From the IMG/VR virus record IMGVR_UViG_3300014208_000026, positions 128,001 through 192,000 of that record: 64,000 nt of DNA, one strand, 5' to 3'. The notes beneath the pieces were generated by a model. The model was given only the letters and a program-made list of their open reading frames with translations. It was not told the origin of the DNA and did not search any database. This stretch comes from a virus (taxonomy: Duplodnaviria; Caudoviricetes). Both the position numbers and the translations under genes were made by a program. Positions within the stretch are counted from its first letter, which is position 1. Each line of letters begins with the position of its first letter. Shown piece by piece: positions 1-64,000 of this stretch.

Positions 1-28
1 AGTCTCCCCCTTACGTTCAACCCTTACT

Positions 29-152
29 CCCAACCGGCTCTGCGTCTTCGTGCTCAGCGCTCAACCCCAACCGGCTCTGCACCTTCGTGCTTAGCACCTC
101 ACCCCAACCGGCTCTGCATTATCATGCTTAGCCCCCAACCCCAACTGACTCC
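29..152. repeat. Tandem repeat, 37-bp unit, about 3.3 copies
   Basis: CCCAACCGGCTCTGC starts at 29, 66 and 103, with degenerate CCCAACTGACTCC at 140. The period of 37 is not a multiple of 3. Each full unit contains GCTNAGC. Confidence 0.9.
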
Positions 153-181
153 TTGACACATCTGGGGGTTTGGGGTAAGGT
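153..181 (+). promoter_or_regulatory. sigma70-type promoter
   Basis: TTGACA(153-158)-17 nt-TAAGGT(176-181), upstream of the RBS and ATG at 212. Confidence 0.7.
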
Positions 182-211
182 ACAGAATGGTATTGGGTAT
201 GGAGAAGAGGC

Positions 212-400
212 ATGGAGACTCTGACCCTAAGTGACGTTCAAAAGTGCAAGAGGCTTTGGGATAAGCTACTGAAATCCCATCAGGATCTTGATGCAGCTAT
301 AAGGGCCAGGGGTGACTCCCCTCAGATTAGAGATCTCTATCGAGAATTCCAAGAATTTAAGCTTTCCAGCCAGAGAAAGATCGGCAACCTTTTAATTTAG
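212..400 (+). CDS. Small hypothetical helical protein
   Basis: 62-aa ORF with GGAG/GAGG RBS, downstream of a sigma70 promoter. Confidence 0.7.
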   Translation: METLTLSDVQKCKRLWDKLLKSHQDLDAAIRARGDSPQIRDLYREFQEFKLSSQRKIGNLLI

Positions 401-537
401 ATAGCTACCAGGAGTCTGCCAAGCGTGCAGGACAGCTTAGAGGACGGTTGTAAGGAGGACTCGGATTTGGTGTCGGCAGAGCCGTCCGTGAACTAGGGTC
501 TTTCCCCAACCCCCCAACCCTCTGTTCGTTTTTCAGC

Positions 538-558
538 CTATCCCCTTTCCTTTAGTAG
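538..558 (+). promoter_or_regulatory. Putative phage late promoter CTAT-N11-TAGTAG
   Basis: Same motif and spacing at 2226-2246(-), 17921-17941(+) and 26561-26581(-). Confidence 0.55.
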
Positions 559-577
559 AACCTAAGGAGAACTCGTT

Positions 578-1120
578 ATGAAATCCCTGAAAGCTTCCGT
601 TGTTCGACTGGCCTACGAGCACCCTGAGTTCCGTGGTGAGCTGCTGGGTGTGCTTGCAGCTCGGCAGGGCCGTAAGACCGCCGCTTCCACAGATCCCATT
701 GGCAAAGGGAAGAATGGCTACATCGCTTTCTACAAGGGCAAGAAGGTGGAAGTGATGGCCGACACGAAGCTTCAGGCTCAGATCACGGCTGCTGCGTATT
801 TCAAGGCGAAGAAGTCGTATGAAGTGGATGTTGAACTGGCTGAGACGGACGGTAAGCAGGTGACTCATAAACCGATGTTTGCTTCATCGGTTGAGACAGC
901 GGCTAAGGCGGACCCAAATCCGTGGAAAGCCACGCACGAAATCACTTGGTCAAAAACTCGAAAAGCTCCTAAGAAAACAGTTAAGGTGATGTTGTCCTCG
1001 GACGGTCAAGTGTACACCAAGCCTGAGTGGGATGCTGGAGACAACGGGGATTTCAGTGTGCATAAGGGGGAATGGCAGTTCCAGGGTGAGCCTTTTGATG
1101 GCTCTGTCAAGAAGCTGTAG
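578..1120 (+). CDS. Putative virion-internal modular protein (leader plus two small domains)
   Basis: N-terminus MKSLKASVVRLAYEHPEFRGELLGVL closely matches that of 25583..26539; C-terminal W-x-ATH...YTKPEWDAG domain is shared with 5503..6045. Confidence 0.75.
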   Translation: MKSLKASVVRLAYEHPEFRGELLGVLAARQGRKTAASTDPIGKGKNGYIAFYKGKKVEVMADTKLQAQITAAAYFKAKKSYEVDVELAETDGKQVTHKPMFASSVETAAKADPNPWKATHEITWSKTRKAPKKTVKVMLSSDGQVYTKPEWDAGDNGDFSVHKGEWQFQGEPFDGSVKKL

Positions 1121-2203
1121 TTAGTTTCTGGCTAACCACTTTCCTACAATTTTCCTAACCAACATAGCTTTTCTAACTGCCGCCCTTTTACTCGGCCCTC
1201 CCTCATGAATCAACTCGATCTTCTCGACAGGAGCTTTCCCTACGACCTGGAAGTCCTTCACCCTGCCTGCGTCGAGGGTCTTTACGAGGTACTTTGTGTT
1301 CATGACTACCCGCCAAACGTCCCGTTCCTCGCTCGAACCTAAATCGGTTGCCAGACCGATGGCCCTATCTGCATCGGTGGTCAAGAAGATGTTCGAAGGA
1401 ACGCTATGAGCCCCTTCGTAGATTCGACGGTCTTTGGTTGGGCGGGCGGTGTAGAGGACGATCCGCTTACCTTGGTCGGAACTCCCTGGGCTACGGATTT
1501 CCTGGACCAAGGCGAAATAGTCTGCCTGTTCCTGTCCTCCGGAATCCCCGACGGGGAAGAAGTCCCTGTCTCCCCCTTCGAGCACGTCTTCCACTTCGGT
1601 GATCTTGCCGTGTTCGTCGGTAAAGACGGTGAAGTTAGCGTCGTGATCCCCCACTTCTATGCTGAAGACGTGGGAGGCTTGCATGCCTTCGTCGGTGTTG
1701 CCTGTCTCTGCTCGTATAGAAACGTGTTTCGTTTCGAAGAACGGTGCCCTAGAGATCGCTGCCTTGACTTGTGCCTGGACGGCCTTGGCATTTTTTAGAG
1801 TACCTTCCACGGTTTCTTTCTCGTACCCTGCAAATTCCTCCTTGAGTTGAGGGAAGGTTTGCGGGATGCCTTCTTCCAGTGTCTCTTCGAAGTCCATTAA
1901 CGTACGGACAAGGTGATAGAATTCGTCCCAGCGGGAGTGATCTCCTGAGTGGAGTGCCTTGGAAGAGACTTCGTTCAGCTCCAGGGCTACGGCACGGATC
2001 CCCTTCTGGTCTCGTTTACGGATGGGGTTGCCAACGTGAGGTTTGTCGAGCAGACGTTCCGCTTCCCTGGCGAGTTCCTCGGGGTTGTACTTTGTCTCGA
2101 ACTTCTTCTGGTTCCTGGCAAAGGAGTGGTCCAGGAGTTCTGCGTAGTAGTCCTTGGCCTTGGCTTCGAATCGGCTGAGGTTGATTGTCACGGTGGTGGG
2201 CAT
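1121..2203 (-). CDS. Hypothetical protein, possible C-terminal ADP-ribosyltransferase-like fold
   Basis: 360-aa ORF with late-type promoter. The C-terminal pattern LYTAR...IFLTTDADRAIGLA...VWRVVM...DFQVVGKAPVEKIELI resembles ART strand order. Confidence 0.6.
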   Translation of the reverse strand: MPTTVTINLSRFEAKAKDYYAELLDHSFARNQKKFETKYNPEELAREAERLLDKPHVGNPIRKRDQKGIRAVALELNEVSSKALHSGDHSRWDEFYHLVRTLMDFEETLEEGIPQTFPQLKEEFAGYEKETVEGTLKNAKAVQAQVKAAISRAPFFETKHVSIRAETGNTDEGMQASHVFSIEVGDHDANFTVFTDEHGKITEVEDVLEGGDRDFFPVGDSGGQEQADYFALVQEIRSPGSSDQGKRIVLYTARPTKDRRIYEGAHSVPSNIFLTTDADRAIGLATDLGSSEERDVWRVVMNTKYLVKTLDAGRVKDFQVVGKAPVEKIELIHEGGPSKRAAVRKAMLVRKIVGKWLARN

Positions 2204-2225
2204 TTACGAAGTACCTAAGGGTGTC

Positions 2226-2246
2226 CTACTAGATCGGAAGCTATAG
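2226..2246 (-). promoter_or_regulatory. Putative late promoter CTAT-N11-TAGTAG
   Basis: Minus strand reads CTAT-AGCTTCCGATC-TAGTAG, upstream of the start at 2203. Confidence 0.55.
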
Positions 2247-2265
2247 GACAGATAGCTAGCGGGTG

Positions 2266-2275
2266 GGTATAGTAG
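2266..2275 (+). promoter_or_regulatory. GGTATAGTAG motif (putative -10-type promoter element)
   Basis: Exact 10-mer also at 2923, 30018, 33929 (+) and 7944 (-), each just upstream of a gene start. Confidence 0.5.
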
Positions 2276-2304
2276 AGGGAGATTGGGAGCCAGAGGTTTA
2301 GACC

Positions 2305-2565
2305 ATGGACGGTTTTCGTAGGCACGTTTTGTCTCTTGTGACCTCTTCGGAGAAGGGCCGTGAGGTTCTCAGGGAAGTCCTGGTGCCGGTGTATGTCGAT
2401 CCCGACATGGGATCTTTTGAGCTTTTTCCCTACAAGGAATTTTGGGAAGTTGTCAGTAAGGAGTCTATGGGTAAAGGGATTCCTTTGTGCGACGCTTACA
2501 TAGAGTTGGCGTCGGAGGATTTCAGTCCTGAGACAGGGCACCCTTTTCTTCGAAGAAAGGAATAG
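2305..2565 (+). CDS. Hypothetical protein, paralog of 2572..2922
   Basis: Shared GRE.LR...FW..V...A.(I/L)ELA...GHPFLR.KE pattern. Confidence 0.75.
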   Translation: MDGFRRHVLSLVTSSEKGREVLREVLVPVYVDPDMGSFELFPYKEFWEVVSKESMGKGIPLCDAYIELASEDFSPETGHPFLRRKE

Positions 2566-2571
2566 AATACC

Positions 2572-2922
2572 ATGAGCATCCAGTACAAACCCGTGAATGA
2601 GATCGTCGAATCGTTCGTAAAGACCGAACTGGGCAGGGAGGCTCTCCGGCAGGCTGTTGTCTGGCCCCTGGCAGTTCGATTGGGGGAAGGATACCGGCCC
2701 GAGTTATCCCCCTACGAGATTCTGTCCTCTGAAGACTTCTGGAAAGAGGTTATGCTCTACGCTTTGACCCAAGGGCTGTCGGCGACAGGGGCTTTCTTGG
2801 AGTTGGCCGATCAGAAGCCAAGTTTGGAGAAGGGACACCCGTTCCTGAGGCTGAAAGAGAAGGAGTCGGAGCCCGAGAAGGCGTGGGATAGGGAGCGGGA
2901 AGCCCTGACGGTCCTTGGATAG
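2572..2922 (+). CDS. Hypothetical protein, paralog of 2305..2565
   Basis: AAGGA RBS; shared motif GHPFLRLKE. Confidence 0.75.
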   Translation: MSIQYKPVNEIVESFVKTELGREALRQAVVWPLAVRLGEGYRPELSPYEILSSEDFWKEVMLYALTQGLSATGAFLELADQKPSLEKGHPFLRLKEKESEPEKAWDREREALTVLG

Positions 2923-2961
2923 GGTATAGTAGAGGCTGGTAGTTTAAACGAGAGGTACTCC

Positions 2962-3264
2962 ATGAAACTGTCTTTGTGCCCTTGGGAGAGTGTTCGTGTC
3001 AAGGTTTCTTTGACTGAAGTAGAGCTGCACGAGGCGGTCTTGGACTACGTGGAGAAGCTTCACGGTCTGCACAAGTTGTCTGAGGACTATGAACAGAATC
3101 TGGTGCTGACTCCCTGCATTGGCCAGGATGTTGGAGGCTTTGATTTCATCGTCAGTCCCTCTGACGAGACCGACGGTGAAAATGTCTACGAAGCTTCCTG
3201 GGATCATGGTTTGAATCCCCGCCGGAGTGGAAAGGATTCTTTGACCGAACGAGAAGCGGAATGA
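2962..3264 (+). CDS. Hypothetical acidic protein
   Basis: 100-aa ORF with GAGG RBS, ATGA overlap with next gene. Confidence 0.7.
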   Translation: MKLSLCPWESVRVKVSLTEVELHEAVLDYVEKLHGLHKLSEDYEQNLVLTPCIGQDVGGFDFIVSPSDETDGENVYEASWDHGLNPRRSGKDSLTEREAE

Positions 3265-3764
3265 ACAATCCCTTCGCTAGCCTTTCCGAGAAAGTACACG
3301 ACCTCGAAGTCAGGGCCTCGTACCTTGAGACGGTAGCTTCGGTGTTGGCCAATCAGGTGATCGCGCAGTATTCGCAGAGGCTCCGGTCGATGAAGCGTAT
3401 CGAGAATCTGGAGATAGAGTCCCGAGAGGTCTTATCTATTCTGGCCGATTTGATGTATGCGGTTAAGGGGCTGGGGCAGAAGCCTTGGCTGGTTACAATG
3501 CCTTCTTCGGTTCTGAAAAGGTTGCAGAAGGAACTTGATCTATATCCCGCGGACGGCGATGTGGTTGAAGGCTCTAGTAGGGGGAGCGCTTTTGCGGGCA
3601 TGGTGTGGGGCGTTTCGGTCTTCGAAATCTATATCGAGAGCGATCCGGTCATGGTCTGGGGAGACGGGAACCCGTATCACACTGAGCCGGTAGTGTACGG
3701 AGTCCAGTTGACGGATCCCGGTATTCCGGAAGTACGGATGGAGGGCTTAAAATGTACACCTTGA
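3261..3764 (+). CDS. Hypothetical protein: coiled coil plus capsid A-domain-like segment
   Basis: 167 aa; VTMPSSVLKRLQKELD...GMVWGVSVF...VMVWGD; similar to 3942..4463. Confidence 0.7.
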   Translation: MNNPFASLSEKVHDLEVRASYLETVASVLANQVIAQYSQRLRSMKRIENLEIESREVLSILADLMYAVKGLGQKPWLVTMPSSVLKRLQKELDLYPADGDVVEGSSRGSAFAGMVWGVSVFEIYIESDPVMVWGDGNPYHTEPVVYGVQLTDPGIPEVRMEGLKCTP

Positions 3765-3925
3765 AGTGGCTGATCGAAAAGTCTGGACAGGTGCAGAGAG
3801 GCACTCGTGACGGGAAATACGTTCCGGCCCGTCCGGTGGTTCATTTCTTCTTGAGCCGATTGCGGGATGCGTGGGAAGTGCTCAGAGGCAGGGCGGATGC
3901 TTTCACATGGCCTGACGGGCAGTAG
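3752..3925 (+). CDS. Small phage protein of 57 aa, not in the ORF track
   Basis: Read manually: MYTLKWLIEKSGQVQRGTRDGKYVPARPVVHFFLSRLRDAWEVLRGRADAFTWPDGQ; GGAGGG RBS upstream; fills the gap between neighbouring genes. Confidence 0.7.
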   Translation: MYTLKWLIEKSGQVQRGTRDGKYVPARPVVHFFLSRLRDAWEVLRGRADAFTWPDGQ

Positions 3926-3941
3926 GGGGATATAAAAAACC

Positions 3942-4463
3942 ATGGACGACAAGCAGACCGCAGAATTTAAGGCCCTCTGGGAAGGGCCTGTCCCGTCCAT
4001 TCTTGATATTCTACAGAGGGTCGAAGATCTGGAAGCCAAGGTGAAGCACCTTGAGGACATTAATGGAGTTTTCCCCGAAGAACCAGAGGAAGTAGAGGGA
4101 CCAGAGGCACTTCTGACTGCGGATAGTCCTTGCCTTCAGCCGAACCAGTTCCTGCTCGACGCCTATCCTGCAATGGTAGAGAAGGCAGGCAAGATCCCTG
4201 TCGAAGACGATGCGGATTTAGAATCCGTCTTGGATCTGTTCTCCTCTATCGAGCGGCACCGGCAACGTACAGTTATTTTCACTTTGGGGCTGAGAGCTTG
4301 GTCTGCATTGGAGAGGTTTTTGCCTCGGTGGTTGAACTCTTTTGGTAAACTGTACGGGGCTCAGGTTCTCGTGTCTCCGGAGTTCGAAGAGGATTTGGTT
4401 CTGGTGTGGGGAGACGCGGAGGAGGTCCAGGACCGGATCGTCGTGGGCTGTAGGATGGCGTGA
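3942..4463 (+). CDS. Hypothetical protein: coiled coil plus capsid A-domain-like segment
   Basis: 173 aa; FTLGLRAWSALERFL...GKLYGAQVLVS...LVLVWGD. Confidence 0.7.
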   Translation: MDDKQTAEFKALWEGPVPSILDILQRVEDLEAKVKHLEDINGVFPEEPEEVEGPEALLTADSPCLQPNQFLLDAYPAMVEKAGKIPVEDDADLESVLDLFSSIERHRQRTVIFTLGLRAWSALERFLPRWLNSFGKLYGAQVLVSPEFEEDLVLVWGDAEEVQDRIVVGCRMA

Positions 4464-4466
4464 CTC

Positions 4467-4670
4467 ATGCCTATAACAGAAGAACGGAAGCTAGCAGTGG
4501 TAGAATCTCTGTTTATAGCTGAGTTAAACGGAGAAGACGTCCGTAAGAGGTTGTGGGACGTTCTCCGAGAGGTTTTCGGCAGTGAGGTGGATGAATTCAC
4601 TTTGGCACAGGCTGCCAAGGAAATGCACGCTAAGATCAGGGCCTCTGTAGACCGCCTACCGCCTCTATAA
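4467..4670 (+). CDS. Small hypothetical protein
   Basis: 67-aa ORF closing the operon. Confidence 0.65.
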   Translation: MPITEERKLAVVESLFIAELNGEDVRKRLWDVLREVFGSEVDEFTLAQAAKEMHAKIRASVDRLPPL

Positions 4671-4698
4671 GCGGGTGATTTCTGGTGGGGTCTAGTCC

Positions 4699-5304
4699 TT
4701 ATTCCTCTTCGTCCGGTTCTCCCTTCCGAGCGTAGAGAGCCCAGCTTCCGCCGTCAGAATTCACGTACCCGTCCCCATCGCAGCGAGTGCATTCGGGGTG
4801 GGGCTTGTCCGAAGAGTTGCCAGAGAACTCACAGTAGAACCGGCCACGCTGATGAGTCCCGATTGCCTCTGCGTCCAGGGCCACCTTACCCTCCGCAATC
4901 CAGGCCAGCACCTTCTCTGCCGGAATTGGCTCGCGAGGCTCGCCTGCCGCTCCCGTCCACCAGTCCAGGCGCCCGTGGCAGTTGCATTCCCTGTCGGTTT
5001 CTTCGAGACTGCCCTGGCGGACCAGTTCGTACGTGCTATCTCCGTCCTTGTATTCCTTTGGCCACTCGGTGGCGGGGAAGTGCCCGCTGTTCGGGGCGAA
5101 GGCATACACGGGACAGTCCAGGCCGTAGAATTCGTAACGGGCACTCCTGCCCTCTTCGACGATCCACGGCACGCTATCGGGGTCAGGGTCCGTCCAGACC
5201 ACGCAGGCGCAGTCCTTGAGCCCTTCAGGGGCGTCTTCGAAGGAGTAGCCTCCCCCGTCCAGGTCGTAGGCTTCGTTCAGGTGCTTGATGCGATCGTCGT
5301 CCAT
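4699..5304 (-). CDS. Hypothetical protein with Cys clusters (CxxCxGxG-type zinc finger)
   Basis: Start reassigned to MDDDRIK at 5304, just after the stop of the upstream gene; CNCHG and CTRCDGDG motifs. Confidence 0.7.
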   Translation of the reverse strand: MDDDRIKHLNEAYDLDGGGYSFEDAPEGLKDCACVVWTDPDPDSVPWIVEEGRSARYEFYGLDCPVYAFAPNSGHFPATEWPKEYKDGDSTYELVRQGSLEETDRECNCHGRLDWWTGAAGEPREPIPAEKVLAWIAEGKVALDAEAIGTHQRGRFYCEFSGNSSDKPHPECTRCDGDGYVNSDGGSWALYARKGEPDEEE

Positions 5305-5306
5305 GA

Positions 5307-5495
5307 TTAGACCCCGCTTTCTCTGTTGAGGAGTTCCCAGTTGTCCTGGCCTTGCTTTTCGACGACGGCGTCCACTTTCCTGGCCCATTCGAGCATTTGG
5401 TTTTCCGCCTTTCCGTTGTCGTCGACGAAACCAAGTTCGTCTAGGGTTCCTTCTAGAAGGGTGACGTAGCGGATTCGGTAGACGGGCTGTTCCAT
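5307..5495 (-). CDS. Small hypothetical protein
   Basis: 62-aa ORF packed between neighbours with GAGGAG RBS. Confidence 0.7.
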   Translation of the reverse strand: MEQPVYRIRYVTLLEGTLDELGFVDDNGKAENQMLEWARKVDAVVEKQGQDNWELLNRESGV

Positions 5496-5502
5496 TTTCG
5501 AT

Positions 5503-6045
5503 TCACTCCTCGTTTATCGGGCAGTAGAGGGTTTCCAGGTCCCGCAGGCTTTTCAGAATATCGCGGGTTTCCTGTTCCACAGTCATTTCCTTTTGCCCAC
5601 TTTTGGCAGGTGTTTTGGATATCTTTACGACACGCCCCTCCTCCAGATGATCCGGAGCGTACCATGTTTCTCTCTCGTAGAAATAAGTGCATCTGTAGTG
5701 ACCTTCATCCCATTCCGATTTCGTGTAGGCAGGGCCCTCTCCTTTGCTGTTTGTTCCGTAGAGTTTTAGCTCTATGCGGTTTCCCTGTGCGTCGATCGCT
5801 ATATGGGTTGGCTTCCATTTGTTACGGATCGGTTTCACGACATACCCTGTATCGAAACGGAACCCCCGCAGGTACCACACGCCCTTTTCTCGGGCGTGTT
5901 CGCAGTCGTCGCAACCAGCGTCCCACTCGGGTTTCGTGTAGGCGGGGCCGTCGCCTCTGCTGTTCTGTTTGCACAGCATAATCTCGGTACGGTGGCCGTT
6001 GGGGGCAACCACGACGTGCGTTGCGACCCACTTTGGTTCTTCCAT
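5503..6045 (-). CDS. Protein with a tandem duplication of a W-x-x-TH...YTKxEWDxG domain
   Basis: WVATH...GPAYTKPEWDAG and WKPTH...GPAYTKSEWDEG. Confidence 0.8.
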   Translation of the reverse strand: MEEPKWVATHVVVAPNGHRTEIMLCKQNSRGDGPAYTKPEWDAGCDDCEHAREKGVWYLRGFRFDTGYVVKPIRNKWKPTHIAIDAQGNRIELKLYGTNSKGEGPAYTKSEWDEGHYRCTYFYERETWYAPDHLEEGRVVKISKTPAKSGQKEMTVEQETRDILKSLRDLETLYCPINEE

Positions 6046-6051
6046 GGTTCC

Positions 6052-6315
6052 CTACCTGTTTCCGGTGTTACCAAGCAGTCCGACGAGGTCTGCGTCTTCG
6101 ATGAGTTCCCTGATCTCGCCCATCGCGGGAACGTCAAGGGTTCCGCCCGGGAGCCCTTCGAGGGCTTCGAACTGTCGGGCCTGTTCGATCGTGTGCCCCA
6201 GCAGGTAACGCAGGTCGGTTTCCAGGTTTCTGGACGTCTGGACGACGGCGAAACGGGAAGCCCGAAGATTTGCTGAGATCCAGTCCCGCAAGATCTCGAT
6301 GCTGTCGGTCTGCAT
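6052..6315 (-). CDS. Hypothetical protein, paralog of 6318..6581
   Basis: MQT..IEIL.D and EGLP.GTLDVPA shared; both 87 aa. Confidence 0.8.
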   Translation of the reverse strand: MQTDSIEILRDWISANLRASRFAVVQTSRNLETDLRYLLGHTIEQARQFEALEGLPGGTLDVPAMGEIRELIEDADLVGLLGNTGNR

Positions 6316-6317
6316 TC

Positions 6318-6581
6318 CTAATCCCCTTCGTTTTCGTAGGTGGCTCTTTCGGCGGCCCGTTCGTCCAGGTGCTCTTTGAGTTCCGTCAGGGCGGGGACAT
6401 CGAGGGTCCCTTCGGGGAGCCCTTCGTTGTACTCTAAACTGTGGACAGCCTGAGAGATTCGGTTGTACAGTCGGAGGAAGTCCCGATCAAAGTCTCCCGA
6501 GGAATCATTGATCCGATAGCGCCCGTCCCAAACGGCTTTGTCCAACAGGTCTTTCAGGATTTCGATGGTTCCGGTTTGCAT
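6318..6581 (-). CDS. Hypothetical protein, paralog of 6052..6315
   Basis: Same shared motifs; first gene after the 6615-6652 motif. Confidence 0.8.
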   Translation of the reverse strand: MQTGTIEILKDLLDKAVWDGRYRINDSSGDFDRDFLRLYNRISQAVHSLEYNEGLPEGTLDVPALTELKEHLDERAAERATYENEGD

Positions 6582-6614
6582 TTTTATTCCCTACCCGCAG
6601 TGCTTACGTCCTAT

Positions 6615-6652
6615 GTATACACCAGAGCGGGGAGGAATGAAACTGAAATCGT
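6615..6652 (-). promoter_or_regulatory. Conserved 38-bp accessory-operon promoter motif, copy 1 of 6
   Basis: Minus strand ACGATTTCAGTTTCATTC-N11-GGTGTATAC; TTTCAT-17 nt-TATACA spacing. Confidence 0.75.
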
Positions 6653-6665
6653 TTAGGCAGGAGGC

Positions 6666-7910
6666 TTAGTTCTTTGGAGTCTGAATAGAGAAGGAGGCCG
6701 CAGTCATCATTCGACGGGCGTAGTCCTGTACGAGCTGACGCATCTTGTCGAATCGGCAGTTTCCGATTCGGGCTTTGACGTGTTCCAGCGTTTGTTCGGA
6801 CAGATCGATGGACCTGCCTCGATAGAAGCTTTTGTCTACGAACATCCAGGCATAGCCAGAAGAAGTCTGGGCCCCGTTTGCCAGATTGAACAGTACGTGG
6901 GACACAGAGGTCATCAACTGGGCGTCGGTGAACTTTCCGTCCGCTACGTCCTCGATGATCTTTTTCATCTCTACGCAGGCGTCCTCTACGTTCTTGGGGT
7001 TGGTGGCTGCGTAGAGAACAGCCGTGCCGTTATCCCAGGAGCCCATCTCGAACATCGCGGTATCGTAGCACAGGCCCTTCTCTTCTCGAAGCCGAAGGAA
7101 CGCCAGGGAGTGCATTCCGCCGCCGATGAGATCCTGGGCAATATCATCGGCGTGGTGATTCAAACAGCTATCCTTGAAGGCGAGCCCTGGCATGAGGAGG
7201 GCTACATACGCCTGATCGGCTGCATGTTGGAAGAGGTGGGTTTTCGGGGAGGCCCACGTTCCGGTATCCGATTCGATTGTCGGAATGCTGTTTGGAGTGC
7301 CGGGTTCCAGGACGTATTGGTCCAGAACGATGGAGAGGTCGGGGTTTGCAGAGAGATCCCCGACCAGGGCTACAACTACGTTCTGTGCGGTGTAGTTGGC
7401 GGCCTTGTAGACTTTCAGGTCGTCCAGGGTCATATCGAGGATATCCTGGCGCTCACCGAGTGTTTCTCTGCCCAGGATAGGGCCGAAGTGGGCGGTCTCG
7501 GTCATGCCGAAGAAGTGGGAGGCGGGGTCATCCTCGAACCTCTGGCGTTCTTCCAGAATGACGTTCCGCTCTCGTTCGAATTCATCCTGGTCCAGGGAAG
7601 GCGTGAAGGCCATTTCGCAGAGGTAGCCGAGGGCTTCCAGGATCTTGTCGGGGGTAGTGTCGATGTAGAATGCGGTTCGGTCGTTGTCAGTGTAGGCGTT
7701 CGTGCTACCTATGGCCGCGATGAGGCGGTTCATCTCTTCATAGGATCTTTTCGCTGTCCCTTTGAAGATCATATGCTCCAGGAAGTGGGCCGTTCCCGAT
7801 CGCACGTCCTGGATGGAGCCTGAGTTGACGATGATGCGGACCGACACGACCGGTGTCGGCATATGATGCTTGATGACCCGGAACCGGCCGATTGTTTCTA
7901 CGACGGGCAT
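6666..7910 (-). CDS. M16 family zinc metallopeptidase (insulinase/pitrilysin-like)
   Basis: Inverted zinc motif HxxEH in GTAHFLEHMIFKGT; NAYTDNDRTAFY; ERNVILEE; C-terminal LREEKGLCY. Confidence 0.95.
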   Translation of the reverse strand: MPVVETIGRFRVIKHHMPTPVVSVRIIVNSGSIQDVRSGTAHFLEHMIFKGTAKRSYEEMNRLIAAIGSTNAYTDNDRTAFYIDTTPDKILEALGYLCEMAFTPSLDQDEFERERNVILEERQRFEDDPASHFFGMTETAHFGPILGRETLGERQDILDMTLDDLKVYKAANYTAQNVVVALVGDLSANPDLSIVLDQYVLEPGTPNSIPTIESDTGTWASPKTHLFQHAADQAYVALLMPGLAFKDSCLNHHADDIAQDLIGGGMHSLAFLRLREEKGLCYDTAMFEMGSWDNGTAVLYAATNPKNVEDACVEMKKIIEDVADGKFTDAQLMTSVSHVLFNLANGAQTSSGYAWMFVDKSFYRGRSIDLSEQTLEHVKARIGNCRFDKMRQLVQDYARRMMTAASFSIQTPKN

Positions 7911-8078
7911 GGCAGGATTCCTTTTCCGAAGGTTATTGCTCCGCTACTATACCCGAACGGAGGGATTCAGATTCGAGGGGAGTGGTTTCTCGTCAAAGGA
8001 GACGAGTTATGAGGGTGTTTCTGGTTTGTCTCGTCGTAGATTGCGAGTTAGCCTGTTTTCGGGAACCTTTTCTGGACG

Positions 8079-8101
8079 TATCTCGCAACGGTTGCGAGAT
8101 A
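8079..8101. repeat. Perfect inverted repeat with 11-bp arms
   Basis: TATCTCGCAAC-G-GTTGCGAGATA; TAGATTGCGAG direct repeats at 8037 and 8112. Confidence 0.85.
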
Positions 8102-8124
8102 GGTTGCTGGATAGATTGCGAGAT

Positions 8125-8640
8125 TCAGGCCAGGGCCCCGAGCAACAGGACCATGATCTCGTCGATCACGTCGGATTTAGCTCCAGGGCGGCCCTGACAG
8201 GTGGTCTTGACGAGTTTCTTGACGGCAGGGGTCTCATCCCTAAAGAGAATATAGACGTAGACCTCCCCCACCTTGGAAGCAGCGGCATTCGCGGGATCTA
8301 CGCGGGACAGGCTACCCGTTACTCCGACTGACACAGAGGCTCCGGTGCCCCTCATACCTACGGCGGCCATCTCTCGTGCTACCTCGAAGGAGTAGACAGA
8401 GTACTCCGCTATCTGTCTCTCCATGGTTCGTGCCCAAGCTCCTGTTTCGTCTACGGAGCGGGCCAGCCGGATTTTGGCCTCGTTGCAGTACACCACGAAC
8501 CCCTGTTTGAAGATCTCGCTGGCTCCAGGGATATCGGTGATTGCGTTCGCTAGTCCTCCACCGGTACAGGATTCGACCGTGGTGAGGGTGAGTTTCTTGG
8601 CGGCCAAGGTTTTGACAACCTCTTCAGCAAAATGGCTCAT
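8125..8640 (-). CDS. pncC: NMN deamidase (CinA C-terminal domain, PncC)
   Basis: TVESCTGG, PGAS, VVYCNEAK, EVAREMA and VGVTG motifs; the catalytic Ser and Lys positions of the family are retained. Confidence 0.92.
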   Translation of the reverse strand: MSHFAEEVVKTLAAKKLTLTTVESCTGGGLANAITDIPGASEIFKQGFVVYCNEAKIRLARSVDETGAWARTMERQIAEYSVYSFEVAREMAAVGMRGTGASVSVGVTGSLSRVDPANAAASKVGEVYVYILFRDETPAVKKLVKTTCQGRPGAKSDVIDEIMVLLLGALA

Positions 8641-8972
8641 TCAGGAACCTCTGTGTGGGCGGTTACAACTTGCTTGAAGCCCTGGTCTGTCAGCACCTTG
8701 TCCCCAAGGAGTATTTCCGAGACGAGGACCCAGCGGGGGTCTTGGCGGCCTCTCATGGTGAGAATCCGCAAGTCCTCGTCAGGTCTTGTTTCCAGGATTT
8801 CTTCCATGGACGTGATTTTGACCATGAAGTCATATCCGGACGGGCGGATTTCATCTCCGATGTTGACGTTTTGGGCTTCTGCCCAGGCGGGGTAGTTGGC
8901 TCCCTTTTTACAAACCCAGAGCTTGAAATTCGGGGTGAGTTTCCACTGGTTGTTGAACAGGATAGGGTTCAT
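8637..8972 (-). CDS. Small protein with degenerate Hint/intein-like segments
   Basis: ATGA overlaps at both ends; LTPNFKLWV...WAEAQNVNIGDEI and WVLVSEILLGDKVLT patterns. Confidence 0.7.
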   Translation of the reverse strand: MNPILFNNQWKLTPNFKLWVCKKGANYPAWAEAQNVNIGDEIRPSGYDFMVKITSMEEILETRPDEDLRILTMRGRQDPRWVLVSEILLGDKVLTDQGFKQVVTAHTEVPE

Positions 8973-10891
8973 TCTTGGATCCTCCAATCTGCGAACAGTG
9001 CCTTTTCAGGGTCTTCATCATGGTCCTGGCCCGACTTGAAAGCCTTGCCGATCATGCGCAGCGCCTTGGCCTCGTCGGTTCCGATCGTGCGGTGCTCTTG
9101 GACCTTTAACTTCCACCACCGGACCAACCGCTCCGCCCGAGCCCGCTCCGGCTCGCTGTTTGGGTCAAGAGGATTCACGCCGTTCTGGGACAGGACCAGA
9201 TCGATGAACGGACGTTCCGCCTCGGTTTCCGTCTTCTTGAGCTGGTGCCAGTGGAACATCGGCTGGAAGAAGTCGACGTAGAACTCCCGCTGAGAGCGAT
9301 TCTTGAGGAGGTGCTCGATCACCCGCCAGGAGAGCAGATCGAAGGGCAACACCTCGCTGTCGTAAGCGCCGAAGGTGAGCCTGTTTTTTCGGTACTGCGG
9401 TTCCGGGTTGTATTTGAACGCAAAGTCAAACGTGTAGGGGTAACTTTTGAATCCCGATTCCAGGGTATGCAGGTCACCGCTGGAAGGCCAGCGGTCGATA
9501 CGCTTGTTTCCGGTCCGGCCATACAGAGGATGATGTCGATCAGAGGAATGTCGATAGTCAGGAGTACCGATCCAAAGTACGCGCTGACCTTCTCCCAGCT
9601 TGGACTGCAACCACTCGCGGTAGCTTTTCCAGGTGATGCTGTCCAGGGCGGATCCTGGCAGAATCTTGTTGCCTTCGTCGTTACGGACGAGACGGAAGTA
9701 GAGGTCGACGTGCTCAGGGTTGAAAACATCGATCTTGGGGCAGGGCAAGGGATGGAACACAGGGGACCGTTCCAGCAGGCCCTGCACGGCGATCAGTCCG
9801 CCGATATACTGCTTCAGTTGGTTCTCTGCATTCTTCTTGTCACTGCCCCAAACAGTCTTCTCCTGGTGCAGGAAATCAAACTCCTCGGTTTGCTGGAAGA
9901 AGCGGGGCCACAGTTTCACGTCCGTCCAGATTCGGTAGAGGCACTCGCCGTTTCTAATCAGGAGGTAGGTCTTCTTGTCCTCCTCCGCTTCCTGAGCCTT
10001 GAAGTAGCGTTCGGCGGGGTCCTCGTTATAGCCCCGATCCTTTTCCTTACGACGGATGCGGAGGGCTACGATCCCCTTCTGAGCAGGCAGAACTTGGTTC
10101 AAGTGGGCAGAGTCGGACGTGACCCACGAGTCGAAAGCTTCGATGGTCCTGTAGTCGAACTGGCCGATCTTCTCGGGGTTGTGAAGCCAGTCCCACAAGG
10201 CACACTCTTCGTCCATACAAAGCGTCTGCTGGTAAATCGTGATGGGCTCGGTCGCAGAGGCCGGAGTCCCTGTGGACAGTTGGAGGATCTCCTCGTGGGA
10301 CCCCAGGAACAGCTCGATGATCCAGATATTCTCTAATCGCTTCTTGACTTCGGCGTTGAGGACGGCGACCTGACTTTCCAATTCTCGCTTCTGGAGTTCC
10401 AGTTCCCCCTGCTTGCGGGCCAGCTCAAGCTGCTTGGCTTCGATCTCCGACCGCTTGGCCTGGGTGATTCCGGCCAGGGTCTGGTTTCTCACAGGAGCAA
10501 GGTCGGTAGAGCCACTCAGGGCTCGTTCGGTGGTCTGTTGGATGCTGTTCGGGAGCATCCCGATGCTGAAGTCTTCAGCCTCGTCTCCCTCGGGAGGGAT
10601 CTGGGCGATCTCTACGTGGCGTCCATCTACGATGACGGAGACGGGGATATAACCTCCCGGGAGGCTTTCGAGGTAGGTGTCTTCGAGGTAGCCCCTGGCA
10701 CTGAGAACTTGGGACTTCACCCTGTGGTCTTTGTCCGTGTATTGATGGGGGAACAAAACTCCGACACGGAACACACGGACAGCCTTGGCAAGGGAGTCAG
10801 CGGTGATGTGCTTGGGTTGCGTGGCCCCGCCATGGTAGGAGTCCAGCCCGAAGTAGTAAGCGGTCGATTTTCCGTCGTACTGGCACTTCAT
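8969..10891 (-). CDS. Large hypothetical protein (640 aa) with a coiled coil
   Basis: Start reassigned to MKCQYDG at 10891, after the HD gene stop; coiled coil KRSEIEAKQLELARKQGELELQKRELE. Confidence 0.8.
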   Translation of the reverse strand: MKCQYDGKSTAYYFGLDSYHGGATQPKHITADSLAKAVRVFRVGVLFPHQYTDKDHRVKSQVLSARGYLEDTYLESLPGGYIPVSVIVDGRHVEIAQIPPEGDEAEDFSIGMLPNSIQQTTERALSGSTDLAPVRNQTLAGITQAKRSEIEAKQLELARKQGELELQKRELESQVAVLNAEVKKRLENIWIIELFLGSHEEILQLSTGTPASATEPITIYQQTLCMDEECALWDWLHNPEKIGQFDYRTIEAFDSWVTSDSAHLNQVLPAQKGIVALRIRRKEKDRGYNEDPAERYFKAQEAEEDKKTYLLIRNGECLYRIWTDVKLWPRFFQQTEEFDFLHQEKTVWGSDKKNAENQLKQYIGGLIAVQGLLERSPVFHPLPCPKIDVFNPEHVDLYFRLVRNDEGNKILPGSALDSITWKSYREWLQSKLGEGQRVLWIGTPDYRHSSDRHHPLYGRTGNKRIDRWPSSGDLHTLESGFKSYPYTFDFAFKYNPEPQYRKNRLTFGAYDSEVLPFDLLSWRVIEHLLKNRSQREFYVDFFQPMFHWHQLKKTETEAERPFIDLVLSQNGVNPLDPNSEPERARAERLVRWWKLKVQEHRTIGTDEAKALRMIGKAFKSGQDHDEDPEKALFADWRIQE

Positions 10892-10898
10892 TTTATTC

Positions 10899-11438
10899 TC
10901 AGCTTTCCAACAGCCGGTCGTACTCGGCCCACATGGCATCGCACACGCCAACGCTGTGGTAGGCGAGGTAGAAGGTTTTCCGCTCCTTGCGGTACATGTG
11001 GAACAGGCTACCGCGGTCCTGGAGGGTGGACCGGATGTTGGCAATGCGATCTGCCAGCTTCACCCTCATTCCGATTGGTACCGCGTCCCACTCTTCGTCA
11101 CTTAGAGGTGCTCTTTCATCTCGTTCTTCCCAAGCGGCGATGTCGCGGATAACAGCGGCATAGGTATCCCTTTTCCGCAGACGCCTGTTCGGCCCGAGTT
11201 CGTCCGTGGCAAACAGGACGGCACGGGCGACTGCGCTGCCGAAGATTCCCAGGAGAGTCGAGAATTCGGTTTTGGTGTCCTCCAGTACGTCGTGAAGGTA
11301 CGCCGCTGCTAGGGTCTCGTCGTCCGTGTACCCGAACTCCTTCAGCACCCCCACCACGCCATCCAGGTGGACAACGTAGGGCTCCGTGCCATATTTCTGA
11401 TCGCCGTGGGCTTTGATCGCAAACTCTCTCGCGTCCAT
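10899..11438 (-). CDS. RelA/SpoT-type HD hydrolase (stand-alone small alarmone hydrolase, Mesh1-like)
   Basis: AHGDQKY..EPYVVH, AAYLHDVLEDT and VKLADRIANIR motifs; no synthetase domain. Confidence 0.9.
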   Translation of the reverse strand: MDAREFAIKAHGDQKYGTEPYVVHLDGVVGVLKEFGYTDDETLAAAYLHDVLEDTKTEFSTLLGIFGSAVARAVLFATDELGPNRRLRKRDTYAAVIRDIAAWEERDERAPLSDEEWDAVPIGMRVKLADRIANIRSTLQDRGSLFHMYRKERKTFYLAYHSVGVCDAMWAEYDRLLES

Positions 11439-11466
11439 TTTCTAGAACCCTCCCTAGTCACTTCCC

Positions 11467-11504
11467 GTATACACCGAACCTGGAAGGAATGAAACTGAAA
11501 TCGT
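11467..11504 (-). promoter_or_regulatory. Conserved 38-bp motif, copy 2
   Basis: Plus strand GTATACACC-N11-GAATGAAACTGAAATCGT. Confidence 0.75.
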
Positions 11505-11510
11505 ACGCAG

Positions 11511-11966
11511 TCAATCTCGACAATCGGGGCAGAGGTACAGACTTCCGAGGTGGTCCTGGAGGGCAATCCAAACCTGCCAGCTAGCAGGGCCAGAGCCTGC
11601 AACTACATCGGAAGCCGTCACTTCCATCCACGGAACCCCCAGAGCGTCGAGGTCACCGGCCTTGATGCTGTCGACGGCTTTCTTGTTCCGCACCTCTATG
11701 AGAGCCACGGGGTTCCTGGCTTTGTCGAACAGGCACACGTCAGCTCTCCGTCCGTTGGATAACAGGTACTCGATGAGTACGTCATGGTACTCGGGCAGGA
11801 CTTCGTAGAGGTCGAGGATCTCAGCATCCCCGAAGTCAAACAGGACTTGATTACCGCCCTGACAGCGGACGCAGAACCGTACAACGTCTATAGGTTCCCT
11901 GTTGGACAGAGCCCTGGCTACGATGGCTTTGGCGTTTTGATGGTGGACAGATTCTGTTCGTTTCAA
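11511..11966 (-). CDS. PD-(D/E)xK-type nuclease-like protein (CoiA-like)
   Basis: RRADVCL...ALIEVRNK...WMEV; CxxC pairs; start codon uncertain. Confidence 0.65.
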   Translation of the reverse strand: MKRTESVHHQNAKAIVARALSNREPIDVVRFCVRCQGGNQVLFDFGDAEILDLYEVLPEYHDVLIEYLLSNGRRADVCLFDKARNPVALIEVRNKKAVDSIKAGDLDALGVPWMEVTASDVVAGSGPASWQVWIALQDHLGSLYLCPDCRD

Positions 11967-12003
11967 CGCAGCCTGCGCCTTTGTAGGGCCTCAGGCTATC
12001 ATT

Positions 12004-13170
12004 TTACCGCAGGAGAGTGCCTTCGAGAAAGTGAATCTTGGTTTCCACGTTATTGAGGGGAAACTCAAGGGCAATATCAATTCTGTTCATGTTCAATTGT
12101 GCTTCATTCCGTTTCTGCTCCCAAGTATCCCGCTCCGTGAGCAGTGCCTTACGGACTTCGATCAGGCGATTCCGCTCTGCTATAAGTTCCGCATGGATTT
12201 TGCGGAGAGTCTGTTGGAATGCATCTTTGGTTTCAACAGCTACGCTGAGGACTACGTTGATAGCGGTCTCAGCATCCTGTTTTCCAGGCACGTACCGGTG
12301 CATTTCTTCCAAGGCTTCCGGAGTAGGGATAGGCAACGGGGGAGTCGTGAGAGTCCCCTGCTGAGGCGGCAGTTCTCTGATCTTGGATTTATCGAAGGGG
12401 TCCACTACCTCACTGTCGTATCTCACGCCCTTCGGGACCTGATCAACAATGTAGGTTTTGATTTTGGGTTCTGGGGGTTGCAGTCCCAACCCTGTGTAAA
12501 TGAGTCTGTCCCATTCAGGGTCTTTTTCCGGCTCAGGGACCGACACGTAGTCAGAGCATTCCGGAGCCAGGAGATTCAGGACCGCTTTTTCATCCTTGGT
12601 CTGTCGGGCTTCCATTTTTGGAGGGGGCGTGGGGAGGGGGAACTCCCGAATAGTGCCGTTGGCAAGGTGCCTCAGCATCAGCCAGACACTTCGGGCCAGC
12701 AGCAGAGCCGCTTTGTCCGCGTCCTCGTCCGACTCGTAGTGATCGAATCCAATTCGGGTGCTTTCCACCCAGAGGGATACAGCGGTTTCACTACTGCGAT
12801 GTCCTTGTTCCGGACCTCCGGTCCAAACTTGGATATTGGCGCAACGCCACTTACGGCCTATCTCTCTGGAGGGTGATTCATTGACCGGCAGTTGAGAGGA
12901 AGGAGTAGGCAGGAGGGGCTGAAAAGAATGGCGTCGCACATACTCAGCGAGCCGATCGCAGCAGATATCGTGGACGTTCCTGGCTGCTCGAAGTGCTGCA
13001 GTCTGGTCCGTGAAGTGAACAGTGACCCGTTCCCCTTCCTTGTTGCTGGCCCTGTTGCCGCTGAGGAGTCGGGCGAAGAAAACTTCGAAGCTGTTCTCGT
13101 TTTTCTTGTTGGTTCCCGAGATATACTGAGTCCCGGGGAAAATGTGGCTGTCCCGCGACGAGATGGTCAT
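12004..13170 (-). CDS. Hypothetical protein with Pro-rich linker and C-terminal coiled coil
   Basis: 388-aa ORF with gene-like composition. Confidence 0.7.
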   Translation of the reverse strand: MTISSRDSHIFPGTQYISGTNKKNENSFEVFFARLLSGNRASNKEGERVTVHFTDQTAALRAARNVHDICCDRLAEYVRRHSFQPLLPTPSSQLPVNESPSREIGRKWRCANIQVWTGGPEQGHRSSETAVSLWVESTRIGFDHYESDEDADKAALLLARSVWLMLRHLANGTIREFPLPTPPPKMEARQTKDEKAVLNLLAPECSDYVSVPEPEKDPEWDRLIYTGLGLQPPEPKIKTYIVDQVPKGVRYDSEVVDPFDKSKIRELPPQQGTLTTPPLPIPTPEALEEMHRYVPGKQDAETAINVVLSVAVETKDAFQQTLRKIHAELIAERNRLIEVRKALLTERDTWEQKRNEAQLNMNRIDIALEFPLNNVETKIHFLEGTLLR

Positions 13171-13267
13171 GGATTTGAACTCCGGCAGATTGTCCGTCCT
13201 CTATATACTCCATTCGGCGGTAAAGCGTCTATAGGTTTCGCTAGACAGGGAGCCAAAGGAAGAAACC

Positions 13268-13591
13268 ATGACTCGCCCCAAGATTTTCGAACATGCCAAG
13301 ACGGCTCTGACTGTTCTCGTGATCCCCCTGTTCGTGTGGGGGGTGGGGTTGGAACGGGAGCGGGCAACTAACCAGCAGATCCTGGTAGATCTGAGGGGCT
13401 CAGTTGAATCACTGACACAGGACCTGAAGGAGTCCAGGGAGAAGTCTGCAGCGAAAATGGCCGAAGGTAGATTAGCAGATCAGGCTATTCGTGAGGACGT
13501 CATTCGACTCGGCGGCAAGCTGGACGCTCTGAAAGAAAGCACCGTGAAGATCGAGGATCTGTTGAAAGAGATCCTGCGGAGAGGGCATTAG
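13268..13591 (+). CDS. Membrane protein, one TM plus coiled coil (holin/spanin-like candidate)
   Basis: ALTVLVIPLFVWGVGL followed by heptad-rich sequence; AGGA RBS. Confidence 0.65.
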   Translation: MTRPKIFEHAKTALTVLVIPLFVWGVGLERERATNQQILVDLRGSVESLTQDLKESREKSAAKMAEGRLADQAIREDVIRLGGKLDALKESTVKIEDLLKEILRRGH

Positions 13592-13593
13592 CC

Positions 13594-13839
13594 ATGCTAT
13601 CTGTAGTTTTGCTCTTCTCATTCCTGTGGTTGGGCCAGTCTGTTCCGGAATGCCCCCAGGGCACTGCCCCCGCTCCTGCTTTGCAGTCGGATCCTTTCGT
13701 GCTCATCCCTGCCGAAGACCCTCCCGCGATGCAGATTCAGCAGGTGGTCCAGGACGCAGATATTCTTCAGCAGAGAGTTGAAATCCTCGAATCCCTCGTG
13801 CGCCAGAATAGAGACCAGCTTGCAAGGCAGGTCCAATGA
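13594..13839 (+). CDS. Small exported or membrane-anchored protein
   Basis: Hydrophobic N-terminus MLSVVLLFSFLWLG and C-terminal coiled coil. Confidence 0.65.
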   Translation: MLSVVLLFSFLWLGQSVPECPQGTAPAPALQSDPFVLIPAEDPPAMQIQQVVQDADILQQRVEILESLVRQNRDQLARQVQ

Positions 13840-14051
13840 AAAAGGGCGAACGGGTCTACGAGTATCAAACCCCTGACGGTAAGGTCTTCTGGTCTTACGA
13901 GAGACTCCCGAATATCACGACCAACAACATGCGGCTTATCCTGCAAAGTGTAGTGGGCCAGCACATTAACAATTTCCTCCATGCTGTCAGGCAACGAGGC
14001 GTAGAGATCCGGCAAGCTGAGGAAGCGTCTCTGGAGTCCGAGGCCGAGTAA
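13836..14051 (+). CDS. Small hypothetical protein
   Basis: 71 aa, ATGA overlap. Confidence 0.7.
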   Translation: MKKGERVYEYQTPDGKVFWSYERLPNITTNNMRLILQSVVGQHINNFLHAVRQRGVEIRQAEEASLESEAE

Positions 14052-14118
14052 AAAATCTCCCGTCAGTTCCGATCGGGCCGGTACTATTACCTTCGAACAC
14101 CGCTTTGGAGAAGATTCA

Positions 14119-14478
14119 ATGGCAGACACCACGGACAACGTCGTAGACATGAGCGCCCACAAGGCCAAGGACCCCAGCATCGTTGGCTCCCTGAATGAAG
14201 AGGAGCAGCAGCAGGTAACGTTCCTGAGCCAGCGAGCCCAGGCTCTCACCAATCAGATCGGTGAGATTTCGATTCGACACTCGCGTCTCCTCGGGGCTTT
14301 CGGTGAAGTGGAGCAGCAGGCCCAGCAGACCATGATGGCAGCGGCCAAGCGTCTCGGTGTGCCGGACGGCCGTCAGTTCAACATCCTGCCTTCCGGTGAA
14401 GTGCAGCTCGTGCCGATCAAGGCTCCCGCTCCGCAGCCTCAGCCTGTCCACAAGACCGAAGACGCTCCCACCGTCTAG
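14119..14478 (+). CDS. Hypothetical protein
   Basis: 119 aa, GGAG RBS, strong codon bias. Confidence 0.75.
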   Translation: MADTTDNVVDMSAHKAKDPSIVGSLNEEEQQQVTFLSQRAQALTNQIGEISIRHSRLLGAFGEVEQQAQQTMMAAAKRLGVPDGRQFNILPSGEVQLVPIKAPAPQPQPVHKTEDAPTV

Positions 14479-14507
14479 TTGACACTCCGCCTTTCCCGTG
14501 CTATCTT
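14479..14507 (+). promoter_or_regulatory. sigma70-type promoter with extended -10
   Basis: TTGACA(14479)-17 nt-TATCTT(14502), with TG-n before the -10. Confidence 0.7.
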
Positions 14508-14526
14508 CCCAAAGTAACAGTCTCAG

Positions 14527-14709
14527 GTGCTCTCGATGCACACCAGCGACAAGTACGACGCAGTTGCGGAGATCCTGCACGAGAAAAGGTTGAATGCTAC
14601 CAGCAACTTCCACAAGACTCTCCTAGGCGTCCTGGAAAGTTGTGTTCGTGAGACTACCCCAGACAAAGAACACGACTACAGGATTCCGGAGCCCTCTCCC
14701 TCCCGCTAG
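14527..14709 (+). CDS. Small hypothetical protein
   Basis: 60-aa ORF directly after the sigma70 promoter. Confidence 0.55.
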   Translation: MLSMHTSDKYDAVAEILHEKRLNATSNFHKTLLGVLESCVRETTPDKEHDYRIPEPSPSR

Positions 14710-14763
14710 TCGTCCTATAGGTTTCGGTTCTATGGGTTACACCTACGGAACCGGAACTATCCA

Positions 14764-16146
14764 ATGGCTCCTCCCAACTGGGCCCCCGCACTTGGCGAAT
14801 ATCCCACCCCGCCCATAAACGGGGCTGTCATGTCCCCCTATATCCAAGGGGCTCAGGATATCCGTTGGGACAATCCCGCCCTGCTGACAAGCAACACCTC
14901 TTTCAACGTCGTCGGCGTGAACATTTATCGCTCGGATGTTTCCGACCGCGGACCCTTTGTACGAATCAACGACGCTCCCGTGGGGGGTTCTTTCTATCGG
15001 GACTACACGGACAACATCCTCGTCTCGAAAGAGATCATCCCCTGGGACACGGGTTGGCAGTTCAAGGGGGACGCTCCAAACAACCGACAGTGGATTTTCT
15101 GGACCCGATATCCCATCGTCAAGCGGGTTACGGACGGACCTTTCCAGACTCCGACGTACGCGAACTCGATTTTCGACGTTTCAGTTACAGTAGACGGCGA
15201 GCCCGCCTATATCCACCAAGTTTACGGTGAAGGGCACCGAGTAGAACTGGTCAATCAGTGGGGGGTGGAGCCTGGGACCGAAGAGTATTTCAGCCCGAAC
15301 CTCCCGACTGCTACGAGTGAAGTTGCGGTCACCTACTACACGAGCCGGAACTTCGTCCGGTCCGGCCTCGACGCCAAGATCACATACCGCCTGACAACCG
15401 TGGCGTTGAACGAAGCCGGTACAGGGTACATTGAGACACCGCTGACGTTTGCCGAGCCTCTCTCCAGTGTTGCTGTCGAGAAGCTTAACTACATTTGGAA
15501 AGAGGCCATCCGCCGGAACTCCTGGATTCGAGATCAGTGTGGGGAGCGGGTGAAGCTGTTCATCCGGAAAATGTCGGGGGTTCGGTGTTTCTGCGGACGT
15601 GCGCCCGAAGAGGTTACGTACGCCGACCAGCCCTCCCAAATGTGTACTGTGTGTTACGGAGCCGGTTGGGTTGGGGGGTATGAAGGGCCTTACGATATCA
15701 TCATCGCTCCAGAGGATGGGCAGAGGGCAATCGCCCAGACCCCTCAGGGTCGTAAGCAGTCTTTGAACTACGAAGTGTGGACCGGTCCCTCCCCTCTGGT
15801 TACGCAGCGAGACTTGATCGTGAAGCAAACCAACGAGAGGTATTCCATCGGGCCTGTGACCCGTCCGTCGAGTCGAGGAAACATCCTGCAGCAGTCGTTC
15901 TCCATTGCTTACCTGGACCAGCAGGATATTCGGTACCGTGTTCCTGTGCCGGATCCTGCTCACCAGACTTTCCCGCAGACACGGTACACACCGAAGCCCG
16001 AGCTTTGGGACAAAGGCGGCTTGGACGGAGATCCTTGGCCGGTCGGCCCGACTGCGGTCAACCCGATGGTGGGGGATAAGGACGGGGTTTCCGTGGATAG
16101 ACAGCAGAGAGGTCGTACTCCTGCCTGGGAAAATGAAACTTGGTAA
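14764..16146 (+). CDS. Putative neck/head-tail adaptor protein
   Basis: First large gene of the morphogenesis run; CFC...CTVCYGAGWVGGY zinc motif; inferred from position. Confidence 0.55.
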   Translation: MAPPNWAPALGEYPTPPINGAVMSPYIQGAQDIRWDNPALLTSNTSFNVVGVNIYRSDVSDRGPFVRINDAPVGGSFYRDYTDNILVSKEIIPWDTGWQFKGDAPNNRQWIFWTRYPIVKRVTDGPFQTPTYANSIFDVSVTVDGEPAYIHQVYGEGHRVELVNQWGVEPGTEEYFSPNLPTATSEVAVTYYTSRNFVRSGLDAKITYRLTTVALNEAGTGYIETPLTFAEPLSSVAVEKLNYIWKEAIRRNSWIRDQCGERVKLFIRKMSGVRCFCGRAPEEVTYADQPSQMCTVCYGAGWVGGYEGPYDIIIAPEDGQRAIAQTPQGRKQSLNYEVWTGPSPLVTQRDLIVKQTNERYSIGPVTRPSSRGNILQQSFSIAYLDQQDIRYRVPVPDPAHQTFPQTRYTPKPELWDKGGLDGDPWPVGPTAVNPMVGDKDGVSVDRQQRGRTPAWENETW

Positions 16147-16156
16147 AGGTTTTTTC

Positions 16157-16708
16157 ATGGCACGATCCGCTTTTCGCGTGAAGTTCACGCCCAAGAGAAA
16201 GGTCTATGGAACCCCCTGGTCCAAGATGGCTGGAGGTGTCGAACTTTCTCTGGAGGTTCTGAACCGTCTCGGGAAAGCCATGGTCAAGGAGATCCGGAAG
16301 GAAGCGAGACGGGCTTTTGCTATGCGAGGGGTTAGTCCTGGAGGCAAAATGGGACTCCCCGCCAGTCACAAGTTCTACGAGTCCATCAACTATCGGATTT
16401 CTGGGAAGCGAACGGTCGAGATCGTTTCGAACTGGCCCTGGATGGATGCTTATCTGGAAGGAAGAGACCCCTATCCCATGACGTGGCTCTCTCAGGAGAA
16501 GGGGGTTACGAAGGTCCCTCTCATCGATAAGTCGGGGGAAGTGATTATCCGGATGGCTCCCTTGCAAGCCAAGGATGCCTGGATTCATCCAGGAGTGGCA
16601 AAGTATTCGTTCATCGAACGAGGGGTGAAGAAGGGCAGGGAGAAGATGGCGGAGATCATTCGGGAAGAGGTCGCTCGATTGCTTCTCGAAGGGGATCCTT
16701 TCAGCTAG
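16157..16708 (+). CDS. Putative head-tail joining/tail completion protein
   Basis: Start reassigned to MARSAFR at 16157; basic protein with WIHPG..KYSFIERG; position. Confidence 0.55.
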   Translation: MARSAFRVKFTPKRKVYGTPWSKMAGGVELSLEVLNRLGKAMVKEIRKEARRAFAMRGVSPGGKMGLPASHKFYESINYRISGKRTVEIVSNWPWMDAYLEGRDPYPMTWLSQEKGVTKVPLIDKSGEVIIRMAPLQAKDAWIHPGVAKYSFIERGVKKGREKMAEIIREEVARLLLEGDPFS

Positions 16709-16724
16709 AGAGGAATAGATACCC

Positions 16725-17915
16725 ATGTACTTTAAGCTTTCCAAGGCCGTCAAGAACCGAATCATCGAGGAGCTTCGTGCTTTTTGGGGCACGCACCCCG
16801 AGTACGAAGGTATCGCCGAGAACATTCAGGGCAAGTACGCTTTCAAGGAGCGTCCCCAGTACGGAATCATTGTCAAGGTTTCTTCCGCAAACAGACTGGC
16901 CCTCTCGGCAGACAACTACCAGGGGATCGACCGCAGCTACGTGCTTCTGACCAACGTGGGGTTGAAGACAGGTTTGGCGGTCGAGTGGGTCCGTGAGGAT
17001 TCCATCGCGATTCAGAATAACGGGGGCGTGTTCCCCTCCCCTCCTGGTGTCTACTATATTGCGGTCGACGAGAATGACCGATTCAAGTTTTTCGTGGACA
17101 CTCTACTGGACGCTCGGAATGAAGCCCTGGTCATGAGCGATTCCACCACGGGGGTCTTGCAGCAGACTCCTGTGCAGAAGACCCTGCGGTTGACCGAAAT
17201 GCCTTCTCGGTTCGTTTACGAAGAGGATATCAACTACACGGTCGACTACACGACGGGGGAGGTTACGCTTACTGCCCCTCTGACTCACCAGCGCTATCTT
17301 GTAGCGGACTACCGGTATGCGGCTCCTACGAGGGGCCCTTTTACGATTCACCAGGACTACGCGGACCACACAACCATCCCAGGTTGCGTGATTGCATTTG
17401 GGCGTCGGAACCGTGCTGGGGATGTGCAGGCCGTCATGGTGCAGGAGACTAGACTTCCTGCGGCTTTGGAGTATGGCGGACGGTGGGAAATGTCCCTGGA
17501 CCTGGAGATTGTAGCCCGTGACGTTCTGGCCCAAGAAGAACTCACGGATATGACCATGATCTATCTGGATGGGGTGCTCAAAAGCAGACTGTCTTTCGAG
17601 GGGATAGAGATCACGGAGATTTCCGGAGGGGGAGAGTCTGAAGAACCTTATGACGACACGGGGGACGACTACTACTTTGGTGCGACCATCGGGCTCACGA
17701 TCCAGACCGATTGGTCTATTGCGGTGCCTCTGGCAACGTATCTTCAGCAGATCACTCCCACGACTTCTGTCCAGGCCCGACAGATTGCGGGGATGACTGA
17801 CGATGAGTTGACGGGGGTTGTGGGGAATATCCAGCTTGTCGAAAGCTTGGGGCTGAGGGCTGTACGGGATCCTTTCTTCCTGAATCGGACGGGTTCTTAC
17901 GCCTGTCTGCGGTAA
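16725..17915 (+). CDS. Putative tail terminator/neck protein
   Basis: 396 aa upstream of sheath; insertion with YTVDYTTGEVTL beta motif. Confidence 0.5.
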   Translation: MYFKLSKAVKNRIIEELRAFWGTHPEYEGIAENIQGKYAFKERPQYGIIVKVSSANRLALSADNYQGIDRSYVLLTNVGLKTGLAVEWVREDSIAIQNNGGVFPSPPGVYYIAVDENDRFKFFVDTLLDARNEALVMSDSTTGVLQQTPVQKTLRLTEMPSRFVYEEDINYTVDYTTGEVTLTAPLTHQRYLVADYRYAAPTRGPFTIHQDYADHTTIPGCVIAFGRRNRAGDVQAVMVQETRLPAALEYGGRWEMSLDLEIVARDVLAQEELTDMTMIYLDGVLKSRLSFEGIEITEISGGGESEEPYDDTGDDYYFGATIGLTIQTDWSIAVPLATYLQQITPTTSVQARQIAGMTDDELTGVVGNIQLVESLGLRAVRDPFFLNRTGSYACLR

Positions 17916-17920
17916 TCGGT

Positions 17921-17941
17921 CTATATCCTCCTCACTAATAG
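17921..17941 (+). promoter_or_regulatory. Putative late promoter CTAT-N11-TAATAG
   Basis: Same spacing as the other copies; precedes the zinc-ribbon and sheath genes. Confidence 0.55.
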
Positions 17942-17956
17942 GGGAGGTACCCAATC

Positions 17957-18406
17957 GTGCCCATCTACGACTACCAGTGCTCCTGCGGGAAACAGTTCGA
18001 GAAGTCCGTCCGCTTTGCGGATAAGGACACCCCTCAGGAATGCCTCTGCGGAAAGAAAGTTCCTCGGGTTGGAGTGCCTGACACGGTAGCTTTCACGTTC
18101 AACCAGAAGACCTCCGGTATGGCTCCGCAGAACACGGGGGTTTCTTCTTTTGACGCCAACGCGGACAGGATCATCGGGACGGACGCCAAAGAGAAGTGGG
18201 CTCTCATCACCAAGAGGGTGAGGGACAAGCGGACCATTCTCCGTGACAACCCTGATGTGACTCCGGATCATATCACCCGATTGCCTGACGGGCACTATTC
18301 CCTTCAACCAGAACCTGAACGTCGGTCTCGGGCAGTTCTCAATAATGAGGCTATTGAAGCACTAAGAGTGAAGAGGGGCGCGACCTCTCCGACAACCTCC
18401 CGATAG
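17957..18406 (+). CDS. FmdB-type zinc-ribbon protein
   Basis: MPIYDYQCSCGKQFE...ECLCG signature. Confidence 0.8.
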   Translation: MPIYDYQCSCGKQFEKSVRFADKDTPQECLCGKKVPRVGVPDTVAFTFNQKTSGMAPQNTGVSSFDANADRIIGTDAKEKWALITKRVRDKRTILRDNPDVTPDHITRLPDGHYSLQPEPERRSRAVLNNEAIEALRVKRGATSPTTSR

Positions 18407-18522
18407 GGAGGACAGATAGATTCCCTAATGAAAACATGTTGTGCTGTTTGCGTTCCTCCTTCGGGAGGCCAGATGAAAATGGACGTGAGGTAATTGAACA
18501 ACTCTGTTGAGAGAGGTACAAA

Positions 18523-21500
18523 ATGGGTTTCCCCGGCAAGCAGTACGCGCCCCCTGGTGTCTACACTGAGACCACCACCGAGAATCCGGTCAGTGCGGTT
18601 CTCACGGGACTGAAGCTCCCCGTTTTCATGGGTGAGGGTAACGAGAACCTTGTGCAGACGGCACTTGAGGTTGTTCGTGGTTCTTCCGCTTCTGTGGACC
18701 AGCAGGTCGTGCAGGAGGACATGGACGGGCGTGCCGTGGTTTCGATCTCCGGTACTGGAGTCGTGACGCTCGGTGCTTTCGACGGTGTTCTGGACCGTAT
18801 CCAGGTTCGTAATTTCCCGCTGGTGTCCGGAGACGGCACTGGGGTTACGACCAACAGCCGCAACGCTGTGACGGTCACGATCAACCAACAGCCGATCGTC
18901 ATTCGGGCGGTTACTGGCGTCAATGGTGTCATCCAACTGGCCCAGGCTCCTGCTCTCGGCGATGTTGTAAGGGTTACTTACTTCTTCGACCGCACCGACA
19001 CTCTGACGACGGACACCGTCTCGGGTCAGGTTACAACGGACCCCGCGACGATCTATGGTGTGGTTGGTGTTGCGGACGTCGATGTGGGCGGGACTGAGAC
19101 TTTCGATTTCCTTTCGACGAACAACCAGTTGGTCCTGACGGTTGACCGCGAAGTGCAGACCACGATCACGATTCCGGTTGGGTCGTACTCGGCTCGGATG
19201 GTTGGGATCATCCTCGATTCTGCTGGTGTTGGTACTCTGACAGCTACTCGTTACGAAGACAACTTCGGTAAGTCGGCGGTTGTGCTTGTAGCGGACAATG
19301 ATATCACCATCGGGGCTGGCTCCGCCAATGCTGTACTCGGTCTCGTGGCAGGCCAGACCACGGCTCGTAACCGTACCTTCTATACCTACAACGGCCCCAT
19401 CGTCGACGGTTCCAACGGTGGTGTGACTACGACCGACCCGGGGACGGTGACGGTTCGTGTGGACGGCACTGCTGTAGTCCCCACGTCGGTGGACGGTTCC
19501 AGTAGGGCTGTGACTCTCCCCTACGCTCCGGCATCGGGTTCTACTGTCACGGTTACCTACTACTTCAATACGTGGCAGGACACTTTCGATTACCTCGCCC
19601 ACATTGGGGTTACGGACGTGACCCGTTGCGGTATCACGGCGGACCGCTCGGACTTCGTCGAGGGCGCTGACTTTGTGCTTCATGACGACAAGATCGTGTG
19701 GGGTACGGCTGCTCTCGTGGATGCTGGGACTACGGTATCGGGTTCCGGTTCCTTCGGATCGAACCAAATCACGCCGACCCTCGTGGACGTGCGGGCTTAT
19801 CTGGAGACCTGCAATACGGTCGTGGATACTTCGGTCACTCCCTCTGTGGTCAGCAAGCGAGTGTTCCAGCTTCCGTACCAGCCCACTACAGGTAACGGTC
19901 GCTCCACCCCGCTGGGTTCGAGCCTGTTCCAGTCGGTGTCGAATAACCGCATTGGTCTTCCGACTGATCGCCCTGACCTTGTGCTGGCTTACTGGGGTTA
20001 CAGCGTCCAGGATGCTCTGTCCCGAGGTGCCGTGACGGTAGTGAAGGTCGATTCGACGAACTCGACTTTCACGCTGGCTTCGGATGTGCCTCCGGATGCT
20101 AACGTCTACGCCACGTTCTACTACAACACGATCACGGACGCGACCTACACGATGACGTGTGTGACCCCCGGGGCCTCTGGTATCGGTACTTACACGGTTC
20201 AGGATTCCGCGGGTGATGACGTCTACGGTCTGACTTACAACACGGGTAGTAAGGGTTCCTCGCTGACGGGTATTGCCATTCAGTTCCCTTCGGGTTCTGA
20301 GTACACTCCGGATTTCAGGTTCGAGAGTGGGAGCCAGGGTCCGGTTGAAGAGGCAATTACCGTCCGGTTCGCCGCAACTCAGGACAAGCTGGCCAAGTAC
20401 GCTACTCCGGGTTACGGGCCTTACTACCCGATCTCGGGGGCTTCGGATCACGTGGGCCTTACGGTTGACGCCGCAGCCTACAATGTGGATCTTTCCACTC
20501 CTTCGGGGATTGCTGCAACGGGCGGTGGTTTCTTCGCCACCCTCGTCGGTGAAGAGGTCGTCTATACAGGTGGCGGGACAGCGGGTATCGTCGGTAGGAA
20601 CTTTGAGTTGGATGCCAACGAAGAGTTCAACCTGAAACTCGACGGGGTGACTTATACTGCGTCGTTCCCGATGAAGGCTGCTGCGACCCGTACGGTTGCG
20701 GACATGGCGTCTTACATCAACCGTGCAGTGGTTGGTGAGACAGGGGCTGCTCAGGCTGGTGGAGCAGCATCTATTACTCTGGCTTCCACGGCGAGTGATG
20801 TGGATGACTACTACGTAGGTTGGACGGTTTTCGTTAAAGCCGGTCCTGCGAACCACGACGTGCGAATCATCACCGCTTATAACGGCGGAACGAAAGTCGC
20901 TACGGTAGCTTATAACTTCACGGGCATACCTCTCATTACCAACACTTATACCCTGAGAAACATCAAGAGCGCGATGGGTGTTGCTCAGGCCAATATTGGT
21001 GGGTTGTCGACCGTTACTTTGGACACTTCGGCCAGTGCGGTAAATGACTACTACGTGGGATGGAAAATCTTTGTGACTACGGCTCTTGGAGTCTACTACG
21101 ACGAGAAGACCGTCACAGACTACGATGGGGCTACGAAGGTAGCTACGGTGAGTTCGGCTTATGGAGTACTTCCTGCTGCTACAGACCTCTACTACCTGTA
21201 TGATTTGACTCCCGTTCGTGCTAAGTACACCGCGGCAGGGCATTTTACTGGTAGCTACACCGTAGCTCTCGCTTCCGGTTTCCACACCCTTCGTTTCACC
21301 TATACCGGCTTCCCGACTACAGCAGCGAACGTCGTTGCTACCATTGCGGATGGGACTTACACGCCTTCCGCCCTTGCCGCAGCGGTAGGGGACGCCATCA
21401 ACAAGGCTTTGAGAGCCCATGCCAGTTTTGCTCTGGATCCGCCTCCGACTGTGGACGTTACGCTCAATGGTTCGGGTCAGTTGGAGTTCGCTTTCACCAA

Positions 21501-23991
21501 GTCCCCGTTGGACAGCAGTGCCGTGTTTGAGTTCGTTGCCACGGCGGCTCTTGCCGATGACTTCTCTCCCGTCGCCGGTATTTCTACGGATGATGCCACT
21601 GGTAAGGGTCAGGCCAAGATTATCGACGGTGCGGTGTCGACCTATTACTCGGACAGTAATGCCACGGAAGCGGCCCAGGATCGCTTGATCCTTCGTAACC
21701 GCCTTGTCCCTGGTAGTGCTCTGGGTAGCCCGTTGCCCTTCGCGGCCATGGCACAAACGGGTATTGAGGTTCTGGCGGGTTCGGCTAATGCCAAGGCGGG
21801 TCTCACCACAGGTTCTACGGGCGAGGCCGGTTGGAAGGCGACGGTTCTGCCTGCAACTCTGGTCGGTTCTGCCGTGGATACCGCCCTGACGGCTACCGTG
21901 CCTCAGGTTACGTTCTATGCTGATGGCGGCACTACGGATCAGAACAACATCTTCAAGTTCAATTTCGAAGGTACTCCTATTCAGGTTACCTTCGCAGATT
22001 CCACCGGAACGGCCATTGCGGCTGGAGCGTCGGCGGTTGTGCCTCTCTGCAATGACGGTGTCGCGACTGATTGGGTGGTTAAGCAGATCGCTGATGCCAT
22101 TGACACAGCCTTCGGTCTGGTTGCAGGCACTTCTCTGACCAACGGGTATGTTGCCCTCGAAGGAGATGCTGTCCGTTTCATGGGTAGTGTTTCCGATACC
22201 ACATCCGTAGTGACTATTGGGGCTGGTAATGCAAACTCCCTTCTGGGGTTCGTTGAAGGTACTACGGCGGTCCGCACTTCGGCTACGGCCAAGGCGATTG
22301 CCTCGGCTTGTATGAACCAGAACGATGTAACGGCTCCCGCTCTCACTGACTGGTTGAACACTAAGTTCACGGCGCCGGATGCTTCCAGTTTCGCAAAGGA
22401 GGCTCTGGCTTCCACGATCCTGGACGATGCTGGCCGTGAGTACTTGTTCTTCGAAAGCCAGGGTGCTCCTGGTGCTTACGGGTCCAGCACGAGCGTCTAC
22501 TGGACTGCCAGCATCACGGATTCCGTGCTTCTGCATGGGACTGGGGTCAATGCTGAAGTCGGTGATGGCGCTGTTGGTGACGACGGGGTCTCGGGCTACT
22601 TCGTGACCTCTTCGGTTTCTGACGGTTCGGGCTCGGCTAACACCTCTGTGTTCAATGCCGTTGCTGGTACCAGCTATGGTCAGGACGGCGTGGTTGGTCA
22701 GACCTATCGCGACGACGTTACGGGTCTGACGTTCACGGTTCTGCCTCTGGCTGGCGGGCAGAAGTACCCCACTGGGGTCAATGCCACGTTCCAGTTCCAG
22801 TGCCGTAAGACCTTTACGACGAATTCGAACATCCCGATCACGACGATCCCTGGTATCGAGCTTCTCGTGACGAACACCGCTTCGGTCGGGGCTGCGAACA
22901 CGGCCCTGCTTTCCACCTACCACCGGTCCGGCAATGAGCCTGGAATCGGGGAGTACTACTACGCGACCTACATTTACACGAAACAGAACTTCAGCACTGC
23001 TCTCTACACGAAGCTTTCGATCATCGAGCAGGCATTCGGAGAGACTAGCCCTGACAACCCCGTTTCCTTGGCCGCTCACCTTGCCATGCTGAACGGGGCG
23101 GTCATCGTCGGGATCAAGCAGATTCTGAAGGGCGAGAATGGGGTCCAGGGTACCGTGACGGCTTACAGGGATGCCATTGACGAACTCGAAGGTTCGCTCC
23201 CTGGTTCGGTCTACCCCGATATCCTGTGCTCGCTCCGTGGGGATAACCTGGAGCTGTACCAGTATCTCCTCCGGCACTGCGACTTGATGAGCAGCATCCG
23301 CTATCGGGCGGAGCGCACTGCGGTGTGCGGTACGGCCAGTGGCACCTCTCCGACCACGGTCCAGTCGTGGGCTCAGAACATCGGTGGGGCTCGGTTCCGC
23401 ATGATGTACCCCGATTCGGCCACGCTGAACCTGACGGATGCCCTGAACGTGACCACCGAATACTTGGTCGACGGTCCGTTCTTGGCTGCGGCTCAGATTG
23501 GGCGAGTTGCCTCTCCCAACGTGGACGTGGCGACTCCGTGGACCGGCATGAACCTCGTTGGGTTCACCGGCCTGGGTCGGAACCTCGATATCGTGACGAT
23601 GAACCAGATTGCTCAGAAGGGCGTCACGCTCGTCGAGTCTCGTCCCCCGAACCTGCGTATTCGGCACGGGCTCACGACTGACATGACCAACAATCTGACG
23701 AAGATCCCGACGATCTACCAGATCACCGATGAGGTCCAGCAGCGTACCCGTGACGCCATGGAGAAGTTCATCGGTGTCAAGTTCCTGCCGGGTATTCTGA
23801 GTCAGATCGAAGGTCGTCAGGCTCAGGTGTTCAAGTTCCTCGTGGACGCCCAGATCATCTCGGCTTACACGGGGATCCATGCGAGCATCGATCCTTCAAA
23901 TCCTACAACTGCGGACCTCAGCGCTGCATTTTCTCCTATCTTCCCCCTCGAAATGATCCTGGTCCGCTACTTTTTGCGGAGCAGCCTCTAG
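18523..23991 (+). CDS. Contractile tail sheath protein (1822 aa, large insertions)
   Basis: N-terminal YAPPGVYTETT; C-terminal sheath core (ERTAVCG, MNQIAQKGVTLV, LRIRHGLTT, DEV...FIG.K, DPSNPT...F.PIFPL..I). Confidence 0.9.
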   Translation: MGFPGKQYAPPGVYTETTTENPVSAVLTGLKLPVFMGEGNENLVQTALEVVRGSSASVDQQVVQEDMDGRAVVSISGTGVVTLGAFDGVLDRIQVRNFPLVSGDGTGVTTNSRNAVTVTINQQPIVIRAVTGVNGVIQLAQAPALGDVVRVTYFFDRTDTLTTDTVSGQVTTDPATIYGVVGVADVDVGGTETFDFLSTNNQLVLTVDREVQTTITIPVGSYSARMVGIILDSAGVGTLTATRYEDNFGKSAVVLVADNDITIGAGSANAVLGLVAGQTTARNRTFYTYNGPIVDGSNGGVTTTDPGTVTVRVDGTAVVPTSVDGSSRAVTLPYAPASGSTVTVTYYFNTWQDTFDYLAHIGVTDVTRCGITADRSDFVEGADFVLHDDKIVWGTAALVDAGTTVSGSGSFGSNQITPTLVDVRAYLETCNTVVDTSVTPSVVSKRVFQLPYQPTTGNGRSTPLGSSLFQSVSNNRIGLPTDRPDLVLAYWGYSVQDALSRGAVTVVKVDSTNSTFTLASDVPPDANVYATFYYNTITDATYTMTCVTPGASGIGTYTVQDSAGDDVYGLTYNTGSKGSSLTGIAIQFPSGSEYTPDFRFESGSQGPVEEAITVRFAATQDKLAKYATPGYGPYYPISGASDHVGLTVDAAAYNVDLSTPSGIAATGGGFFATLVGEEVVYTGGGTAGIVGRNFELDANEEFNLKLDGVTYTASFPMKAAATRTVADMASYINRAVVGETGAAQAGGAASITLASTASDVDDYYVGWTVFVKAGPANHDVRIITAYNGGTKVATVAYNFTGIPLITNTYTLRNIKSAMGVAQANIGGLSTVTLDTSASAVNDYYVGWKIFVTTALGVYYDEKTVTDYDGATKVATVSSAYGVLPAATDLYYLYDLTPVRAKYTAAGHFTGSYTVALASGFHTLRFTYTGFPTTAANVVATIADGTYTPSALAAAVGDAINKALRAHASFALDPPPTVDVTLNGSGQLEFAFTKSPLDSSAVFEFVATAALADDFSPVAGISTDDATGKGQAKIIDGAVSTYYSDSNATEAAQDRLILRNRLVPGSALGSPLPFAAMAQTGIEVLAGSANAKAGLTTGSTGEAGWKATVLPATLVGSAVDTALTATVPQVTFYADGGTTDQNNIFKFNFEGTPIQVTFADSTGTAIAAGASAVVPLCNDGVATDWVVKQIADAIDTAFGLVAGTSLTNGYVALEGDAVRFMGSVSDTTSVVTIGAGNANSLLGFVEGTTAVRTSATAKAIASACMNQNDVTAPALTDWLNTKFTAPDASSFAKEALASTILDDAGREYLFFESQGAPGAYGSSTSVYWTASITDSVLLHGTGVNAEVGDGAVGDDGVSGYFVTSSVSDGSGSANTSVFNAVAGTSYGQDGVVGQTYRDDVTGLTFTVLPLAGGQKYPTGVNATFQFQCRKTFTTNSNIPITTIPGIELLVTNTASVGAANTALLSTYHRSGNEPGIGEYYYATYIYTKQNFSTALYTKLSIIEQAFGETSPDNPVSLAAHLAMLNGAVIVGIKQILKGENGVQGTVTAYRDAIDELEGSLPGSVYPDILCSLRGDNLELYQYLLRHCDLMSSIRYRAERTAVCGTASGTSPTTVQSWAQNIGGARFRMMYPDSATLNLTDALNVTTEYLVDGPFLAAAQIGRVASPNVDVATPWTGMNLVGFTGLGRNLDIVTMNQIAQKGVTLVESRPPNLRIRHGLTTDMTNNLTKIPTIYQITDEVQQRTRDAMEKFIGVKFLPGILSQIEGRQAQVFKFLVDAQIISAYTGIHASIDPSNPTTADLSAAFSPIFPLEMILVRYFLRSSL

Positions 23992-24023
23992 TCCTTGATT
24001 TCATTCAGGTTTCCTAGTTTCTG

Positions 24024-24052
24024 TTGACTCAGGCTGCCATCGGGTCTATACT
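24024..24052 (+). promoter_or_regulatory. sigma70-type promoter
   Basis: TTGACT(24024)-17 nt-TATACT(24047). Confidence 0.7.
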
Positions 24053-24079
24053 CCTATGAGGATAGGAGTAGGTGATTTG

Positions 24080-25567
24080 ATGGGTGGTTGTAGATCCAAA
24101 GCGACTGTAGAAGAGATATTGGCAGCTTTCCATACCGATGAAGGTTTTAAGGCCGTAGCCAAACGTTTGGGTCTGTCTCCCAACACTCTTCGGCCTATAT
24201 GGCAAGAGAAATTCGGAGAAGACGCTTTCGTGAGTAGAGGGAAAGCCCTCCAAGCCCGAGCCGCAGCCAAGACCCTCAAGGAAACAGCAGGCAGTCGGGT
24301 CTATAAAAAGGAGACAGTTCCCTGTTCAAAATGCGGGATTCAAGTGTTGCTGAAAAAGACTCAAACGGCTCAGCTTAATTGGGAGGCTTTCGTCTGTGAT
24401 GCCTGTAAGTTTGATCGGGCCTGCCCGGTTTGCGGGCAACTCGTGGATGGCAAGAAGGGTCTTGCCATCCACTTCGGACACCAGCGAAATGCAGAGGACA
24501 AGGCACATACTATCTACCAGGAAACTTTGAGCGCCCGTTATTGGGGGGATCTTGTTGAAGGGGAGGACTTTGTCAGTTGTCTTTTTTGTGGTGCCCGAGT
24601 TAAAAGCTTGGTTTTGCATCTGACTGCCGCTCATGCCATGATGGTTGGGGCTTATCGAGAGAGATTCCCCGACGCCCCTATCCAGTCTCGTAAATGTTCG
24701 GAAGCCCGCTCGGAAGCTGCTCAGAACCGAGAAGACTACGGTAAAGGAGAAACTAAGGACATTATTTGTCCCGATTGCGGGGTGTCTTGGACGGGCTCTA
24801 AATTTCTAGCCCCTGAAATGCATGACCTTCGGTGCTCCTCTTGCCGTGACAAAGCTGAAAAACTTTTGAAACAAGAGACGGAGACTTATTGGGCTGGAAA
24901 AACAGAGCCAGATGATTATGTTGAGTGCCGATTGTGTGGGTGGAAAGGGTCGGTTATTTTGGGGCATGTCTTAGGAGCCCACCCTCAAGTTCCGATGCCA
25001 GAGTACAGGAAACAGTTTCCTGGTGCCCCACTGGCAGCTACCGGAGTGTTGACTTACCCTACCCATAGGATTGATCTTACCAAGGATGACCTTGAACCTT
25101 TCAAGGACGAGAAAGGTCGAGTACAAGTTGCTAAGGCAGCAGAAGCTCTCAACTGTTCGTGGGTTACGGTTCTCCACTATTGCAGAGAAACAGGTATTCC
25201 GACTCGAAACAAGTTGGCATTCCAGAAGTTGGTGCTAGATACTGTGTCTGGCCTTTTGGGGGAGCCCTACAAATGGGAGTGGCACGACCCCAGGATTGTG
25301 AACCCTCTGACAGGCTACTGTCTATTTTTTGATGGGTTTTTCTCAGGCCCCAATCTTTTGGTCGAGGTGCACGGAAGACAGCACGATGTTCAAGTGGATT
25401 ACTGGCACAAGACCAGAGATATTTTCGAGCAGATGCAAGAGAGAGATCATTTGAAAGCCAGAATGGCGGTCCAGTTGGGATTCAAGATGCTGACTATCCG
25501 TTGGAACGAGCCCTACACGGATGTGGGGTATCTGAGGAAGAAACTCGCTAGTATTGGCGTGCTGTAG
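24080..25567 (+). CDS. Free-standing endonuclease: HTH plus multiple zinc fingers (MucR-like) plus C-terminal DUF559/Vsr-like nuclease
   Basis: Start moved to ATG 24080 after AGGAG RBS; CLFCG...HLTAAH...YRERFPDAP and CRLCG...HVLGAH...YRKQFPGAP repeats; FFDGFF...LLVEVHGRQH...RDHLK. Confidence 0.8.
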   Translation: MGGCRSKATVEEILAAFHTDEGFKAVAKRLGLSPNTLRPIWQEKFGEDAFVSRGKALQARAAAKTLKETAGSRVYKKETVPCSKCGIQVLLKKTQTAQLNWEAFVCDACKFDRACPVCGQLVDGKKGLAIHFGHQRNAEDKAHTIYQETLSARYWGDLVEGEDFVSCLFCGARVKSLVLHLTAAHAMMVGAYRERFPDAPIQSRKCSEARSEAAQNREDYGKGETKDIICPDCGVSWTGSKFLAPEMHDLRCSSCRDKAEKLLKQETETYWAGKTEPDDYVECRLCGWKGSVILGHVLGAHPQVPMPEYRKQFPGAPLAATGVLTYPTHRIDLTKDDLEPFKDEKGRVQVAKAAEALNCSWVTVLHYCRETGIPTRNKLAFQKLVLDTVSGLLGEPYKWEWHDPRIVNPLTGYCLFFDGFFSGPNLLVEVHGRQHDVQVDYWHKTRDIFEQMQERDHLKARMAVQLGFKMLTIRWNEPYTDVGYLRKKLASIGVL

Positions 25568-25582
25568 ATAGGACGAGAAGAA

Positions 25583-26539
25583 CTAGATCACCGCAGGAAC
25601 GCCAGCCTTCATCAGGTCCGACTTTTCTTTCGTGAGCAGGCGGTCGAGAAGAACGGCCTGATCATGGGCTCCCGTAGTTTCCATCAAGTGGACGCAGAAG
25701 GACGCCACTAACATCGGGGTCGTGAGCTTCTTGGCGACGAGGGCCAGCAGAGCCTTGAATGCCATCGGGAAGCGGAGCGTGAAGCCAGCGGTCTTTACGT
25801 TAGTATCGGTGCTGGCCAGAACAGTAGCGGCCGGTTCAACATTCCCGAGGGCCACGAAATCCGACTTCTCACGGGTGAAGAGGCGGTCGACCAGAACGGC
25901 CTGATCGTGGTAACCCTTGGTTTCGAGCAGATAGACCACAAAGGCGGCCACCGTCAGGGGGTTCGGAAGTTTGGCGGCTACGACGCCCATTAGCGTCTTG
26001 AAAGCCATGGGGTAGTGGAACACAAAACCTGCTGTCTTCACTGCTGGAGCGCTGGCGGTCTTGTCCGCTTCAGGCTCCGCCTTCTTCAAGTCCCCCTTCT
26101 TCTGAGCGAGGATCTTGTCGATTTTAACTGCTTCCGCCGTGGCGCCCAGGACGTCCAGGAGGTGAACGCAGAAAGCTGCGGCAACCAGCGGGTTGGGCAT
26201 TTTCTTGGCAACCATGGCCAGGAGAGCCTTCTGAGCCGGATTCAGCTTGAGCTGGTAGGTCGGGCCGTCAGCAGCCTTCTTGGCAATGTCTTCGATCTTG
26301 CCTTTGTTGGCTTCCCACTTAGCTTTCGCTTCGGGGCTCATGCTATCCGTGGGGTCTTTGCCCGCCTTCTTGGCAATGTCTTCAATCTTGCCCTTGTTTG
26401 CTTCCCACTTGGCCTTGGCCTCGGGGCTCATGTTCTCGGTGGGGTCCGCTCCGGCGGTCTTGAGCACGCCGAGCAGTTCGGAGCGGAATTTCGGAAGGTC
26501 GTGAGCGAGTCGGACGATGGACGCACGAAGATTCTTCAT
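25583..26539 (-). CDS. Putative virion-internal repeat protein with N-terminal leader
   Basis: Leader shared with 578..1120; two 30-aa repeats and three roughly 65-aa repeats separated by KTA/KKA. Confidence 0.8.
   Translation of the reverse strand: MKNLRASIVRLAHDLPKFRSELLGVLKTAGADPTENMSPEAKAKWEANKGKIEDIAKKAGKDPTDSMSPEAKAKWEANKGKIEDIAKKAADGPTYQLKLNPAQKALLAMVAKKMPNPLVAAAFCVHLLDVLGATAEAVKIDKILAQKKGDLKKAEPEADKTASAPAVKTAGFVFHYPMAFKTLMGVVAAKLPNPLTVAAFVVYLLETKGYHDQAVLVDRLFTREKSDFVALGNVEPAATVLASTDTNVKTAGFTLRFPMAFKALLALVAKKLTTPMLVASFCVHLMETTGAHDQAVLLDRLLTKEKSDLMKAGVPAVI
26274..26446 (-). repeat. Coding tandem repeat, 90-bp period, two copies
   Basis: DPT(E/D)(N/S)MSPEAKAKWEANKGKIEDIAKKA twice; DNA copies begin at 26274 and 26364. 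Confidence 0.9.
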
Positions 26540-26560
26540 AGGATGTTTCTCCCTTAGGTT

Positions 26561-26581
26561 CTACTAAGGGAAAGGCTATAG
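26561..26581 (-). promoter_or_regulatory. Putative late promoter CTAT-N11-TAGTAG
   Basis: Minus strand CTATAGCCTTTCCCTTAGTAGAACCTAAGGGAGAA closely matches 538-571. Confidence 0.6.
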
Positions 26582-26596
26582 GGGGAAAATTGAACG

Positions 26597-26773
26597 CTAG
26601 GACTGAGGTTCTTGACGGGAGACGAATGTCTGACAGTAGGAGCGGGAGGCGCACTGGTCGCAGTTACAGCCCTGTTCGTGGGAATGCCCATGGGATTTCT
26701 TTCGGGAATGGGCAACCAAGCAGGCCAGCAGGTAGGCTGCTGTGAGAAGGATGAGGCCGGTTCCGGTTTCCAT
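26597..26773 (-). CDS. Small membrane protein with His/Cys-rich tail
   Basis: GLILLTAAYLLACLVA then HGHSHEQGCNCDQC; GGGAG RBS; start follows the upstream stop. Confidence 0.6.
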   Translation of the reverse strand: METGTGLILLTAAYLLACLVAHSRKKSHGHSHEQGCNCDQCASRSYCQTFVSRQEPQS

Positions 26774-26774
26774 G

Positions 26775-27290
26775 CTAGGCACTCTCCCTTTCTTCGGGGT
26801 ACTTCAGGAAGCGTTCTTCCCGTTCCTCTTCGTGGCGGATTCGGCAGGGGAACTGCCAGAACCCGTAGTGATCGAGGTGACCCTTGCCATACGAGAGGTT
26901 CTCGGCGATATCGCTGGAAGTACCGCAATCAAGGTCCCCACAGGTTGGGATACCACGGGGCATTTCGGAGTCTGCCGACCTGGGATGGTTCCGACAGATT
27001 TGGTTCCAGGTGTCCTGGCGGAGAGCCCTACATAGCGGGTCGGTACACTTGAAGTTTCGGATTCCGTGGGTACGGCACCCGAGGATCTTTTCGAGCAGGT
27101 AGTACAGGACGGGGTACTGATGAAGCTTGTCGGCGTCGGTCTGGTATCCGACCACTGCGGACTGCCAGTCTCCGTGACGGAGCCACAGGCAGACGTCTCG
27201 GGCGACACCACTGTTGTACCGGTACAGCCGACAGCAGTTCTCTATGCCGTCAGCATAGACTTTCTGCAGTTCGAGCGAGGGAGTGTCCAT
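26775..27290 (-). CDS. Cys-rich hypothetical protein
   Basis: Start reassigned to MDTPSL downstream of motif copy 3. Confidence 0.65.
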   Translation of the reverse strand: MDTPSLELQKVYADGIENCCRLYRYNSGVARDVCLWLRHGDWQSAVVGYQTDADKLHQYPVLYYLLEKILGCRTHGIRNFKCTDPLCRALRQDTWNQICRNHPRSADSEMPRGIPTCGDLDCGTSSDIAENLSYGKGHLDHYGFWQFPCRIRHEEEREERFLKYPEERESA

Positions 27291-27324
27291 AGTGCTCTGG
27301 TCCGTCAGTCTATCCACGTTTTCT

Positions 27325-27360
27325 ATATACGCCAAAGCGGGCCGGAATGAAACAGAAATC
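27325..27360 (-). promoter_or_regulatory. Conserved motif, copy 3
   Basis: Plus strand ATATACGCC-N11-GAATGAAACAGAAATC. Confidence 0.7.
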
Positions 27361-27748
27361 AGACCGCCATTTGTCCACGAACGAGTCGGATTGTTTCTTC
27401 TGGTGTGTTGGCTTCGACGGGAGCACATTCTGCCCAGCGACCCTGGAAACAACCTGCCGTGACACTGACCCAGAACTGAAGGTAGGTTTCCTTTTTCTTG
27501 TCGGTGCAGGCATAGACCTCACGCTGTTTCTTGTCAAGTTTCCAGGTGTACTGCGGGAAAGCGGCACGGACAGCAGTGCAAAGGTCTTCGTAGTCCTGGT
27601 CAGCGGCTTTGCGGGCTTCCTCTTGCAGAGCCTTTTTGTCCCTCAAAAGATTGGAGTCTTTGATGTTGAGTGAGGAGAAAACGGCTAGAGCTTCATTCGA
27701 AGGCAGGGTCCACGTGTAGGGTTTCTTGGCCCAATCGGTCAGGTGCAT
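27359..27748 (-). CDS. Hypothetical protein
   Basis: 129-aa ORF in a tightly packed operon. Confidence 0.7.
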   Translation of the reverse strand: MHLTDWAKKPYTWTLPSNEALAVFSSLNIKDSNLLRDKKALQEEARKAADQDYEDLCTAVRAAFPQYTWKLDKKQREVYACTDKKKETYLQFWVSVTAGCFQGRWAECAPVEANTPEETIRLVRGQMAV

Positions 27749-27751
27749 GAT

Positions 27752-27985
27752 CTAGTCTCCTTCTTTTTTCGGGTGAGCACACTTGGGGCAATAAACAGTA
27801 TGGCCCATCATCATAGCGAAGAATCCAACGGTGTATCCCCAGCCATCCTTCTCGTTTGCCTGTTCGCAGGCTTCGAGTTCCGGTGCTGCGGATTGTACCG
27901 AATAGGACTTGGATTTCGTTCCGCAAGTGTCGCAGGTCAGAATGCCCGACCGTTTCTTGCCTTTGCCCGTCACGTCAACGCCCAT
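27752..27985 (-). CDS. Small zinc-ribbon protein
   Basis: CDTC...CPKC. Confidence 0.7.
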   Translation of the reverse strand: MGVDVTGKGKKRSGILTCDTCGTKSKSYSVQSAAPELEACEQANEKDGWGYTVGFFAMMMGHTVYCPKCAHPKKEGD

Positions 27986-27991
27986 GTTCGT

Positions 27992-28750
27992 TTAACTCCC
28001 CTGCTGTCCGAAGATATCTGTGATGGTTGGAGCCCTGTGGTTCTGCCACAGGACCTCGACAGATTTCTTCCCGCCCGTTTTTGATTCGTTCGCTTTGATG
28101 GAACCGAATTCTTGAAAGGGGAGCCAATCGGTCCCTTCGGCTCCGTTTTCGCAAACCAGTACTTGACCTTTTCTGGTTTTGCACCAATCACCGAGGGCCT
28201 GGAAGTCGATATCTTTAGAACTGCACCGGTAGCTTTTCCCGGCTTTCAAGTACGGGGGATCGATGAAGTAAGTCGCCTCAAGGTCGGGAGTAGTCTCGTA
28301 GGAGCCCTGCTGGATTGTCCAGTGCCGAATGTGCTGTACTTGATCTGCGATTCTTCGACGAACGGTGTTCCCCCAGTCGGAGTTCGGTCGAATTCCGCTT
28401 TTCATCCACGTTGAAGGTGTCTTGCAAGGAGTAGGGGAACCACGGTTGATCCAGAAACCGATCAGCCAACGTGCCTCTTGCGGCAGTTCCGGAAAGTCGT
28501 CAGTGCTCTGGTCTGGCCCGAGATCAGGGAGGGCCAAGATTTCTTCGGGTGTGACGTGGATGAGGTAATCCCAGAGGCCGCAGATCACCTCATACTTGTC
28601 GACGAGGATTATCCTACGGTCGGAGTAGCGAAGGGAGTAACCCGCGGCACCGGCAAACGGCTCGATGATCGTGTCATGAATAGGTGCGGGGTAGCGAGGT
28701 GCGGCTCTCCACTTGCCCCCGTAGTAGAGAAAGAACGGTTTCAGGTTCAC
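27992..28750 (-). CDS. DNA adenine methyltransferase (Dam-like, D12 class), orphan
   Basis: FLYYGGK, IEPFAGAAG (SAM-binding motif I) and FIDPPY (catalytic motif IV). Confidence 0.92.
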   Translation of the reverse strand: MNLKPFFLYYGGKWRAAPRYPAPIHDTIIEPFAGAAGYSLRYSDRRIILVDKYEVICGLWDYLIHVTPEEILALPDLGPDQSTDDFPELPQEARWLIGFWINRGSPTPCKTPSTWMKSGIRPNSDWGNTVRRRIADQVQHIRHWTIQQGSYETTPDLEATYFIDPPYLKAGKSYRCSSKDIDFQALGDWCKTRKGQVLVCENGAEGTDWLPFQEFGSIKANESKTGGKKSVEVLWQNHRAPTITDIFGQQGS

Positions 28751-28752
28751 AT

Positions 28753-29928
28753 CTACTCCTTGATTAACCCCAGTTCCCGAAGAGCCGTAAAGACAAGCTT
28801 CATTTCCTGCTTCTGGAAAGCCCCAGACAAAGCCCGCAGTACAGGAACCTTCCCCACCACGGTGATATCGAGTCCCGTTGCCTCGTAAGCAGTCCGGACC
28901 TTATCGTGCCAGCGGATCTTGGAAGTCACAATCCCCACGGCTTTCTCGATTGTACCCAAGCTGGCGTCAACCTGCGACTGGTTGAATTCCTCCAGGAGAA
29001 GTTTCACGGTTCCTTCGACGGTTGGCTCAGGAGAAGATTCCAGCAGGTTCCACACGGTCGGGAGGATTCGAGACAGAGGGATAGTGTCGGACGCCCAGTG
29101 AATGCATTCCACACCCTCGGGCTTGGCCTTGTAGAGGTGCCACTTCTGCTCTGCATCCCGGAGGTAAAGAACATAACCCTCGGTCCCGTCGATGAAGGTT
29201 TGATCCCCTTCTGTTACCTTCTTGTTCGTGGCTTCCGCCTCGGTCCGCAGCTTGTTGTAGAAAGCAATAAGGTCTGCCCCGCTGGTCAGACGTGCCGCAG
29301 GTTGCAGGACAACCGGATTGGTCTTGTCAAACTGGTCGTTGGGGATCACGGAGGCAGTCTTCTGGTTCACCCCGAACAGAAGTTTCGTTGCCAGGGACTC
29401 GGGGTAGCGGATCAGGTGGGTGTTGCGTTGGCCGTACATTTCGAACGAGAGACCCAGATTCTCGTCGACGAGAGCAACGAGAGCCCGCAGGCTTTCGTTC
29501 GTGTCGAGGAGTTCCTGCCACATGGAGCGGAACGGCCCGAAGCGGGATTCCGTCAGCACGGGGGTCAGGCGGGTCTTGAAAGAGGTGAAACGATTCCCCT
29601 GTGAATTCGCGTAGTTATAAGCGAACACGTTAGACCCGTCCAATTTCAAAAACGCGATTACGTCCTGAGCGGGGGGAAAGTGGTATGACCGAGTTCCCAG
29701 GTCCGTGGAGCCAAAGGGATAGTGAAGCTTGGGGGTTCCATAGATCACTTGGGGCTCAGGCAAGTCTGCCCCTGCCACTTTGAAAAGAACCATAGCGCCG
29801 TAGCGATGGTCTGACTGGTGGCAGAGGTACCCTTCGAGGACTTGATTCCCATTGAAGGTGTCCGGTACCTCGAAGGGAGCCAGGACCGAGGTCTTGCAGT
29901 CAAGTAGTTGGGCGGCACGTTCCAGCAT
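28753..29928 (-). CDS. RNA ligase, T4 Rnl1-like nucleotidyltransferase
   Basis: Motif [31 protein letters not shown]. Confidence 0.8.
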
Positions 29929-29965
29929 TTCTTTTGTCTCCTACCGTTCCAGCCAGTCTTTTTCT

Positions 29966-30003
29966 ATATACGCCATCCCGCTGGAAAAGGAAACTGAAAT
30001 CGT
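29966..30003 (-). promoter_or_regulatory. Conserved motif, copy 4
   Basis: Plus strand ATATACGCC-N11-AAAGGAAACTGAAATCGT. Confidence 0.75.
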
Positions 30004-30031
30004 CCGGCTCTGGAGACGGTATAGTAGAGGC

Positions 30032-30604
30032 ATGGCAAAGTGGTTTGTCTACGTAATTCAAAGCAGGGCGCCTCGGTACTCGAAATCGGGGAAGCCTCTG
30101 CCTGGATTCTTTTACGTCGGGTGTACAACGGATCCTGTCAGGAGACTCCGCGAACACAATGGTGAGCTAGCCAACGGAGGGAAATACACCTCTAAACATA
30201 GACCTTGGGTCCCGCGTGCTTTGTTCAAGTTTTACGCTGACCGTCGAGAAGCCATGAAAGCAGAGTACGCCCTGAAGCACGGCAAGCGAGGGATTGCCCG
30301 TACTCAATGGACGCCCGAGGATTCTGTTTGGTGCAGGGGGTTGGGGCCGGATGACCCTTGGGTCTTGTGCGGAGGGGCTAGGCTAGCCTCGGAAATTGAA
30401 CAGGTTCCTGACGAGTTCGGAATCGCTGTAGACGAGGCCATAGATTCCGAAACCCAGGGCTGCGAGGCTCACCAGCATGACGAGGAAGTCAGGGCCGATG
30501 GTCTCTTGCCGTCGGATGATCTCAAGGGCAGTCTTGATGCATCCGAACAGCCCGAAGCCGAAAAGCACAGTCCAGCAAAAGACAACGAAGGCGGGGTCGG
30601 TTGA
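30032..30604 (+). CDS. GIY-YIG endonuclease, SLX1/UPF0213-like
   Basis: Start at ATG 30032 after GAGG; VYVIQS...[18 protein letters not shown]...GGKYT...RPW. Confidence 0.88.
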
Positions 30605-30655
30605 GGTCGTGATCTCGTTCAGTCCCATTTTCATCTCCCTTGGGTTAGGTTCCAT
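30383..30655 (-). CDS. Small two-TM membrane protein
   Basis: Two hydrophobic segments; directly follows motif copy 5. Confidence 0.7.
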
Positions 30656-30666
30656 CTACACCTAAG

Positions 30667-30704
30667 GTATACACCGTCGAAGGTGAAAATGAAACTGGAA
30701 TCGT
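30667..30704 (-). promoter_or_regulatory. Conserved motif, copy 5
   Basis: Plus strand GTATACACC-N11-AAATGAAACTGGAATCGT. Confidence 0.75.
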
Positions 30705-30725
30705 CAGTTAGAGATCGGGCAGGAA

Positions 30726-31718
30726 TCAAGACACGTAGCTGCTGAGCTTTGACACGGCCCGATTCGTGATCAGGGTGTTCGGGCCCATGATCGCCGAGTT
30801 GAAACGGTTTTCGTTCCGCTTCTCAGGAGAGCCGTTAGCTCCGGCCAAGTGGGTGACCCACTGCGTGACGGCGTTCATGGCGGCCCAACCGGTGCCCGCG
30901 ACTCCCGGGATATCCTGACCGATACCGTTTTCGAACAGGAGCCGAAGTTCGGTTCGACGGAGGGACGCCTGGAGGTTACTGGCTCCGAGCTTGACGGGAT
31001 CGGGGAGGACGTGCAGAGCAAACTCGTCCCACTTCTTCTCGTCGATCTGGACCTTGGCGAACGCCGTCATCAGTTCGCCGTAGGCCGCGTATTCCTTTTC
31101 GGCGATCCCGAGAATCTCACGGGCTTTTTCCAGTTTTCCCATGATGTTCACCGAGTGCTGAAGGCTCACGGTCCGCCCAGGTTCACGGCTGTTCATGGCC
31201 AGCGTCATAGTATTCGCGCACACTACGCGAATCGGCGTCATGAATACCTTGAGGGATCCCGTGCCGTCGTGGGTGTTGCAGAGCAGGACGAAACGTCCGA
31301 CTGCATCCCCCTTGACCGGCTCGATGACTCCAGGCAGTTGGGCCAGCAGCCAGACCTTACGCCCCTCGAAGAGGGATCCGGCGGTATGATACCTCATCTG
31401 GCCGATGGTCACCAAGCTGTCCATCAGGGAGAGAGCGGTCTCGTTCTGGATTTCGCGATAGCGGTTTCCGACGATCCCGAGGATCTTGCTGTCGGAGGCA
31501 CGACGAATGGCAAAGTTGCCATTCACCATGTCATGCGTGAGGGAGGTGTTGTCCTGGGTTCGCGTCTCGACGAAGAGCGGCACCCGTTCCACCTTCCAGT
31601 CCAGTCCCGCGAGTTGCAGAACGTCGTTGGAAAGGATCGGCTCCTCCCCCACGTACGTCCCCTTGCCATGCCATGGAGTTGCGCCTGCGAATAGCAACGA
31701 CTCTACTTGGTCCGACAT
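30726..31718 (-). CDS. DUF932 family protein (phage/plasmid TIGR03299-like)
   Basis: MSDQVESL...TPWHGKG, LDWKVE, VGNRY..IQNE, TAGSL..GRKVWL, NTHDGTGS, PIRVVCANT. Confidence 0.9.
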   Translation of the reverse strand: MSDQVESLLFAGATPWHGKGTYVGEEPILSNDVLQLAGLDWKVERVPLFVETRTQDNTSLTHDMVNGNFAIRRASDSKILGIVGNRYREIQNETALSLMDSLVTIGQMRYHTAGSLFEGRKVWLLAQLPGVIEPVKGDAVGRFVLLCNTHDGTGSLKVFMTPIRVVCANTMTLAMNSREPGRTVSLQHSVNIMGKLEKAREILGIAEKEYAAYGELMTAFAKVQIDEKKWDEFALHVLPDPVKLGASNLQASLRRTELRLLFENGIGQDIPGVAGTGWAAMNAVTQWVTHLAGANGSPEKRNENRFNSAIMGPNTLITNRAVSKLSSYVS

Positions 31719-31765
31719 TTTCGTATCTCCCCTCGTCAGTCCAGTTTTCAACCCTCACGTTTTCT

Positions 31766-31803
31766 GTATACGCCAAGTCGGTGGAAAATGGAACTGAAAT
31801 CGT
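31766..31803 (-). promoter_or_regulatory. Conserved motif, copy 6
   Basis: Plus strand GTATACGCC-N11-AAATGGAACTGAAATCGT. Confidence 0.75.
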
Positions 31804-32021
31804 CAGGAAGAAATCGGGCGGTAGATAGCTGCAGAGAAAGGTGCGGGCTTTCCGTTGTTATCTGTGGCGTCACGGCGGGAGATATAATCGGGGTGACGGG
31901 CCAAGAAACAGACCATGCAGTTACACCAGCCGTCCAGGGACGTCCAGCCATGCTCTGCCGTTACGTTTGTCACCCACTCGTAGCCGTCAGGTGCCTGCCT
32001 CTTTGGGCTTTCAGGCAACAT
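31803..32021 (-). CDS. Small hypothetical protein
   Basis: Start reassigned to MLPESPK after AAGGGG RBS. Confidence 0.6.
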   Translation of the reverse strand: MLPESPKRQAPDGYEWVTNVTAEHGWTSLDGWCNCMVCFLARHPDYISRRDATDNNGKPAPFSAAIYRPISS

Positions 32022-32352
32022 CGTCGAGTCCCCTTTTGAGTTTCTTGGCTCCCGAAGCGGCGGACCTCGCATGGTGGGAATGCCTGGGGGCCTGGAGTTT
32101 CCTCGGCGAGTCAGCCCACATGATGGTGATCACCACGCCGTCTTTGCTGGTAACTACTGCCAGACCGTCATAGTCAGAAAGATCGACGTCCTGTTTCTTG
32201 GCCGCTTCGATTTCTTTCCTGCCGATGAAATGGACCTCGTCATTCCCGACCTGTCTTACCTGTCGTCCCCAGGAGAGACAGGTTTCGACGGCGTTCTCGG
32301 GGATGCTGCGATTCTTGGCTCGTTTCCGAGCGTGGTCGGATAGCGGTGTCAT
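32011..32352 (-). CDS. DUF4258 domain protein (RelE-like fold)
   Basis: LSDHARKRAKNRSI...GLAVVTSKDGVVITIM. Confidence 0.75.
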   Translation of the reverse strand: MTPLSDHARKRAKNRSIPENAVETCLSWGRQVRQVGNDEVHFIGRKEIEAAKKQDVDLSDYDGLAVVTSKDGVVITIMWADSPRKLQAPRHSHHARSAASGAKKLKRGLDDVA

Positions 32353-32474
32353 TTTTCTTACCCGACCTCCCAGAGTGCCCGTTCCTATATACCCGATCTC
32401 AGTCCAAGGGCATAGCCCGTTTTTCTGGCTATTGACCCCGTAGAGGTAGGACTCCTGTGTGAGGTTTCGTACCC

Positions 32475-33044
32475 GTGAGCCAGCAAATGCTCAATCAGAC
32501 TGATGATCTCACCCGAGAAAGTCTAGCGGGGGACCGTTTAGTTGTATCTGCGGGACCCTTTCTGCGAGCTTCGGGTTGGCGTGGCGGCCAGTGGGTCATG
32601 TACGTGACTCCTACTGGGGTTGACGATTTCGTGGTCGAGAAGAGTGACGGGAATGATGTCGCTGGGTTCCTGATTTTCTCTTCTGAGAACTATGCCCCTG
32701 GTCAGTCGTGGGGTTCGGTGAATAACTACACGGCCGGACAAGTGCGTCAGAGTCCTGCGGCTGCTTCGGGTGCTTCGACGGTCACGATGATGAACGGTGG
32801 GGGCAGGTACCTGACTTTCGTTTACGAGACGGTAGCACTTGGGGGAGGAGGGGTACGAAATGGCGGGCCCGCGGTATACACGCTCAACGAGCCGCTCAAG
32901 GTTTCGGAAAATGGTCTGCTCTGTAACGACTCCGATCTTTTCCTGGCTGCGGCTGGGGTTGTTAACCCTCATGTGGTGGCTCTGTGCTCAGCCGTTCCGG
33001 CTGCTAGGAACAATCTGAGGTTGGGTTTCGATTCGAAGTGGTAG
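32475..33044 (+). CDS. Virion structural protein, possibly head decoration
   Basis: Beta-rich 189 aa with YTLNEPLKVSENGLL...VVALCSAVP; precedes tail tube; role inferred. Confidence 0.5.
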   Translation: MSQQMLNQTDDLTRESLAGDRLVVSAGPFLRASGWRGGQWVMYVTPTGVDDFVVEKSDGNDVAGFLIFSSENYAPGQSWGSVNNYTAGQVRQSPAAASGASTVTMMNGGGRYLTFVYETVALGGGGVRNGGPAVYTLNEPLKVSENGLLCNDSDLFLAAAGVVNPHVVALCSAVPAARNNLRLGFDSKW

Positions 33045-33119
33045 GCCCGGAGGGGTGACGCAATAGATAGGTTATAGCCCTTGCTTAGTGAGGGTTGCTT
33101 CGACGGTAGGAGATAAGCC

Positions 33120-33923
33120 ATGGCAGTTAATCAGGACCTGAATTCAGCGAACGGCGTCCAGGGAAGTTCGTACCTTTACCGGTACGGTACGACTCCGAAT
33201 ACTCGTGTCGCTGTGAGCCAGAAGGTTCGTATTCTGACGCCCCAGTATGGGGACTTGCAGACGATGAACCAGATCGGCGTTCTGTCGCAGTTCAGCCCGC
33301 AGGAGAGCCGGAACATTGAGCCGGTGCGTGGTATCGGTTTCGGCGATCAGATCGCTGAACTGGTCCCGTCCGTGACGGAGCCTCTGACGGCCGACTTTGA
33401 GCGAGCCCTTTGCTACCTCGCCAACCTGTGGCAAGCATTCGGTTATGCTTCGGGTACCAGCGGTCCGGTTCGTTCTCTGAGGCACCACAGGTGGCCGTTC
33501 GACGTGGAGATGCAGATTGTGTTCTCCACGTTGGCCGATATGGACCTTGGGGTCGGCAACACCGGCATGAGTGGGGCGGGGACCTTCTCGGGCGGTTTGA
33601 CTCGTGTGTCGTATCCGAAGACTACGATGTCTCAGCAGGCAACGGATAGCGGGCTGGACACCGGAAATCTCGGGCATTCGGCGCTGATTACGGTCTATGA
33701 GGCGTGCTGGTTCAACAACGCTTCGACGACCAACATTGCCAAGGACTCCGGAATGCTGATGGAGTCGGGTTCTGTTACGGTTACGGACGTTCACGACTTT
33801 GCTTCGCAGTACGGTGAGTTCCTGCCGACTGGCAATGACCCGTCGATCGGCCAGCTTGGGTCGGTTAGGTTCCAGACTGGTAGACAGGCGGCGTTTGGTG
33901 GCGTGAATCAGGGACTGGCGTAG
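33120..33923 (+). CDS. Tail tube protein
   Basis: IGVLSQFSPQESRNIEPVRGIGFGD..AELVP...LT...R pattern of contractile tubes; position before chaperones and tape measure. Confidence 0.8.
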   Translation: MAVNQDLNSANGVQGSSYLYRYGTTPNTRVAVSQKVRILTPQYGDLQTMNQIGVLSQFSPQESRNIEPVRGIGFGDQIAELVPSVTEPLTADFERALCYLANLWQAFGYASGTSGPVRSLRHHRWPFDVEMQIVFSTLADMDLGVGNTGMSGAGTFSGGLTRVSYPKTTMSQQATDSGLDTGNLGHSALITVYEACWFNNASTTNIAKDSGMLMESGSVTVTDVHDFASQYGEFLPTGNDPSIGQLGSVRFQTGRQAAFGGVNQGLA

Positions 33924-34137
33924 ACGCCGGTATAGTAGGGTTAGTAGAAACCGGGACCGTTACGGTGGTTAGGACTGACAGATTTAGAACGGACAGATAG
34001 CATCGTTGGGCTGTTCCTTTCCCTCTGGGGGCTAGATTGAGATGAGGATGAGAATCCGACGAATGCTTGATTGAAGTTGGGCTGTCTTTCCTTTTACCTT
34101 CCGTGCCGTTCCCTCAACCGAGGGGAGATGCAACAAA

Positions 34138-35325
34138 ATGCTGGATTTCAAGGAACTTGAGGCCGCTCTAGGCTCTATCGAAGCCATTGGTATGGATGAG
34201 CTTGAGTTTCCCATTGAAGGGAAAACGGTTGTGTTGCGGGCTCTTCTGCCCTCAGAAGAGGTGGCTATTCAAAGAGCCGCCCGTAAGGCTCTCGATGAGG
34301 GCGAAAGCTCGGATATGCCCACCAACGTGGACTACCTGGACAAGTTCAAGACTGAGGCGTTGGCCTATTCTATCGTGCAGGTAGGGGATATCGATCTCCG
34401 TAAGGTCACGGAGGTTCCTACCGGAGAGAAGATGAAGGAAGGCACGCCGATCACGATTCAGAAGCACGTCGCCATGCGACAGCTTTTGAGGCGGTGGGGG
34501 CGTCCTGTTGTCAATGTGGTGTTCCGGAAGCTGGGGGAGCTGGCCAGCAAGATCGAAGCCCGAGCGGACAAGGCCGTCAAGTTCGAGCCCTCGGATTTGG
34601 AAGCGGAGAGAGATAGGTTGAAGGCCCGATTGGAAGAGGTGGAGGGGGAGATCGCGGAGCGTGAGAAGCCGCCTGAAGATCCCATGCGGAGTCATTTCAA
34701 GAATGTAGAGGCTCTGGTCGATGCTGAGTCCGAGGGGATGGACGCTCAGAGTATCCCCCAGCAACCGCAACCCTCGCCTGCGGAAGAAGAGATCGAACCA
34801 GACCCCGAAGTCTCGGAACCTGAAGTTCGACGGGCTGTTGAGCCTCGTCCGATCCCTATGCAGCGAACCACGGCTATTCCGGCTTCGGCTCCGCCCCCTC
34901 CACCTGTTTCCCGCCCCGTGCAGGCAGGGACCCAGCCCAAAGTTGCCCCTCCTCAGGAAGTCTACCCTGAGGATCTGCCTACCTATTTTGACGCCAGTAA
35001 TGAGGGCGAGGCAGAAGCTATGCTCGCGGCAGAGCATGAGCGTCAGCTTCGGCTTTTGCGGATGCGAAGAACCGCCGCCCCTGCCCCCTCTCAGGAAATC
35101 CCAAGTCTCCAAATGCGGCCTCCCCATATGGCGGCGGCTGAGGCGGATTTCGGTTCTGCGGAACGTCCCGTCTCCGTGGGCCAGGAGAACGGTCGAGAGG
35201 TCTACCAAATGCCTCCCGCGGTAGTCCCCCTGTTGAAGAAAGCCCCTGCGGGACCCGCCCCGACGGTGAATTCCATGGCGGGCGGAACTGCCAACAAGCG
35301 TTTCCAGAGTCCGCCGAAGTCCTAG
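34138..35325 (+). CDS. Putative tail assembly chaperone with Pro-rich C-terminal region
   Basis: Position between tube and tape measure; VVLRALLPSEE...EALAYSIVQVG. Confidence 0.65.
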   Translation: MLDFKELEAALGSIEAIGMDELEFPIEGKTVVLRALLPSEEVAIQRAARKALDEGESSDMPTNVDYLDKFKTEALAYSIVQVGDIDLRKVTEVPTGEKMKEGTPITIQKHVAMRQLLRRWGRPVVNVVFRKLGELASKIEARADKAVKFEPSDLEAERDRLKARLEEVEGEIAEREKPPEDPMRSHFKNVEALVDAESEGMDAQSIPQQPQPSPAEEEIEPDPEVSEPEVRRAVEPRPIPMQRTTAIPASAPPPPPVSRPVQAGTQPKVAPPQEVYPEDLPTYFDASNEGEAEAMLAAEHERQLRLLRMRRTAAPAPSQEIPSLQMRPPHMAAAEADFGSAERPVSVGQENGREVYQMPPAVVPLLKKAPAGPAPTVNSMAGGTANKRFQSPPKS

Positions 35326-35338
35326 TAGCTATGAAGAG

Positions 35339-36607
35339 GTGGGGACTGTGGCAGAGTTGCAGGAAGACAGGACGGAGGGGGCGCCGGTTGTTATAGCCCC
35401 TCTTCGGCCTGCTCAAATTCTGCTTGAGCGCACTTCCCCCGAAACTCGCAGTCCCTATTACAAAGACATCGAGAGTCTCGTATCCCCAGGATTTCTAACC
35501 CACACGGTCAAGGTCGGGGATGTGGTTCTGGGTTTCAGGTCTTTGACCAGCACCGACCTTTTCATGATCAAGCAAAGGTGTGGGGACGGGGTTGGGGATC
35601 TTTCCTGGCTCACCTGGGTGTTGGCTACTTCTGTTTGGATGGTGGCGGGTTGGAACCTGTTGGAAGAGTCCAATTCCGTTCCTCGACTGGCAAGAACTCT
35701 CCGGCACCTCCCTAAGAGAACTCTGCACGACCTGTTCACGGTAGTAGCGGGGTTGCTAAACCGCCAGAACAAGGCTGTCCGAGGAGCGGAGGCTTACTGC
35801 TACGAAGGTTCCTCCCGTTACTTGTGGAAGTCTTTGGGGAGGGCCCTGCCGGATGATTCCGCACGAGGTATCCCGGGGGCTTCCAGGGTGGGGCTTACGC
35901 ACGTCCAGAAGATGTGGGTCTCTTTCAACATGATGGAAGATGACCGGATGCAATCTTTGCAGGCTTGGGGGCAAGCCAAGCTGGTTGCCTCCGCGTCGAA
36001 CCCCAAGGGGGTTTCAAAGATTTCCCAGGCGGACGAGTCCGCGGCCCAGGAAGAGGAGCAGCGGCGTCAAGAGACGATGGACCGCTACTACTACCGAGCG
36101 GCTGGTTTCTTGACGGAAGAGGAAGCGGAACGGGCGTTCTCACGATTTGATAGACCCAGAGCCAAGTCCGTCGAGGAGCTTGAGGACGAGATGCGGCGTT
36201 GGGTTTCGGGCGAGATGGACGAACACGACCTTCTCGTGGCGGAGTACAAGCGGCAGATCACGGAGCGGATGGCTGCTGAAGAACAGAAACGGGAAGAGCG
36301 GATTCGTCAGCTTCGGGAGCAAGATGCTGAGGTGCAAAGAAACACTGGGTTCGAGCCAACAAAACTTGTGGGCTACACACCCGAGGAATTGCAACGTGTT
36401 TTGGGAGAAAGAAAGTCTGGGGTGGTGACTGTTTACGACGATTCGAGGACAAACCCCGAAGATCCTGTCTATAGGAAACACTTAGTGGGGCAACCGAAGC
36501 TTCCCCCTGGCTACCACGTCGTAGAGGACAAGATCATCTATGAAGGGGACCAGAGTTTGAACGAGCAGATTTCCGGTAGGCAGGTTACGTTTCGTGAGGG
36601 AGACTGA
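35339..36607 (+). CDS. Putative second tail assembly chaperone
   Basis: Position; related N-terminal pattern GFRSLTSTD...LATSVWMVAG; start uncertain (GTG 35339 or 35348). Confidence 0.6.
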   Translation: MGTVAELQEDRTEGAPVVIAPLRPAQILLERTSPETRSPYYKDIESLVSPGFLTHTVKVGDVVLGFRSLTSTDLFMIKQRCGDGVGDLSWLTWVLATSVWMVAGWNLLEESNSVPRLARTLRHLPKRTLHDLFTVVAGLLNRQNKAVRGAEAYCYEGSSRYLWKSLGRALPDDSARGIPGASRVGLTHVQKMWVSFNMMEDDRMQSLQAWGQAKLVASASNPKGVSKISQADESAAQEEEQRRQETMDRYYYRAAGFLTEEEAERAFSRFDRPRAKSVEELEDEMRRWVSGEMDEHDLLVAEYKRQITERMAAEEQKREERIRQLREQDAEVQRNTGFEPTKLVGYTPEELQRVLGERKSGVVTVYDDSRTNPEDPVYRKHLVGQPKLPPGYHVVEDKIIYEGDQSLNEQISGRQVTFREGD

Positions 36608-36609
36608 GC

Positions 36610-39600
36610 ATGGCGGCTAAGAAGGGCGGGACAGGTAAGCGAGAAGACTCTGTCATGATGAACATGGGGGTGAGTTTTGCCTCCGATATCGTGTCCGCTT
36701 CTCCTGAGTTCAAGAAACTGGCCGAGAGTTTCGGTGCGGATCTGTCTGCCGCTCAGTCTTCGGCTATCAAGCGTTCGTCGACCAAGCACGTCAAGGAACT
36801 GCAAACGTTCATCAAGAAGATGGACACGCAGTATGCCCAGGCTCTTGTTATCGAGGACAAGAAAGCCCAGAAGCTTGCTCTGAATGCCGTCGCCAAGGAG
36901 TTCAAGACCCGTTGGAACAACGAGGAGCGTTTCCTAGGGCACCGTGAGCAAGCGGCCAAGGACGCAGAAGAGACCCTCAAGAAGAACTTTGCAGCTAGGA
37001 CAGAGGAGTTTGGTAACGGGCTTCAGGACGCTTTCTCGCAAGCCACCTCTGGGGATATCGGGGGGTTCGCCAATCTGTTCAAGAAGTTTGGTGGCGGGTT
37101 AGAGAAAAAGGGGATGGGTCTTAAAGATTCCACCAGCAAAACAGAAAAGGGTTTGGGAGAAATTCTGGCGAGATTGGGGCCTCTTGCGATTGGTCTTGGT
37201 GCTGTTGTCGCTGGTTTTGCGGCTATTGCGGGGGTGATCATCCAGGCCGACTCCCAAGCCAAGGAATTCAATAAAAGCATTCTGGATGGTGTGTCTATCG
37301 GGGATCTGGGGGTCAAACAGGCTTACCAGACGGCAGAGGCTTTGGAGGAAGTGCGAAAGGCATCTCTGAATCTGACCGAGTTTGGAACCCTGGCCCAAGA
37401 CAATATAGCTATTCTGAATGCTTATGCCAAGGCTGGTCTTACTTTCCGTGAAATTCGCGGAGAGCTTGACAGTTCTAGTGCCGCAATGATGCGTTACACT
37501 TCTGCCATGAAAACTGCTCTTGTGTATTCGAAACTGTTTGGGGAGGACGTGACTAGCGTTGCTACCTCCTCGGCAGAGTACGTCGAGGATTTGGGGTTGA
37601 CCATTGGGGGTGTCGAGGATCGGTTCGCAACATTGTACAAGAAAGCCCTGCAGTCAGGGTTCGGGGTTCAGCGGTTCTACTCCATGGTGCTGCAGGCAAC
37701 TTCCGGCATGGCCATGTACAACGTCCGAATCGAGGAAGCCGCGGGTTTGTTGCTTAAGATCGGTAAGGTTCTGGGTTCTAAAATGGGGGGTGAGTACCTT
37801 CAGTCTTTGACTAAGGGTTTCATGGACGAGTCCATGACAGATCGTATAAAGAGAATCATGATTACGGGTCCGGAGAAGTTCGCGGGGTACTTTGTTCGCG
37901 ATGCTGACGCCATGGCTACGGATTTCTTGGAGAAACTAGGAGACAAGCTTGGTGAGGATAGCGGTCTGGCGAAGAACGTTGAAGCAGCCTTGCAAGCTGC
38001 GGGTATCGATGTTGCAGGGATAAAGCGATCTGGCACTGGAAAAGATTCTCTCCTCAGCGGTTTGAAAGCCATGAAGAAAACCGACAGGGATTTGATGCTG
38101 TCTGCCATCAGGTCTCAAGGGGGGAGCGGGGAAGCACTGGCACGTCAACTCGGAAAACTCATCCAGTTGACGGATGGTACCAAGGGGGGCATGGAGAACA
38201 TGGCCCAGAACATCGGGGCTTTAGGGATGGGTTCTGTTCTGGCCGCCAAGATGGAACACGGTCAAGCCATTATCGGAAAGTCTATCCAGGATATGACTAG
38301 ACTTGACCGTATAGCTTTCGAGAATATTACAGGTATATCCGGAGAGGCGTTCGAGCAGTTGAAGCAGATTGCGGCCTCGTCAGCGGGGGACTGGGTTCAG
38401 CTACAGAAGTTGGCGAAAGCCGGAGAGTCTCAGACGGACCTGTTCGAGAAATTCGGAGTGATCGCGGAGAAACAGGCTGACGGTACTTTCAAGTATTTTA
38501 AGGCCCAAGATGATGGTGCGGGGAACTTAACCAAAAACGGTCTAGAACTGAAAAATTCGATGGATCTTATGTCGGCTAATGAGCAGAAGTATGGCGATGA
38601 GATGAAACAGATAGTGGACGAACAAACCCTGTTGGCTCGTACGGTAGCTGAGAACACTACTGGTATCATGCAATTTCTCCAGCAGCGGGTCCAGCAAGCT
38701 TTGGAGGGCATCTACGATGCGGTCCAAAGCATTTTAGGTTTCCTTGGGCTTGGAGCTGACGAGGATGAGAAAAAGTTACGGGATCAGGCTTCTCAAGATG
38801 TGAAAAACCAGATTGCAGGTTTGAGAAAACAGCAGGATGCAGCCAACGTTACCGAATCAGAATTGATGAAAAAGATATCGGAAAGTTCAGGAGATGAAAA
38901 GAAATTCTATGAGACGCAGCTTAGTGACCTGAAAGAAGGTAACAAGTTCCGCCAGATGAGCCAGGAGCTTCTAGGGCAGCAACTTTTAGCTTTGAATTCT
39001 TTGCAGGAGGGGGGTTTCGATACGGTAGCGGGAGCTAGAGGTAAAGCTTTGGAGTCTCCAGCAGCGCAGGCGGCCATCAAGGCTATTGCTGAACGCTATG
39101 GCCTTTCAGATAAGCTTCTTGAAGAGGCTACTCGAAGGGGTGAGTTGGGGGGTTCCAGTTTTGAAAAAAAGTATCGGATGGAAAAGTGGAGTGACTTCGA
39201 TACAGATACCTATCGGTCATATAATGTCAAAACCCCAGAAGGTCGTGCTGCAGATATGGCGCGAGGTGTAGCTGATACTATGTCCAATTGGACGGGACAG
39301 AACGCCTCTCCTGTCATGACATTGTCCCCGGAAGATCAAGCCAAGGCTCTCGAAGAGCAGACAGGATTCGTGGAGGAAGCGACCTATGATGCCAAGGACA
39401 ATTCTCCTCAGGGTTTGAAAAGAAAAGCTTGGGCAGTCAAGCAACAAAAGGCTCTGCTGGATATCATCAATCCGAAAGAGATGGCAAAGGCTTGGGGGGA
39501 GAACGAAGATAGACGGGAAGCGGGCAAAATCGCACTGGCTGCAGGTTTGCAGGGGGACGAGTTCAAAGAGGCCGTAGAAGGTTTGATGGCAGGTAAGCTT

Positions 39601-39963
39601 ACGCCTGCTTTGGATTTTGCCTTGGATCGGTCGGTTCGTATCGGGGGCAAACAAATGTCTCTCCGTGAAGCCTCCGCTGAAAAATTGCTAGACAGGGGAA
39701 TCAGTCCAGACGGTATGCCGATGTCTGTTCCTGGAGTCGAAGATTTCATGCTCCGTCTCGGTTCCGATCGTGTCGAGGCCATGCGGATCAATCGCGGGGA
39801 CCAACTGTTCGGGGCTAAACCAAACGGCCCTATATCTCAGGCAGGGAATTCAGGGGGCCCTGGCAAAGGAACAGGCGGGACTGTGAACATTACCATCAAC
39901 GGGAATGAAGAGAAAGCCTATGCCGTAGTGCGTAGGGCTCTCCAGACCGTAGGGATAGTCTAA
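36610..39963 (+). CDS. Tape measure protein
   Basis: 1117 aa, helical, Ala/Gly/Lys-rich, hydrophobic segment LAIGLGAVVAGFAAIAGVII; ends GGTVNITING. Confidence 0.85.
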   Translation: MAAKKGGTGKREDSVMMNMGVSFASDIVSASPEFKKLAESFGADLSAAQSSAIKRSSTKHVKELQTFIKKMDTQYAQALVIEDKKAQKLALNAVAKEFKTRWNNEERFLGHREQAAKDAEETLKKNFAARTEEFGNGLQDAFSQATSGDIGGFANLFKKFGGGLEKKGMGLKDSTSKTEKGLGEILARLGPLAIGLGAVVAGFAAIAGVIIQADSQAKEFNKSILDGVSIGDLGVKQAYQTAEALEEVRKASLNLTEFGTLAQDNIAILNAYAKAGLTFREIRGELDSSSAAMMRYTSAMKTALVYSKLFGEDVTSVATSSAEYVEDLGLTIGGVEDRFATLYKKALQSGFGVQRFYSMVLQATSGMAMYNVRIEEAAGLLLKIGKVLGSKMGGEYLQSLTKGFMDESMTDRIKRIMITGPEKFAGYFVRDADAMATDFLEKLGDKLGEDSGLAKNVEAALQAAGIDVAGIKRSGTGKDSLLSGLKAMKKTDRDLMLSAIRSQGGSGEALARQLGKLIQLTDGTKGGMENMAQNIGALGMGSVLAAKMEHGQAIIGKSIQDMTRLDRIAFENITGISGEAFEQLKQIAASSAGDWVQLQKLAKAGESQTDLFEKFGVIAEKQADGTFKYFKAQDDGAGNLTKNGLELKNSMDLMSANEQKYGDEMKQIVDEQTLLARTVAENTTGIMQFLQQRVQQALEGIYDAVQSILGFLGLGADEDEKKLRDQASQDVKNQIAGLRKQQDAANVTESELMKKISESSGDEKKFYETQLSDLKEGNKFRQMSQELLGQQLLALNSLQEGGFDTVAGARGKALESPAAQAAIKAIAERYGLSDKLLEEATRRGELGGSSFEKKYRMEKWSDFDTDTYRSYNVKTPEGRAADMARGVADTMSNWTGQNASPVMTLSPEDQAKALEEQTGFVEEATYDAKDNSPQGLKRKAWAVKQQKALLDIINPKEMAKAWGENEDRREAGKIALAAGLQGDEFKEAVEGLMAGKLTPALDFALDRSVRIGGKQMSLREASAEKLLDRGISPDGMPMSVPGVEDFMLRLGSDRVEAMRINRGDQLFGAKPNGPISQAGNSGGPGKGTGGTVNITINGNEEKAYAVVRRALQTVGIV

Positions 39964-39964
39964 G

Positions 39965-40576
39965 ATGGGACAGCCGCTATTCAGGAGTGCTTTCCAATCC
40001 CCCGCTGACGAGTTCAACGGGCAGGGGAAACGCCCCGTCGTGTTCGATATCGTAGCCCCTGACTTCGAAACCAGCCTGTTGCCCGATGACGTAAAGCTGG
40101 TACTGCACGTGAACCCTTCCTCGATGAAGATCACATACAACAAGGTCATTGAAAGAACCCAGACTCTCGGGGGGTTCGTGGAGTTCCACTGGGGGGACGG
40201 AGCCGGAGAGATCACGTTCGAGATGGCTACGGGCGGGCTCATGCGGCTCTATAGTGGACTCTCGAACATTACTGGAGGAACAGGCTCCCTGGATGTAGGT
40301 GGTACGAGAAGGGACACGATAGCCTACGACAAGTACTTGGATATTCTGGCTCTGTTCCACAACAACGGGGCTATCTACGATGTGAACGGCAATATCTTCC
40401 TCCAAGGGGCGATTAAGGTCTCTTTCGACGGAGGAATTTACGTAGGTTGGTTCAACTCGTTCTCTGTCAATGAGGAGGTATCCAAGCCATACCAGTTCGG
40501 TTTGTCTGCCGGATTCACGTTGATGTACGAGATTGTCCGGTTCAGGACCACGGATATCTCTTTGCTGGGGAGTTAG
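39965..40576 (+). CDS. Baseplate/tail tube initiator-like protein
   Basis: LHVNPSSMKITYNKVIERTQTLGG; position after tape measure. Confidence 0.65.
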   Translation: MGQPLFRSAFQSPADEFNGQGKRPVVFDIVAPDFETSLLPDDVKLVLHVNPSSMKITYNKVIERTQTLGGFVEFHWGDGAGEITFEMATGGLMRLYSGLSNITGGTGSLDVGGTRRDTIAYDKYLDILALFHNNGAIYDVNGNIFLQGAIKVSFDGGIYVGWFNSFSVNEEVSKPYQFGLSAGFTLMYEIVRFRTTDISLLGS

Positions 40577-40582
40577 TTAGAA

Positions 40583-41845
40583 ATGGCCAGTAACCTTGTC
40601 CCCGCTACCTCCCCGCCGCCTGCCCAGATCTATCAAGTGCCGGTTGGTCCGATTTTCAACCACACCTTTGAGATTCAGGACGGAATGCCGGTCGACGGGT
40701 CTCGGAACCTGTCCCGGGCTCTCTCTCCGTTCGTCATTGAGATTCTGCCCCCGTTGGTGATGGGGACGGACCCAGAAGCGGAGGCAAGCGCAAATACGGG
40801 GTACGTGGACGCTTTCAGCAGAGGGCTGGCGTCAGTGCCTTTCGTGAAGGCCAGGGACCGTTTGCAGACCATGTCCTATATCGGGGTGGACAAGCTTTCC
40901 TCCATGGAGGCATTCGTTTCTTCGGGGCAGGTGATCACCGACCAGATGGTGGTTGGAGACACTCAGAAGTCCCTTAAGAATCCTTATTTGGCGGATGCCA
41001 GAGCGGCTTGCGATATCAGCATACAATTATCGAAGATCCTCAAGACTCCGCCTTTGACACTGCTAATCAATCCGGAGTCCTTATCTCTGCAGTTCACCAA
41101 GATTCAGCAATACTCGGACCGTTCTAGGCATGGGTTGATCTTTCAAAGTTTCGGAGCTGAGCAACCCAAGCTGTCGGTAACCGGTCGCATCGGAGCTTTC
41201 ATAGCGGGTTCTCCTCCTGGCACTTCTGCCTTGGCTTCTGGAAAAACTACGACGCCTACGGGGGTCCAGTTCGCCAGCAAGAGGAACTCGGCTTCGTGGC
41301 AGAACTTGATGGCTCTGTTTAGTTTCTATGCTAACAATGGCTACATCTATGATACCTTGAATAAATCGAATGCTAATTACTTTGTTGGTGCTTTAGCTAT
41401 ACATTATGACAGTTTTAGTTATATTGGGAACTGCAATTCGTTCGGTTTTGGCTACGATGAAACTAACGTTCAGGGAGCGGTGTCCTTTGACTTGGATTTC
41501 ACAGTGTCCATGTTGATTGACAACGCTCAATCAACGGGCGTAGTGCGACCTATGAGAGCCCTCTCGGATTCTCCGGTCACGCCTGGAATGTTTGGCGGGA
41601 TGGCCCCTGCTGGAGCAGATCCGACTAATGACCTTGGTCGGTTGGAGCGGTTCGATAATGCACACGCGATTAGGGCGGCTGCGTCGACCGTCCGTCCGGT
41701 AAATCCGAACGTTCTCCCTGTGTTACAGCAGGTTAGGCAGAGTATAATTGATCTCCCGAGTAGTACGGGAGGTTTCGAGCCGACACAGGCAGTGACCGGT
41801 AGAAATGTTGTAAGGCGAGCTACGCCTTTTATTAAGAGCAGGTGA
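40583..41845 (+). CDS. Second baseplate/tube initiator-like protein
   Basis: LLINPESLSLQFTKIQQ parallels the preceding gene. Confidence 0.6.
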   Translation: MASNLVPATSPPPAQIYQVPVGPIFNHTFEIQDGMPVDGSRNLSRALSPFVIEILPPLVMGTDPEAEASANTGYVDAFSRGLASVPFVKARDRLQTMSYIGVDKLSSMEAFVSSGQVITDQMVVGDTQKSLKNPYLADARAACDISIQLSKILKTPPLTLLINPESLSLQFTKIQQYSDRSRHGLIFQSFGAEQPKLSVTGRIGAFIAGSPPGTSALASGKTTTPTGVQFASKRNSASWQNLMALFSFYANNGYIYDTLNKSNANYFVGALAIHYDSFSYIGNCNSFGFGYDETNVQGAVSFDLDFTVSMLIDNAQSTGVVRPMRALSDSPVTPGMFGGMAPAGADPTNDLGRLERFDNAHAIRAAASTVRPVNPNVLPVLQQVRQSIIDLPSSTGGFEPTQAVTGRNVVRRATPFIKSR

Positions 41846-41850
41846 GGATT

Positions 41851-42813
41851 ATGGCTGAAAAGAAAAAAAGACAGTACACAGAGGAACAGAAAAAGAAATA
41901 CAGTGATTTGCAGAAGAAAAAGTACCTGGAACAAAAAGCCAGTAAACCAGAGGGGGTCTGTGCTCAACCCTATTGTAACAATCCCATTGAGGATGCAAAG
42001 TATAAGGTCTGTTTGTCTTGCAGAGAGCACAACAGGGAAGCTGTAAAAAAATACCGCAAAGTGCCAAAACCAGAAGGGATTTGTAGCGTTTCGGGTTGTA
42101 AAAATCAAGCCCGTCCAGGTTTAGCTCACTGTGAAGATTGTGCCGCCAAACAGGCTGTCTATGGAAAAAAACCCATCAACAGGAAAAAAGGCCAGGAGAG
42201 AAATCGCCGTCTGCGGGATGAAGTGTTTAATGCTTATGGGGGTCGTTGCTGCTGTTGCGGTGAAAGCAATTTTGCGTTTCTGTCTATTGACCACGAGAAT
42301 GGTTTTGATGGCACAGGCCCGAGAAAAGGGGACCATTTATATGGCTGGTTGAAGGCACAGGGTTTCCCTTCTGGTTTTAGAGTTCTGTGTATGAATTGCA
42401 ATTGTTCTCTCGGGCACAGAGGTTATTGTCCGCATGGGAATTTGACACAAGCGGTAAAGCCAAAGACTCTTTCTCCTACGGAGCAAACATTGGCACGTCG
42501 AGAATATCAGAAAGATCGGCATATTGAACTCAGGAAGAAAGTCTTTGAGGTATATGGGGGTGCTGTTTGTACTTGTTGCGGTGAAACCATTTTTGAGTTT
42601 CTTACGATAGACCATTTGGAGGGCACAGGTGCAGAGCATCGAAGGGAAGATAGAGGAGCACGGGATTTATGTGCTTGGATTGTGAGTCGTGGTTTCCCTC
42701 CGGGTTTTCAGGTTCTCTGCATGAATTGCAATGCTGCAAAGGGACGTCACAACAGCGGGGGAAAGTGCCCCCATGAAAAAGCCAGAGAAGTGTTGTTGGA
42801 GAAGGTTGAATGA
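41851..42813 (+). CDS. Free-standing homing endonuclease with two HNH (His-Me finger) domains
   Basis: Two copies of YGG..C.CCGE..F.FL.IDH...GFP.GF.VLCMNCN...CPH; N-terminal Cys4 repeats; AT-rich. Confidence 0.85.
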   Translation: MAEKKKRQYTEEQKKKYSDLQKKKYLEQKASKPEGVCAQPYCNNPIEDAKYKVCLSCREHNREAVKKYRKVPKPEGICSVSGCKNQARPGLAHCEDCAAKQAVYGKKPINRKKGQERNRRLRDEVFNAYGGRCCCCGESNFAFLSIDHENGFDGTGPRKGDHLYGWLKAQGFPSGFRVLCMNCNCSLGHRGYCPHGNLTQAVKPKTLSPTEQTLARREYQKDRHIELRKKVFEVYGGAVCTCCGETIFEFLTIDHLEGTGAEHRREDRGARDLCAWIVSRGFPPGFQVLCMNCNAAKGRHNSGGKCPHEKAREVLLEKVE

Positions 42814-45800
42814 GTGATAGCTTAAGCTCGCGCCCATATATTGGCACATATAGGCTGAACAATCGAACTCTTGTTCAGTATACTCCTGACTGTTTGGTAT
42901 TTGTTAACGGCGATCAAACCATTCCTGGTTGTCCTAAATGCAATGGGCGTATTGATATTCAGCCTTACGTAACCCAAGTTTCTGTTGATGCTGGCGTTGA
43001 CGCTGGTTCTCATCAAGCCAATTTCAACCTATCTGTGCCCAAAACACTTATGTCATCTTTTTCTCGTGATGCCAAATATTTGGTCCGTCCAAGCATGGAA
43101 ATTCACATATATATGAAAGGTTTTTTTGCCCTTAAAGGCATGTATGCCAACCTTAATTCCGAAGAATTAGGTCTAGGCGATGTTGATCTTACAGGTGTGT
43201 TAAACTATCCCTACTATCATGTTTTTCACGGTGTAATCACTCAAGTTGATGTGAACGAAGCAGGGGGTTTCCAGCAGTTCACGGTAAACTGTGCTTCTAT
43301 GTTGTATTTCTGGCAGTATCAGGATATCTCTACCAATGCATCTTACTTTGGTGCTAGACCTGATAATGGTATGCTCAGGATGTCCTATGTGGGCCACACG
43401 CTTACGGGCAAAACACCATATCAGATTGTTTATCAGATGTTTCATGACGTCGCGGGTGCTGCTTCTGGTGTGGCCCAGGTTTTCTCGGACCAGACCAACG
43501 TGGCGTCCGTATCCGAGACGGGGAGAACAATGTTCTCGGTTGCCCTGGAGTATTGGAAGAGGCGTTTCAGCACCAAGATAAACAACCTCCGGATGTTCGG
43601 GGCCAGCGGGAAACTGTTCAACACGGCCCAGGCCGCATGGCTAGGGCAGGCCTCGTTAGACAGCGTGCTTTCTGTGATGAAGTTCCGGTTTGACACTCAG
43701 GGGTCTGGTCAGACCGAAGTCTATCCGGCGAACGATCAGGCAAATCGTCAGAAGGCGATCATCGCAGGCCAGTTGTCTGAAGCTGAGAAGTCTAGTCCCA
43801 CTGGAGGCCCTATCAACGTTGCGGAGAAGCTGGCCTTCATTAACGATATTGGCCAGTGGGGGCAGATCAACATTTTCGAATCTTCCTACGAGCCGAAGCT
43901 GGATATCATCAACCGCGTAGTAGAGGTTACGGGTTGGGAGTTCTTCCAGGACGTCGACGGTGACTTCGTTTTTAAGCCGCCTTTTTATAATTTGGATACC
44001 TCCACGAGTCGTGTCTACAGGTTGGAGGATGGGGATATCATCGACATTTCCCATTCGACCAAGGAGCCTGAAGCGACCTTCGTGACCCTCAAGGGTTCCC
44101 AGGTTAAGAACTACACTGGCACGGGGATGGAGAACGAGTGGGGGGTCAGAGGCCAGTATATCGACTACCGGTTGGTGGCTCAGTATGGGTGGCGGCCCCA
44201 CAACTTCGACACGGCCTATTTCAACGATCCCAAGAGCATGTTCTTCGCGGCTGTGAATCGGCTGGACGTGTTGAATGCTAAGATCAACTCCGGTTCTGCT
44301 ACAATTCCTATCCGTCCAGAGATTCGTCCTGGATATCCTGTTTACGTGCCTAGGTACGACTGTTATTTCTATGTCGAAAATTTGAGTCATTCATACCAGC
44401 CCGGGGGGTCGTGTACGACCACTCTGACCCTGACAGCGAAACGGGGGAAGTTCTACCCCCCGGGGGACCTAGAGGCTCCGGACGACAGTATTTCGAAGAC
44501 CGTGAAGCTGGATAAGCTGTGGATGCCTGAGCGTCCGATCCGAGTAGAGAACGACGCAGGGGAGTCCCGACTTTCTGGTTTCCCGAACGTGGTCATGGCT
44601 CTCGACACGGAGCATATCAATCCCATGACGGCTATTCTGGGTTCGGATGCTGAGGACTACCTTCGGGATGCTGACTCTTTGAGGCTGTTCATTGATGCTG
44701 CTGTCGAGTTGGGTAACGTGCTGAGAAAAGTAGATAATGAGCCCGGCGTCTACGAGATGATTGACTCGGAGACAACGAAGAAAAGATTCTCCCTCGGTAC
44801 TACGGTCCCTGGTGCTGTTGATTTGCAGAAAGCGGCCAATGACTACGTGTCGGCTCAAGGTATGATAGTGTCGATCAATACCGGTAAGCAAAAGGATATA
44901 GTTACTTTAAATAAGAAAATAGCCGCCCTGTCTAAGTCGAAAGATGAGGCCGAGGTTAAAGGGGACACTAAAAAAGTCGAGGCACTACAGAAACAGATCG
45001 ATACTGCCCAAACCAACGTCGAGGATATTAATGCCGGTCTCATAACTTCTAAAGCGGCATCTGGACTAGTAGGGGACGGGGCCGAAGATATGAACGCGCT
45101 GATCTCCCTCATCAACGCCGTAACCAAGTCCATGGAAGGGAGTAGCGACTACCCGAAGGCCAACAGTACTGCCAACCTGCTTGATATTCTCAGTGACAAG
45201 AAAGCTTCGATGAGCTGTGGGACCCAGCCTGGATATTACCGGTACTTCTCGGCTTCGCACCCCGATGCAGAACAGCAGGGTCAGAAGAAGGTGATCTACG
45301 ATAAGGACGGGAAGACTCTGGTTGCTGTCACGGTTGCGGGTTCTACTCGCCTAATGAGGTTCCACGGTGCTGCGGAGCCGTATAGGATGGAACCTGAAGA
45401 GGTGAGCGGGATTCGGGGGATTGAGATTCTGAGCAATGACCCTAAGTTTCAGCCTACCAAGATCGTGCCGACAAACGAAATCCGAACCCTGGAGTTCGCC
45501 GTGAACTCGATTCGGAAGCCGCAGTACCGCACGGCTCTCGATCAGAGTGAATCGCCGGTTGCCATTGCCGATAGAACGGCTCAGGACGTAGCCAATCGGG
45601 CTCCTGGGGAAGTTCCGGGTGAGACGGATATACTCAGCGAGGCTTTTGCTGACTGTTTGGGGGCTTTTGAAGTGCCGCCTACGGCGGTTCAGGTCAAAGG
45701 CAAGACCTTGTTGATGACGAGTACTTTCGGTGACGCCAAAACCGCCTTGGGAGAAGCTGGGAAGAACGGGGCTTACGTCAGAGACGCTATCGCTCAGGCT

Positions 45801-47018
45801 TTTGGGGCGCTGCGAAAGAAACAGCTCCAGAGCACGTTTGCCAGTACCTACGCAGCGACGGTGCAACCAAAGGTGGGATCAGCACAGGAGGCCACAGCGA
45901 CCACAGAGCAAGCAAAAACGGCTAGTCGGTCTACAAAGGATCTGAACAGCACTGCGGCGTCAGCCACTAAGGAGGGTCAGAGGCTTGCAGTATTGGGTAG
46001 TCCTACGGCGGATCCTGACACTCTGGCAAATCTCAATTCTCTAACAAATCCGACTTCGGCTACCTCGGCCGAAGTCCAGGCAGTCTGGGATGCACAGGCA
46101 GCGAAGATAAAGCAGCAAGAGGCGTACCTTTATGCTCTTGAGCACAAGCTGCCCCTACCGCAGGCTCCTGCAAGCCCCGCTGCATCTTCAACCAGCGGAG
46201 CAGGCGCCGCTGTCCCCATATCCCCAAAGACAACCAACCACCCTCAGAAAACCTCTCCCAAGAAGGTTCAAGTCCCGATGGACCTGAATGTTCCTAGTCC
46301 CGTATTCCCCGTCTCGGACGGCAGAGGCTACGAGGTTATTGGGTCTTATCGCTACGGTAGAGACGTGAGTATCGAACCTGGGGGGTCTTTGGATCAGATT
46401 GCCCGCTATGACCCCTTTGGTTTAGCGGACAGGGAAGCAACCGAAGCGTTCATGGAGTCCTTGATGGCTGGACGTGCCGATATCTCTGGTAAAGAGGACG
46501 CTCTTATCGCCTCCATTCGGAACAACAGCTTGATGTCAGGCCGTAGCGGGGATGTTCTGGACGCTCCGCTCACGGGCTCTCCTGACACCGCCGCTATCAA
46601 CCAAGGTTTGCGGAACATGATTGCGACTTCGTTGAAGGGCGAGGCTAAGCAGCCTATCACGAATACCGCCTACTCCCTGGCTGCTTTGCAGATTCACAGC
46701 AGCCAGAAACCTTGTGCCTGCCGTGCTTCTGAGGCGAACGTCATGGTTGCCGCTCTGTCCAACAACTTCTCGGATATCTCGGTCGAATCCGTTCCTGCGG
46801 GGATGGACGCCATTACGGGTAAGTACCGCGAGGAAATGCTGGCTAAGGCTCTGGCTTGGAAGCAGCAGCAAGACGCCCTGCGGGGTACCGGAGCACCGGA
46901 AAACAGTTTCATCGATACAATCAAGGGAGAGGCAGACAAGCTGTGGCGGTCTCCTGAGAACGTGGATGCTATCATGCGGGAAAAAGATGCTCTCCTAGCT
47001 AAAGCGAGGGAATTGTAA
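42810..47018 (+). CDS. Baseplate hub protein (gp27/gpD-like) with large insertion
   Basis: 1402 aa; WEFFQDVDGDFVFKPP, GSATIPIRPEIRPGYPVY...YVENLSHSY...TTLTL hub motifs. Confidence 0.8.
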   Translation: MSDSLSSRPYIGTYRLNNRTLVQYTPDCLVFVNGDQTIPGCPKCNGRIDIQPYVTQVSVDAGVDAGSHQANFNLSVPKTLMSSFSRDAKYLVRPSMEIHIYMKGFFALKGMYANLNSEELGLGDVDLTGVLNYPYYHVFHGVITQVDVNEAGGFQQFTVNCASMLYFWQYQDISTNASYFGARPDNGMLRMSYVGHTLTGKTPYQIVYQMFHDVAGAASGVAQVFSDQTNVASVSETGRTMFSVALEYWKRRFSTKINNLRMFGASGKLFNTAQAAWLGQASLDSVLSVMKFRFDTQGSGQTEVYPANDQANRQKAIIAGQLSEAEKSSPTGGPINVAEKLAFINDIGQWGQINIFESSYEPKLDIINRVVEVTGWEFFQDVDGDFVFKPPFYNLDTSTSRVYRLEDGDIIDISHSTKEPEATFVTLKGSQVKNYTGTGMENEWGVRGQYIDYRLVAQYGWRPHNFDTAYFNDPKSMFFAAVNRLDVLNAKINSGSATIPIRPEIRPGYPVYVPRYDCYFYVENLSHSYQPGGSCTTTLTLTAKRGKFYPPGDLEAPDDSISKTVKLDKLWMPERPIRVENDAGESRLSGFPNVVMALDTEHINPMTAILGSDAEDYLRDADSLRLFIDAAVELGNVLRKVDNEPGVYEMIDSETTKKRFSLGTTVPGAVDLQKAANDYVSAQGMIVSINTGKQKDIVTLNKKIAALSKSKDEAEVKGDTKKVEALQKQIDTAQTNVEDINAGLITSKAASGLVGDGAEDMNALISLINAVTKSMEGSSDYPKANSTANLLDILSDKKASMSCGTQPGYYRYFSASHPDAEQQGQKKVIYDKDGKTLVAVTVAGSTRLMRFHGAAEPYRMEPEEVSGIRGIEILSNDPKFQPTKIVPTNEIRTLEFAVNSIRKPQYRTALDQSESPVAIADRTAQDVANRAPGEVPGETDILSEAFADCLGAFEVPPTAVQVKGKTLLMTSTFGDAKTALGEAGKNGAYVRDAIAQAFGALRKKQLQSTFASTYAATVQPKVGSAQEATATTEQAKTASRSTKDLNSTAASATKEGQRLAVLGSPTADPDTLANLNSLTNPTSATSAEVQAVWDAQAAKIKQQEAYLYALEHKLPLPQAPASPAASSTSGAGAAVPISPKTTNHPQKTSPKKVQVPMDLNVPSPVFPVSDGRGYEVIGSYRYGRDVSIEPGGSLDQIARYDPFGLADREATEAFMESLMAGRADISGKEDALIASIRNNSLMSGRSGDVLDAPLTGSPDTAAINQGLRNMIATSLKGEAKQPITNTAYSLAALQIHSSQKPCACRASEANVMVAALSNNFSDISVESVPAGMDAITGKYREEMLAKALAWKQQQDALRGTGAPENSFIDTIKGEADKLWRSPENVDAIMREKDALLAKAREL

Positions 47019-49417
47019 TGGCTCCCAAACTCCCTGAATACCTGTCGAAGGTTCTCCCTGGCCGGATGAGCGTGGACTTCAAACCTAAGCTCTCGAAGAA
47101 GCGGGCCTCTCCCAGCAGCGGGTATTCGACGTGGGGTTTTGGGCTGGCCCGTGTCAAGATTGTCAACTACGAAGAGTTCACGGTTACGCTTCAGGTTGTC
47201 TCGGGAGAGGATAACCTGTTCCAGCACGTTCCGGTTCCGATCGGAATGTCGGGGGCGGGGGCCCGGCACATTTCAGGTTCCATGCCGATGGTTGGGGACC
47301 ACTGTTTCGTGGGTTGGATGGCCCAGGAAAGTTCTGGCGGGAATCGGACGCCTGTCATCATCAACTGGGTTGTGCCTGGGGCATGGCCTGGACACGATTG
47401 GCTCCCTACGCAGCCTTTCACGCCCGATGAATTCGGTTTCACGCATGCTGACAACGCCTTCACAGGGAATGCATACCAGAGGGAAAGGCACAAGCTCCGT
47501 CATTACCGGCCCGGGAATGAGTTTGCTTCTTCTGCCCAAGGGGCTGATTTCCTGTTGAATGAGGGTGTTTTGCTCTCCGACCGTAGAGGGGATGAGCTTC
47601 GTTTGAGGGACCAGGACCAAGCCCTGGTCGTTAGATCCCTTCAGCAGTTCCACGCCATGGCGGGCGTCCGTGTTTATGGGGGCATGGTCCAGAGGGATGC
47701 TACGTTCCTGCCCACTCAAATGTTCTCTGACGGTTTTGATTGGGCTGGACCCCGACAATCCGCAAATCGGAATCCCGTCCCCGAATGGGAACTTGGGCCC
47801 ATGATGGGTTTTCCTGCGGGGTTCTTGACTCCCGATCTCTCCATGCAACGTCTTCCTCTGGGAACCACGCAGACCGGGGTTTCAGGGGCCAGCCTAACGG
47901 ATCCTTTGGACCCGTTCAAGTTCCTGCAGCGGGGCCTGTTCGTCGACGCCAAGGGGTATGCCGATGGGCTCACCCTTGGGGACACTGTTCTCCAGAAGGC
48001 CGTATACGGGGGAAAGACTATCTATCGGGTGTCTCTCCCCGACTCTACGAACCGGCCTGACAATGCCGTTACGGAGTTCCAGAAGCCCGCTTTGACGGAG
48101 TATCGCATCGAAGTGGCCCACACGGCGGATGGGAAGTTGCCTGTTACGGAACAGACTGACGGGTTCGATGCTGAGAGGTTGCCTGACGCCAGCGGCAAGT
48201 CTGCGAATGCTCCTTTCATCGAGATGGTGTGGGGCAGTGTCGTGGGCAACGACCCCTATACGGCTATGGGTCGCCTCCAGTACGCAATTCCCCTGAAGCC
48301 TGTTATCGTGAATGAAGCAGGACAGACCGAGCCGGATATGCGGATCGCTCTTGGGTCGGAACTCAAGGACTACGCCGCTACCCTGTTCCGGCTCCGTCCC
48401 CCCATGCCCGACCCGCCGAAGACCACGTTCTGGTCGACTACAATGGATGGGCGGTTCAAGGCTTTCATCGGGGGATCTCCCGATGATTTCTCGGTAGATG
48501 CAGCTTTGGAAGGCGGGTTGCGTCTCCGTGTGGGCGGGCGAGTTGAGTTGGGGTTCGATGGTGGTTTCAACCTGTCGACGAGAAGCGGAAGCCCCTCGAA
48601 CAATAACGTCGGGTTGGGGCTCAGTTCCCAGACCGGAGCCGTGCATGTTTACGGTGGCGGGGAGATGACCGGTGACTCCGTGATCTTGGGTAAGGGGTCC
48701 GGGGTAGCCGCCTACAGTCTGATCATGGAAGGGCGGCTCAATGCTCTTGTAAAGGCGTCGAGGCAGGTTCAGATCCAGAGCGCCGATATCACTCTCGGGT
48801 CGGACACGCAGAAGCTTTCGGCCAAGTCAAACATCTCTATCGAGGCAGGGGATAGGATCGGGCTCACCGCTAAGACCCTGGATCTCTCGACCAGCGGGAA
48901 GTGCTCCATGTCGTTCGGCGGGCCGAAGGACCAACTGCCTCCTAATGGGCCTTTGCGGGACACTACTTTCACGACCTTGATTCCTAACCCTGAAGCGGTA
49001 GTAGACAAATATTTTGTGCTGGCAGGTAGCAGAGAAGAGAAGTTCATTGCAGGAAGCCACTCCACTACGATTCTTGTCGGGAACTTGTCTTTTGCCACCC
49101 TTGCCGGAGAGTGGAAAGCTACTGCTGGATTGAATTCTCTTGCCGTAGAAACCGCTTCGGGGCTGAAAGCCAATGTACAGTTGGGGGACGTTCTGTTACA
49201 GGCTCTTGTCGGGGACGCTACCCTAAAAGGGTTGAAATCCGTGACGGTGAAATCGGTGGGAAACGCTACTGTCAGCGGAGGTACCGGCCTGTATCTGGGC
49301 GGCCCTGGCAAGGTTGGGGGTATAGTAAGCGGGGCGGATTTGGATCCGCTGACGGGAGCCCTTTTGTCTTCCTATTTCATGGGGAGCCCTGGACACCAGC
49401 TAACGGCGCCAAGTTAA
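47018..49417 (+). CDS. Baseplate spike (gp5/gpV/VgrG-like)
   Basis: N-terminal OB-fold pattern GLARVKIVNYE...VPV...MPMVGDHCFVGW; C-terminal beta-strand repeats. Confidence 0.7.
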   Translation: MAPKLPEYLSKVLPGRMSVDFKPKLSKKRASPSSGYSTWGFGLARVKIVNYEEFTVTLQVVSGEDNLFQHVPVPIGMSGAGARHISGSMPMVGDHCFVGWMAQESSGGNRTPVIINWVVPGAWPGHDWLPTQPFTPDEFGFTHADNAFTGNAYQRERHKLRHYRPGNEFASSAQGADFLLNEGVLLSDRRGDELRLRDQDQALVVRSLQQFHAMAGVRVYGGMVQRDATFLPTQMFSDGFDWAGPRQSANRNPVPEWELGPMMGFPAGFLTPDLSMQRLPLGTTQTGVSGASLTDPLDPFKFLQRGLFVDAKGYADGLTLGDTVLQKAVYGGKTIYRVSLPDSTNRPDNAVTEFQKPALTEYRIEVAHTADGKLPVTEQTDGFDAERLPDASGKSANAPFIEMVWGSVVGNDPYTAMGRLQYAIPLKPVIVNEAGQTEPDMRIALGSELKDYAATLFRLRPPMPDPPKTTFWSTTMDGRFKAFIGGSPDDFSVDAALEGGLRLRVGGRVELGFDGGFNLSTRSGSPSNNNVGLGLSSQTGAVHVYGGGEMTGDSVILGKGSGVAAYSLIMEGRLNALVKASRQVQIQSADITLGSDTQKLSAKSNISIEAGDRIGLTAKTLDLSTSGKCSMSFGGPKDQLPPNGPLRDTTFTTLIPNPEAVVDKYFVLAGSREEKFIAGSHSTTILVGNLSFATLAGEWKATAGLNSLAVETASGLKANVQLGDVLLQALVGDATLKGLKSVTVKSVGNATVSGGTGLYLGGPGKVGGIVSGADLDPLTGALLSSYFMGSPGHQLTAPS

Positions 49418-49433
49418 GGGAGATTGAAACCAT

Positions 49434-50006
49434 ATGCCTCTTTCTGGACCGCAAATAGCCGCTGAGATTCAGGCCGCTGGAGGCAGTTGGTCGGGGCTAT
49501 CCTTTCCGTCGATTGCTCAGGCGATTGGATCGGCAGTCCAGCAGTGGTCCATGTCTCCCGCCAGCTTGGCTCTCTCAGGGACTACCAGTGGTTCTCCTGG
49601 GGCGGGGGTTGTGACGGGAAAGCTGACGTTGAATTCCGCTCCCTCTCGTGTGTATGACGGTTTGCTTTCGGCGGGAGTGGCAGGACTTATCGCGTCCGAC
49701 TTGGCCGCTTTCGTGTCGATTGGTCTGGCCAAAACGGTTACGTCCGCTGGTTACTACACGGGTTCTTCCGTGGGAGTGGCTTTAGGGTCTGACGTGTCCG
49801 CGGTTTCTATTTCCGATCCTGTTACGCTTACAATGCTATTGAACGCCTATTTGAAACCAGGGCTCACGGCTCCTATGCTGGCTTCTGGTTTGGGGTTGGG
49901 GATCAGTAGCCTGTTTCGAACCATGACGGGATCGGGGGGCGTGGCCGGTACTCCTCTTTCAGGGCCCCCCGCAGTAGGGAGTAGCCCTTTGAGTAAGGTG
50001 ATTTGA
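49434..50006 (+). CDS. Small Gly/Ser/Ala-rich baseplate-associated protein
   Basis: 190 aa directly after the spike gene. Confidence 0.65.
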   Translation: MPLSGPQIAAEIQAAGGSWSGLSFPSIAQAIGSAVQQWSMSPASLALSGTTSGSPGAGVVTGKLTLNSAPSRVYDGLLSAGVAGLIASDLAAFVSIGLAKTVTSAGYYTGSSVGVALGSDVSAVSISDPVTLTMLLNAYLKPGLTAPMLASGLGLGISSLFRTMTGSGGVAGTPLSGPPAVGSSPLSKVI

Positions 50007-53000
50007 TGGGTAAGTTCGTCTACAAGGCAGTTCGGGCGGCGGCTTCTAATGCCAAAACCACAGAGGTTCCGACTGGCGGAGTTCTGCGGGACTACAAGGT
50101 TCTGCCTCAAGCTTTCGCCTATGCGGATCCTGTTCAATTCGTCGACGTGCCTGGAGAGCAGTATCGCACGGCTATCCTGAATAGCTCTGTCCAGGGGGAT
50201 ACGGAGTACCTGCTTTGGGCCGCGAATGGCGGGAGCCTGTCCATTGGAGATCCTACGTGGGTGTTGGAGGATGGGGCCGGAACCATCCCCACGGGGATGC
50301 TAGTAGATACGGGGGCTGTTCATACCGACGGATCTGATTCCATTATCGTGACGGGTGGAGACGGAAGAACCGTTACTTCCGTAGTCCGGGTTGAAGTGGT
50401 GCGGGGAGATGTTCCTGGCTCTGTTATCACGGTTGTTGCATTTGGTTCCGTGAGCCTGACGGGTCGCGTTACATTCGACGGGGCTACACTCCTGTCGTTG
50501 GACGGCGGAGTGTTCCAATCCAGGGGGGACTATATCAAGTCGGTCTGGTACCAGACCGAGCCCGTGAAGTTCTGGTGGTCCCGCAACGATCCTCAACGGA
50601 CTCGCTTCGGTTGGAACAATCAAGTCCAGCGGTGGGAGCCCTACAAGGGCTCTTCGGTCAAAGACTTGGGGCTACTTACCCCCGACGGACGTTACCTCCT
50701 ATCCCCCCGACCCAACCAGTTGAACAGGGGGGAGACGCTACCTGGGGAATTCGCTACTCCCGATACTTACGCAATGGTTCGTTTGGGGCAGTACCCCGAC
50801 AGTAACAGTGACCCTGTAGCTGCGGACGGCCCCGGGGCTTTCACGGGTATTGAAATCGTGTCCGATGAAGAAGCACAGGGCACGGGGTTTGTCTGGGGCA
50901 CTCAGGCGGGTATTGTCGGGGAGACGGGCGGGGTCCTGCAATGGAACCCTGTTTTCCTTAATACCTATGCTGGAAAGACTGTTTGGTACACTCCGCAGGA
51001 CTTCGAGACGGACGTAAACGGTTTTGTTGGAAACATTTCTGTTGGGAACCACCTGCATATCGCCCCTATTCCCGGCCCCACGGACTACCCTTTCATTCGG
51101 GTCGGGACTTGTCGGTACTTGAACGTTCTTGTTGTGGCCGATGAGGCGACGCAAGCTGGCGTGTCTCCCGCTCTCGATGAAGTGGTGGTGGCACTGTCGA
51201 CGGGTAAGCTGAAGTTCAATTCTGGTTTGCTCGCAAAAGCGGACCCGACTGATCCCGCTTTCGATATTCAGTATCTGGGGGCAGAGGTCTACTACGATGG
51301 TGTGGCTCTAACTCAGCAGCCTGTTCCTACCGTAGCCCCTGCCGCTCTTACGGGACCCCTGGACGATCTGTATGCCCCCCTCGCGGACTTTGCTACCGAC
51401 CTCGGTACAAGTGGTGTGCTGTACCTCCCCGATCAGACAGGATTGGTTCCTCAGCCTGGAACCCCTGGTATTCGCCCTGGTGGAGATACCCTGGCGGCTA
51501 CGGCTACGGGGTTGGTTCGTCAGGCCGAGACTTTCGGGGATCTGCTTATTTTCGGTAGTACCCGTGTGTTGGAGAAGGTCATTGTAGTGGATACGGAGAA
51601 CGACGCTCCGAAGCACGCTTTCAAGATCCCCGCGGGGACAGCTTATCTTTCTCGGGACACCGGTCGAGTGTTCCTGTCCCGTAAGGACCAGCATGACTTT
51701 GCCGGACAGCAGTTGTATATCCTTCAGGCTCTCTGTCGTCCGGCGGTTTCGGTTCCTAGGGCCGTTCTCTACTCTCGGCTGGCTTCTCCTTTCACATTGG
51801 AGGGGGCAGATAAACTGTACTTTGCTCTGGACAGCACCTCTTATGTTTGGACCAGTACGCTTGGGGCGGGTACATTCACGGCCCAGCAGATAGTTACGAA
51901 CATCCAAGCCAATACGGCCCCCGCGATTGCCGCTTGGCAGGTCGCGGTTGTTGGGGACCAGATCATTTTGCAGGACGCTCTGGCGGTCGAGATCGGTTGG
52001 GGGGCTTCGCTGACGGACAAGGACTTGTCTGGAGCCAGGGCCCTTGGTTTCCTCCCTGGTTGGAGAGCAACTGCCGCGGGTGGCTGGCTCCCCGACTCTG
52101 GATTCGCTTTCGGGTTGGAACGTAGTCCTGTCAATCTTGACCGTACGGGACCGGAGTCGGACGCTCTGGCCGAGTACAGGACCGAGGACCTGACTCTCTC
52201 CAAGTCCGTGAAGGCCCAGCCGTTCATGTTCTTGGATCAGATTCCTATTCAGGACGTGGCGGGCTACGATGATGACGTGTTTTATCGCTTGACTTCTACG
52301 GTCCAGCGTGGTTCCACGTCCTATACCGTGACTCGACAACTCCAGAACTTCGTGAACGTGAAGTACGATTTCGGGCAGAAGAAGTTGCTCTGGCTGGACA
52401 GTTACGAGAGCACCTCCTTGATCCAGCAGCCTACCTCCGCTTTCTACCTCGGGCAGTTGAACGTCATTCCAGAGACTATGTATCTACCCAGTAACGGGGT
52501 GTGGGTTTCCCGTACGGGAGGGCCGTTACAAAAGCTGGTATACGGAGAGGATTTTATCCTTCCCAACTCCGGAGTGCCTGGAGTGGCTCAGCTAATCCGC
52601 AGGGTCGGGGATACTGAAATGTCCGGTGCGAGAGGACAGTTCACGGCTCTTTCCTCCTCCTTCACGGATCCCGACGCCGATTTCACTTCGGTCCAAGACG
52701 GGTACATTCTGAAGATTCTCGTTGGGGAAGCGGAGGGCTCTTATGTTGTGACTTCAGCGGTTCCGGCATTCCTGACGGTTACTCCGGCTTTTGCTGTCTC
52801 GTCCCCCAGTGCGACCCCTACTGAGTGGGTGGTCTACAAAGCCCATCGCAGGGACGTGTACGATGCGTCGGCTCCGGTTGTATTGGCGGACGTGACCTAT
52901 CGGGAGTTCAACCACCTGACCTCAGAGCCTTTCAAGATTCATGCTCTTTCCTACGTGGGGGACGTACCGGTCGACGCGACTGCGCAGTTTGCGCATCGGC

Positions 53001-56000
53001 TGGTTGCGGATGCGGGGGAAGCACTAGAAAAGGGTCGGGATATCGAAGTGCGGATTGGTTTGGTTTCTCCCGCGGCGTGGGCAGTTTACGTGCTTCAGAA
53101 AGCTCTCCTGGGCAAGATTGCCAACAACTCTTTGCTTGTGAACCTGACCAGCCCCCGAGTGCTGGTTGAAAGCTTCGGTTTGAGGTTGGGGGCTCAGCTT
53201 TTCTCTTTTACGGATCCTGGACACCCGATTTCTATGGTGGGGGCTTTTTCCGTTCCGATTCCGGTCGGCACGATCGAATGCTTGACTACGACGGGTGAGA
53301 TTGGTTTTGCATCGGATCTCCTGGTCGACTACCAGGAATCGGACGTGTACTTCACTGAGACGTTCTTGGACCCGACGGCTTTCCTGACGGGCACCGTAGA
53401 ACTTGACCCTGAGACGGGCGGGTTGAATTTCAGTTCTGTTGACATGACAAGTTTTGGTGGACAGGAAGCTTACTTTGTCGAGCGGATGATTACCGAAGGT
53501 AGAGAGGACGTGGCGATCAGCCCTGTGGTAGGGACGTTCGCTTTCAACACGCCTTTGAAGGCTTGGCAGGTTGTCCAGGCGGACTATTACTTGGCGGACT
53601 CCTCGGGGAACAAGGCTCTCGACGATGCGGGGAATGAGATTCACGTTCTGGAGTACCTCCCCGTCTACATTCAGCGGGAAATCTGTACCGCTACGGCCAA
53701 TCCGAACGTCTATGCCTTCAATCCGACGGGGCGCTACGTGTTCCCGAATATCGTGCCGACGGTGTACGTCGGGGCTGTAATGATGAACTATGCTAGCGAA
53801 ACCGCTACCTTCGACGGCAACACTGTGCTCCTCTCCGAGATTCCGGCCGTGGGGGACGTGGTTACGATTAGCTATGCCGTACTGCATTCCTTTGGCGGGG
53901 AGTCTACGTACACCTCTTCTCAGAAGCCCATTTACCGGCCGCCGTTTTTCCTGCAACAGGGACAGGATACCTTCACGCTCGCAGGAGATCGGACTTCTGA
54001 AGTCCAGACCGGTTGTTTGCTCCGACTCGGGGAGGCCCCTTTCTATATCACGTCCTCCGCTTATGCTAGTGGGGTCACGACCGTAATGGTGTCTCCCACT
54101 CCGGTAGCTGAGGCTGGTTCTCGCGCCCCTGGCAACGATTCTTTGACACTTCTGAGTTCCGAGCCGGTCAATGTTCCGAATTTCATTTGGGTCACCCCTG
54201 GAATCCCCTTCGAGAAGGTTCCGAAGAACGGGCGTTCGGTTACTGTGTTGGGGGATATTCTCTCCTACGCCGTGCCTGGACACTTGATGGAGATCGGCGG
54301 GATTCCGTTCATCATTGCAGGGGCTAGAAGGGACGACACGGGAACCAAGACGATCGTCGAATGGACTTCCGTGGCCCCCTATGAGTTGCAGGGCTCTTTG
54401 CTGCGGATTTCCGTACGACCGATCTATCCGCCGAGTGCTAGCGTTTTCCTGGGCTTGGGGGGCTTGATTCCCGATGAGCCCTATGAACTCATCCTGTTCG
54501 GAAACGGTGTTCCTGGACGTTCTCTGGTGCCGAACATCGAGTACGGGATAGATCCGGCTACCGGTGGGGTTTCTCTCCTGCGGGATACACTACAGCCTAA
54601 CCAGTGGTTATATTTCCGGTACACCGGTCTGGACACTCTGGCTCCCACTTACCAGTCAGGCGTTTTCGTTCTGCCCCGAGTGAAGTCGAAGTTCTCTTAC
54701 ATGACAACTCCCTCGGAGGACAACGGTATCCTCGACGGGTACTTGCAGGCTTCTTTCTCTTTCCGGAATCCGGACACCTTCTACGCCAAGGTCACTCCTT
54801 TGCTGGATTTCATGAGCGAGGTTAGCCGGAATGCCGTAGAAGCTGTAAAGAGCCGACAACCTACCAGCGGCCCTATGTTGCCCTCGAACACTACAAGTGA
54901 ACCTGGGGGCGTGTCTCTGGTAGGAGAGAAGCAGGAGTTGCAGAATGAGGACCGTGCAGCTCGTGCTTTCCTGTCTTTCTACAACCAAGTGATCTCCACG
55001 TTCGAACAAGTCCAGGAAACCATTGGATCGGGTATCGTAGGGGACCGAGACGGCAAGTTCAAGTTCTCTCTCGGGCCGGAGACAGAGGTCGCGGGTCCTG
55101 GCTCTGAAGATGATATTTCGGGACTGCTCAATCCCAAGAACCTCTGGACCAATGTTTTCATGCAGCTTCTAGTCGGGCCTCCCGTCTACGGCTCTCCGGT
55201 TTACGTGACGTCGAAGGATCCGTTGGTTCATCCCCTTGGGCTCTCTTTGACCGGCGGGGTGCTGGACGGAAGTCTCCCGAGCATCGACTACCTGAATGAG
55301 TGGATTCAGCTTCAGAAGGGGTTCGTCGAGAACGAAGTAGATGATGTGATCTTGACCGGCGTTTCCCGTTTGCAAAGGACTCGCGGGTCGTGGCCTCCTG
55401 GCCTCCACCTCAAGGCGTTCGGTAAGTTCCTGTCCTTGGCCGACCCCAGCCGGTTCTCCAGGATTTTCCCCGAAGAGACTACGGTGTTCACGACTACTGG
55501 CCCTGGTATCGGTGCGGATGAACTGACCGGAGATCCCGGAGAGTACGCTTACGCCAAGGTTGTGGATTCGGACGGTACGATCGCCTCTACCTTCCTGACG
55601 GCTATCGGAGAAGTGTCGAATCCTGTTTTGGGTACGGTCGAGAATATCCAGTCGATCGTGACGAAAGACCGTTACCCGAGAGCTAGGATCTGGGCTTACT
55701 CAGCTATTGGTTTCCCTGAGTTGGACGCTCAGATCTTCGCTTACGAACCTGCCCTGGGCCCGACTTATTTCGCCAGTGACCCCAGGCCAGCGGTTATCGC
55801 GACCCCCCTCCCGCTCAAGGATTTCCCGTTGACCACGGGCGGTTTGCCCGACGTAACCCAATTCGTTTCCTTGGGCGGTACTGTTTCGGATCTGGCGAGC
55901 GGGGACTACGATCTGCACATCTCTGGATTTGAAGGGTTCCCTACGGCTCAGGTCGGGTTCGGGCGTCCGGACGGGACGTTGTTCGACGTTGGGTATGGGG

Positions 56001-59000
56001 CAATTGTGATCCCGTTCTCCTCTCCCACGACGGCACCTGTTTACGTGGCGGACGTCATTTTGGGTTGCATCCTGACGTTCAAAGCCCGTCATGGCACGAA
56101 CGAGATGGACGTTACGAACGGGAACCTCTTTGTCCAGTTCGACGGGGGGATCGGAGGTCCGGCTCTTTCCTTGAATGAGGGGGATACCGTTTACCTGCAT
56201 ACCCCTGGTCGCGAGGAAATGGAGAACACGACCGATCCGCTCACTACGGATGATATGGAACGGGTTTCTCAGGGTCTTCCCGCTTACAGGGATGGGGTTG
56301 ACGTCGGGGTCAATAAGAAGAACGGCGAGTTCCTGGACCTGACGTTCCCCAGGTCTTTCCAGAAGTTGTTTGGACAGAAGACGCCTCAGCCCGTGAGCCC
56401 GATTGAGGCAAAGGTTCAATTCACAAGCGGGAACATGAGCCCGCTGGAGATTCCGGCTCTGACTGGACAGGACAAGAACGACAGCGGGGATTACACGCTC
56501 CCCTACCTCAAGACTCAGAACACGGAATTGGATCGGCTCGGAAACGTGGACCCTTACGTCGGGGAACTGTTCGCAGACAATTTCGTGGTGAGCAGCGGTG
56601 TCTATCCCGACGAGTTCGTAGGGACGGACGGGGCTGTTTTCATTGGGGGGTTACTATATCCCGCGTCTCTCCAGACTGCGGTTGACGTGGCTCCTGCTTT
56701 CACCCCCGGGTCCGGTTTGGGGACGCTGGCTCCCTTTGATCTGCTTCTGACTGAGGTTGGAGGTTCTGCGCTCCCTGTTGGTTGTCAGGGGATTCTGTCG
56801 GTTGGTCGTGTCGAGAGAATCGGTGCCACTACCTATATTGAGCCCCCTAGATTTATCACGCCTACGGTTCGGGGGGATGTTATCCGGTACACGTTCGACA
56901 ATGCTCAAGCGTTTGTGCAGGACCCTCAGCCGGTAGGTCCCTTCACGCCCGGGAACACCGAGGGTGTGAAGGTTGAAATCGACTACGTGGCTCACACGAC
57001 TACCTTTGATTTCAGCAGTGTGCCTGCTCTGGAATGGGCTCAGTTGCATGACGGTCTGGCTGCAGGTGTCGGTGGGTTGAACTCCATTTGGGGGTTAGGT
57101 GCCAATTCTAACCGGATTATCCTCAAGCTGTACCAGCGGGAACTTGGGGCCGGAGAAGGCGCTGTTGTAGAGACCGTTGTGATTGAGGGTCTTACGGTTA
57201 CGGGTAGCTCCGGAACCGTGGCTATCACGAGTGCTCAGTTCGGCGTAGGTCCTGGGGAGAGGCAGTTGGTGATTGGAGGCTGGCCTCTGCCTTTCCTCGA
57301 CGTCACACGGGTTGAAATGCCATTTACGGTTGTGCCTCTGGTGTCCGCTATTTCGGATTACCAGTATGACTACACAATCTCTCTCGACACTTACAATGCC
57401 GGAACGGGGCAATCCACCACGGCGTATGTAGACAGGGATCGTTTGACTTTTGTAGAGGTCGTCGACTTCACGACGGTCAAGGTTAGAGGTGCCGTCCATC
57501 CGAAAAACGCGGGGACCTCGATCGAGGGGCGCTTGAAGGTGGATACCATAACGGGCACTCTCGGGAGTGACCTGACAATCAATGCTATCGTGAACACGGG
57601 GATCCCGTTCACGTTCCTCCAGAGGGCTTATGGAACGGGCACCTGGATTCCCGCCGCCTTGGGCGGGGATGAACTCGGAACCATTCGGGTCATGGCTTTT
57701 GAGGGGTCTGGCAATACCGAACTCCCCGCTGACGTTTCCGACGTAGTTTTCTCCGCTCTGCCTTCCTCTATCTGCAACACGACAGGGCTCATTTGCGATA
57801 GTAGCGGCATGGCGTTGAAGGGTTCCGATTGGGTTTCTGCTGTTCCTCCCGCTACGGGTGTGTTGAATGTAGAGGCGGGGGACACTCTCGTTATCAAGAG
57901 TGCGTGTGCTAAGGCGGGCACTTACCTTGTCCGGCATGGGGTGGAGTCCAATAACCTGTCTGACACCCGTGAAGTTGTTCTGGAAGCGGCGGCTGGAGTT
58001 TCGTCCAGTTGGGTAGATATCCAGTTCCCGACTCTCGTGTCTTGGGACTCCCTGGCAGGAACTGTAACGATTTCTGACACGTTCCTTTTCTCCTTGTCCC
58101 CGACGGGACACGCTTTCAGGACCGCAGGCTTCACGCAGATTTACTTCCTGACCCAAGTGGACGGCCCCGACACCAAGCTGGTGTACGCTTCCTACGCGGG
58201 CATTGCGGGGAATACTTTCAACGGCTTGAACCTGTTCAGAGATGAGAACGACAATCCTGTCTCAGCTACGGACTTTTGGAACTCCCTGTCCGCAGGTATG
58301 TCTATCTCCGGCATGGTCTATCTTCCGATTCATGTTGGAGGAGAACAGGGACTCCCCAATAACAACGTAGTCGGGGGTGCGGGGGTTTGCGGTTTCACGG
58401 GGATCTCCATCCAGAACGGAACAGCACTGCCCCGGGATTTCGATGCCATTAGTGCTTATCCGGTTGCGGTGGGGGATGAGATCGGGGTGGGGCCTGCAAT
58501 TCAGGAACCCAGCAACGTTTTCCAATCGGACCCCGACACGGTTGTCTATCCCAATGTTGCAGGGCTTCTGGACGTCAGTGTCGTTGTGACGTGGCCTTGT
58601 CACACGGGACCTGGAGTTAGATGTTTTGTTCCTGGAGACCGCCTTGTCACTTCTACTGTGGCTACTCCAATCGGTTTCGAGGCTCAGGCGGGTATCTTCC
58701 TGGAGCCTTCTTTCCCCATGCCTGCCTTGCCCTTGGGCGGAGGCAGTGCTCTGGTGGTCGACGCCACCCACGGCATGGCGGCCAACCATATCGGTTTCAG
58801 GGAGGATGCAGCTTACGTAGGAGTTGCCGAACCTGTTGCCTTCGAGGTCCGGCGAATCCGTCGTTTCCATGAAGTCCAGAACCTTATCGGAGAAGCCCTA
58901 TACCCCCTTCGGTACACCTACCTCATTCGTCGAGGTACCGTTACAGGGTACGCGATAGACCCCGACAACAAAGGATTCATGGTCGTAGCCGCCGGAGGGA

Positions 59001-60337
59001 CAAATCTGGGATATTTCGACGATCCCGATGTGAATATTCAGGCGGGGGACACTTTCAGGGTCCGCTATTCTGGTAGTGTTTATGAGGCTACGATCGGTAG
59101 CGTGGTGAGCGGGACTTTCTTGATGCTCTCCGTTCCTGGTTTGGGCATTCCGGTCAGTCCTGTTGGGATGGAGTTTGAGGTCTACCTGAAACGGGTTCCT
59201 GTTCCCCACGTCCAGTCGAACGAACAGCTTTTCTCTCTCATTCAGAGTGAACTGCTAGTCGATAGAACCGCAGATTATACAACAGGAGCGGGCGGTTCTG
59301 TCGCTACGACGAATGAACTGGCCGACTCAGGGATTGATTTCGTGACGGCTCAGGTCCAGCCTGGGGATATTCTGGTTGTGGACCCCGCAGGTGCCCTTTC
59401 AGGACAAACCGGTCTGGCTGTTCCTCCGGAGTATGGGATGCGCCCCTACGGGGACTTGTCCGTATTCGGACGTGTTCCGTACGTAGCGGGCAAGCCAAGC
59501 GAGATGGACGACAACAGAGGGTTCTACAAGGTACAGACTGTAAATGCTGGAAGCCTTGTGGTTTCCCCCGAGACGTCTTTCTCCGGCACCGCCGCTCCGG
59601 TTGTGTTCGGCGGGGCGGGTTACGAGTACGCTGTTTACCCCACGGTTCACGATTCGGATATTCCGGTGCCAGGGAGTCCCGAAGGGCAAATGGACCTGCG
59701 TCTTACCGCACCCGCAGGAATCGTGACCAATTCCTTCAAGGGAACTCCGTACTCGGTCCAGCCCTTCTCTTATAGGGTGATTCGGCCTTCGGGCCAGTTC
59801 TCTGAAGAGGCCGTGTACCTCGTGCTGTTCATGCGGGAGCGTATGCTCTCCTGGATTGAACAGATCGGTGTGTTCCTCGACGGCAACAAGCACGGTTCGT
59901 ATTTCGTGTTCCAGCGGGATGAGCATATCGAGGATCTGGGCGACCCCGCAATCCCGGAACTTGGCCTTGGGGTTATCTTCAATGCTTTGGTCTATGGACT
60001 GCGCGGGGTTGTGGGAGCGACGCCGTTTGCGAATGACGCAGACTGTCTTTCCCTACTGGACCGACGTTTCTGGATTCTTGACAGGCGCCTGGACTTCTTG
60101 AACTACACGGATTACGAGGGCGTGGGTGCTTCTGTCCGGCCCGTTCTGCCAGACCTTATCGACCTTGTGTTGGAGTTCCGCGACGCTATGCGGCAACAGC
60201 GTTACTTCTGGCTGGACTATCGAACCAATCGGATTTCTGGTACACTGGCTGCAATGAAGCGTTTTGACGAAGAGTACCCGAGAAGAGTGAAAGAGAAAGA
60301 AGACCTTCTGTTGATGCTCAAAGGAAGCGCTCAATGA
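50006..60337 (+). CDS. Giant virion protein (about 3443 aa), probable baseplate wedge/tail fibre
   Basis: Uninterrupted 10.3-kb ORF, beta-rich, ATGA overlaps at both ends, within the baseplate cluster. Confidence 0.8.
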   Translation: MGKFVYKAVRAAASNAKTTEVPTGGVLRDYKVLPQAFAYADPVQFVDVPGEQYRTAILNSSVQGDTEYLLWAANGGSLSIGDPTWVLEDGAGTIPTGMLVDTGAVHTDGSDSIIVTGGDGRTVTSVVRVEVVRGDVPGSVITVVAFGSVSLTGRVTFDGATLLSLDGGVFQSRGDYIKSVWYQTEPVKFWWSRNDPQRTRFGWNNQVQRWEPYKGSSVKDLGLLTPDGRYLLSPRPNQLNRGETLPGEFATPDTYAMVRLGQYPDSNSDPVAADGPGAFTGIEIVSDEEAQGTGFVWGTQAGIVGETGGVLQWNPVFLNTYAGKTVWYTPQDFETDVNGFVGNISVGNHLHIAPIPGPTDYPFIRVGTCRYLNVLVVADEATQAGVSPALDEVVVALSTGKLKFNSGLLAKADPTDPAFDIQYLGAEVYYDGVALTQQPVPTVAPAALTGPLDDLYAPLADFATDLGTSGVLYLPDQTGLVPQPGTPGIRPGGDTLAATATGLVRQAETFGDLLIFGSTRVLEKVIVVDTENDAPKHAFKIPAGTAYLSRDTGRVFLSRKDQHDFAGQQLYILQALCRPAVSVPRAVLYSRLASPFTLEGADKLYFALDSTSYVWTSTLGAGTFTAQQIVTNIQANTAPAIAAWQVAVVGDQIILQDALAVEIGWGASLTDKDLSGARALGFLPGWRATAAGGWLPDSGFAFGLERSPVNLDRTGPESDALAEYRTEDLTLSKSVKAQPFMFLDQIPIQDVAGYDDDVFYRLTSTVQRGSTSYTVTRQLQNFVNVKYDFGQKKLLWLDSYESTSLIQQPTSAFYLGQLNVIPETMYLPSNGVWVSRTGGPLQKLVYGEDFILPNSGVPGVAQLIRRVGDTEMSGARGQFTALSSSFTDPDADFTSVQDGYILKILVGEAEGSYVVTSAVPAFLTVTPAFAVSSPSATPTEWVVYKAHRRDVYDASAPVVLADVTYREFNHLTSEPFKIHALSYVGDVPVDATAQFAHRLVADAGEALEKGRDIEVRIGLVSPAAWAVYVLQKALLGKIANNSLLVNLTSPRVLVESFGLRLGAQLFSFTDPGHPISMVGAFSVPIPVGTIECLTTTGEIGFASDLLVDYQESDVYFTETFLDPTAFLTGTVELDPETGGLNFSSVDMTSFGGQEAYFVERMITEGREDVAISPVVGTFAFNTPLKAWQVVQADYYLADSSGNKALDDAGNEIHVLEYLPVYIQREICTATANPNVYAFNPTGRYVFPNIVPTVYVGAVMMNYASETATFDGNTVLLSEIPAVGDVVTISYAVLHSFGGESTYTSSQKPIYRPPFFLQQGQDTFTLAGDRTSEVQTGCLLRLGEAPFYITSSAYASGVTTVMVSPTPVAEAGSRAPGNDSLTLLSSEPVNVPNFIWVTPGIPFEKVPKNGRSVTVLGDILSYAVPGHLMEIGGIPFIIAGARRDDTGTKTIVEWTSVAPYELQGSLLRISVRPIYPPSASVFLGLGGLIPDEPYELILFGNGVPGRSLVPNIEYGIDPATGGVSLLRDTLQPNQWLYFRYTGLDTLAPTYQSGVFVLPRVKSKFSYMTTPSEDNGILDGYLQASFSFRNPDTFYAKVTPLLDFMSEVSRNAVEAVKSRQPTSGPMLPSNTTSEPGGVSLVGEKQELQNEDRAARAFLSFYNQVISTFEQVQETIGSGIVGDRDGKFKFSLGPETEVAGPGSEDDISGLLNPKNLWTNVFMQLLVGPPVYGSPVYVTSKDPLVHPLGLSLTGGVLDGSLPSIDYLNEWIQLQKGFVENEVDDVILTGVSRLQRTRGSWPPGLHLKAFGKFLSLADPSRFSRIFPEETTVFTTTGPGIGADELTGDPGEYAYAKVVDSDGTIASTFLTAIGEVSNPVLGTVENIQSIVTKDRYPRARIWAYSAIGFPELDAQIFAYEPALGPTYFASDPRPAVIATPLPLKDFPLTTGGLPDVTQFVSLGGTVSDLASGDYDLHISGFEGFPTAQVGFGRPDGTLFDVGYGAIVIPFSSPTTAPVYVADVILGCILTFKARHGTNEMDVTNGNLFVQFDGGIGGPALSLNEGDTVYLHTPGREEMENTTDPLTTDDMERVSQGLPAYRDGVDVGVNKKNGEFLDLTFPRSFQKLFGQKTPQPVSPIEAKVQFTSGNMSPLEIPALTGQDKNDSGDYTLPYLKTQNTELDRLGNVDPYVGELFADNFVVSSGVYPDEFVGTDGAVFIGGLLYPASLQTAVDVAPAFTPGSGLGTLAPFDLLLTEVGGSALPVGCQGILSVGRVERIGATTYIEPPRFITPTVRGDVIRYTFDNAQAFVQDPQPVGPFTPGNTEGVKVEIDYVAHTTTFDFSSVPALEWAQLHDGLAAGVGGLNSIWGLGANSNRIILKLYQRELGAGEGAVVETVVIEGLTVTGSSGTVAITSAQFGVGPGERQLVIGGWPLPFLDVTRVEMPFTVVPLVSAISDYQYDYTISLDTYNAGTGQSTTAYVDRDRLTFVEVVDFTTVKVRGAVHPKNAGTSIEGRLKVDTITGTLGSDLTINAIVNTGIPFTFLQRAYGTGTWIPAALGGDELGTIRVMAFEGSGNTELPADVSDVVFSALPSSICNTTGLICDSSGMALKGSDWVSAVPPATGVLNVEAGDTLVIKSACAKAGTYLVRHGVESNNLSDTREVVLEAAAGVSSSWVDIQFPTLVSWDSLAGTVTISDTFLFSLSPTGHAFRTAGFTQIYFLTQVDGPDTKLVYASYAGIAGNTFNGLNLFRDENDNPVSATDFWNSLSAGMSISGMVYLPIHVGGEQGLPNNNVVGGAGVCGFTGISIQNGTALPRDFDAISAYPVAVGDEIGVGPAIQEPSNVFQSDPDTVVYPNVAGLLDVSVVVTWPCHTGPGVRCFVPGDRLVTSTVATPIGFEAQAGIFLEPSFPMPALPLGGGSALVVDATHGMAANHIGFREDAAYVGVAEPVAFEVRRIRRFHEVQNLIGEALYPLRYTYLIRRGTVTGYAIDPDNKGFMVVAAGGTNLGYFDDPDVNIQAGDTFRVRYSGSVYEATIGSVVSGTFLMLSVPGLGIPVSPVGMEFEVYLKRVPVPHVQSNEQLFSLIQSELLVDRTADYTTGAGGSVATTNELADSGIDFVTAQVQPGDILVVDPAGALSGQTGLAVPPEYGMRPYGDLSVFGRVPYVAGKPSEMDDNRGFYKVQTVNAGSLVVSPETSFSGTAAPVVFGGAGYEYAVYPTVHDSDIPVPGSPEGQMDLRLTAPAGIVTNSFKGTPYSVQPFSYRVIRPSGQFSEEAVYLVLFMRERMLSWIEQIGVFLDGNKHGSYFVFQRDEHIEDLGDPAIPELGLGVIFNALVYGLRGVVGATPFANDADCLSLLDRRFWILDRRLDFLNYTDYEGVGASVRPVLPDLIDLVLEFRDAMRQQRYFWLDYRTNRISGTLAAMKRFDEEYPRRVKEKEDLLLMLKGSAQ

Positions 60338-60555
60338 AAGCTGAAGAACTGAAAAAGAAGCTAGAAGAACAGGGGATGGAGCCCAAGTGGATTTCCTCCC
60401 CTGAGCGTACGGTCGAGTTGATTCCAGGCGGGGTCGATAAAGACACCCTGTTGCGGGTGAAGTCTCTTCTGGCGGGGGAGTTGCAAAAGCTGCGAGGACA
60501 GGCGGATACTCTGAGAAGTGAGTCCAATAGAATTCGTCATGGTGGAGGAAAGTAA
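60334..60555 (+). CDS. Small hypothetical protein
   Basis: 73 aa, ATGA overlap. Confidence 0.7.
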   Translation: MKAEELKKKLEEQGMEPKWISSPERTVELIPGGVDKDTLLRVKSLLAGELQKLRGQADTLRSESNRIRHGGGK

Positions 60556-60560
60556 AGAAA

Positions 60561-63317
60561 ATGCCCGCACCGCCTCCTGTTATCACTACTGTGGCTGACG
60601 CTAACAAGGCTTCGGATGATGGTAAATGGCTTACCCTTAGTGTCGGGTTGCCCGATTACCTGAAGGACGCCAAGGACAAGTTTCATAGTGGGGCTTCCAC
60701 TCTCATTACGTTGATGGATATTGCCCTGGCGGCTCTCCGGCTGGCCAAGGCACTGTCTCTGTCCTACCTCGATCCCTTGATCGCTATTCTGGAAGCGATT
60801 GTCAACGAGCTTCAAGGGTACATCAACGATCTCACGAAGGGTGGGATTTTCATTTCGGGGGACTGGAAGTATTTCGTGGCTCCCTTCGAGGACCTGCGGG
60901 GCGGGTTCTCTGCTTATGAGCGTCGGATGGTGTCCCGTTTCGCCGATCCGACGGACCCGACACGCCCGAATCTGTCCCCCTCGTCGGCGGCTATGGCGGT
61001 GTTTGTGTACTCCGAAGAGGACCTGACGGCGGTCATGAATATCGTGCGGCTGGTCAAGCTGCTCATGAAGTTCTTTGGGCAGGATTTCCTTCCGAAGGGC
61101 CTACCGGCCGTTTCGAACTTGAAGGTTGCTTACGGGCTTGCGGATATGAACGCTTTCGACTATTTCCGAAGCTTGGGGGATTACTTCGACTCGTCGAACG
61201 CGGGCAAGGTTCCAAACGTCGCCCGAGTAACCTGGAACGCGAATATCACCCCGAACAGCATGGGCTTGACTCTCCCCAATATCACTGTCGGCGGGTACTT
61301 GATTCAGGTTTCGACGGTGAAGGATGGGTTGCCTATCTACTACGAGAGGAACGTGGACAACGTTCCCAAGACGATTCTGCCCTCGGGTGGGACAGCGACT
61401 CAGAAAGTCGTGGGCAGGGTTCTTGACCCCTCGGGACAGCCTCTCACTCTTTATGGCGGTGCAGATCAGATTTTCGTCGAAGGAGCTTTGGGTTTCAACT
61501 CGAACATCGACGCGAATGGTGTTTTGAGGCCCGGGGCCGCTCGTGTGTTCGCCAAGAAATCTCAGGCGGATGACGTTGCTATCCCTCTGGATTTGTTGAA
61601 GGACGGGGACGATTACCTGTACCAGAAGACCTTTTTCCTGGATGCTACGACAGCGGCCTTCTATCCAGGGGACGGGTTTGGTTTCCCGTTGGCTTATGAC
61701 CAAATGCCCTTTGATGCTACGGCAAAGCAGGAGTCTGACGGGACTGTGATTTTGGTGAAGGGGGAGCGACCCCTCAATTACTACGTGCGGGTCACTCCGA
61801 CCAGTACCGGTGTTACAAGTGCTGCGGGGGAAAAGGGTGTGACAGGGGAGGGTTCTTTCTATTTCTGGCTCAGCTCAGATACGATAAGTGCCCCGCAACC
61901 GTTTAGAGCGACCGCCGCGGGGGTGAACTCTAAGGGTGAGCGTTTGGAAATGGGGGCGGACTATGGCCAGACTTCCGACGCCCTCCCGATTCTGTTCCCG
62001 AGCATCAACACCAAGACCTACATGGATCGCGTAGCTATTGCCCTCGCAGTGCTGGTTCTGAGCCGCTCGGATCTTTCCGTGTACGAAGGAACGGATCCCG
62101 CCAGTGAGTTCAATACCAAAGGTATGGCCAGGACCCCCACGGGGTTGGAGCCTTTCGGGTCTTTGGTCAACTGGATTTACTCTGGCCCCAACAACGTTTT
62201 CGAAAGCCCCGATACTTCTCCAGATAGTTTCCGCAGTGACCTGTGGAGTCGGTGTCGACAACTGGCCTATGACCTGTACCAGAAAACGGGCCCTATGCCC
62301 GCTATCGAAGAGTTTGTCGTGGCCCAGACAGGGTTGCTGGACACCTGGACTTGGGGGCAGGATTCTGGAAACTTTCTCCTGGCAGGGACGAAAGCGACTA
62401 TCGTAGAGTCTTTGAATGCTAACGCAAAAGCCGGAGAATACGAGGGGCTTGCTCTCAACCCTTGGTGCCTTGCTCCGCTAAGCGTGGTGCAGGGCACTTA
62501 TCTTGCCCCTACGGGAAGTCCTATCAATTCCAGGGAGCCAGGATTCTTTGCTTTCCTGCCTGAACGGGTTTTTACCAAGGACGGCTATACCCAGGAGGAA
62601 TTGCATTCGACGCTGGCTCCGTACCCCCCGCTACAGGCTCAGTTCCGGATGTCTATTGAAATGGGGTCTTGGCCGATAAATCAGGTGGACAGGCTCTACT
62701 ATTTGCCTCCGCAGTTCGTTTCTGGAGACTCGGGCAAGCTAGAAGGTTCGGAAGACCATTCGCCTATCTATTACACGAACTGGGGCGCTTTGAAGACCGG
62801 AACGGGAGGGCAGATTTTCTTCTGCCGGAACCTGTTCTCCGCCGAGGTGTATAAGCAGGCGGCCGTGGCTTTGAACATAGCGGCTTCTTCTTTCGGGCGG
62901 CGTAAGGATAAGGGCGAGTGGATTGCCATTCGGCCTTTCCAAGCCATGCCCGACCTGTTCGGAATGCTGGACACCATCGTCATGTGGGCTCAGGGACTGA
63001 CCGCAGGGTTGAAATCTATTGCGGATGCTCTCGATTCCTACATTGAGTTCATCGAGGCCCGTATCCTGGAAATCCAGCAGTTGATTCGGCGCATTGACGC
63101 CCTCGTGCAGTCCATCGAGATGATTCAGGTTCCGAGTTTCAGTGGGTTGATAGTGCATGGTAACGGGACGGACGGGCTCCTCTCGGGGTTCCTTTCGGCT
63201 CAGGACAAGCCCTCTAGTAGCGGTGCCGATGTGTACGGGGCGGGGGTCGTAATTGTCATGGGCGGGATTCCGGCTGCGAGTGTTCCTCTCCTGGAACTGT
63301 TGTTGGCGAAGGTGTAG
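60561..63317 (+). CDS. Large virion/baseplate-associated protein
   Basis: 918 aa; helical N- and C-termini around a beta-rich middle. Confidence 0.7.
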   Translation: MPAPPPVITTVADANKASDDGKWLTLSVGLPDYLKDAKDKFHSGASTLITLMDIALAALRLAKALSLSYLDPLIAILEAIVNELQGYINDLTKGGIFISGDWKYFVAPFEDLRGGFSAYERRMVSRFADPTDPTRPNLSPSSAAMAVFVYSEEDLTAVMNIVRLVKLLMKFFGQDFLPKGLPAVSNLKVAYGLADMNAFDYFRSLGDYFDSSNAGKVPNVARVTWNANITPNSMGLTLPNITVGGYLIQVSTVKDGLPIYYERNVDNVPKTILPSGGTATQKVVGRVLDPSGQPLTLYGGADQIFVEGALGFNSNIDANGVLRPGAARVFAKKSQADDVAIPLDLLKDGDDYLYQKTFFLDATTAAFYPGDGFGFPLAYDQMPFDATAKQESDGTVILVKGERPLNYYVRVTPTSTGVTSAAGEKGVTGEGSFYFWLSSDTISAPQPFRATAAGVNSKGERLEMGADYGQTSDALPILFPSINTKTYMDRVAIALAVLVLSRSDLSVYEGTDPASEFNTKGMARTPTGLEPFGSLVNWIYSGPNNVFESPDTSPDSFRSDLWSRCRQLAYDLYQKTGPMPAIEEFVVAQTGLLDTWTWGQDSGNFLLAGTKATIVESLNANAKAGEYEGLALNPWCLAPLSVVQGTYLAPTGSPINSREPGFFAFLPERVFTKDGYTQEELHSTLAPYPPLQAQFRMSIEMGSWPINQVDRLYYLPPQFVSGDSGKLEGSEDHSPIYYTNWGALKTGTGGQIFFCRNLFSAEVYKQAAVALNIAASSFGRRKDKGEWIAIRPFQAMPDLFGMLDTIVMWAQGLTAGLKSIADALDSYIEFIEARILEIQQLIRRIDALVQSIEMIQVPSFSGLIVHGNGTDGLLSGFLSAQDKPSSSGADVYGAGVVIVMGGIPAASVPLLELLLAKV

Positions 63318-63319
63318 AG

Positions 63320-64000
63320 ATGGGAACTTTTGGGGCAATCAGTACGTTCCGAGTTGGATACTGGAAAGGCATTCGCGGGTTTCTTCTTGGAGAACGCAGG
63401 GACGTGATCCGTCGAATTGCTGTGATCGATGCGGAACTGGCTCGAATCGGCAAGGTGCATGTTCAGTACAAAAAGACCGAGGTAGACGGGGAGGTTCGGG
63501 CCACTGAGGAACGCACCGCAATGTTTGTCGACGCAGGCACCTCTCTGGAAAGACTCATGCAGGCGTACATTGCTCAGGGCGGGAATCCCTTCGATATCTC
63601 CCACTTCTTTATGCCTGACGAGACCATGGCAGTCGGGCAAGATTCCGCAGGGAATACCATTCTGGCCGATGCTTTCCCTTATGGGGGTGTGGCTGCTCCG
63701 CAAAATGCAGAGTACAACGAGCCGCTAACCTACGACGGGTACAAGGGCGGGTATCTGCCTATGCACAAGTATCCTCCGAATCGGACAGGGGACAGGACGG
63801 ATCGAAGCTCAGCGGCGGAGCCGGTGACGGCTTTGATGATTGAAGCTCGACGTTGGGTTGGGCAGGAGATTTCGGAGAAGCTCCACAACCTCGAAGCCCG
63901 CATCATCAAGTTGTGTGACCTTCGGGAGCAACTGGAAAAGGAAAAGGAACTCCTGAAGGCTATGCACGGAGGCACGCTGTCTAGTCTGCCCGAGACCTAT
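63320..64000 (+). CDS. Hypothetical protein, truncated by the window end
   Basis: Read manually from ATG 63320: MGTFGAISTFRVGYWKGIRGFLLGERRDVIRRIAVIDAELARIG...; no stop seen. Confidence 0.75.
   Translation, partial: MGTFGAISTFRVGYWKGIRGFLLGERRDVIRRIAVIDAELARIGKVHVQYKKTEVDGEVRATEERTAMFVDAGTSLERLMQAYIAQGGNPFDISHFFMPDETMAVGQDSAGNTILADAFPYGGVAAPQNAEYNEPLTYDGYKGGYLPMHKYPPNRTGDRTDRSSAAEPVTALMIEARRWVGQEISEKLHNLEARIIKLCDLREQLEKEKELLKAMHGGTLSSLPETY

Follow-up and report, generated by a model that had tools for sequence, protein, structure and literature searches.

The DNA analysed here, referred to as the window, is a 64,000-nucleotide stretch (positions 128001-192000) of a 257,181-bp IMG/VR virus record, which comes from a groundwater metagenome and has a CheckV completeness of 49%. 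Two open reading frames in the window, gene A (578..1120 on the plus strand, 180 aa, stop codon included in the coordinates) and gene B (25583..26539 on the minus strand, 318 aa), had been proposed in a first-pass annotation to join unrelated bodies to common upstream DNA and a common 26-residue leader. This description, with about 50 nt of upstream DNA, is borne out by the reading frames, by pairwise alignment and by BLASTP. Nucleotide likeness between the two genes is limited to about -50 to +78 around the ATG. Alignment of the 60 nt ahead of the ATG gives 46 identities in 63 columns, the core that runs from CCTAT to CTAAGG being almost the same in both genes, and 49 of 78 positions agree in the DNA coding for the leader, the corresponding figures being 41 of 83 in the 78 nt after the leader coding and 31 of 65, which is the background level, between -120 and -60. 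An exact search of both the window and the whole record places the 16-mer TTAGTAGAACCTAAGG at exactly two sites, 552-567 (plus) and 26552-26567 (minus), one ahead of each gene. On the protein level, BLASTP aligns residues 1-26 alone (18/26 identical, 24/26 similar) and detects no similarity between the bodies of A and B beyond them. The leader had also been described as being followed by KTA, which holds directly for B; in A, the KTA lies six residues further on (RQGRKTA). The leader segment of A (578..682, plus) thus comprises residues 1-35, with the module proper at 1-26/32 and a candidate cut, marked here and below by an arrow, at RKTA↓AS ending with A35, and that of B (26453..26539, minus) comprises residues 1-29, with the module at 1-26 followed by KTA↓G.

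The DNA ahead of both leaders contains a promoter-like element and a hairpin that includes the RBS. Upstream of A, a T-run (529-533) precedes CCTATCC (537-543, plus), a variant of the record-wide motif CCTATAG, and upstream of B a motif scan finds a T-run at 26589-26586 and CCTATAG itself at 26582-26576 (minus). The shared 5' leader RNA extends over 544..577 (plus) in A, with a hairpin CCTTTAG...CTAAGG whose 3' arm overlaps the Shine-Dalgarno sequence AAGGAG (564-569), and over 26540..26575 (minus) in B, with a 10-bp hairpin that holds the Shine-Dalgarno sequence AAGGGAG within its 3' arm. Folding gives a weak hairpin for A (-6.3 kcal/mol, z 0.6) and a strong one for B (-17.4 kcal/mol, z -3.15, equalled by 0 of 200 shuffles). 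CCTATAG occurs at 36 sites in the record, 23 of which are intergenic, intergenic DNA accounting for 5.7% of the bases. It commonly stands 24-60 nt 5' of a start codon, often with a T-run ahead of it, and is often followed about 8-11 nt downstream by a TAGGTAG-like word. This promoter-like class precedes A, B, the two further leader genes E and F, the convergent neighbour of A (1121..2203, minus) and about a dozen other genes, and the motif scan gives further CCTATAG sites in the window at 2241-2235 (minus), 14714-14720 (plus) and 13235-13229 (minus). The genes behind CCTATAG that were scanned, as well as their neighbours, have no PHROGs or Pfam annotation. A search of the listed sequencing runs turned up two from groundwater DNA and none from RNA. 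The CTATAG core resembles the promoters of T7-type single-subunit polymerases, and CCTATAG, judged by its sequence, is probably the promoter of a phage-specific transcription system. Among 20 leader genes of related phages, CTATA-N-GTAGG-like motifs are seen by eye ahead of roughly half, and the strict pattern C[CT]TATA[GA] ahead of 4. In a 503-aa protein encoded beside B (24056-25567, plus), Pfam finds a zinc-finger DNA-binding domain of the ROS/MucR type (E 4.7e-10) along with weaker HTH matches; the protein is a candidate transcription regulator.

The earlier suggestion of a promoter-RBS-leader cassette placed in front of unrelated bodies gains backing from a second, independent pair, formed by E and F (record positions 82362 and 119924), in which 23 of 27 leader residues are identical, the bodies are unrelated and the upstream DNA held in common has the form CCTATAG-N-G-N-CTGTCTGGGTAG. 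The nearest leader relatives are A and B for one another, and E and F likewise. Promoter, RBS and tag would move jointly as one cassette, consisting in A and B of the promoter-like element and the RBS-containing hairpin.

The leader module and its cargo

A profile built from the leaders of A and B, with one iteration over all six-frame open reading frames of the record, finds eight members with E values of 1e-13 to 1e-19 (1e-15 for A and 3.5e-17 for B), the next match having an E value of 0.2, and the bodies differ among the eight. Seven copies are N-terminal, namely those of A, B and the genes at record positions 62628, 63309, 64571, 82362 and 119924, and one is C-terminal, forming the last 29 residues of the product of 67416..68114 of the record, with RLA↓S just ahead of it. 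The consensus in the record reads LR-x-x-(L/V)(I/V)(R/K)LA(H/Y)-x-x-PE(L/F)R-x-x-L(L/M)P(L/V)L(K/R), then (K)TA, and the 26-30-residue module can be written in shorter form as LR-x-x-LIRLAH-x-x-PELR-x-x-LLPLLK-x-A. AlphaFold2 models the leader of A as a confident two-helix hairpin (helices at residues 2-14 and 16-32, pLDDT 83-94), followed at residues 34-43 by a disordered linker (pLDDT <50) that contains RKTA↓AS, and the net charge of the leaders ranges from +2 to +5. No profile in Pfam, PHROGs or NCBIfam covers the leader, no relevant paper found by a literature search with motif strings contains the leader motif, and an ESM Atlas feature search returned nothing, the structure matches being generic helical hairpins. 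The leaders of A and B are copies of a basic hairpin module of two helices that is portable, widespread and undescribed.

The expectation that a leader profile would recur in many genes with varied cargo is amply realised, with 8 copies here, up to 25 in a 497-kb relative and thousands of metagenomic clusters. Module matches in five related records (372-619 kb) number 25, 19, 9, 1 and 0, and the capsid protein is 85-88% identical in the related huge phages with up to 25 copies, the number reached in the 497-kb phage. A search of 1.84 billion representatives with the leader profile yields 3,599 metagenomic clusters at E <= 1e-3, of which 272 reach E <= 1e-10, and a strict leader pattern finds 70 copies in IMG/VR. 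GenBank holds a single match to the module, in an uncultured 485-kb phage. In the cultured phages Tunturi_5 and G, the module was not found in either, so that their virion data are not transferable to it. Twelve of the 18 leader-bearing IMG/VR contigs tested encode the same capsid lineage (76-86% identity), and the six with no full-length capsid match are 16-36% complete, two of them having a short capsid-like fragment.

As a description of position, "N-terminal leader" is accurate for seven of the eight record copies; it does not extend to the C-terminal, tandem and internal copies that also occur. Most of 28 distinct copies from the related records start within about 14 residues after the Met of an open frame, while three are C-terminal and several are the second or third copy of a tandem. 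The top metagenomic matches have two to six module copies each, and 178 of the 357 copies among them are internal or tandem. Leader genes of relatives are often found on the strand of the capsid gene, 2-10 kb downstream of it; they are also dispersed over the genomes beyond the head module, some of them among metabolic or replication-like genes.

The cargo of A (683..1120, plus) consists of a confidently modelled small alpha/beta domain (domain 1, about residues 44-97) and a poorly modelled C-terminal part. Domain 1 matches phrog_19202 (E 1e-4) and is present without the leader in P0158 and P0159; a Foldseek search of the A model against the PDB gave no match at E <= 0.001, and A has almost no full-length homologues. 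A YTKxEWD motif is common to the C-terminal part of A and to a leaderless 180-aa protein at 5503-6045 (minus) of the window, the two proteins being 18-23% identical overall in a MAFFT alignment, a weak relation. The cargo of B (25583..26452, minus) is made up of two DPTENMSPE..W..N repeats followed by three helical modules of ~70 aa, and the body holds further KTA[SG] sites at residues 160, 168 and 249, of which those at 168 and 249 each abut a module that starts with GF. No full-length homologue of B was found; its DPTxNMS module stands alongside leaders in 12 of the 150 top metagenomic matches (P0023, P0041, P0008 and others). Mini-modules accompany the DPTENMSPE repeat and the hairpin in the 150 top metagenomic proteins, GEFTQQE in 11 and GCEKLP in 14, and GEFTQQE is also present in a 195-aa protein (record 101930-102517) whose gene lies upstream of that for the head protease, at a distance of 0.6 kb.

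Across 115 multi-copy members, the cargo is mostly unknown and diverse, with single cases of pentapeptide repeats, WGR, RelA/SpoT and Zn ribbons, and P0001 has a GNAT domain. Five of six leader-protein bodies have a pI of 9.1-9.6. The body of gene G (record 62628-63296) matches Fusello_VP2_Capsid, PF25632 (E 4.6e-7, 30.6 bits vs a cut-off of 27); the VP2 of fuselloviruses is a DNA-binding virion protein. The same body also matches phrog_15706.

Head genes and the K-x-A motif

The major capsid protein of the record (108768..109643, 291 aa) matches phrog_2522 (E 3e-50) and is of the PF25209-type HK97 family. Its relatives number 563 in IMG/VR, the best 80 at 83-88% identity, and 1,974 in a large protein collection, and records of this capsid lineage reach 619 kb. 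Cultured relatives are distant: Tunturiibacter phage Tunturi_5 (49%), Bacillus phage G (37%) and cluster-C mycobacteriophages (27%). The genes upstream of the capsid gene encode a 222-aa protein, a 459-aa acidic protein in the scaffold position (pI 4.1, 141 Asp+Glu) and a product of 1,104 aa (103161-106475), which is the head maturation protease with two Hint/intein insertions, at about residues 129-615 and 672-806. The identity of the protease is based on a PHROGs match, that of its intein-less orthologues (about 455-545 aa) to phrog_18299, head maturation protease (E 1e-14). The Pfam S78 and S77 models had no match in the record, a PDB profile search with an intein-less orthologue gave nothing meaningful, and the AlphaFold2 model of the orthologue, with a mean pLDDT of 47.6, was too poor for a fold search. 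Other relatives of the protease, with one to several insertions, are 900-1,371 aa long. The order protease, acidic scaffold, ~220-aa protein, capsid protein is conserved across the clade and is identical in Tunturi_5, in which the protease gene is annotated as a protease. A head maturation protease is thereby encoded beside the scaffold and the capsid protein, the arrangement looked for in a prohead-protease system. Neither gp329 nor gp330 of Tunturi_5 is similar to the proteins of 195 aa and 205 aa encoded upstream of the protease.

The tripeptide KTA occurs 56 times in the proteome vs 24 expected, and [KR]TA[ASG] 48 times vs 10.5 +/- 3.1 in within-protein shuffles, an about fivefold enrichment. 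Observed and expected numbers of [KR]TA[ASG] are 4 and 0.09 in the scaffold, 4 and 0.15 in the protease, 4 and 0.12 in B, and 2 and 0.07 in the 195-aa protein upstream of the protease; there are none in the capsid protein or in the 222-aa protein. Scaffolds of relatives hold 6-13 [KR]xA[ASG] sites. Fourteen protease orthologues share R-(T/V/I)-A-(S/G) near residue 25, in which the Arg is invariant and the Ala and Ser nearly so, the junction between catalytic domain and tail keeps K-x-A (K293 invariant, A295 nearly so), and a third site lies near residue 380; to judge from the alignment of orthologues, these conserved sites have the pattern expected of self-processing sites. In the wider module family, K-x-A follows the module in most copies, and [KR]xA[SAGT] stands immediately ahead of it in 130 of the 234 copies whose distance from the N-terminus is 12 residues or more (e.g. 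GKKAS-LRSSLIRLA), the residue after the Ala of K-x-A being variable in relatives. We infer from these sequences that [KR]-x-A is a candidate recognition motif, which may link the module to the head protease.

Another short terminal motif, (R/K)(V/I)A(S/G)R(Y/F/W)L, has 14 occurrences in the record. It is found at the N-terminus in the genes at 69026, 93536, 113751 and 229060, at the C-terminus in those at 16051, 82920, 85819, 87929, 117068 and 117820, and internally in those at 85819, 87929 and 95131. The motif holds R-V-A↓S, and may be an extended form of the candidate protease site, not a separate tag.

A possible role in procapsid loading

The reading that we favour, and to which we would give about an even chance, is that the module is a docking tag for procapsid loading, which the head protease takes off at [KR]-x-A. 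The module is attached, in a clade of uncultured huge phages, to the N-termini of many unrelated proteins, less often to their C-termini and sometimes in tandem, and the hairpin would dock each tagged protein to a common partner within the assembling procapsid, the candidates being the very acidic scaffold and the inner face of the HK97-type capsid protein. Cleavage of the flexible linker at [KR]-x-A by the head maturation protease (RKTA↓AS for A, LKTA↓GA for B) would set free a mostly small, basic cargo inside the head, and the scaffold would be processed at this motif too. Capsid targeting and proteolytic removal of the tag are plausible and have indirect support in the flanking [KR]-x-A that the module has in common with the scaffold and the protease junctions, the disordered linker and the basic cargo. 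A more far-reaching form of this reading, which we hold tentatively and at something short of an even chance, is a general programmable loading code of the huge phages of this capsid lineage, in which a hairpin tag and a [KR]-x-A cut site, at either terminus or between the units of a polyprotein, would allow dozens of effectors to be packed and released free for injection, and in which the promoter-RBS-tag cassette would recruit new cargo genes by recombination.

Several points speak against loading. Leader genes are scattered in the genomes instead of being confined to the head module, the tag is dispensable for assembly, as two relatives whose capsid proteins are almost the same have 0 and 1 copies of it, the internal or multiple copies in many metagenomic proteins also fit a general interaction repeat, and the K-x-A that ends helix 2 could have a structural role instead of being a cut site. 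An alternative, which we regard as unlikely, is a general role of the hairpin in protein-protein interaction or oligomerisation, with no relation to capsids. It might link proteins to a hub of the phage or the host, for example a polymerase, replication factory or chaperone, or serve for self-association, and the K-x-A flanks would then be helix caps or the sites of another protease. Such a module would sit well with the frequency of internal and tandem copies (178/357 in the top matches), with the dispersal of leader genes, some among metabolic or replication-like genes, and with the promoter-like motif ahead of many leaderless genes as well; it fits poorly with the strong bias of the module to protein termini within genomes, with a flanking motif that is the one over-represented in the scaffold and kept at the junctions of the head protease, and with the co-occurrence of the module with a single capsid lineage.

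That the hairpin is an assembly module, i.e., a scaffold-like multivalent coat-binding domain of the kind that the P22 scaffolding protein has in its C-terminal helix-turn-helix, and that the tagged proteins are auxiliary scaffolds or internal structural proteins for which delivery to the host is not needed, we judge to be distinctly improbable. The syntenic scaffold beside the capsid gene is without the hairpin in every relative examined, the cargo includes enzyme-like and DNA-mimic-like families, and phages that hardly differ in their capsid protein have anything from 0 to 25 copies. On the other hand, many metagenomic members, with two to six hairpins and acidic linkers, have a scaffold-like look, P0014 and P0016 have the FTQQE module between two hairpins, and it recurs in the 195-aa protein 0.6 kb upstream of the protease gene, which is rich in [KR]xA[ASG], and the flanking K-x-A sites would permit removal, as for scaffolds.

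The basic and amphipathic character of the leader, its LLPLL stretch and its terminal position could also be those of a membrane-binding or export signal to the host membrane or periplasm, which we consider very unlikely: the hydrophobic core is too short for Sec, the leader sequences, read for Sec and Tat features, have neither a hydrophobic core nor an RR motif, the leader is confidently modelled as a self-packed hairpin, and the module is also found C-terminally and in tandem. Ordinary paralogy, by which A and B would be whole-gene duplicates with bodies diverged beyond recognition and no modular tag would exist, agrees with the mutual closeness of the A and B leaders and of those of E and F, and is nevertheless hardly credible given the abrupt end of the A/B similarity at the leader end, the leaderless occurrence of the A cargo domain in other phages, and the presence of the module at C-termini and on recognisably different Pfam domains.

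If the hairpin is indeed a removable docking tag for procapsid loading, it would be the first sorting signal known for uncultured huge phages, by which packaged and possibly injected unknown genes could be marked from sequence alone, and it would provide a direct route to early host-takeover and anti-defence factors. This reading would also predict the specificity of a new branch of head proteases, with cleavage after Ala, not Glu, and foreign proteins could be loaded into HK97-type shells by means of a compact tag with its release site. Even without a link to the capsid, a 30-residue module that is found on thousands of phage protein clusters and has no family entry merits description.

Comparison with known systems

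The capsid-targeting sequence of phage T4 has ~10 residues (MKTYQEFIAE-type), lies at the extreme N-terminus, ends in the gp21 site Leu/Ile-x-Glu, and can be ported to foreign cargo. It is carried by the internal proteins IPI-III and by Alt (Mullaney & Black 1996, as cited in PMC10052503). The present module is similar in being a short N-terminal peptide common to unrelated small basic proteins and followed by a protease site, which is only a candidate here. Unlike the T4 sequence, it is a 26-30-residue two-helix hairpin with [KR]-x-A and no sequence similarity to the T4 peptide; it is also found C-terminally, in tandem and in polyprotein-like chains, and up to 25 proteins per genome are tagged. 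Since length, sequence and cut motif all differ, the module, by these sequence features, is not a member of the T4 capsid-targeting family.

In phiKZ, 201phi2-1 and SPN3US, head and ejection proteins have N-terminal propeptides that are removed by gp175/gp245 (PMC10052503). Many head proteins are processed in this manner in these giant phages, some propeptides being 20-24 residues long, and the protease also processes itself; the sites are A-x-E, and the system was demonstrated by mass spectrometry (PMC10052503). Processing was thus established there by mass spectrometry, whereas here the candidate site is [KR]-x-A and processing is inferred from sequence. To our knowledge, the propeptides of phiKZ, 201phi2-1 and SPN3US are not one conserved, reusable module.

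Terminal helical docking elements are known from other capsids. The C-terminal tail of the herpesvirus scaffold is a short terminal helix that docks to the capsid floor, and assemblin cuts the M-site after Ala (x-x-A↓S). A terminal helical docking element and release by a protease of the same lineage at A↓S are likewise proposed here, with the difference that the herpesvirus tail is on the scaffold only and its partner and cleavage have been demonstrated, whereas the present module is on varied cargo and its partner and cleavage are putative. The scaffolding protein of P22 has a C-terminal helix-turn-helix coat-binding domain, and encapsulins use cargo-loading peptides at either terminus. These small terminal peptides or hairpins bind inside an HK97-fold shell and are sufficient for loading, as is proposed for the module; they are, however, not related to it in sequence and are not removed by a protease. 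As to the upstream DNA, T4-type promoter-stem-loop cassettes (PeSL) reportedly place repeated promoter-plus-hairpin DNA next to unrelated genes. Repeated promoter and hairpin DNA beside unrelated genes could drive modular shuffling by recombination in both cases, but the repeat described here is of a different promoter class and runs into the coding region, where it carries a peptide tag.

With regard to the docking partner, a complex prediction for capsid protein and leader gave a score of 0.00, which, with controls not run, is no evidence on binding either way. Acidic 'EEKAMLAEML' repeats of the scaffold were discarded as a docking site, as they are not conserved in leader-rich relatives. 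A homology between leader and protease was likewise dismissed: hhalign picks out a conserved 'TLIRLAK' helix at the C-terminus of the protease, which covers 7 columns only at a probability of 0.7% and is not evidence. Small open reading frames resembling isolated parts of the capsid protein were observed in related phages (G015:C1:6586-6771, G018:C1:147683-147829 and G022:C1:26879-27103), and in P0004 a capsid N-arm-like stretch at residues 57-73 (9/17 identical, pairwise E 4e-4) is joined to three hairpin modules.

Follow-up and report, generated by a model that had tools for sequence, protein, structure and literature searches.

A small domain from an apparently undescribed phage family, found in a leaderless tandem gene and at the end of a leader-bearing protein of a large groundwater phage

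A domain of about 65–70 residues, marked by the motif Y-T-K-x-E-W-D, is, judged from its sequence, a member of a real family that is undescribed in the libraries we searched. It occurs three times in one uncultured groundwater phage: twice in tandem in a small leaderless gene (P0001) and once as the C-terminal module of a leader-bearing protein (P0002). The window that we analysed is a 64,000-nucleotide stretch, bases 128001–192000 of the 257-kb linear IMG/VR record IMGVR_UViG_3300014208_000026, and positions below are those of the window unless the genome is named. CheckV estimates the completeness of this 257-kb record at 49%, so the phage is very large. Its DNA is present in two groundwater metagenome runs from different studies, and a megablast of 12 kb of it against 50,697 deposited phage genomes gave no nucleotide match.

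Both open reading frames are as the initial annotation had described them: P0001 lies at 5503–6045 on the minus strand and P0002 at 578–1120 on the plus strand, each encodes 180 aa, the quoted strings are present, and ETAAKA-DP precedes the P0002 copy. BLASTP aligned P0001 residues 1–72 with residues 73–145 at 46% identity over 54 residues (E 3e-18), and P0001 with P0002 residues 116–174 at 38% identity (E 7e-10, and E 2e-4 for the second P0001 copy), which bears out the proposed homology of the tandem pair and the C-terminal third copy. Aligning the three copies and building an HMM, as had been suggested, gave significant alignments; run unfiltered against all six-frame ORFs of the 257-kb record, this HMM found only these three (next best E 0.95). 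Common to them are W, T-H, G, Y-T-K, E-W-D, G, W, G, V and K.

An exhaustive search of the three-copy profile against 1.84 billion cluster representatives returned 61 of them at E≤1e-3, and a further search with the 37-row alignment A2 added 66 proteins of near-domain length and 16 longer ones. We collected 125 proteins in all, on phage-like contigs from metagenomes; every one is named 'hypothetical protein' at its source, and none has a precomputed Pfam domain. Scans of P0001, P0002 and the 37 aligned members against Pfam-A, PHROGs v4 and NCBIfam 20 gave no match for the domain, and a PDB sequence-profile search with the family gave 0 matches, so the asserted novelty stands against all four resources. 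Known anti-defence families in Pfam (for example Ocr, ArdA and DUF2829/Tad2) were likewise without a match at E≤0.1 among the 37 members.

Across 128 domain instances the signature reads (W/F)-x-(P/A)-T-H-x-I ... V-M-L ... G-x-A-Y-T-x-x-E-W ... A-D-x-E ... G-x-W-x-F-Q-G-x-P-F-x-G-x-V. Half of the 124 proteins whose architecture was classified are essentially the bare domain (62 proteins of 62–85 aa), 40 have a C-terminal extension, 15 an N-terminal extension, and 4, P0001 included, are tandem; the extensions gave no Pfam match. The existence of stand-alone, extended and tandem forms indicates that the domain is autonomous and modular. With a median pI of 4.5 and a median charge of −6.4, family members are strongly acidic, and they lack a conserved basic residue, which favours protein binding over nucleic-acid binding. 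The same two properties led us to disfavour a reading of the domain as a nucleotide sponge.

The seven homologues that sit on long contigs are all in phage or mobile-element stretches rich in small unnamed ORFs. Their neighbours include an SNF2 helicase, RNase T, Lar, a methyltransferase, DUF3560, a DUF927 primase, an integrase, a helicase with NADAR, and the last tail or baseplate genes; two homologues, P0003 and P0077, directly follow baseplate, tail-fibre or SASA/Laminin_G genes. The single match in a metagenome-assembled genome (MAG) lies on a 36-kb phage-like contig, and none of a sample of 400 other genomes from the phylum of that MAG had the domain. The domain appears to be phage-restricted. 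It is absent from the cultured phages among 50,697 phage records, in which tblastn with P0001, P0021 and P0030 found no match, and a P0001-based search for related loci in viral contigs found none.

Structure prediction, also proposed at the outset, gave a confident model. AlphaFold2 folded the first P0001 copy with alignment A2 at pLDDT 92.8 and pTM 0.76, as three strands, a short helix over the E-W motif and three further strands. Foldseek searches of this model against PDB and BFVD returned nothing at E below 0.6, and no firm match to a known module emerged; in the ESM Atlas we obtained two unnamed clusters at TM ~0.6 together with weak SH3-like, Tudor and ATP-synthase-barrel rows. There is weak fold resemblance to the Sm, Tudor, PWWP and BPL_C small barrels, and the domain is like the small beta-barrel folds (SH3-like, Tudor, Sm, biotin-ligase C-terminal domain) in size and in its mostly beta architecture, the matches being weak throughout. 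The model therefore suggests a small beta-rich module without a demonstrable structural relative, and we do not claim the fold as new. A candidate zinc site in the first copy (C25/C45/C48/H50) was rejected, its residues not being conserved in the family.

The three copies differ markedly in how well they fit their family. When this phage's sequences were left out of the family HMM, the P0002 copy scored 86.2 bits against it (E 5e-29), close to the family median of 85.4, and the first and second P0001 copies scored 59.2 (E 1e-20) and 43.9 (E 8e-16), the former already below the 5th percentile. All three matches are significant, making all three family members. The near-invariant T9, H10, Y36, E40, W41 and W57 (numbering of the first copy) are kept in each, and the near-invariant G61 is replaced by D in the second copy, in line with the other family positions that this copy has lost. 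Replaced in the tandem P0001 copies are the A-D and F-Q-G positions of the family, which makes a shared target doubtful. With pI values of 6.3, 8.4 and 8.3, the three are neutral to basic, where the family as a whole is acidic. Tree inference pairs the P0001 copies as sisters (SH-aLRT 91.5), with an end branch of 1.69 for the second copy against 0.24 for the first. In a free, quick-search tree the P0002 copy did not group with the P0001 pair; a tree in which the three were held together was better than this free tree by 132 log-likelihood units (p-AU 0.97). On the evidence of the bit scores and the lost A-D and F-Q-G positions, the leader-borne P0002 copy is the canonical form and the untagged tandem P0001 the derived one. 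The proposal that all three represent one effector is not borne out by this comparison: the copies are paralogues of 38–46% identity, scoring 86 versus 59 and 44 bits, with conserved polar positions lost in the tandem pair, and from their sequences they need not share a target.

In P0001 the first domain copy occupies 5830–6045 (−) and the second, the most diverged of the three, 5611–5829 (−, residues 73–145); a 35-residue tail (residues 146–180) with the stop codon fills 5503–5610 (−) and is predicted, at pLDDT below 50, as a low-confidence helix. That the gene is leaderless, as had been stated, follows from three observations: the domain begins at the start of the protein, an in-frame stop lies two codons upstream, and an HMM of the phage leader did not match P0001 (E 9.2). 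A variant contig from the second groundwater run differs at 14 positions in 5899–5947, and 10 of these 14 differences fall at third codon positions of the minus-strand frame, so this frame is real and under purifying selection; homology to 125 proteins backs it as well. Full-length P0001, modelled with AlphaFold2 from a 4-row alignment, reached pLDDT 63.7 and pTM 0.43, with the secondary structure repeated in each copy and no reliable packing between domains. A predicted complex of the first copy with the second scored 0.00 in a run made without controls.

P0001 lies in a string of small minus-strand genes. Directly upstream are two tandem 87-aa paralogues (6052–6315 and 6318–6581; 35% identity, E 3e-15) that gave no family match and have in common the motifs M-Q-T-x-x-I-E-I-L and E-G-L-P-x-G-T-L-D-V-P-A. 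After this pair come a 6-nt gap, P0001, a 7-nt gap, a 62-aa ORF (5307–5495) and a Cys-rich ORF, and the paralogues and P0001 are probably co-transcribed. The Cys/His-rich ORF (4699–5388, −) contains C-N-C-H-G and C-T-R-C-D-G-D-G and matched no family; translation probably starts at 5304, giving a 4-nt overlap with the stop of the 62-aa ORF, so the part of the operon 3' of P0001 appears translationally coupled. The gene directly upstream of this small-gene operon (6666–7910, −) encodes a peptidase of the M16 (insulinase/pitrilysin) type, in which both Pfam halves are present and the H-F-L-E-H zinc motif is intact. Relatives of M16 peptidases strip targeting presequences in organelles, and a tie between this enzyme and the phage leader peptides is conceivable.

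The P0001 operon is headed by a 43-nt, promoter-like bipartite element at 6610–6652 (−), CGATTTCAGTTTCATT-N12/13-TGG(T/C)GTATA. This motif occurs 16 times in the genome, 15 times on the minus strand, and always 25–60 nt before an ATG; five other copies are in the window (11488, 27346, 29987, 30688 and 31787) and ten more elsewhere. It heads non-structural genes, namely an HD_4 hydrolase/PncC operon, a DUF932 gene and small orphan operons. The 43-nt block also appears on several other contigs of both groundwater runs and is therefore common to related phages. Among the genes in minus-strand operons behind this motif, the product of one (30726–31751, −) belongs to DUF932 (E 1e-50), which is common on conjugative elements, and that of another (27992–28750, −) weakly matches D12-class adenine methylases (E 3e-4, below the curated cut-off).

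P0002 is preceded by a different block at 524–577 (+), a promoter-like element with a ribosome-binding site. This block and the first codons of P0002 are common to the gene at 25583–26539 (−) and to no other site. The two domain genes therefore lie behind different regulatory elements, which agrees with the accessory setting claimed for P0001. P0001 may be 'early/accessory' and P0002 'late', the latter presumed from the single DNA block that P0002 has in common with the 25583–26539 gene. Near both genes, simple scans for promoters and terminators did no better than chance.

That P0002 carries the domain as the C-terminal module of a leader-bearing protein was confirmed. Its leader (residues 1–32; 578–673, +) was recognised by phmmer, BLAST and a leader HMM and is common to seven other ORFs of the genome; at E≤1e-5 the leader HMM matched eight ORFs including P0002, seven at the N-terminus and one at the C-terminus. 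Among the 125 family proteins, P0002 is the sole leader carrier by this HMM. The N-terminal leaders all finish in (K/R)-T-A-(A/G) or a close variant. In P0002 this point is joint 1 (K-T-A-A-S-T-D-P, residues 33–40; 674–697, +), a candidate cleavage site. Module A follows (residues 41–102; 698–883, +), an unrelated small domain, then joint 2 (S-S-V-E-T-A-A-K-A-D, residues 103–112; 884–913, +), recognised by recurrence of the motif, and finally the domain (residues 113–180; 914–1117, +). The sequence preceding the domain includes VETAAKADPNPW. With their flanking residues, joint 1 is R-K-T-A-A-S-T-D-P and joint 2 is V-E-T-A-A-K-A-D-P. At joint 2 the T-A-A is preceded by E in place of K/R, and this joint resembles K-T-A-G-A-D-P, the leader end of the 25583–26539 protein.

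The leader-end motif recurs at the module borders of that protein as well as at both P0002 joints. More broadly, (K/R/E)-T-A-(A/G/S/T) has 71 sites in genome ORFs of at least 60 aa against 31 ± 5.5 in residue shuffles (2.3-fold). These sites are densest at genome 62–72 kb, 95–108 kb and 128–155 kb, with up to four per large ORF (genome 103161–106472 and 106476–107867). A PHROG scan of ten T-A-A-rich candidate head ORFs identified no head protease, scaffold or capsid protein. The 25583–26539 (−) protein is itself leader-bearing, 318 aa long and built of internal repeats: two D-P-T-x-x-M-S-P-E-A-K-A-K-W-E-A-N-K-G-K-I-E-D-I-A-K-K-A units and three hydrophobic helical units, two of the three preceded by V-K-T-A-G.

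Module A matches phrog_19202, a family of unknown function, over P0002 residues 44–89 (E 1e-4). Related IMG/VR contigs carry copies of it, 65–70% identical, within further ORFs built of several modules. One is within an 862-aa ORF (L012:1930–4518) of IMGVR_UViG_3300007511_000007, a related 112-kb phage contig, and this ORF also holds the A-D-P-T-E-N-M-S-P-E...K-W-K-E module of the 25583–26539 protein; a second is at the start of a 266-aa ORF (L013:2980–3780). This recurrence shows small modules being shuffled among the long bead-on-a-string proteins of this phage group. Four related or partly related IMG/VR contigs, all fragments, have no copy of the domain.

The reading that we favour, and hold tentatively, is that the domain is a portable protein-binding module, probably host-directed, whose canonical copy is packaged by means of the leader and cleaved out, while the diverged tandem is made after infection. 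The domain would act as a portable inhibitor or adaptor that binds a host factor. It is predicted to fold on its own, and in phages it is normally a free-standing acidic protein of ~70 aa in small accessory-gene blocks. P0002 may be a three-part, beads-on-a-string precursor of leader, module A and domain, loaded into the prohead via its leader. Cleavage at the (K/R/E)-T-A-A joints would then free a protein of ~8 kDa, and a cut at joint 2 would leave the domain with an N-terminal overhang of 4–7 residues, the form in which stand-alone family members occur. The released domain could be delivered with the DNA, like T4 IPI*. The leaderless, diverged P0001 tandem would be made after infection, from an operon behind the sigma-70-like promoter class of non-structural genes. 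In all this, the packaging of P0002, its cleavage at ETAAKA-DP, injection, timing, target and anti-defence role are what we infer. The initial annotation had taken the shared domain as support for its cargo-tag model. The arrangement fits that model, but it is not independent proof of it.

It is tempting to go further and to propose a new inhibitor family aimed at a host defence or housekeeping protein and used in two phases. An injected ~8-kDa canonical copy would act before any phage gene expression, and P0001, a diverged covalent dimer made from an early promoter, would extend or broaden the block. We regard this fuller scheme as unlikely. It is also possible, if doubtful, that the domain is a generic duplicated accessory domain, the two genes being functionally unlinked, P0002 a chance fusion and nothing pre-packaged; the leader could then be an oligomerisation, localisation or regulatory helix rather than a capsid-loading signal. 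In keeping with this, duplicated paralogues crowd the region 2305–6581, the extensions fused to family members are many, unrelated and without pattern, the fusion of leader and domain is unique to this phage, and the copies are strongly diverged. However, the leader stands at the extreme N-terminus of seven otherwise unrelated ORFs and ends in one short motif that is also found at internal module borders, a pattern hard to explain without processing. The fused P0002 copy is, moreover, the best conserved of the three and is therefore under normal family constraint rather than decaying.

A role in structure or assembly strikes us as quite improbable. The domain would here be a small virion-associated module, serving as a bead of the inner head, as decoration or as a tail accessory, with P0001 a soluble assembly helper of the same fold. 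The positions of P0003 and P0077 directly 3' of baseplate, tail-fibre or SASA/Laminin_G genes would suit such a role, as would the overall pI of P0002, 9.5, since the T4 internal proteins are basic. Yet the homologues are mainly stand-alone proteins of 62–85 aa in early- or replication-type blocks of small ORFs, and the family, unlike core structural modules, is patchy, lacks conservation in relatives of this phage (the four fragmentary contigs) and is absent from cultured phages. Least probable in our view is a ligand binder, a small barrel of Sm, Tudor or SH3-like type that binds RNA or DNA, or a sponge for a small signalling molecule. The weak resemblance to Sm, Tudor, PWWP and BPL_C folds speaks for it, and several invariant polar residues (T-H, Y-T, E, D and Q) could line a pocket; the acidic character of the family points rather to a protein partner.

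The presence of the same domain with and without a candidate capsid-address tag in one genome offers a testable setting. Should the tagged copy prove to be packaged and then freed, it would be a clean natural case of huge phages adding capsid-delivery cargo, and a small, well-behaved reporter for that system; should it not be packaged, the domain would be one more orphan accessory domain. If the two-phase scheme were true, P0002 would represent capsid delivery by a natural 'polyprotein' with two cargoes. The family itself is an undescribed, confidently foldable phage family of more than 120 sequence clusters, none annotated and with no structural relative found, and a domain of ~68 aa is an easy candidate for anti-defence screens.

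The packaged internal proteins of T4 are among the closest known systems. IPI* is a ~8 kDa, CTS-tagged internal protein that is injected and inhibits a host restriction enzyme (PMC9026906; PMC5694885). Similar to what we see here, the T4 CTS proteins (IPI/IPI*, IPII, IPIII and Alt) have a short N-terminal tag on unrelated small proteins, followed by a short conserved site, and IPI* and the P0002 cargo are both ~8 kDa, the packaging and cleavage of P0002 being presumed from sequence. However, the T4 tag and the phage leader have no sequence similarity, the leader is ~30 residues long compared with 10–20, the presumed site is (K/R)-T-A-(A/G) rather than the x-x-E of T4 or phiKZ-type phages, and P0002 would be a two-cargo 'polyprotein', unlike the T4 internal proteins. 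Only the middle module of P0002 is like phrog_19202; the Y-T-K-x-E-W-D domain has no PHROG. The giant phages phiKZ, SPN3US and 201phi2-1 keep paralogous sets of enzymes, one packaged and one expressed after infection, as in the virion and non-virion RNA polymerases. These polymerase pairs follow the same logic as the initial annotation proposed for a pre-packaged and a newly made supply of the domain. In these three phages, many head proteins have propeptides that are removed by a prohead protease (PMC5694885, PMC7411985, PMC10052503). The ejection or inner-head proteins of these phages are different proteins with an A/S-x-E motif and much longer propeptides, whereas the cargo considered here consists of tiny paralogous domains.

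What the first reader, a model, noticed from the sequence alone, without database searches (positions are those of the whole stretch)
6615..31803. Six-copy 38-bp motif heads every minus-strand accessory cassette
Seen: copies at 6615, 11467, 27325, 29966, 30667 and 31766, all on the minus strand with invariant spacing; consensus GATTYCWGTTYC-MTTY-N11-GGYGTATAY. It contains a tandem hexamer (TTTCAG-TTTCAT) and a -35/-10-like 17-nt spacing with non-canonical hexamers. In five copies it begins within about 25 nt of, or overlaps, the stop codon of the upstream gene, with no obvious terminator. Known: repeated early-promoter cassettes (PeSL elements) drive modular shuffling in some T4-type phages. 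Inference: an activator-dependent early promoter that may also act as a recombination joint for exchanging anti-host gene cassettes.
Basis: partly seen in the sequence, partly recalled or inferred. Interest (0 to 1): 0.75.

Follow-up and report, generated by a model that had tools for sequence, protein, structure and literature searches.

The report
Repeated promoter of a huge groundwater phage
The six-copy motif is real and is most likely a phage-specific promoter placed in front of many small non-structural genes of an uncultivated, roughly half-megabase groundwater phage; this is ordinary phage biology with a new sequence, and its suggested second role as a gene-swapping joint is not shown.

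Summary
The window holds six exact copies where chance predicts none. The 257-kb contig holds 19. About 115 kb fetched from two contigs of a co-occurring related phage, Ga0172379, hold 40 more.

All 19 contig copies lie between genes and point at the gene downstream, whose start codon follows 21-52 nt later in 18 of them. The conserved footprint is about 49 bp: CGATTYCA-GTTTCATT, a C/T-rich 12-nt spacer, GGYGTATAY, then a conserved G. This matches a sigma-type promoter: TTTCAT at -35, a 17-nt spacer, TATAYM at -10, and +1 at the conserved G. T at -7 occurs in only 1 of 59 copies, and the -35 box is unlike the TTGACA promoters the phage also carries. I therefore infer that a phage-specified factor is needed; which one is unknown.

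"Heads every minus-strand cassette" is overstated, because other minus-strand genes in the window carry two other phage promoter-like motifs. The PeSL-like recombination idea is neither shown nor excluded. There is no stem-loop, no sigma70 consensus and no read joints. However, near-identical copies sit in unrelated contexts more often than chance predicts.

I rate it a new member of a known kind, of moderate-to-low interest.

The parts
6602..6651 (-). Class A promoter copy 1. The upstream box CGATTTCA and -35 box GTTTCATT sit at the 6651 end, and the -10 box GGTGTATAC follows. The predicted +1 is the G at 6607. It serves the 87-aa ORF 6318-6581.
11454..11503 (-). Class A promoter copy 2, predicted +1 at 11459. 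It serves the HD-domain phosphohydrolase gene 10899-11438, followed by the 640-aa, 111-aa and CinA-like genes.
27312..27361 (-). Class A promoter copy 3, predicted +1 at 27317. It overlaps the stop codon of gene 27359-27748 and serves the 171-aa ORF 26775-27290.
29953..30002 (-). Class A promoter copy 4 (its -35 box reads GTTTCCTT), predicted +1 at 29958. It serves the 391-aa ORF 28753-29928, followed by a DNA-methyltransferase-like gene at 27992-28750.
30654..30703 (-). Class A promoter copy 5, predicted +1 at 30659. It serves the 81-aa ORF 30383-30628, which I judged membrane-like by eye.
31753..31802 (-). Class A promoter copy 6 (its -35 box reads GTTCCATT), predicted +1 at 31758. It serves the DUF932 gene 30726-31718.
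24024..24052 (+). Host-type promoter, TTGACT-17 nt-TATACT, in front of the Ros/MucR-domain gene. Two relatives have the same arrangement. TTTC(A/C/T) repeats lie just upstream at 23997-24023.
24080..25567 (+). 495-aa protein with a Ros/MucR zinc-finger DNA-binding domain. It is a candidate early regulator, but its link to the motif is inferred only.
26561..26581 (-). A different phage promoter-like motif (class B, CTATAG-N10-TAGTAG) serving minus-strand gene 25583-26539. It shows that not every minus-strand gene uses the six-copy motif.
32386..32391 (-). TATATA preceded by ATCGGG (class C, an extended -10-like motif). It heads the minus-strand cluster at gene 32011-32352. Similar sites lie near 13202-13207 and 7946-7951.
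30032..30604 (+). GIY-YIG nuclease-domain ORF on the opposite strand, between copies 4 and 5. It looks like a free-standing homing-endonuclease-like gene.

Best explanation
The motif is a phage-specific promoter, called class A here, read by a multi-subunit bacterial-type RNA polymerase through a sigma-family recognition geometry. The parts are an upstream box CGATTYCA (-44 to -37), a -35 box GTTTCATT, a 17-nt C/T-rich spacer, an extended -10 box GGYG-TATAYM, and a start at a conserved G that opens a GTGAG-like leader.

It sits directly in front of many small non-structural genes. These include ORFans, an HD hydrolase, DUF932, a ligase, and VWA and AAA proteins. It often sits only a few bases after the previous gene's stop codon with no terminator, so each cassette receives its own initiation on top of read-through.

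The -35 box is unlike the TTGACA promoters in the same genome, and T at -7 is almost absent. I therefore infer that the host primary sigma alone does not read it well. A phage-specified factor, either an activator bound to the 16-bp tandem-hexamer box or a replacement sigma, would direct polymerase to it. That would make it a delayed-early or middle class, analogous to T4 MotA-dependent promoters.

Shown here: the motif exists, and its position, orientation, geometry and conservation are as described. Inferred: transcription starts there, its timing, and the need for and identity of a factor.
For: Six exact copies are in the window against 0 expected. The contig holds 19 copies against about 1 expected in shuffles.

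All 19 are intergenic, although only 7% of the contig is intergenic. All point at the next gene, with 21-52 nt from GTATA to the start codon in 18 of 19.

Forty more copies were found in about 115 kb of two Ga0172379 contigs; 32 of them have a co-oriented called gene starting within 120 nt. These contigs share only a few genes with ours, at 68-83% amino-acid identity. They are covered differently in a second groundwater run (0.86 versus 0.34 of sampled words), so they are probably a distinct relative.

The 59-copy profile shows near-invariant GTTTCATT and GGYGTATA, a fixed 12-nt gap, and G in 50 of 59 copies exactly 7 nt after TATAYM.

In the one alignable block, two copies keep their cores while the surrounding DNA is 72% identical.

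The genes served are non-structural in both phages. Structural genes carry a different motif.

Host-type TTGACA-N17-TATAnT promoters exist in the same genome, which shows that class A is a separate class.
Against: No transcription start or RNA data could be obtained, so promoter activity is inferred from sequence alone.

No sigma region 2 and no RNA polymerase gene was found in the contig, and about half the genome is missing. The reading enzyme and factor are therefore unknown.

The two DNA-binding candidates found are conserved far more widely than the motif, and relatives carrying them lack the motif in the DNA fetched. These are the 201-aa protein with two sigma-region-4-like domains and the Ros/MucR-domain protein.

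The divergent pair at contig 7225-7281 and one other copy lack the upstream CGATTYCA box, so that half is not obligatory.
Confidence: 0.75

Rival explanations
1. Besides being a promoter, the motif is a PeSL-like portable joint. Homologous recombination between copies would swap, duplicate or excise the cassettes between them.
For: Copies form dense one-per-gene arrays in gene-variable regions; ten copies lie 0.7-2.5 kb apart in L091. Spacer sequences, which are not constrained by the consensus, are near-identical between copies in unrelated contexts more often than column shuffling allows: 14 pairs at 10/12 or better against a mean of 3.8 and a maximum of 12 in 300 shuffles. In three such pairs the similarity is confined to about 50 bp with random flanks on both sides. 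In the one alignable block, homology with the relative starts about 25 nt 5' of a copy. Only 1 of 32 motif-headed genes of the relative has a homolog in our contig. The two phages co-occur in the same samples.
Against: There is no stem-loop or terminator upstream and no sigma70 consensus, so the defining PeSL parts are missing. No read or contig joints fall at motif positions, though only assembled contigs of two runs were available. No close enough relative exists to place indels. Other genes of the relative are equally unshared (8 of 198). Spacer similarity could reflect functional constraint or simple promoter duplication. The one homology boundary lies outside the motif, at a gene border, where module borders are expected anyway.
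Confidence: 0.15
2. It is a plain early promoter read by the host primary sigma factor without any phage factor. The odd hexamers would simply reflect the unknown host's preferences.
For: The geometry is exactly that of a sigma70-family promoter. Other phage promoter-like sites in the genome share the G-N-G-TATA form of the -10 region.
Against: The same genome carries canonical TTGACA-N17-TATAnT promoters, one of them conserved in two relatives. That suggests the host reads the usual consensus. Class A has TTTCAT at -35, T at -7 in only 1 of 59 copies, and an extra conserved 8-bp box upstream.
Confidence: 0.1
3. It is a promoter for a phage-encoded RNA polymerase, or a complete phage sigma factor, encoded in the missing half of the genome.
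For: CheckV rates the contig only 49% complete. The motif is long and highly conserved, as promoters of phage-specific enzymes are.
Against: A bipartite motif with a variable fixed-length spacer is typical of sigma-dependent recognition rather than of single-subunit polymerases. No polymerase domain was found in 257 kb.
Confidence: 0.1
4. It is not a promoter but an array of binding sites for a repressor, silencer or other DNA-binding protein, for example the Ros/MucR-domain protein.
For: The Ros box half-site TATATTTCA (PMC9779718) shares ATTTCA with the upstream box. TTTCA-like repeats also lie upstream of the Ros/MucR-like gene's own promoter here and in L113.
Against: The -10-like half and the conserved +1 G have no role in such a model. 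The strict orientation and fixed distance to start codons in 59 copies point to initiation.
Confidence: 0.05

Closest known systems
T4 middle promoters (MotA box plus sigma70 -10 element; sigma appropriation by MotA and AsiA; PMC2988021, PMC6755090)
   Same: This is a phage-specific class in which a conserved box replaces the host -35 element while a TATA-type -10 element is kept. It serves pre-replicative, non-structural genes, many copies lie inside co-directional gene runs, and a host-type promoter class exists alongside it.
   Different: The box sequence differs: CGATTYCAGTTTCATT against the MotA box, which I recall as TGCTTtA. The -10 element lacks T at -7. No MotA or AsiA homolog was looked for or found, and no factor is known here.
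PeSL cassettes of T4-type phages (PMC2839356, PMC4122927)
   Same: Both are short repeated regulatory sequences in front of many small, variable genes. Near-identical copies occur in unrelated contexts.
   Different: PeSLs are defined as a strong sigma70-consensus early promoter with an AT-rich upstream region plus a stem-loop terminator. Here there is no stem-loop and no sigma70 consensus, and no indels or circles bounded by copies have been seen.
phiEco32 middle/late promoters read by the phage sigma gp36 (AATGTA centred at -11.5; PMC12276001)
   Same: Both are phage-specific promoters whose -10 region contains TGTA, and both are read by host core polymerase with a phage-specified factor.
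   Different: The phiEco32 motif is a single short element. Class A is bipartite with a strong -35 region box. No gp36-like protein with a sigma2-like domain was found in the contig.
ECF-sigma promoters such as Bacillus subtilis SigW (TGAAAC-N16-CGTA; from memory, not checked)
   Same: The gap between the two boxes is 16 nt when counted from GTTTCA to YGTA, and the -10 region has a CGTA/TGTA core.
   Different: The -35 box here is the reverse complement of TGAAAC, not the same sequence, and no ECF sigma with region 2 was found. This resemblance is only a lead.

Membership tests
Sigma-family (bacterial RNA polymerase) promoter | Two conserved boxes at about -35 and -10, separated by 16-18 nt | tested here: met
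   TTTCAT, 17 nt, then TATAYM, with invariant spacing in 59 copies
Sigma-family (bacterial RNA polymerase) promoter | A purine start site 6-8 nt after the -10 hexamer, upstream of and co-oriented with a gene | tested here: met
   G in 50 of 59 copies 7 nt after the hexamer. All 19 contig copies are co-oriented, and 18 lie 21-52 nt before a start codon with a Shine-Dalgarno-like sequence. This is sequence evidence only.
Sigma-family (bacterial RNA polymerase) promoter | A mapped transcription start | not testable with these tools
   No RNA run is listed for this DNA, and the host is uncultivated.
Primary-sigma (sigma70 consensus) promoter | TTGACA-like -35 box and TATAAT-like -10 box with A at -11 and T at -7 | tested here: not met
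   The -35 box is TTTCAT (2 of 6 matches). T at -7 occurs in 1 of 59 copies. The consensus scan does not report the copies.
PeSL (promoter-early stem-loop) cassette | Strong sigma70-consensus early promoter with an AT-rich upstream region | tested here: not met
   The upstream region is CGATTYCA, not an AT-rich tract.
PeSL (promoter-early stem-loop) cassette | An adjacent stable stem-loop that acts as a terminator | tested here: not met
   Upstream 60-mers fold like random genomic 60-mers (means -11.4 and -14.5 against -14.2 kcal/mol; p=0.25). T-runs occur in 5 of 59. No minus-strand terminator-like site precedes the window copies.
PeSL (promoter-early stem-loop) cassette | Indels between close relatives bounded by copies, and circles formed between copies | tested here: inconclusive
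   No sufficiently close relative is available. One homology border lies about 25 nt 5' of a copy. No joints at copies appear in the contigs of two runs. Spacer families exceed chance.
T4-type MotA-dependent middle promoter | MotA box at -30 and MotA/AsiA proteins | not tested
   The box sequence is different by eye. No search for MotA or AsiA homologs was run.

The most novel reading that the evidence does not exclude
The class A element is both the target of a new kind of sigma-appropriation-like switch and a portable joint. In the first role, a phage protein reads the tandem hexamers in place of the host -35 contact; candidates are the family-wide protein with two sigma-region-4-like domains or the Ros/MucR zinc-finger protein. 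In the second role, this huge-phage lineage exchanges and duplicates accessory gene cassettes at the element, making it a stem-loop-free counterpart of PeSLs outside the T4 group.
Probability: 0.1. Interest if true: 0.6.

Novelty: new member of a known kind. Interest (0 to 1): 0.35.

Why it matters
Huge phages are known almost entirely from metagenomes, and their transcription programmes are unmapped. It also marks about 60 genes as probable early or middle genes and offers a defined DNA target for testing the phage's DNA-binding proteins. If the copies also act as exchange points, they would help explain how such large phages turn over accessory genes. As it stands, the finding is a well-supported but conventional one: a phage-specific promoter.

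Tried and rejected
- **N4-like phage:** the 3443-aa ORF first suggested an N4-like phage. I rejected this because the record is a 257-kb fragment rated 49% complete and the giant ORF has no Pfam hit.
- **GenBank phages:** megablast of the region found no match.
- **IMG/VR motif scans:** the strict motif gave 0 hits. The loose core gave 56 single hits in unrelated contigs of other base composition, which I judged to be chance.
- **Possible variant motif:** a scan for GCTCAAY-N12-GGCGTAGTA, seen twice in L113, gave 40 single hits, again judged chance.
- **Relatives of motif-headed genes:** the 391-aa gene has no relative in IMG/VR. The nearest homologs of the DUF932 gene are only 42-45% identical, and one such contig (L106) lacks the motif.
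- **Searching the Ga0172379 contigs whole:** these records are not held.
- **Reads:** only assembled contigs of two groundwater runs could be laid, and no joints fell at motif copies. The loose ends at motif copies turned out to be the relative's own copies. No RNA holder is listed.
- **Same genome or relative:** I considered that the Ga0172379 contigs are the missing half of this genome, since 257+190+90 kb is close to the 525 kb implied by CheckV. The different word shares in run X2 (0.34 against 0.86) and the uniform 68-83% identity of shared genes argue for a separate relative. This is not settled.
- **Sigma and polymerase searches in the contig:** no Sigma70_r2, T7-type RNAP, beta or beta' domain was found.
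- **Fold of the sigma-like protein:** the 201-aa protein (pLDDT 79) matched only sigma region 4 domains in the PDB, with no whole-protein match.
- **RNA genes:** Rfam and tRNA scans of the window found nothing.
- **The gap at 30002-30382:** as RNA it folds no better than shuffles.
- **Minus-strand ORF 18304-23880:** this 1858-aa ORF is a shadow of the plus-strand gene 18523-23991.
Full report
**What the window is.** The window is bases 128001-192000 of a 257,181-bp IMG/VR virus record that CheckV rates 49% complete. That implies a phage of roughly half a megabase. The DNA is held in two groundwater metagenome runs. GC content is about 55%.

I made my own gene calls with a codon model trained on the contig. 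Coding density is 93%. The long minus-strand ORF 18304-23880 is a shadow of the plus-strand gene 18523-23991.

**The observation.** Dinucleotide shuffles gave none.

A search of the whole contig with the core GTTTCATT-N12-GGYGTATA finds 19 copies, against about one expected.
- Every copy lies in an intergenic gap, although gaps make up only 7% of the contig.
- Every copy points at the next gene.
- In 18 of 19 the start codon follows 21-52 nt after GTATA and is preceded by a Shine-Dalgarno-like sequence.
- One pair sits back to back between divergent genes, a VWA protein and an AAA ATPase, so that their -35 boxes form the palindrome AATGAAAC-A-GTTTCATT.
I confirmed those copies.

**Copies elsewhere.**
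- Exact-pattern scans of IMG/VR found nothing beyond chance singletons.
- The one scan of JGI metagenome contigs found the motif many times in two contigs of one assembly, Ga0172379_10000149 (190 kb) and Ga0172379_10000580 (90 kb).
- The roughly 115 kb fetched around those hits holds 40 copies, and 32 have a co-oriented called gene starting within 120 nt. In one stretch (L091) ten copies lie 0.7-2.5 kb apart.
- These contigs have the same GC content. They share only a handful of genes with ours, at 68-83% amino-acid identity.
- They could in principle be the missing half of the same genome. However, a second run (X2) holds 86% of their sampled words against 34% for our window, and divergence is uniform across unlinked shared genes. 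I therefore treat them as a co-occurring relative, with about 75% confidence.
- More distant relatives, found through shared proteins, do not carry the motif in the DNA fetched (L106, L110-L113).

**Anatomy.** I built a profile of all 59 copies. Numbering from the conserved G taken as +1:

| Element | Position | Conservation |
|---|---|---|
| CGATTYCA (upstream box) | -44 to -37 | conserved, absent from 3 of the 19 contig copies |
| GTTTCATT (-35 box) | -36 to -29 | nearly invariant |
| C/T-rich spacer | between the boxes | variable sequence, fixed length |
| YT-GGYG | ends at -13 | conserved |
| TATAYM (-10 box) | -12 to -7 | TATA invariant |
| G, usually followed by TGAG | +1 | G in 50 of 59 copies |

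Read this way the motif is TTTCAT, 17 nt, TATAYM, then 6 nt and a purine start, which is exactly the geometry of a sigma-family promoter. All six window copies have the G at the predicted +1: 6607, 11459, 27317, 29958, 30659 and 31758. The upstream box is missing from the divergent pair and one other copy, so the core promoter is the GTTTCATT-N12-GGYGTATAY part.

**Why it is probably not read by the host primary sigma alone.** The same genome carries canonical TTGACA-N17-TATAnT promoters. One is in the window at 24024-24052, and two relatives of different GC content have the same arrangement. The host polymerase therefore presumably recognises the usual consensus. Class A shares only TT with TTGACA, has T at -7 in just 1 of 59 copies, and carries an extra conserved box. 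That pattern suggests a phage-specified activator or replacement sigma, by analogy with T4 MotA-dependent middle promoters (PMC2988021, PMC6755090) or the phiEco32 gp36 promoters, whose -10 region reads AATGTA (PMC12276001). This step is inference.

**Other promoter-like classes, and the word 'every'.** K-mer enrichment in upstream regions and inspection show two more phage motifs.
- Class B is a T-rich tract, CTATAG, about 10 nt, then TAGTAG. The contig holds roughly 20 copies, mostly before structural-type genes. The motif also occurs in distant relatives just downstream of their sigma-like gene. Other first readers noted it as a late-type motif (e1-5401235, e1-5401266).
- Class C is CGATnGRG-TATAKW, with about 10 copies.

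In the window, the minus-strand cluster 32352 to 25583 opens with class C (near 32391), then has four class A copies, and ends with class B (26561-26581) before gene 25583-26539. The cluster 13170 to 4699 opens with class C (near 13207), has class A at 11502, class C near 7951 and class A at 6650. Class A therefore heads many minus-strand cassettes but not all of them.

**What the promoter serves.**
- In our contig: an HD phosphohydrolase, DUF932, VWA and AAA_5 proteins, DUF3228, a GmrSD_N-like protein, an NAD-dependent ligase and several ORFans.
- In the relative: an HNH endonuclease, an RNA ligase, a ChlI-like protein and many ORFans of 68-180 aa.
- None looks structural, which fits an early or middle class. 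'Anti-host' remains a guess.

**Candidate factors.**
- No RNA polymerase domain and no sigma region 2 was found in the contig.
- One 201-aa protein (contig 61623-62228), next to a NusG-like gene, has two tandem sigma-region-4-like helix-turn-helix domains. Its model (pLDDT 79) matches only region 4 structures.
- That protein has more than 1300 homologs at 55-63% identity with invariant recognition helices. In relatives it sits after the clamp loader, primase and RecA-like genes and before structural genes. It is a family-wide core gene, much more widespread than the motif, so a specific link to class A is doubtful.
- The window gene 24080-25567 encodes a 495-aa protein with a Ros/MucR zinc-finger domain under the conserved host-type promoter. 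It has 35 homologs, and the nearby genes are syntenic in the two carrier contigs I fetched.
- TTTCA-like repeats lie upstream of its promoter here, and CGATTTCAG lies upstream of it in L113. The Ros box half-site is TATATTTCA (PMC9779718).
- This makes the Ros/MucR-domain protein a testable candidate for binding the upstream box, but the evidence is thin, and its relatives' contigs lack class A.

**The recombination idea.** PeSLs are defined by a strong sigma70-consensus promoter with an AT-rich upstream tract plus a stem-loop terminator, by indels bounded by copies between close relatives, and by circles (PMC2839356, PMC4122927).

Points against:
- The stem-loop is absent and the promoter is not of the sigma70 consensus, so this is not a PeSL.
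- No joints fall at copies, though only contigs of two runs could be laid.
- The single homology border lies at a gene boundary, outside the motif.
- Genes not headed by the motif are equally unshared with the relative.
- Spacer similarity may reflect constraint or simple duplication.

Hints in favour of exchange at copies:
- The 12 spacer positions, free in the consensus, are near-identical between copies far more often than column shuffling allows.
- In three such pairs similarity is confined to about 50 bp with unrelated flanks, within and between the two phages.
- In the one alignable block, homology starts about 25 nt 5' of a copy.

I give this reading about 15%.

**Verdict.** This is a real, strongly non-random element conserved between two related phages, and it is best read as a phage-specific promoter class for non-structural genes. 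The sequence is new and so far confined to this phage and one close relative. The kind of element is well known.

Noticed in passing
window 24080-25567 (+), promoter at 24024-24052: A 495-aa protein with a Ros/MucR zinc-finger domain sits under a host-type TTGACT-17-TATACT promoter. The gene, its promoter and the preceding genes (396 aa, 149 aa, 1822 aa) are syntenic in relatives L112 and L113. TTTCA-like repeats lie just upstream of the promoter. The Ros/MucR family is described as alphaproteobacterial, which hints at the host.
   Followed up: partly
window 30032-30604 (+): A GIY-YIG nuclease-domain ORF lies antisense between two motif copies and overlaps the 81-aa minus-strand gene 30383-30628. 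It may be a free-standing homing-endonuclease-like insertion.
   Followed up: partly
window 26561-26581 (-), 2226-2246 (-), 33073-33092 (+); about 20 sites in the contig: A second phage motif consists of a T-rich tract, CTATAG, about 10 nt, then TAGTAG. It lies 9-30 nt before start codons of mostly structural-type genes. It is also present in distant relatives (L110 10646 and 14948; L111 4029). It is probably a late promoter with a conserved leader.
   Followed up: partly
window near 7946-7951, 13202-13207 and 32386-32391 (-); about 10 sites in the contig: A third motif, CGATnGRG followed by TATAKW, has no -35 box. It opens the minus-strand clusters at divergent intergenic regions.
   Followed up: no
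contig 61021-62228 (L009:749-1956), outside the window: A NusG-like gene is followed by a 201-aa protein with two tandem sigma-region-4-like domains and no region 2. It has more than 1300 homologs at 55-63% identity with invariant recognition helices. It always lies between the replication genes (clamp loader, primase, RecA-like) and the structural genes.
   Followed up: partly
window 18304-23880 (-) versus 18523-23991 (+): Two overlapping ORFs of about 1850 aa lie on opposite strands. Codon scoring favours the plus-strand one, and relatives have a 1769-1772-aa gene at that place. The minus-strand ORF is a shadow.
   Followed up: yes
L087:2372-2460 (Ga0172379_10000149): The leader after one motif copy in the relative contains a GGAAC pentanucleotide repeat of about seven units before the start codon.
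   Followed up: no
contig 228823-228870 (upstream of the copy at 228788): A perfect 21-bp hairpin (-35 kcal/mol) lies just upstream of one motif copy. It is the only copy with such a structure.
   Followed up: no
L113:11913 and 14474 (-): Two intergenic copies of GGCTCAAY-N12-GGCGTAGTA lie before minus-strand genes in a GC-richer relative. They have the same spacing as class A and could be a diverged version of it. An IMG/VR scan for this pattern gave only chance singletons.
   Followed up: partly
window 50006-60337 (+): A 3443-aa ORF has no Pfam match. Neighbouring ORFs of 1402, 1117, 918 and 799 aa are also large, and no Pfam family was found for the two of them that I scanned (1402 and 1117 aa).
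   Followed up: no
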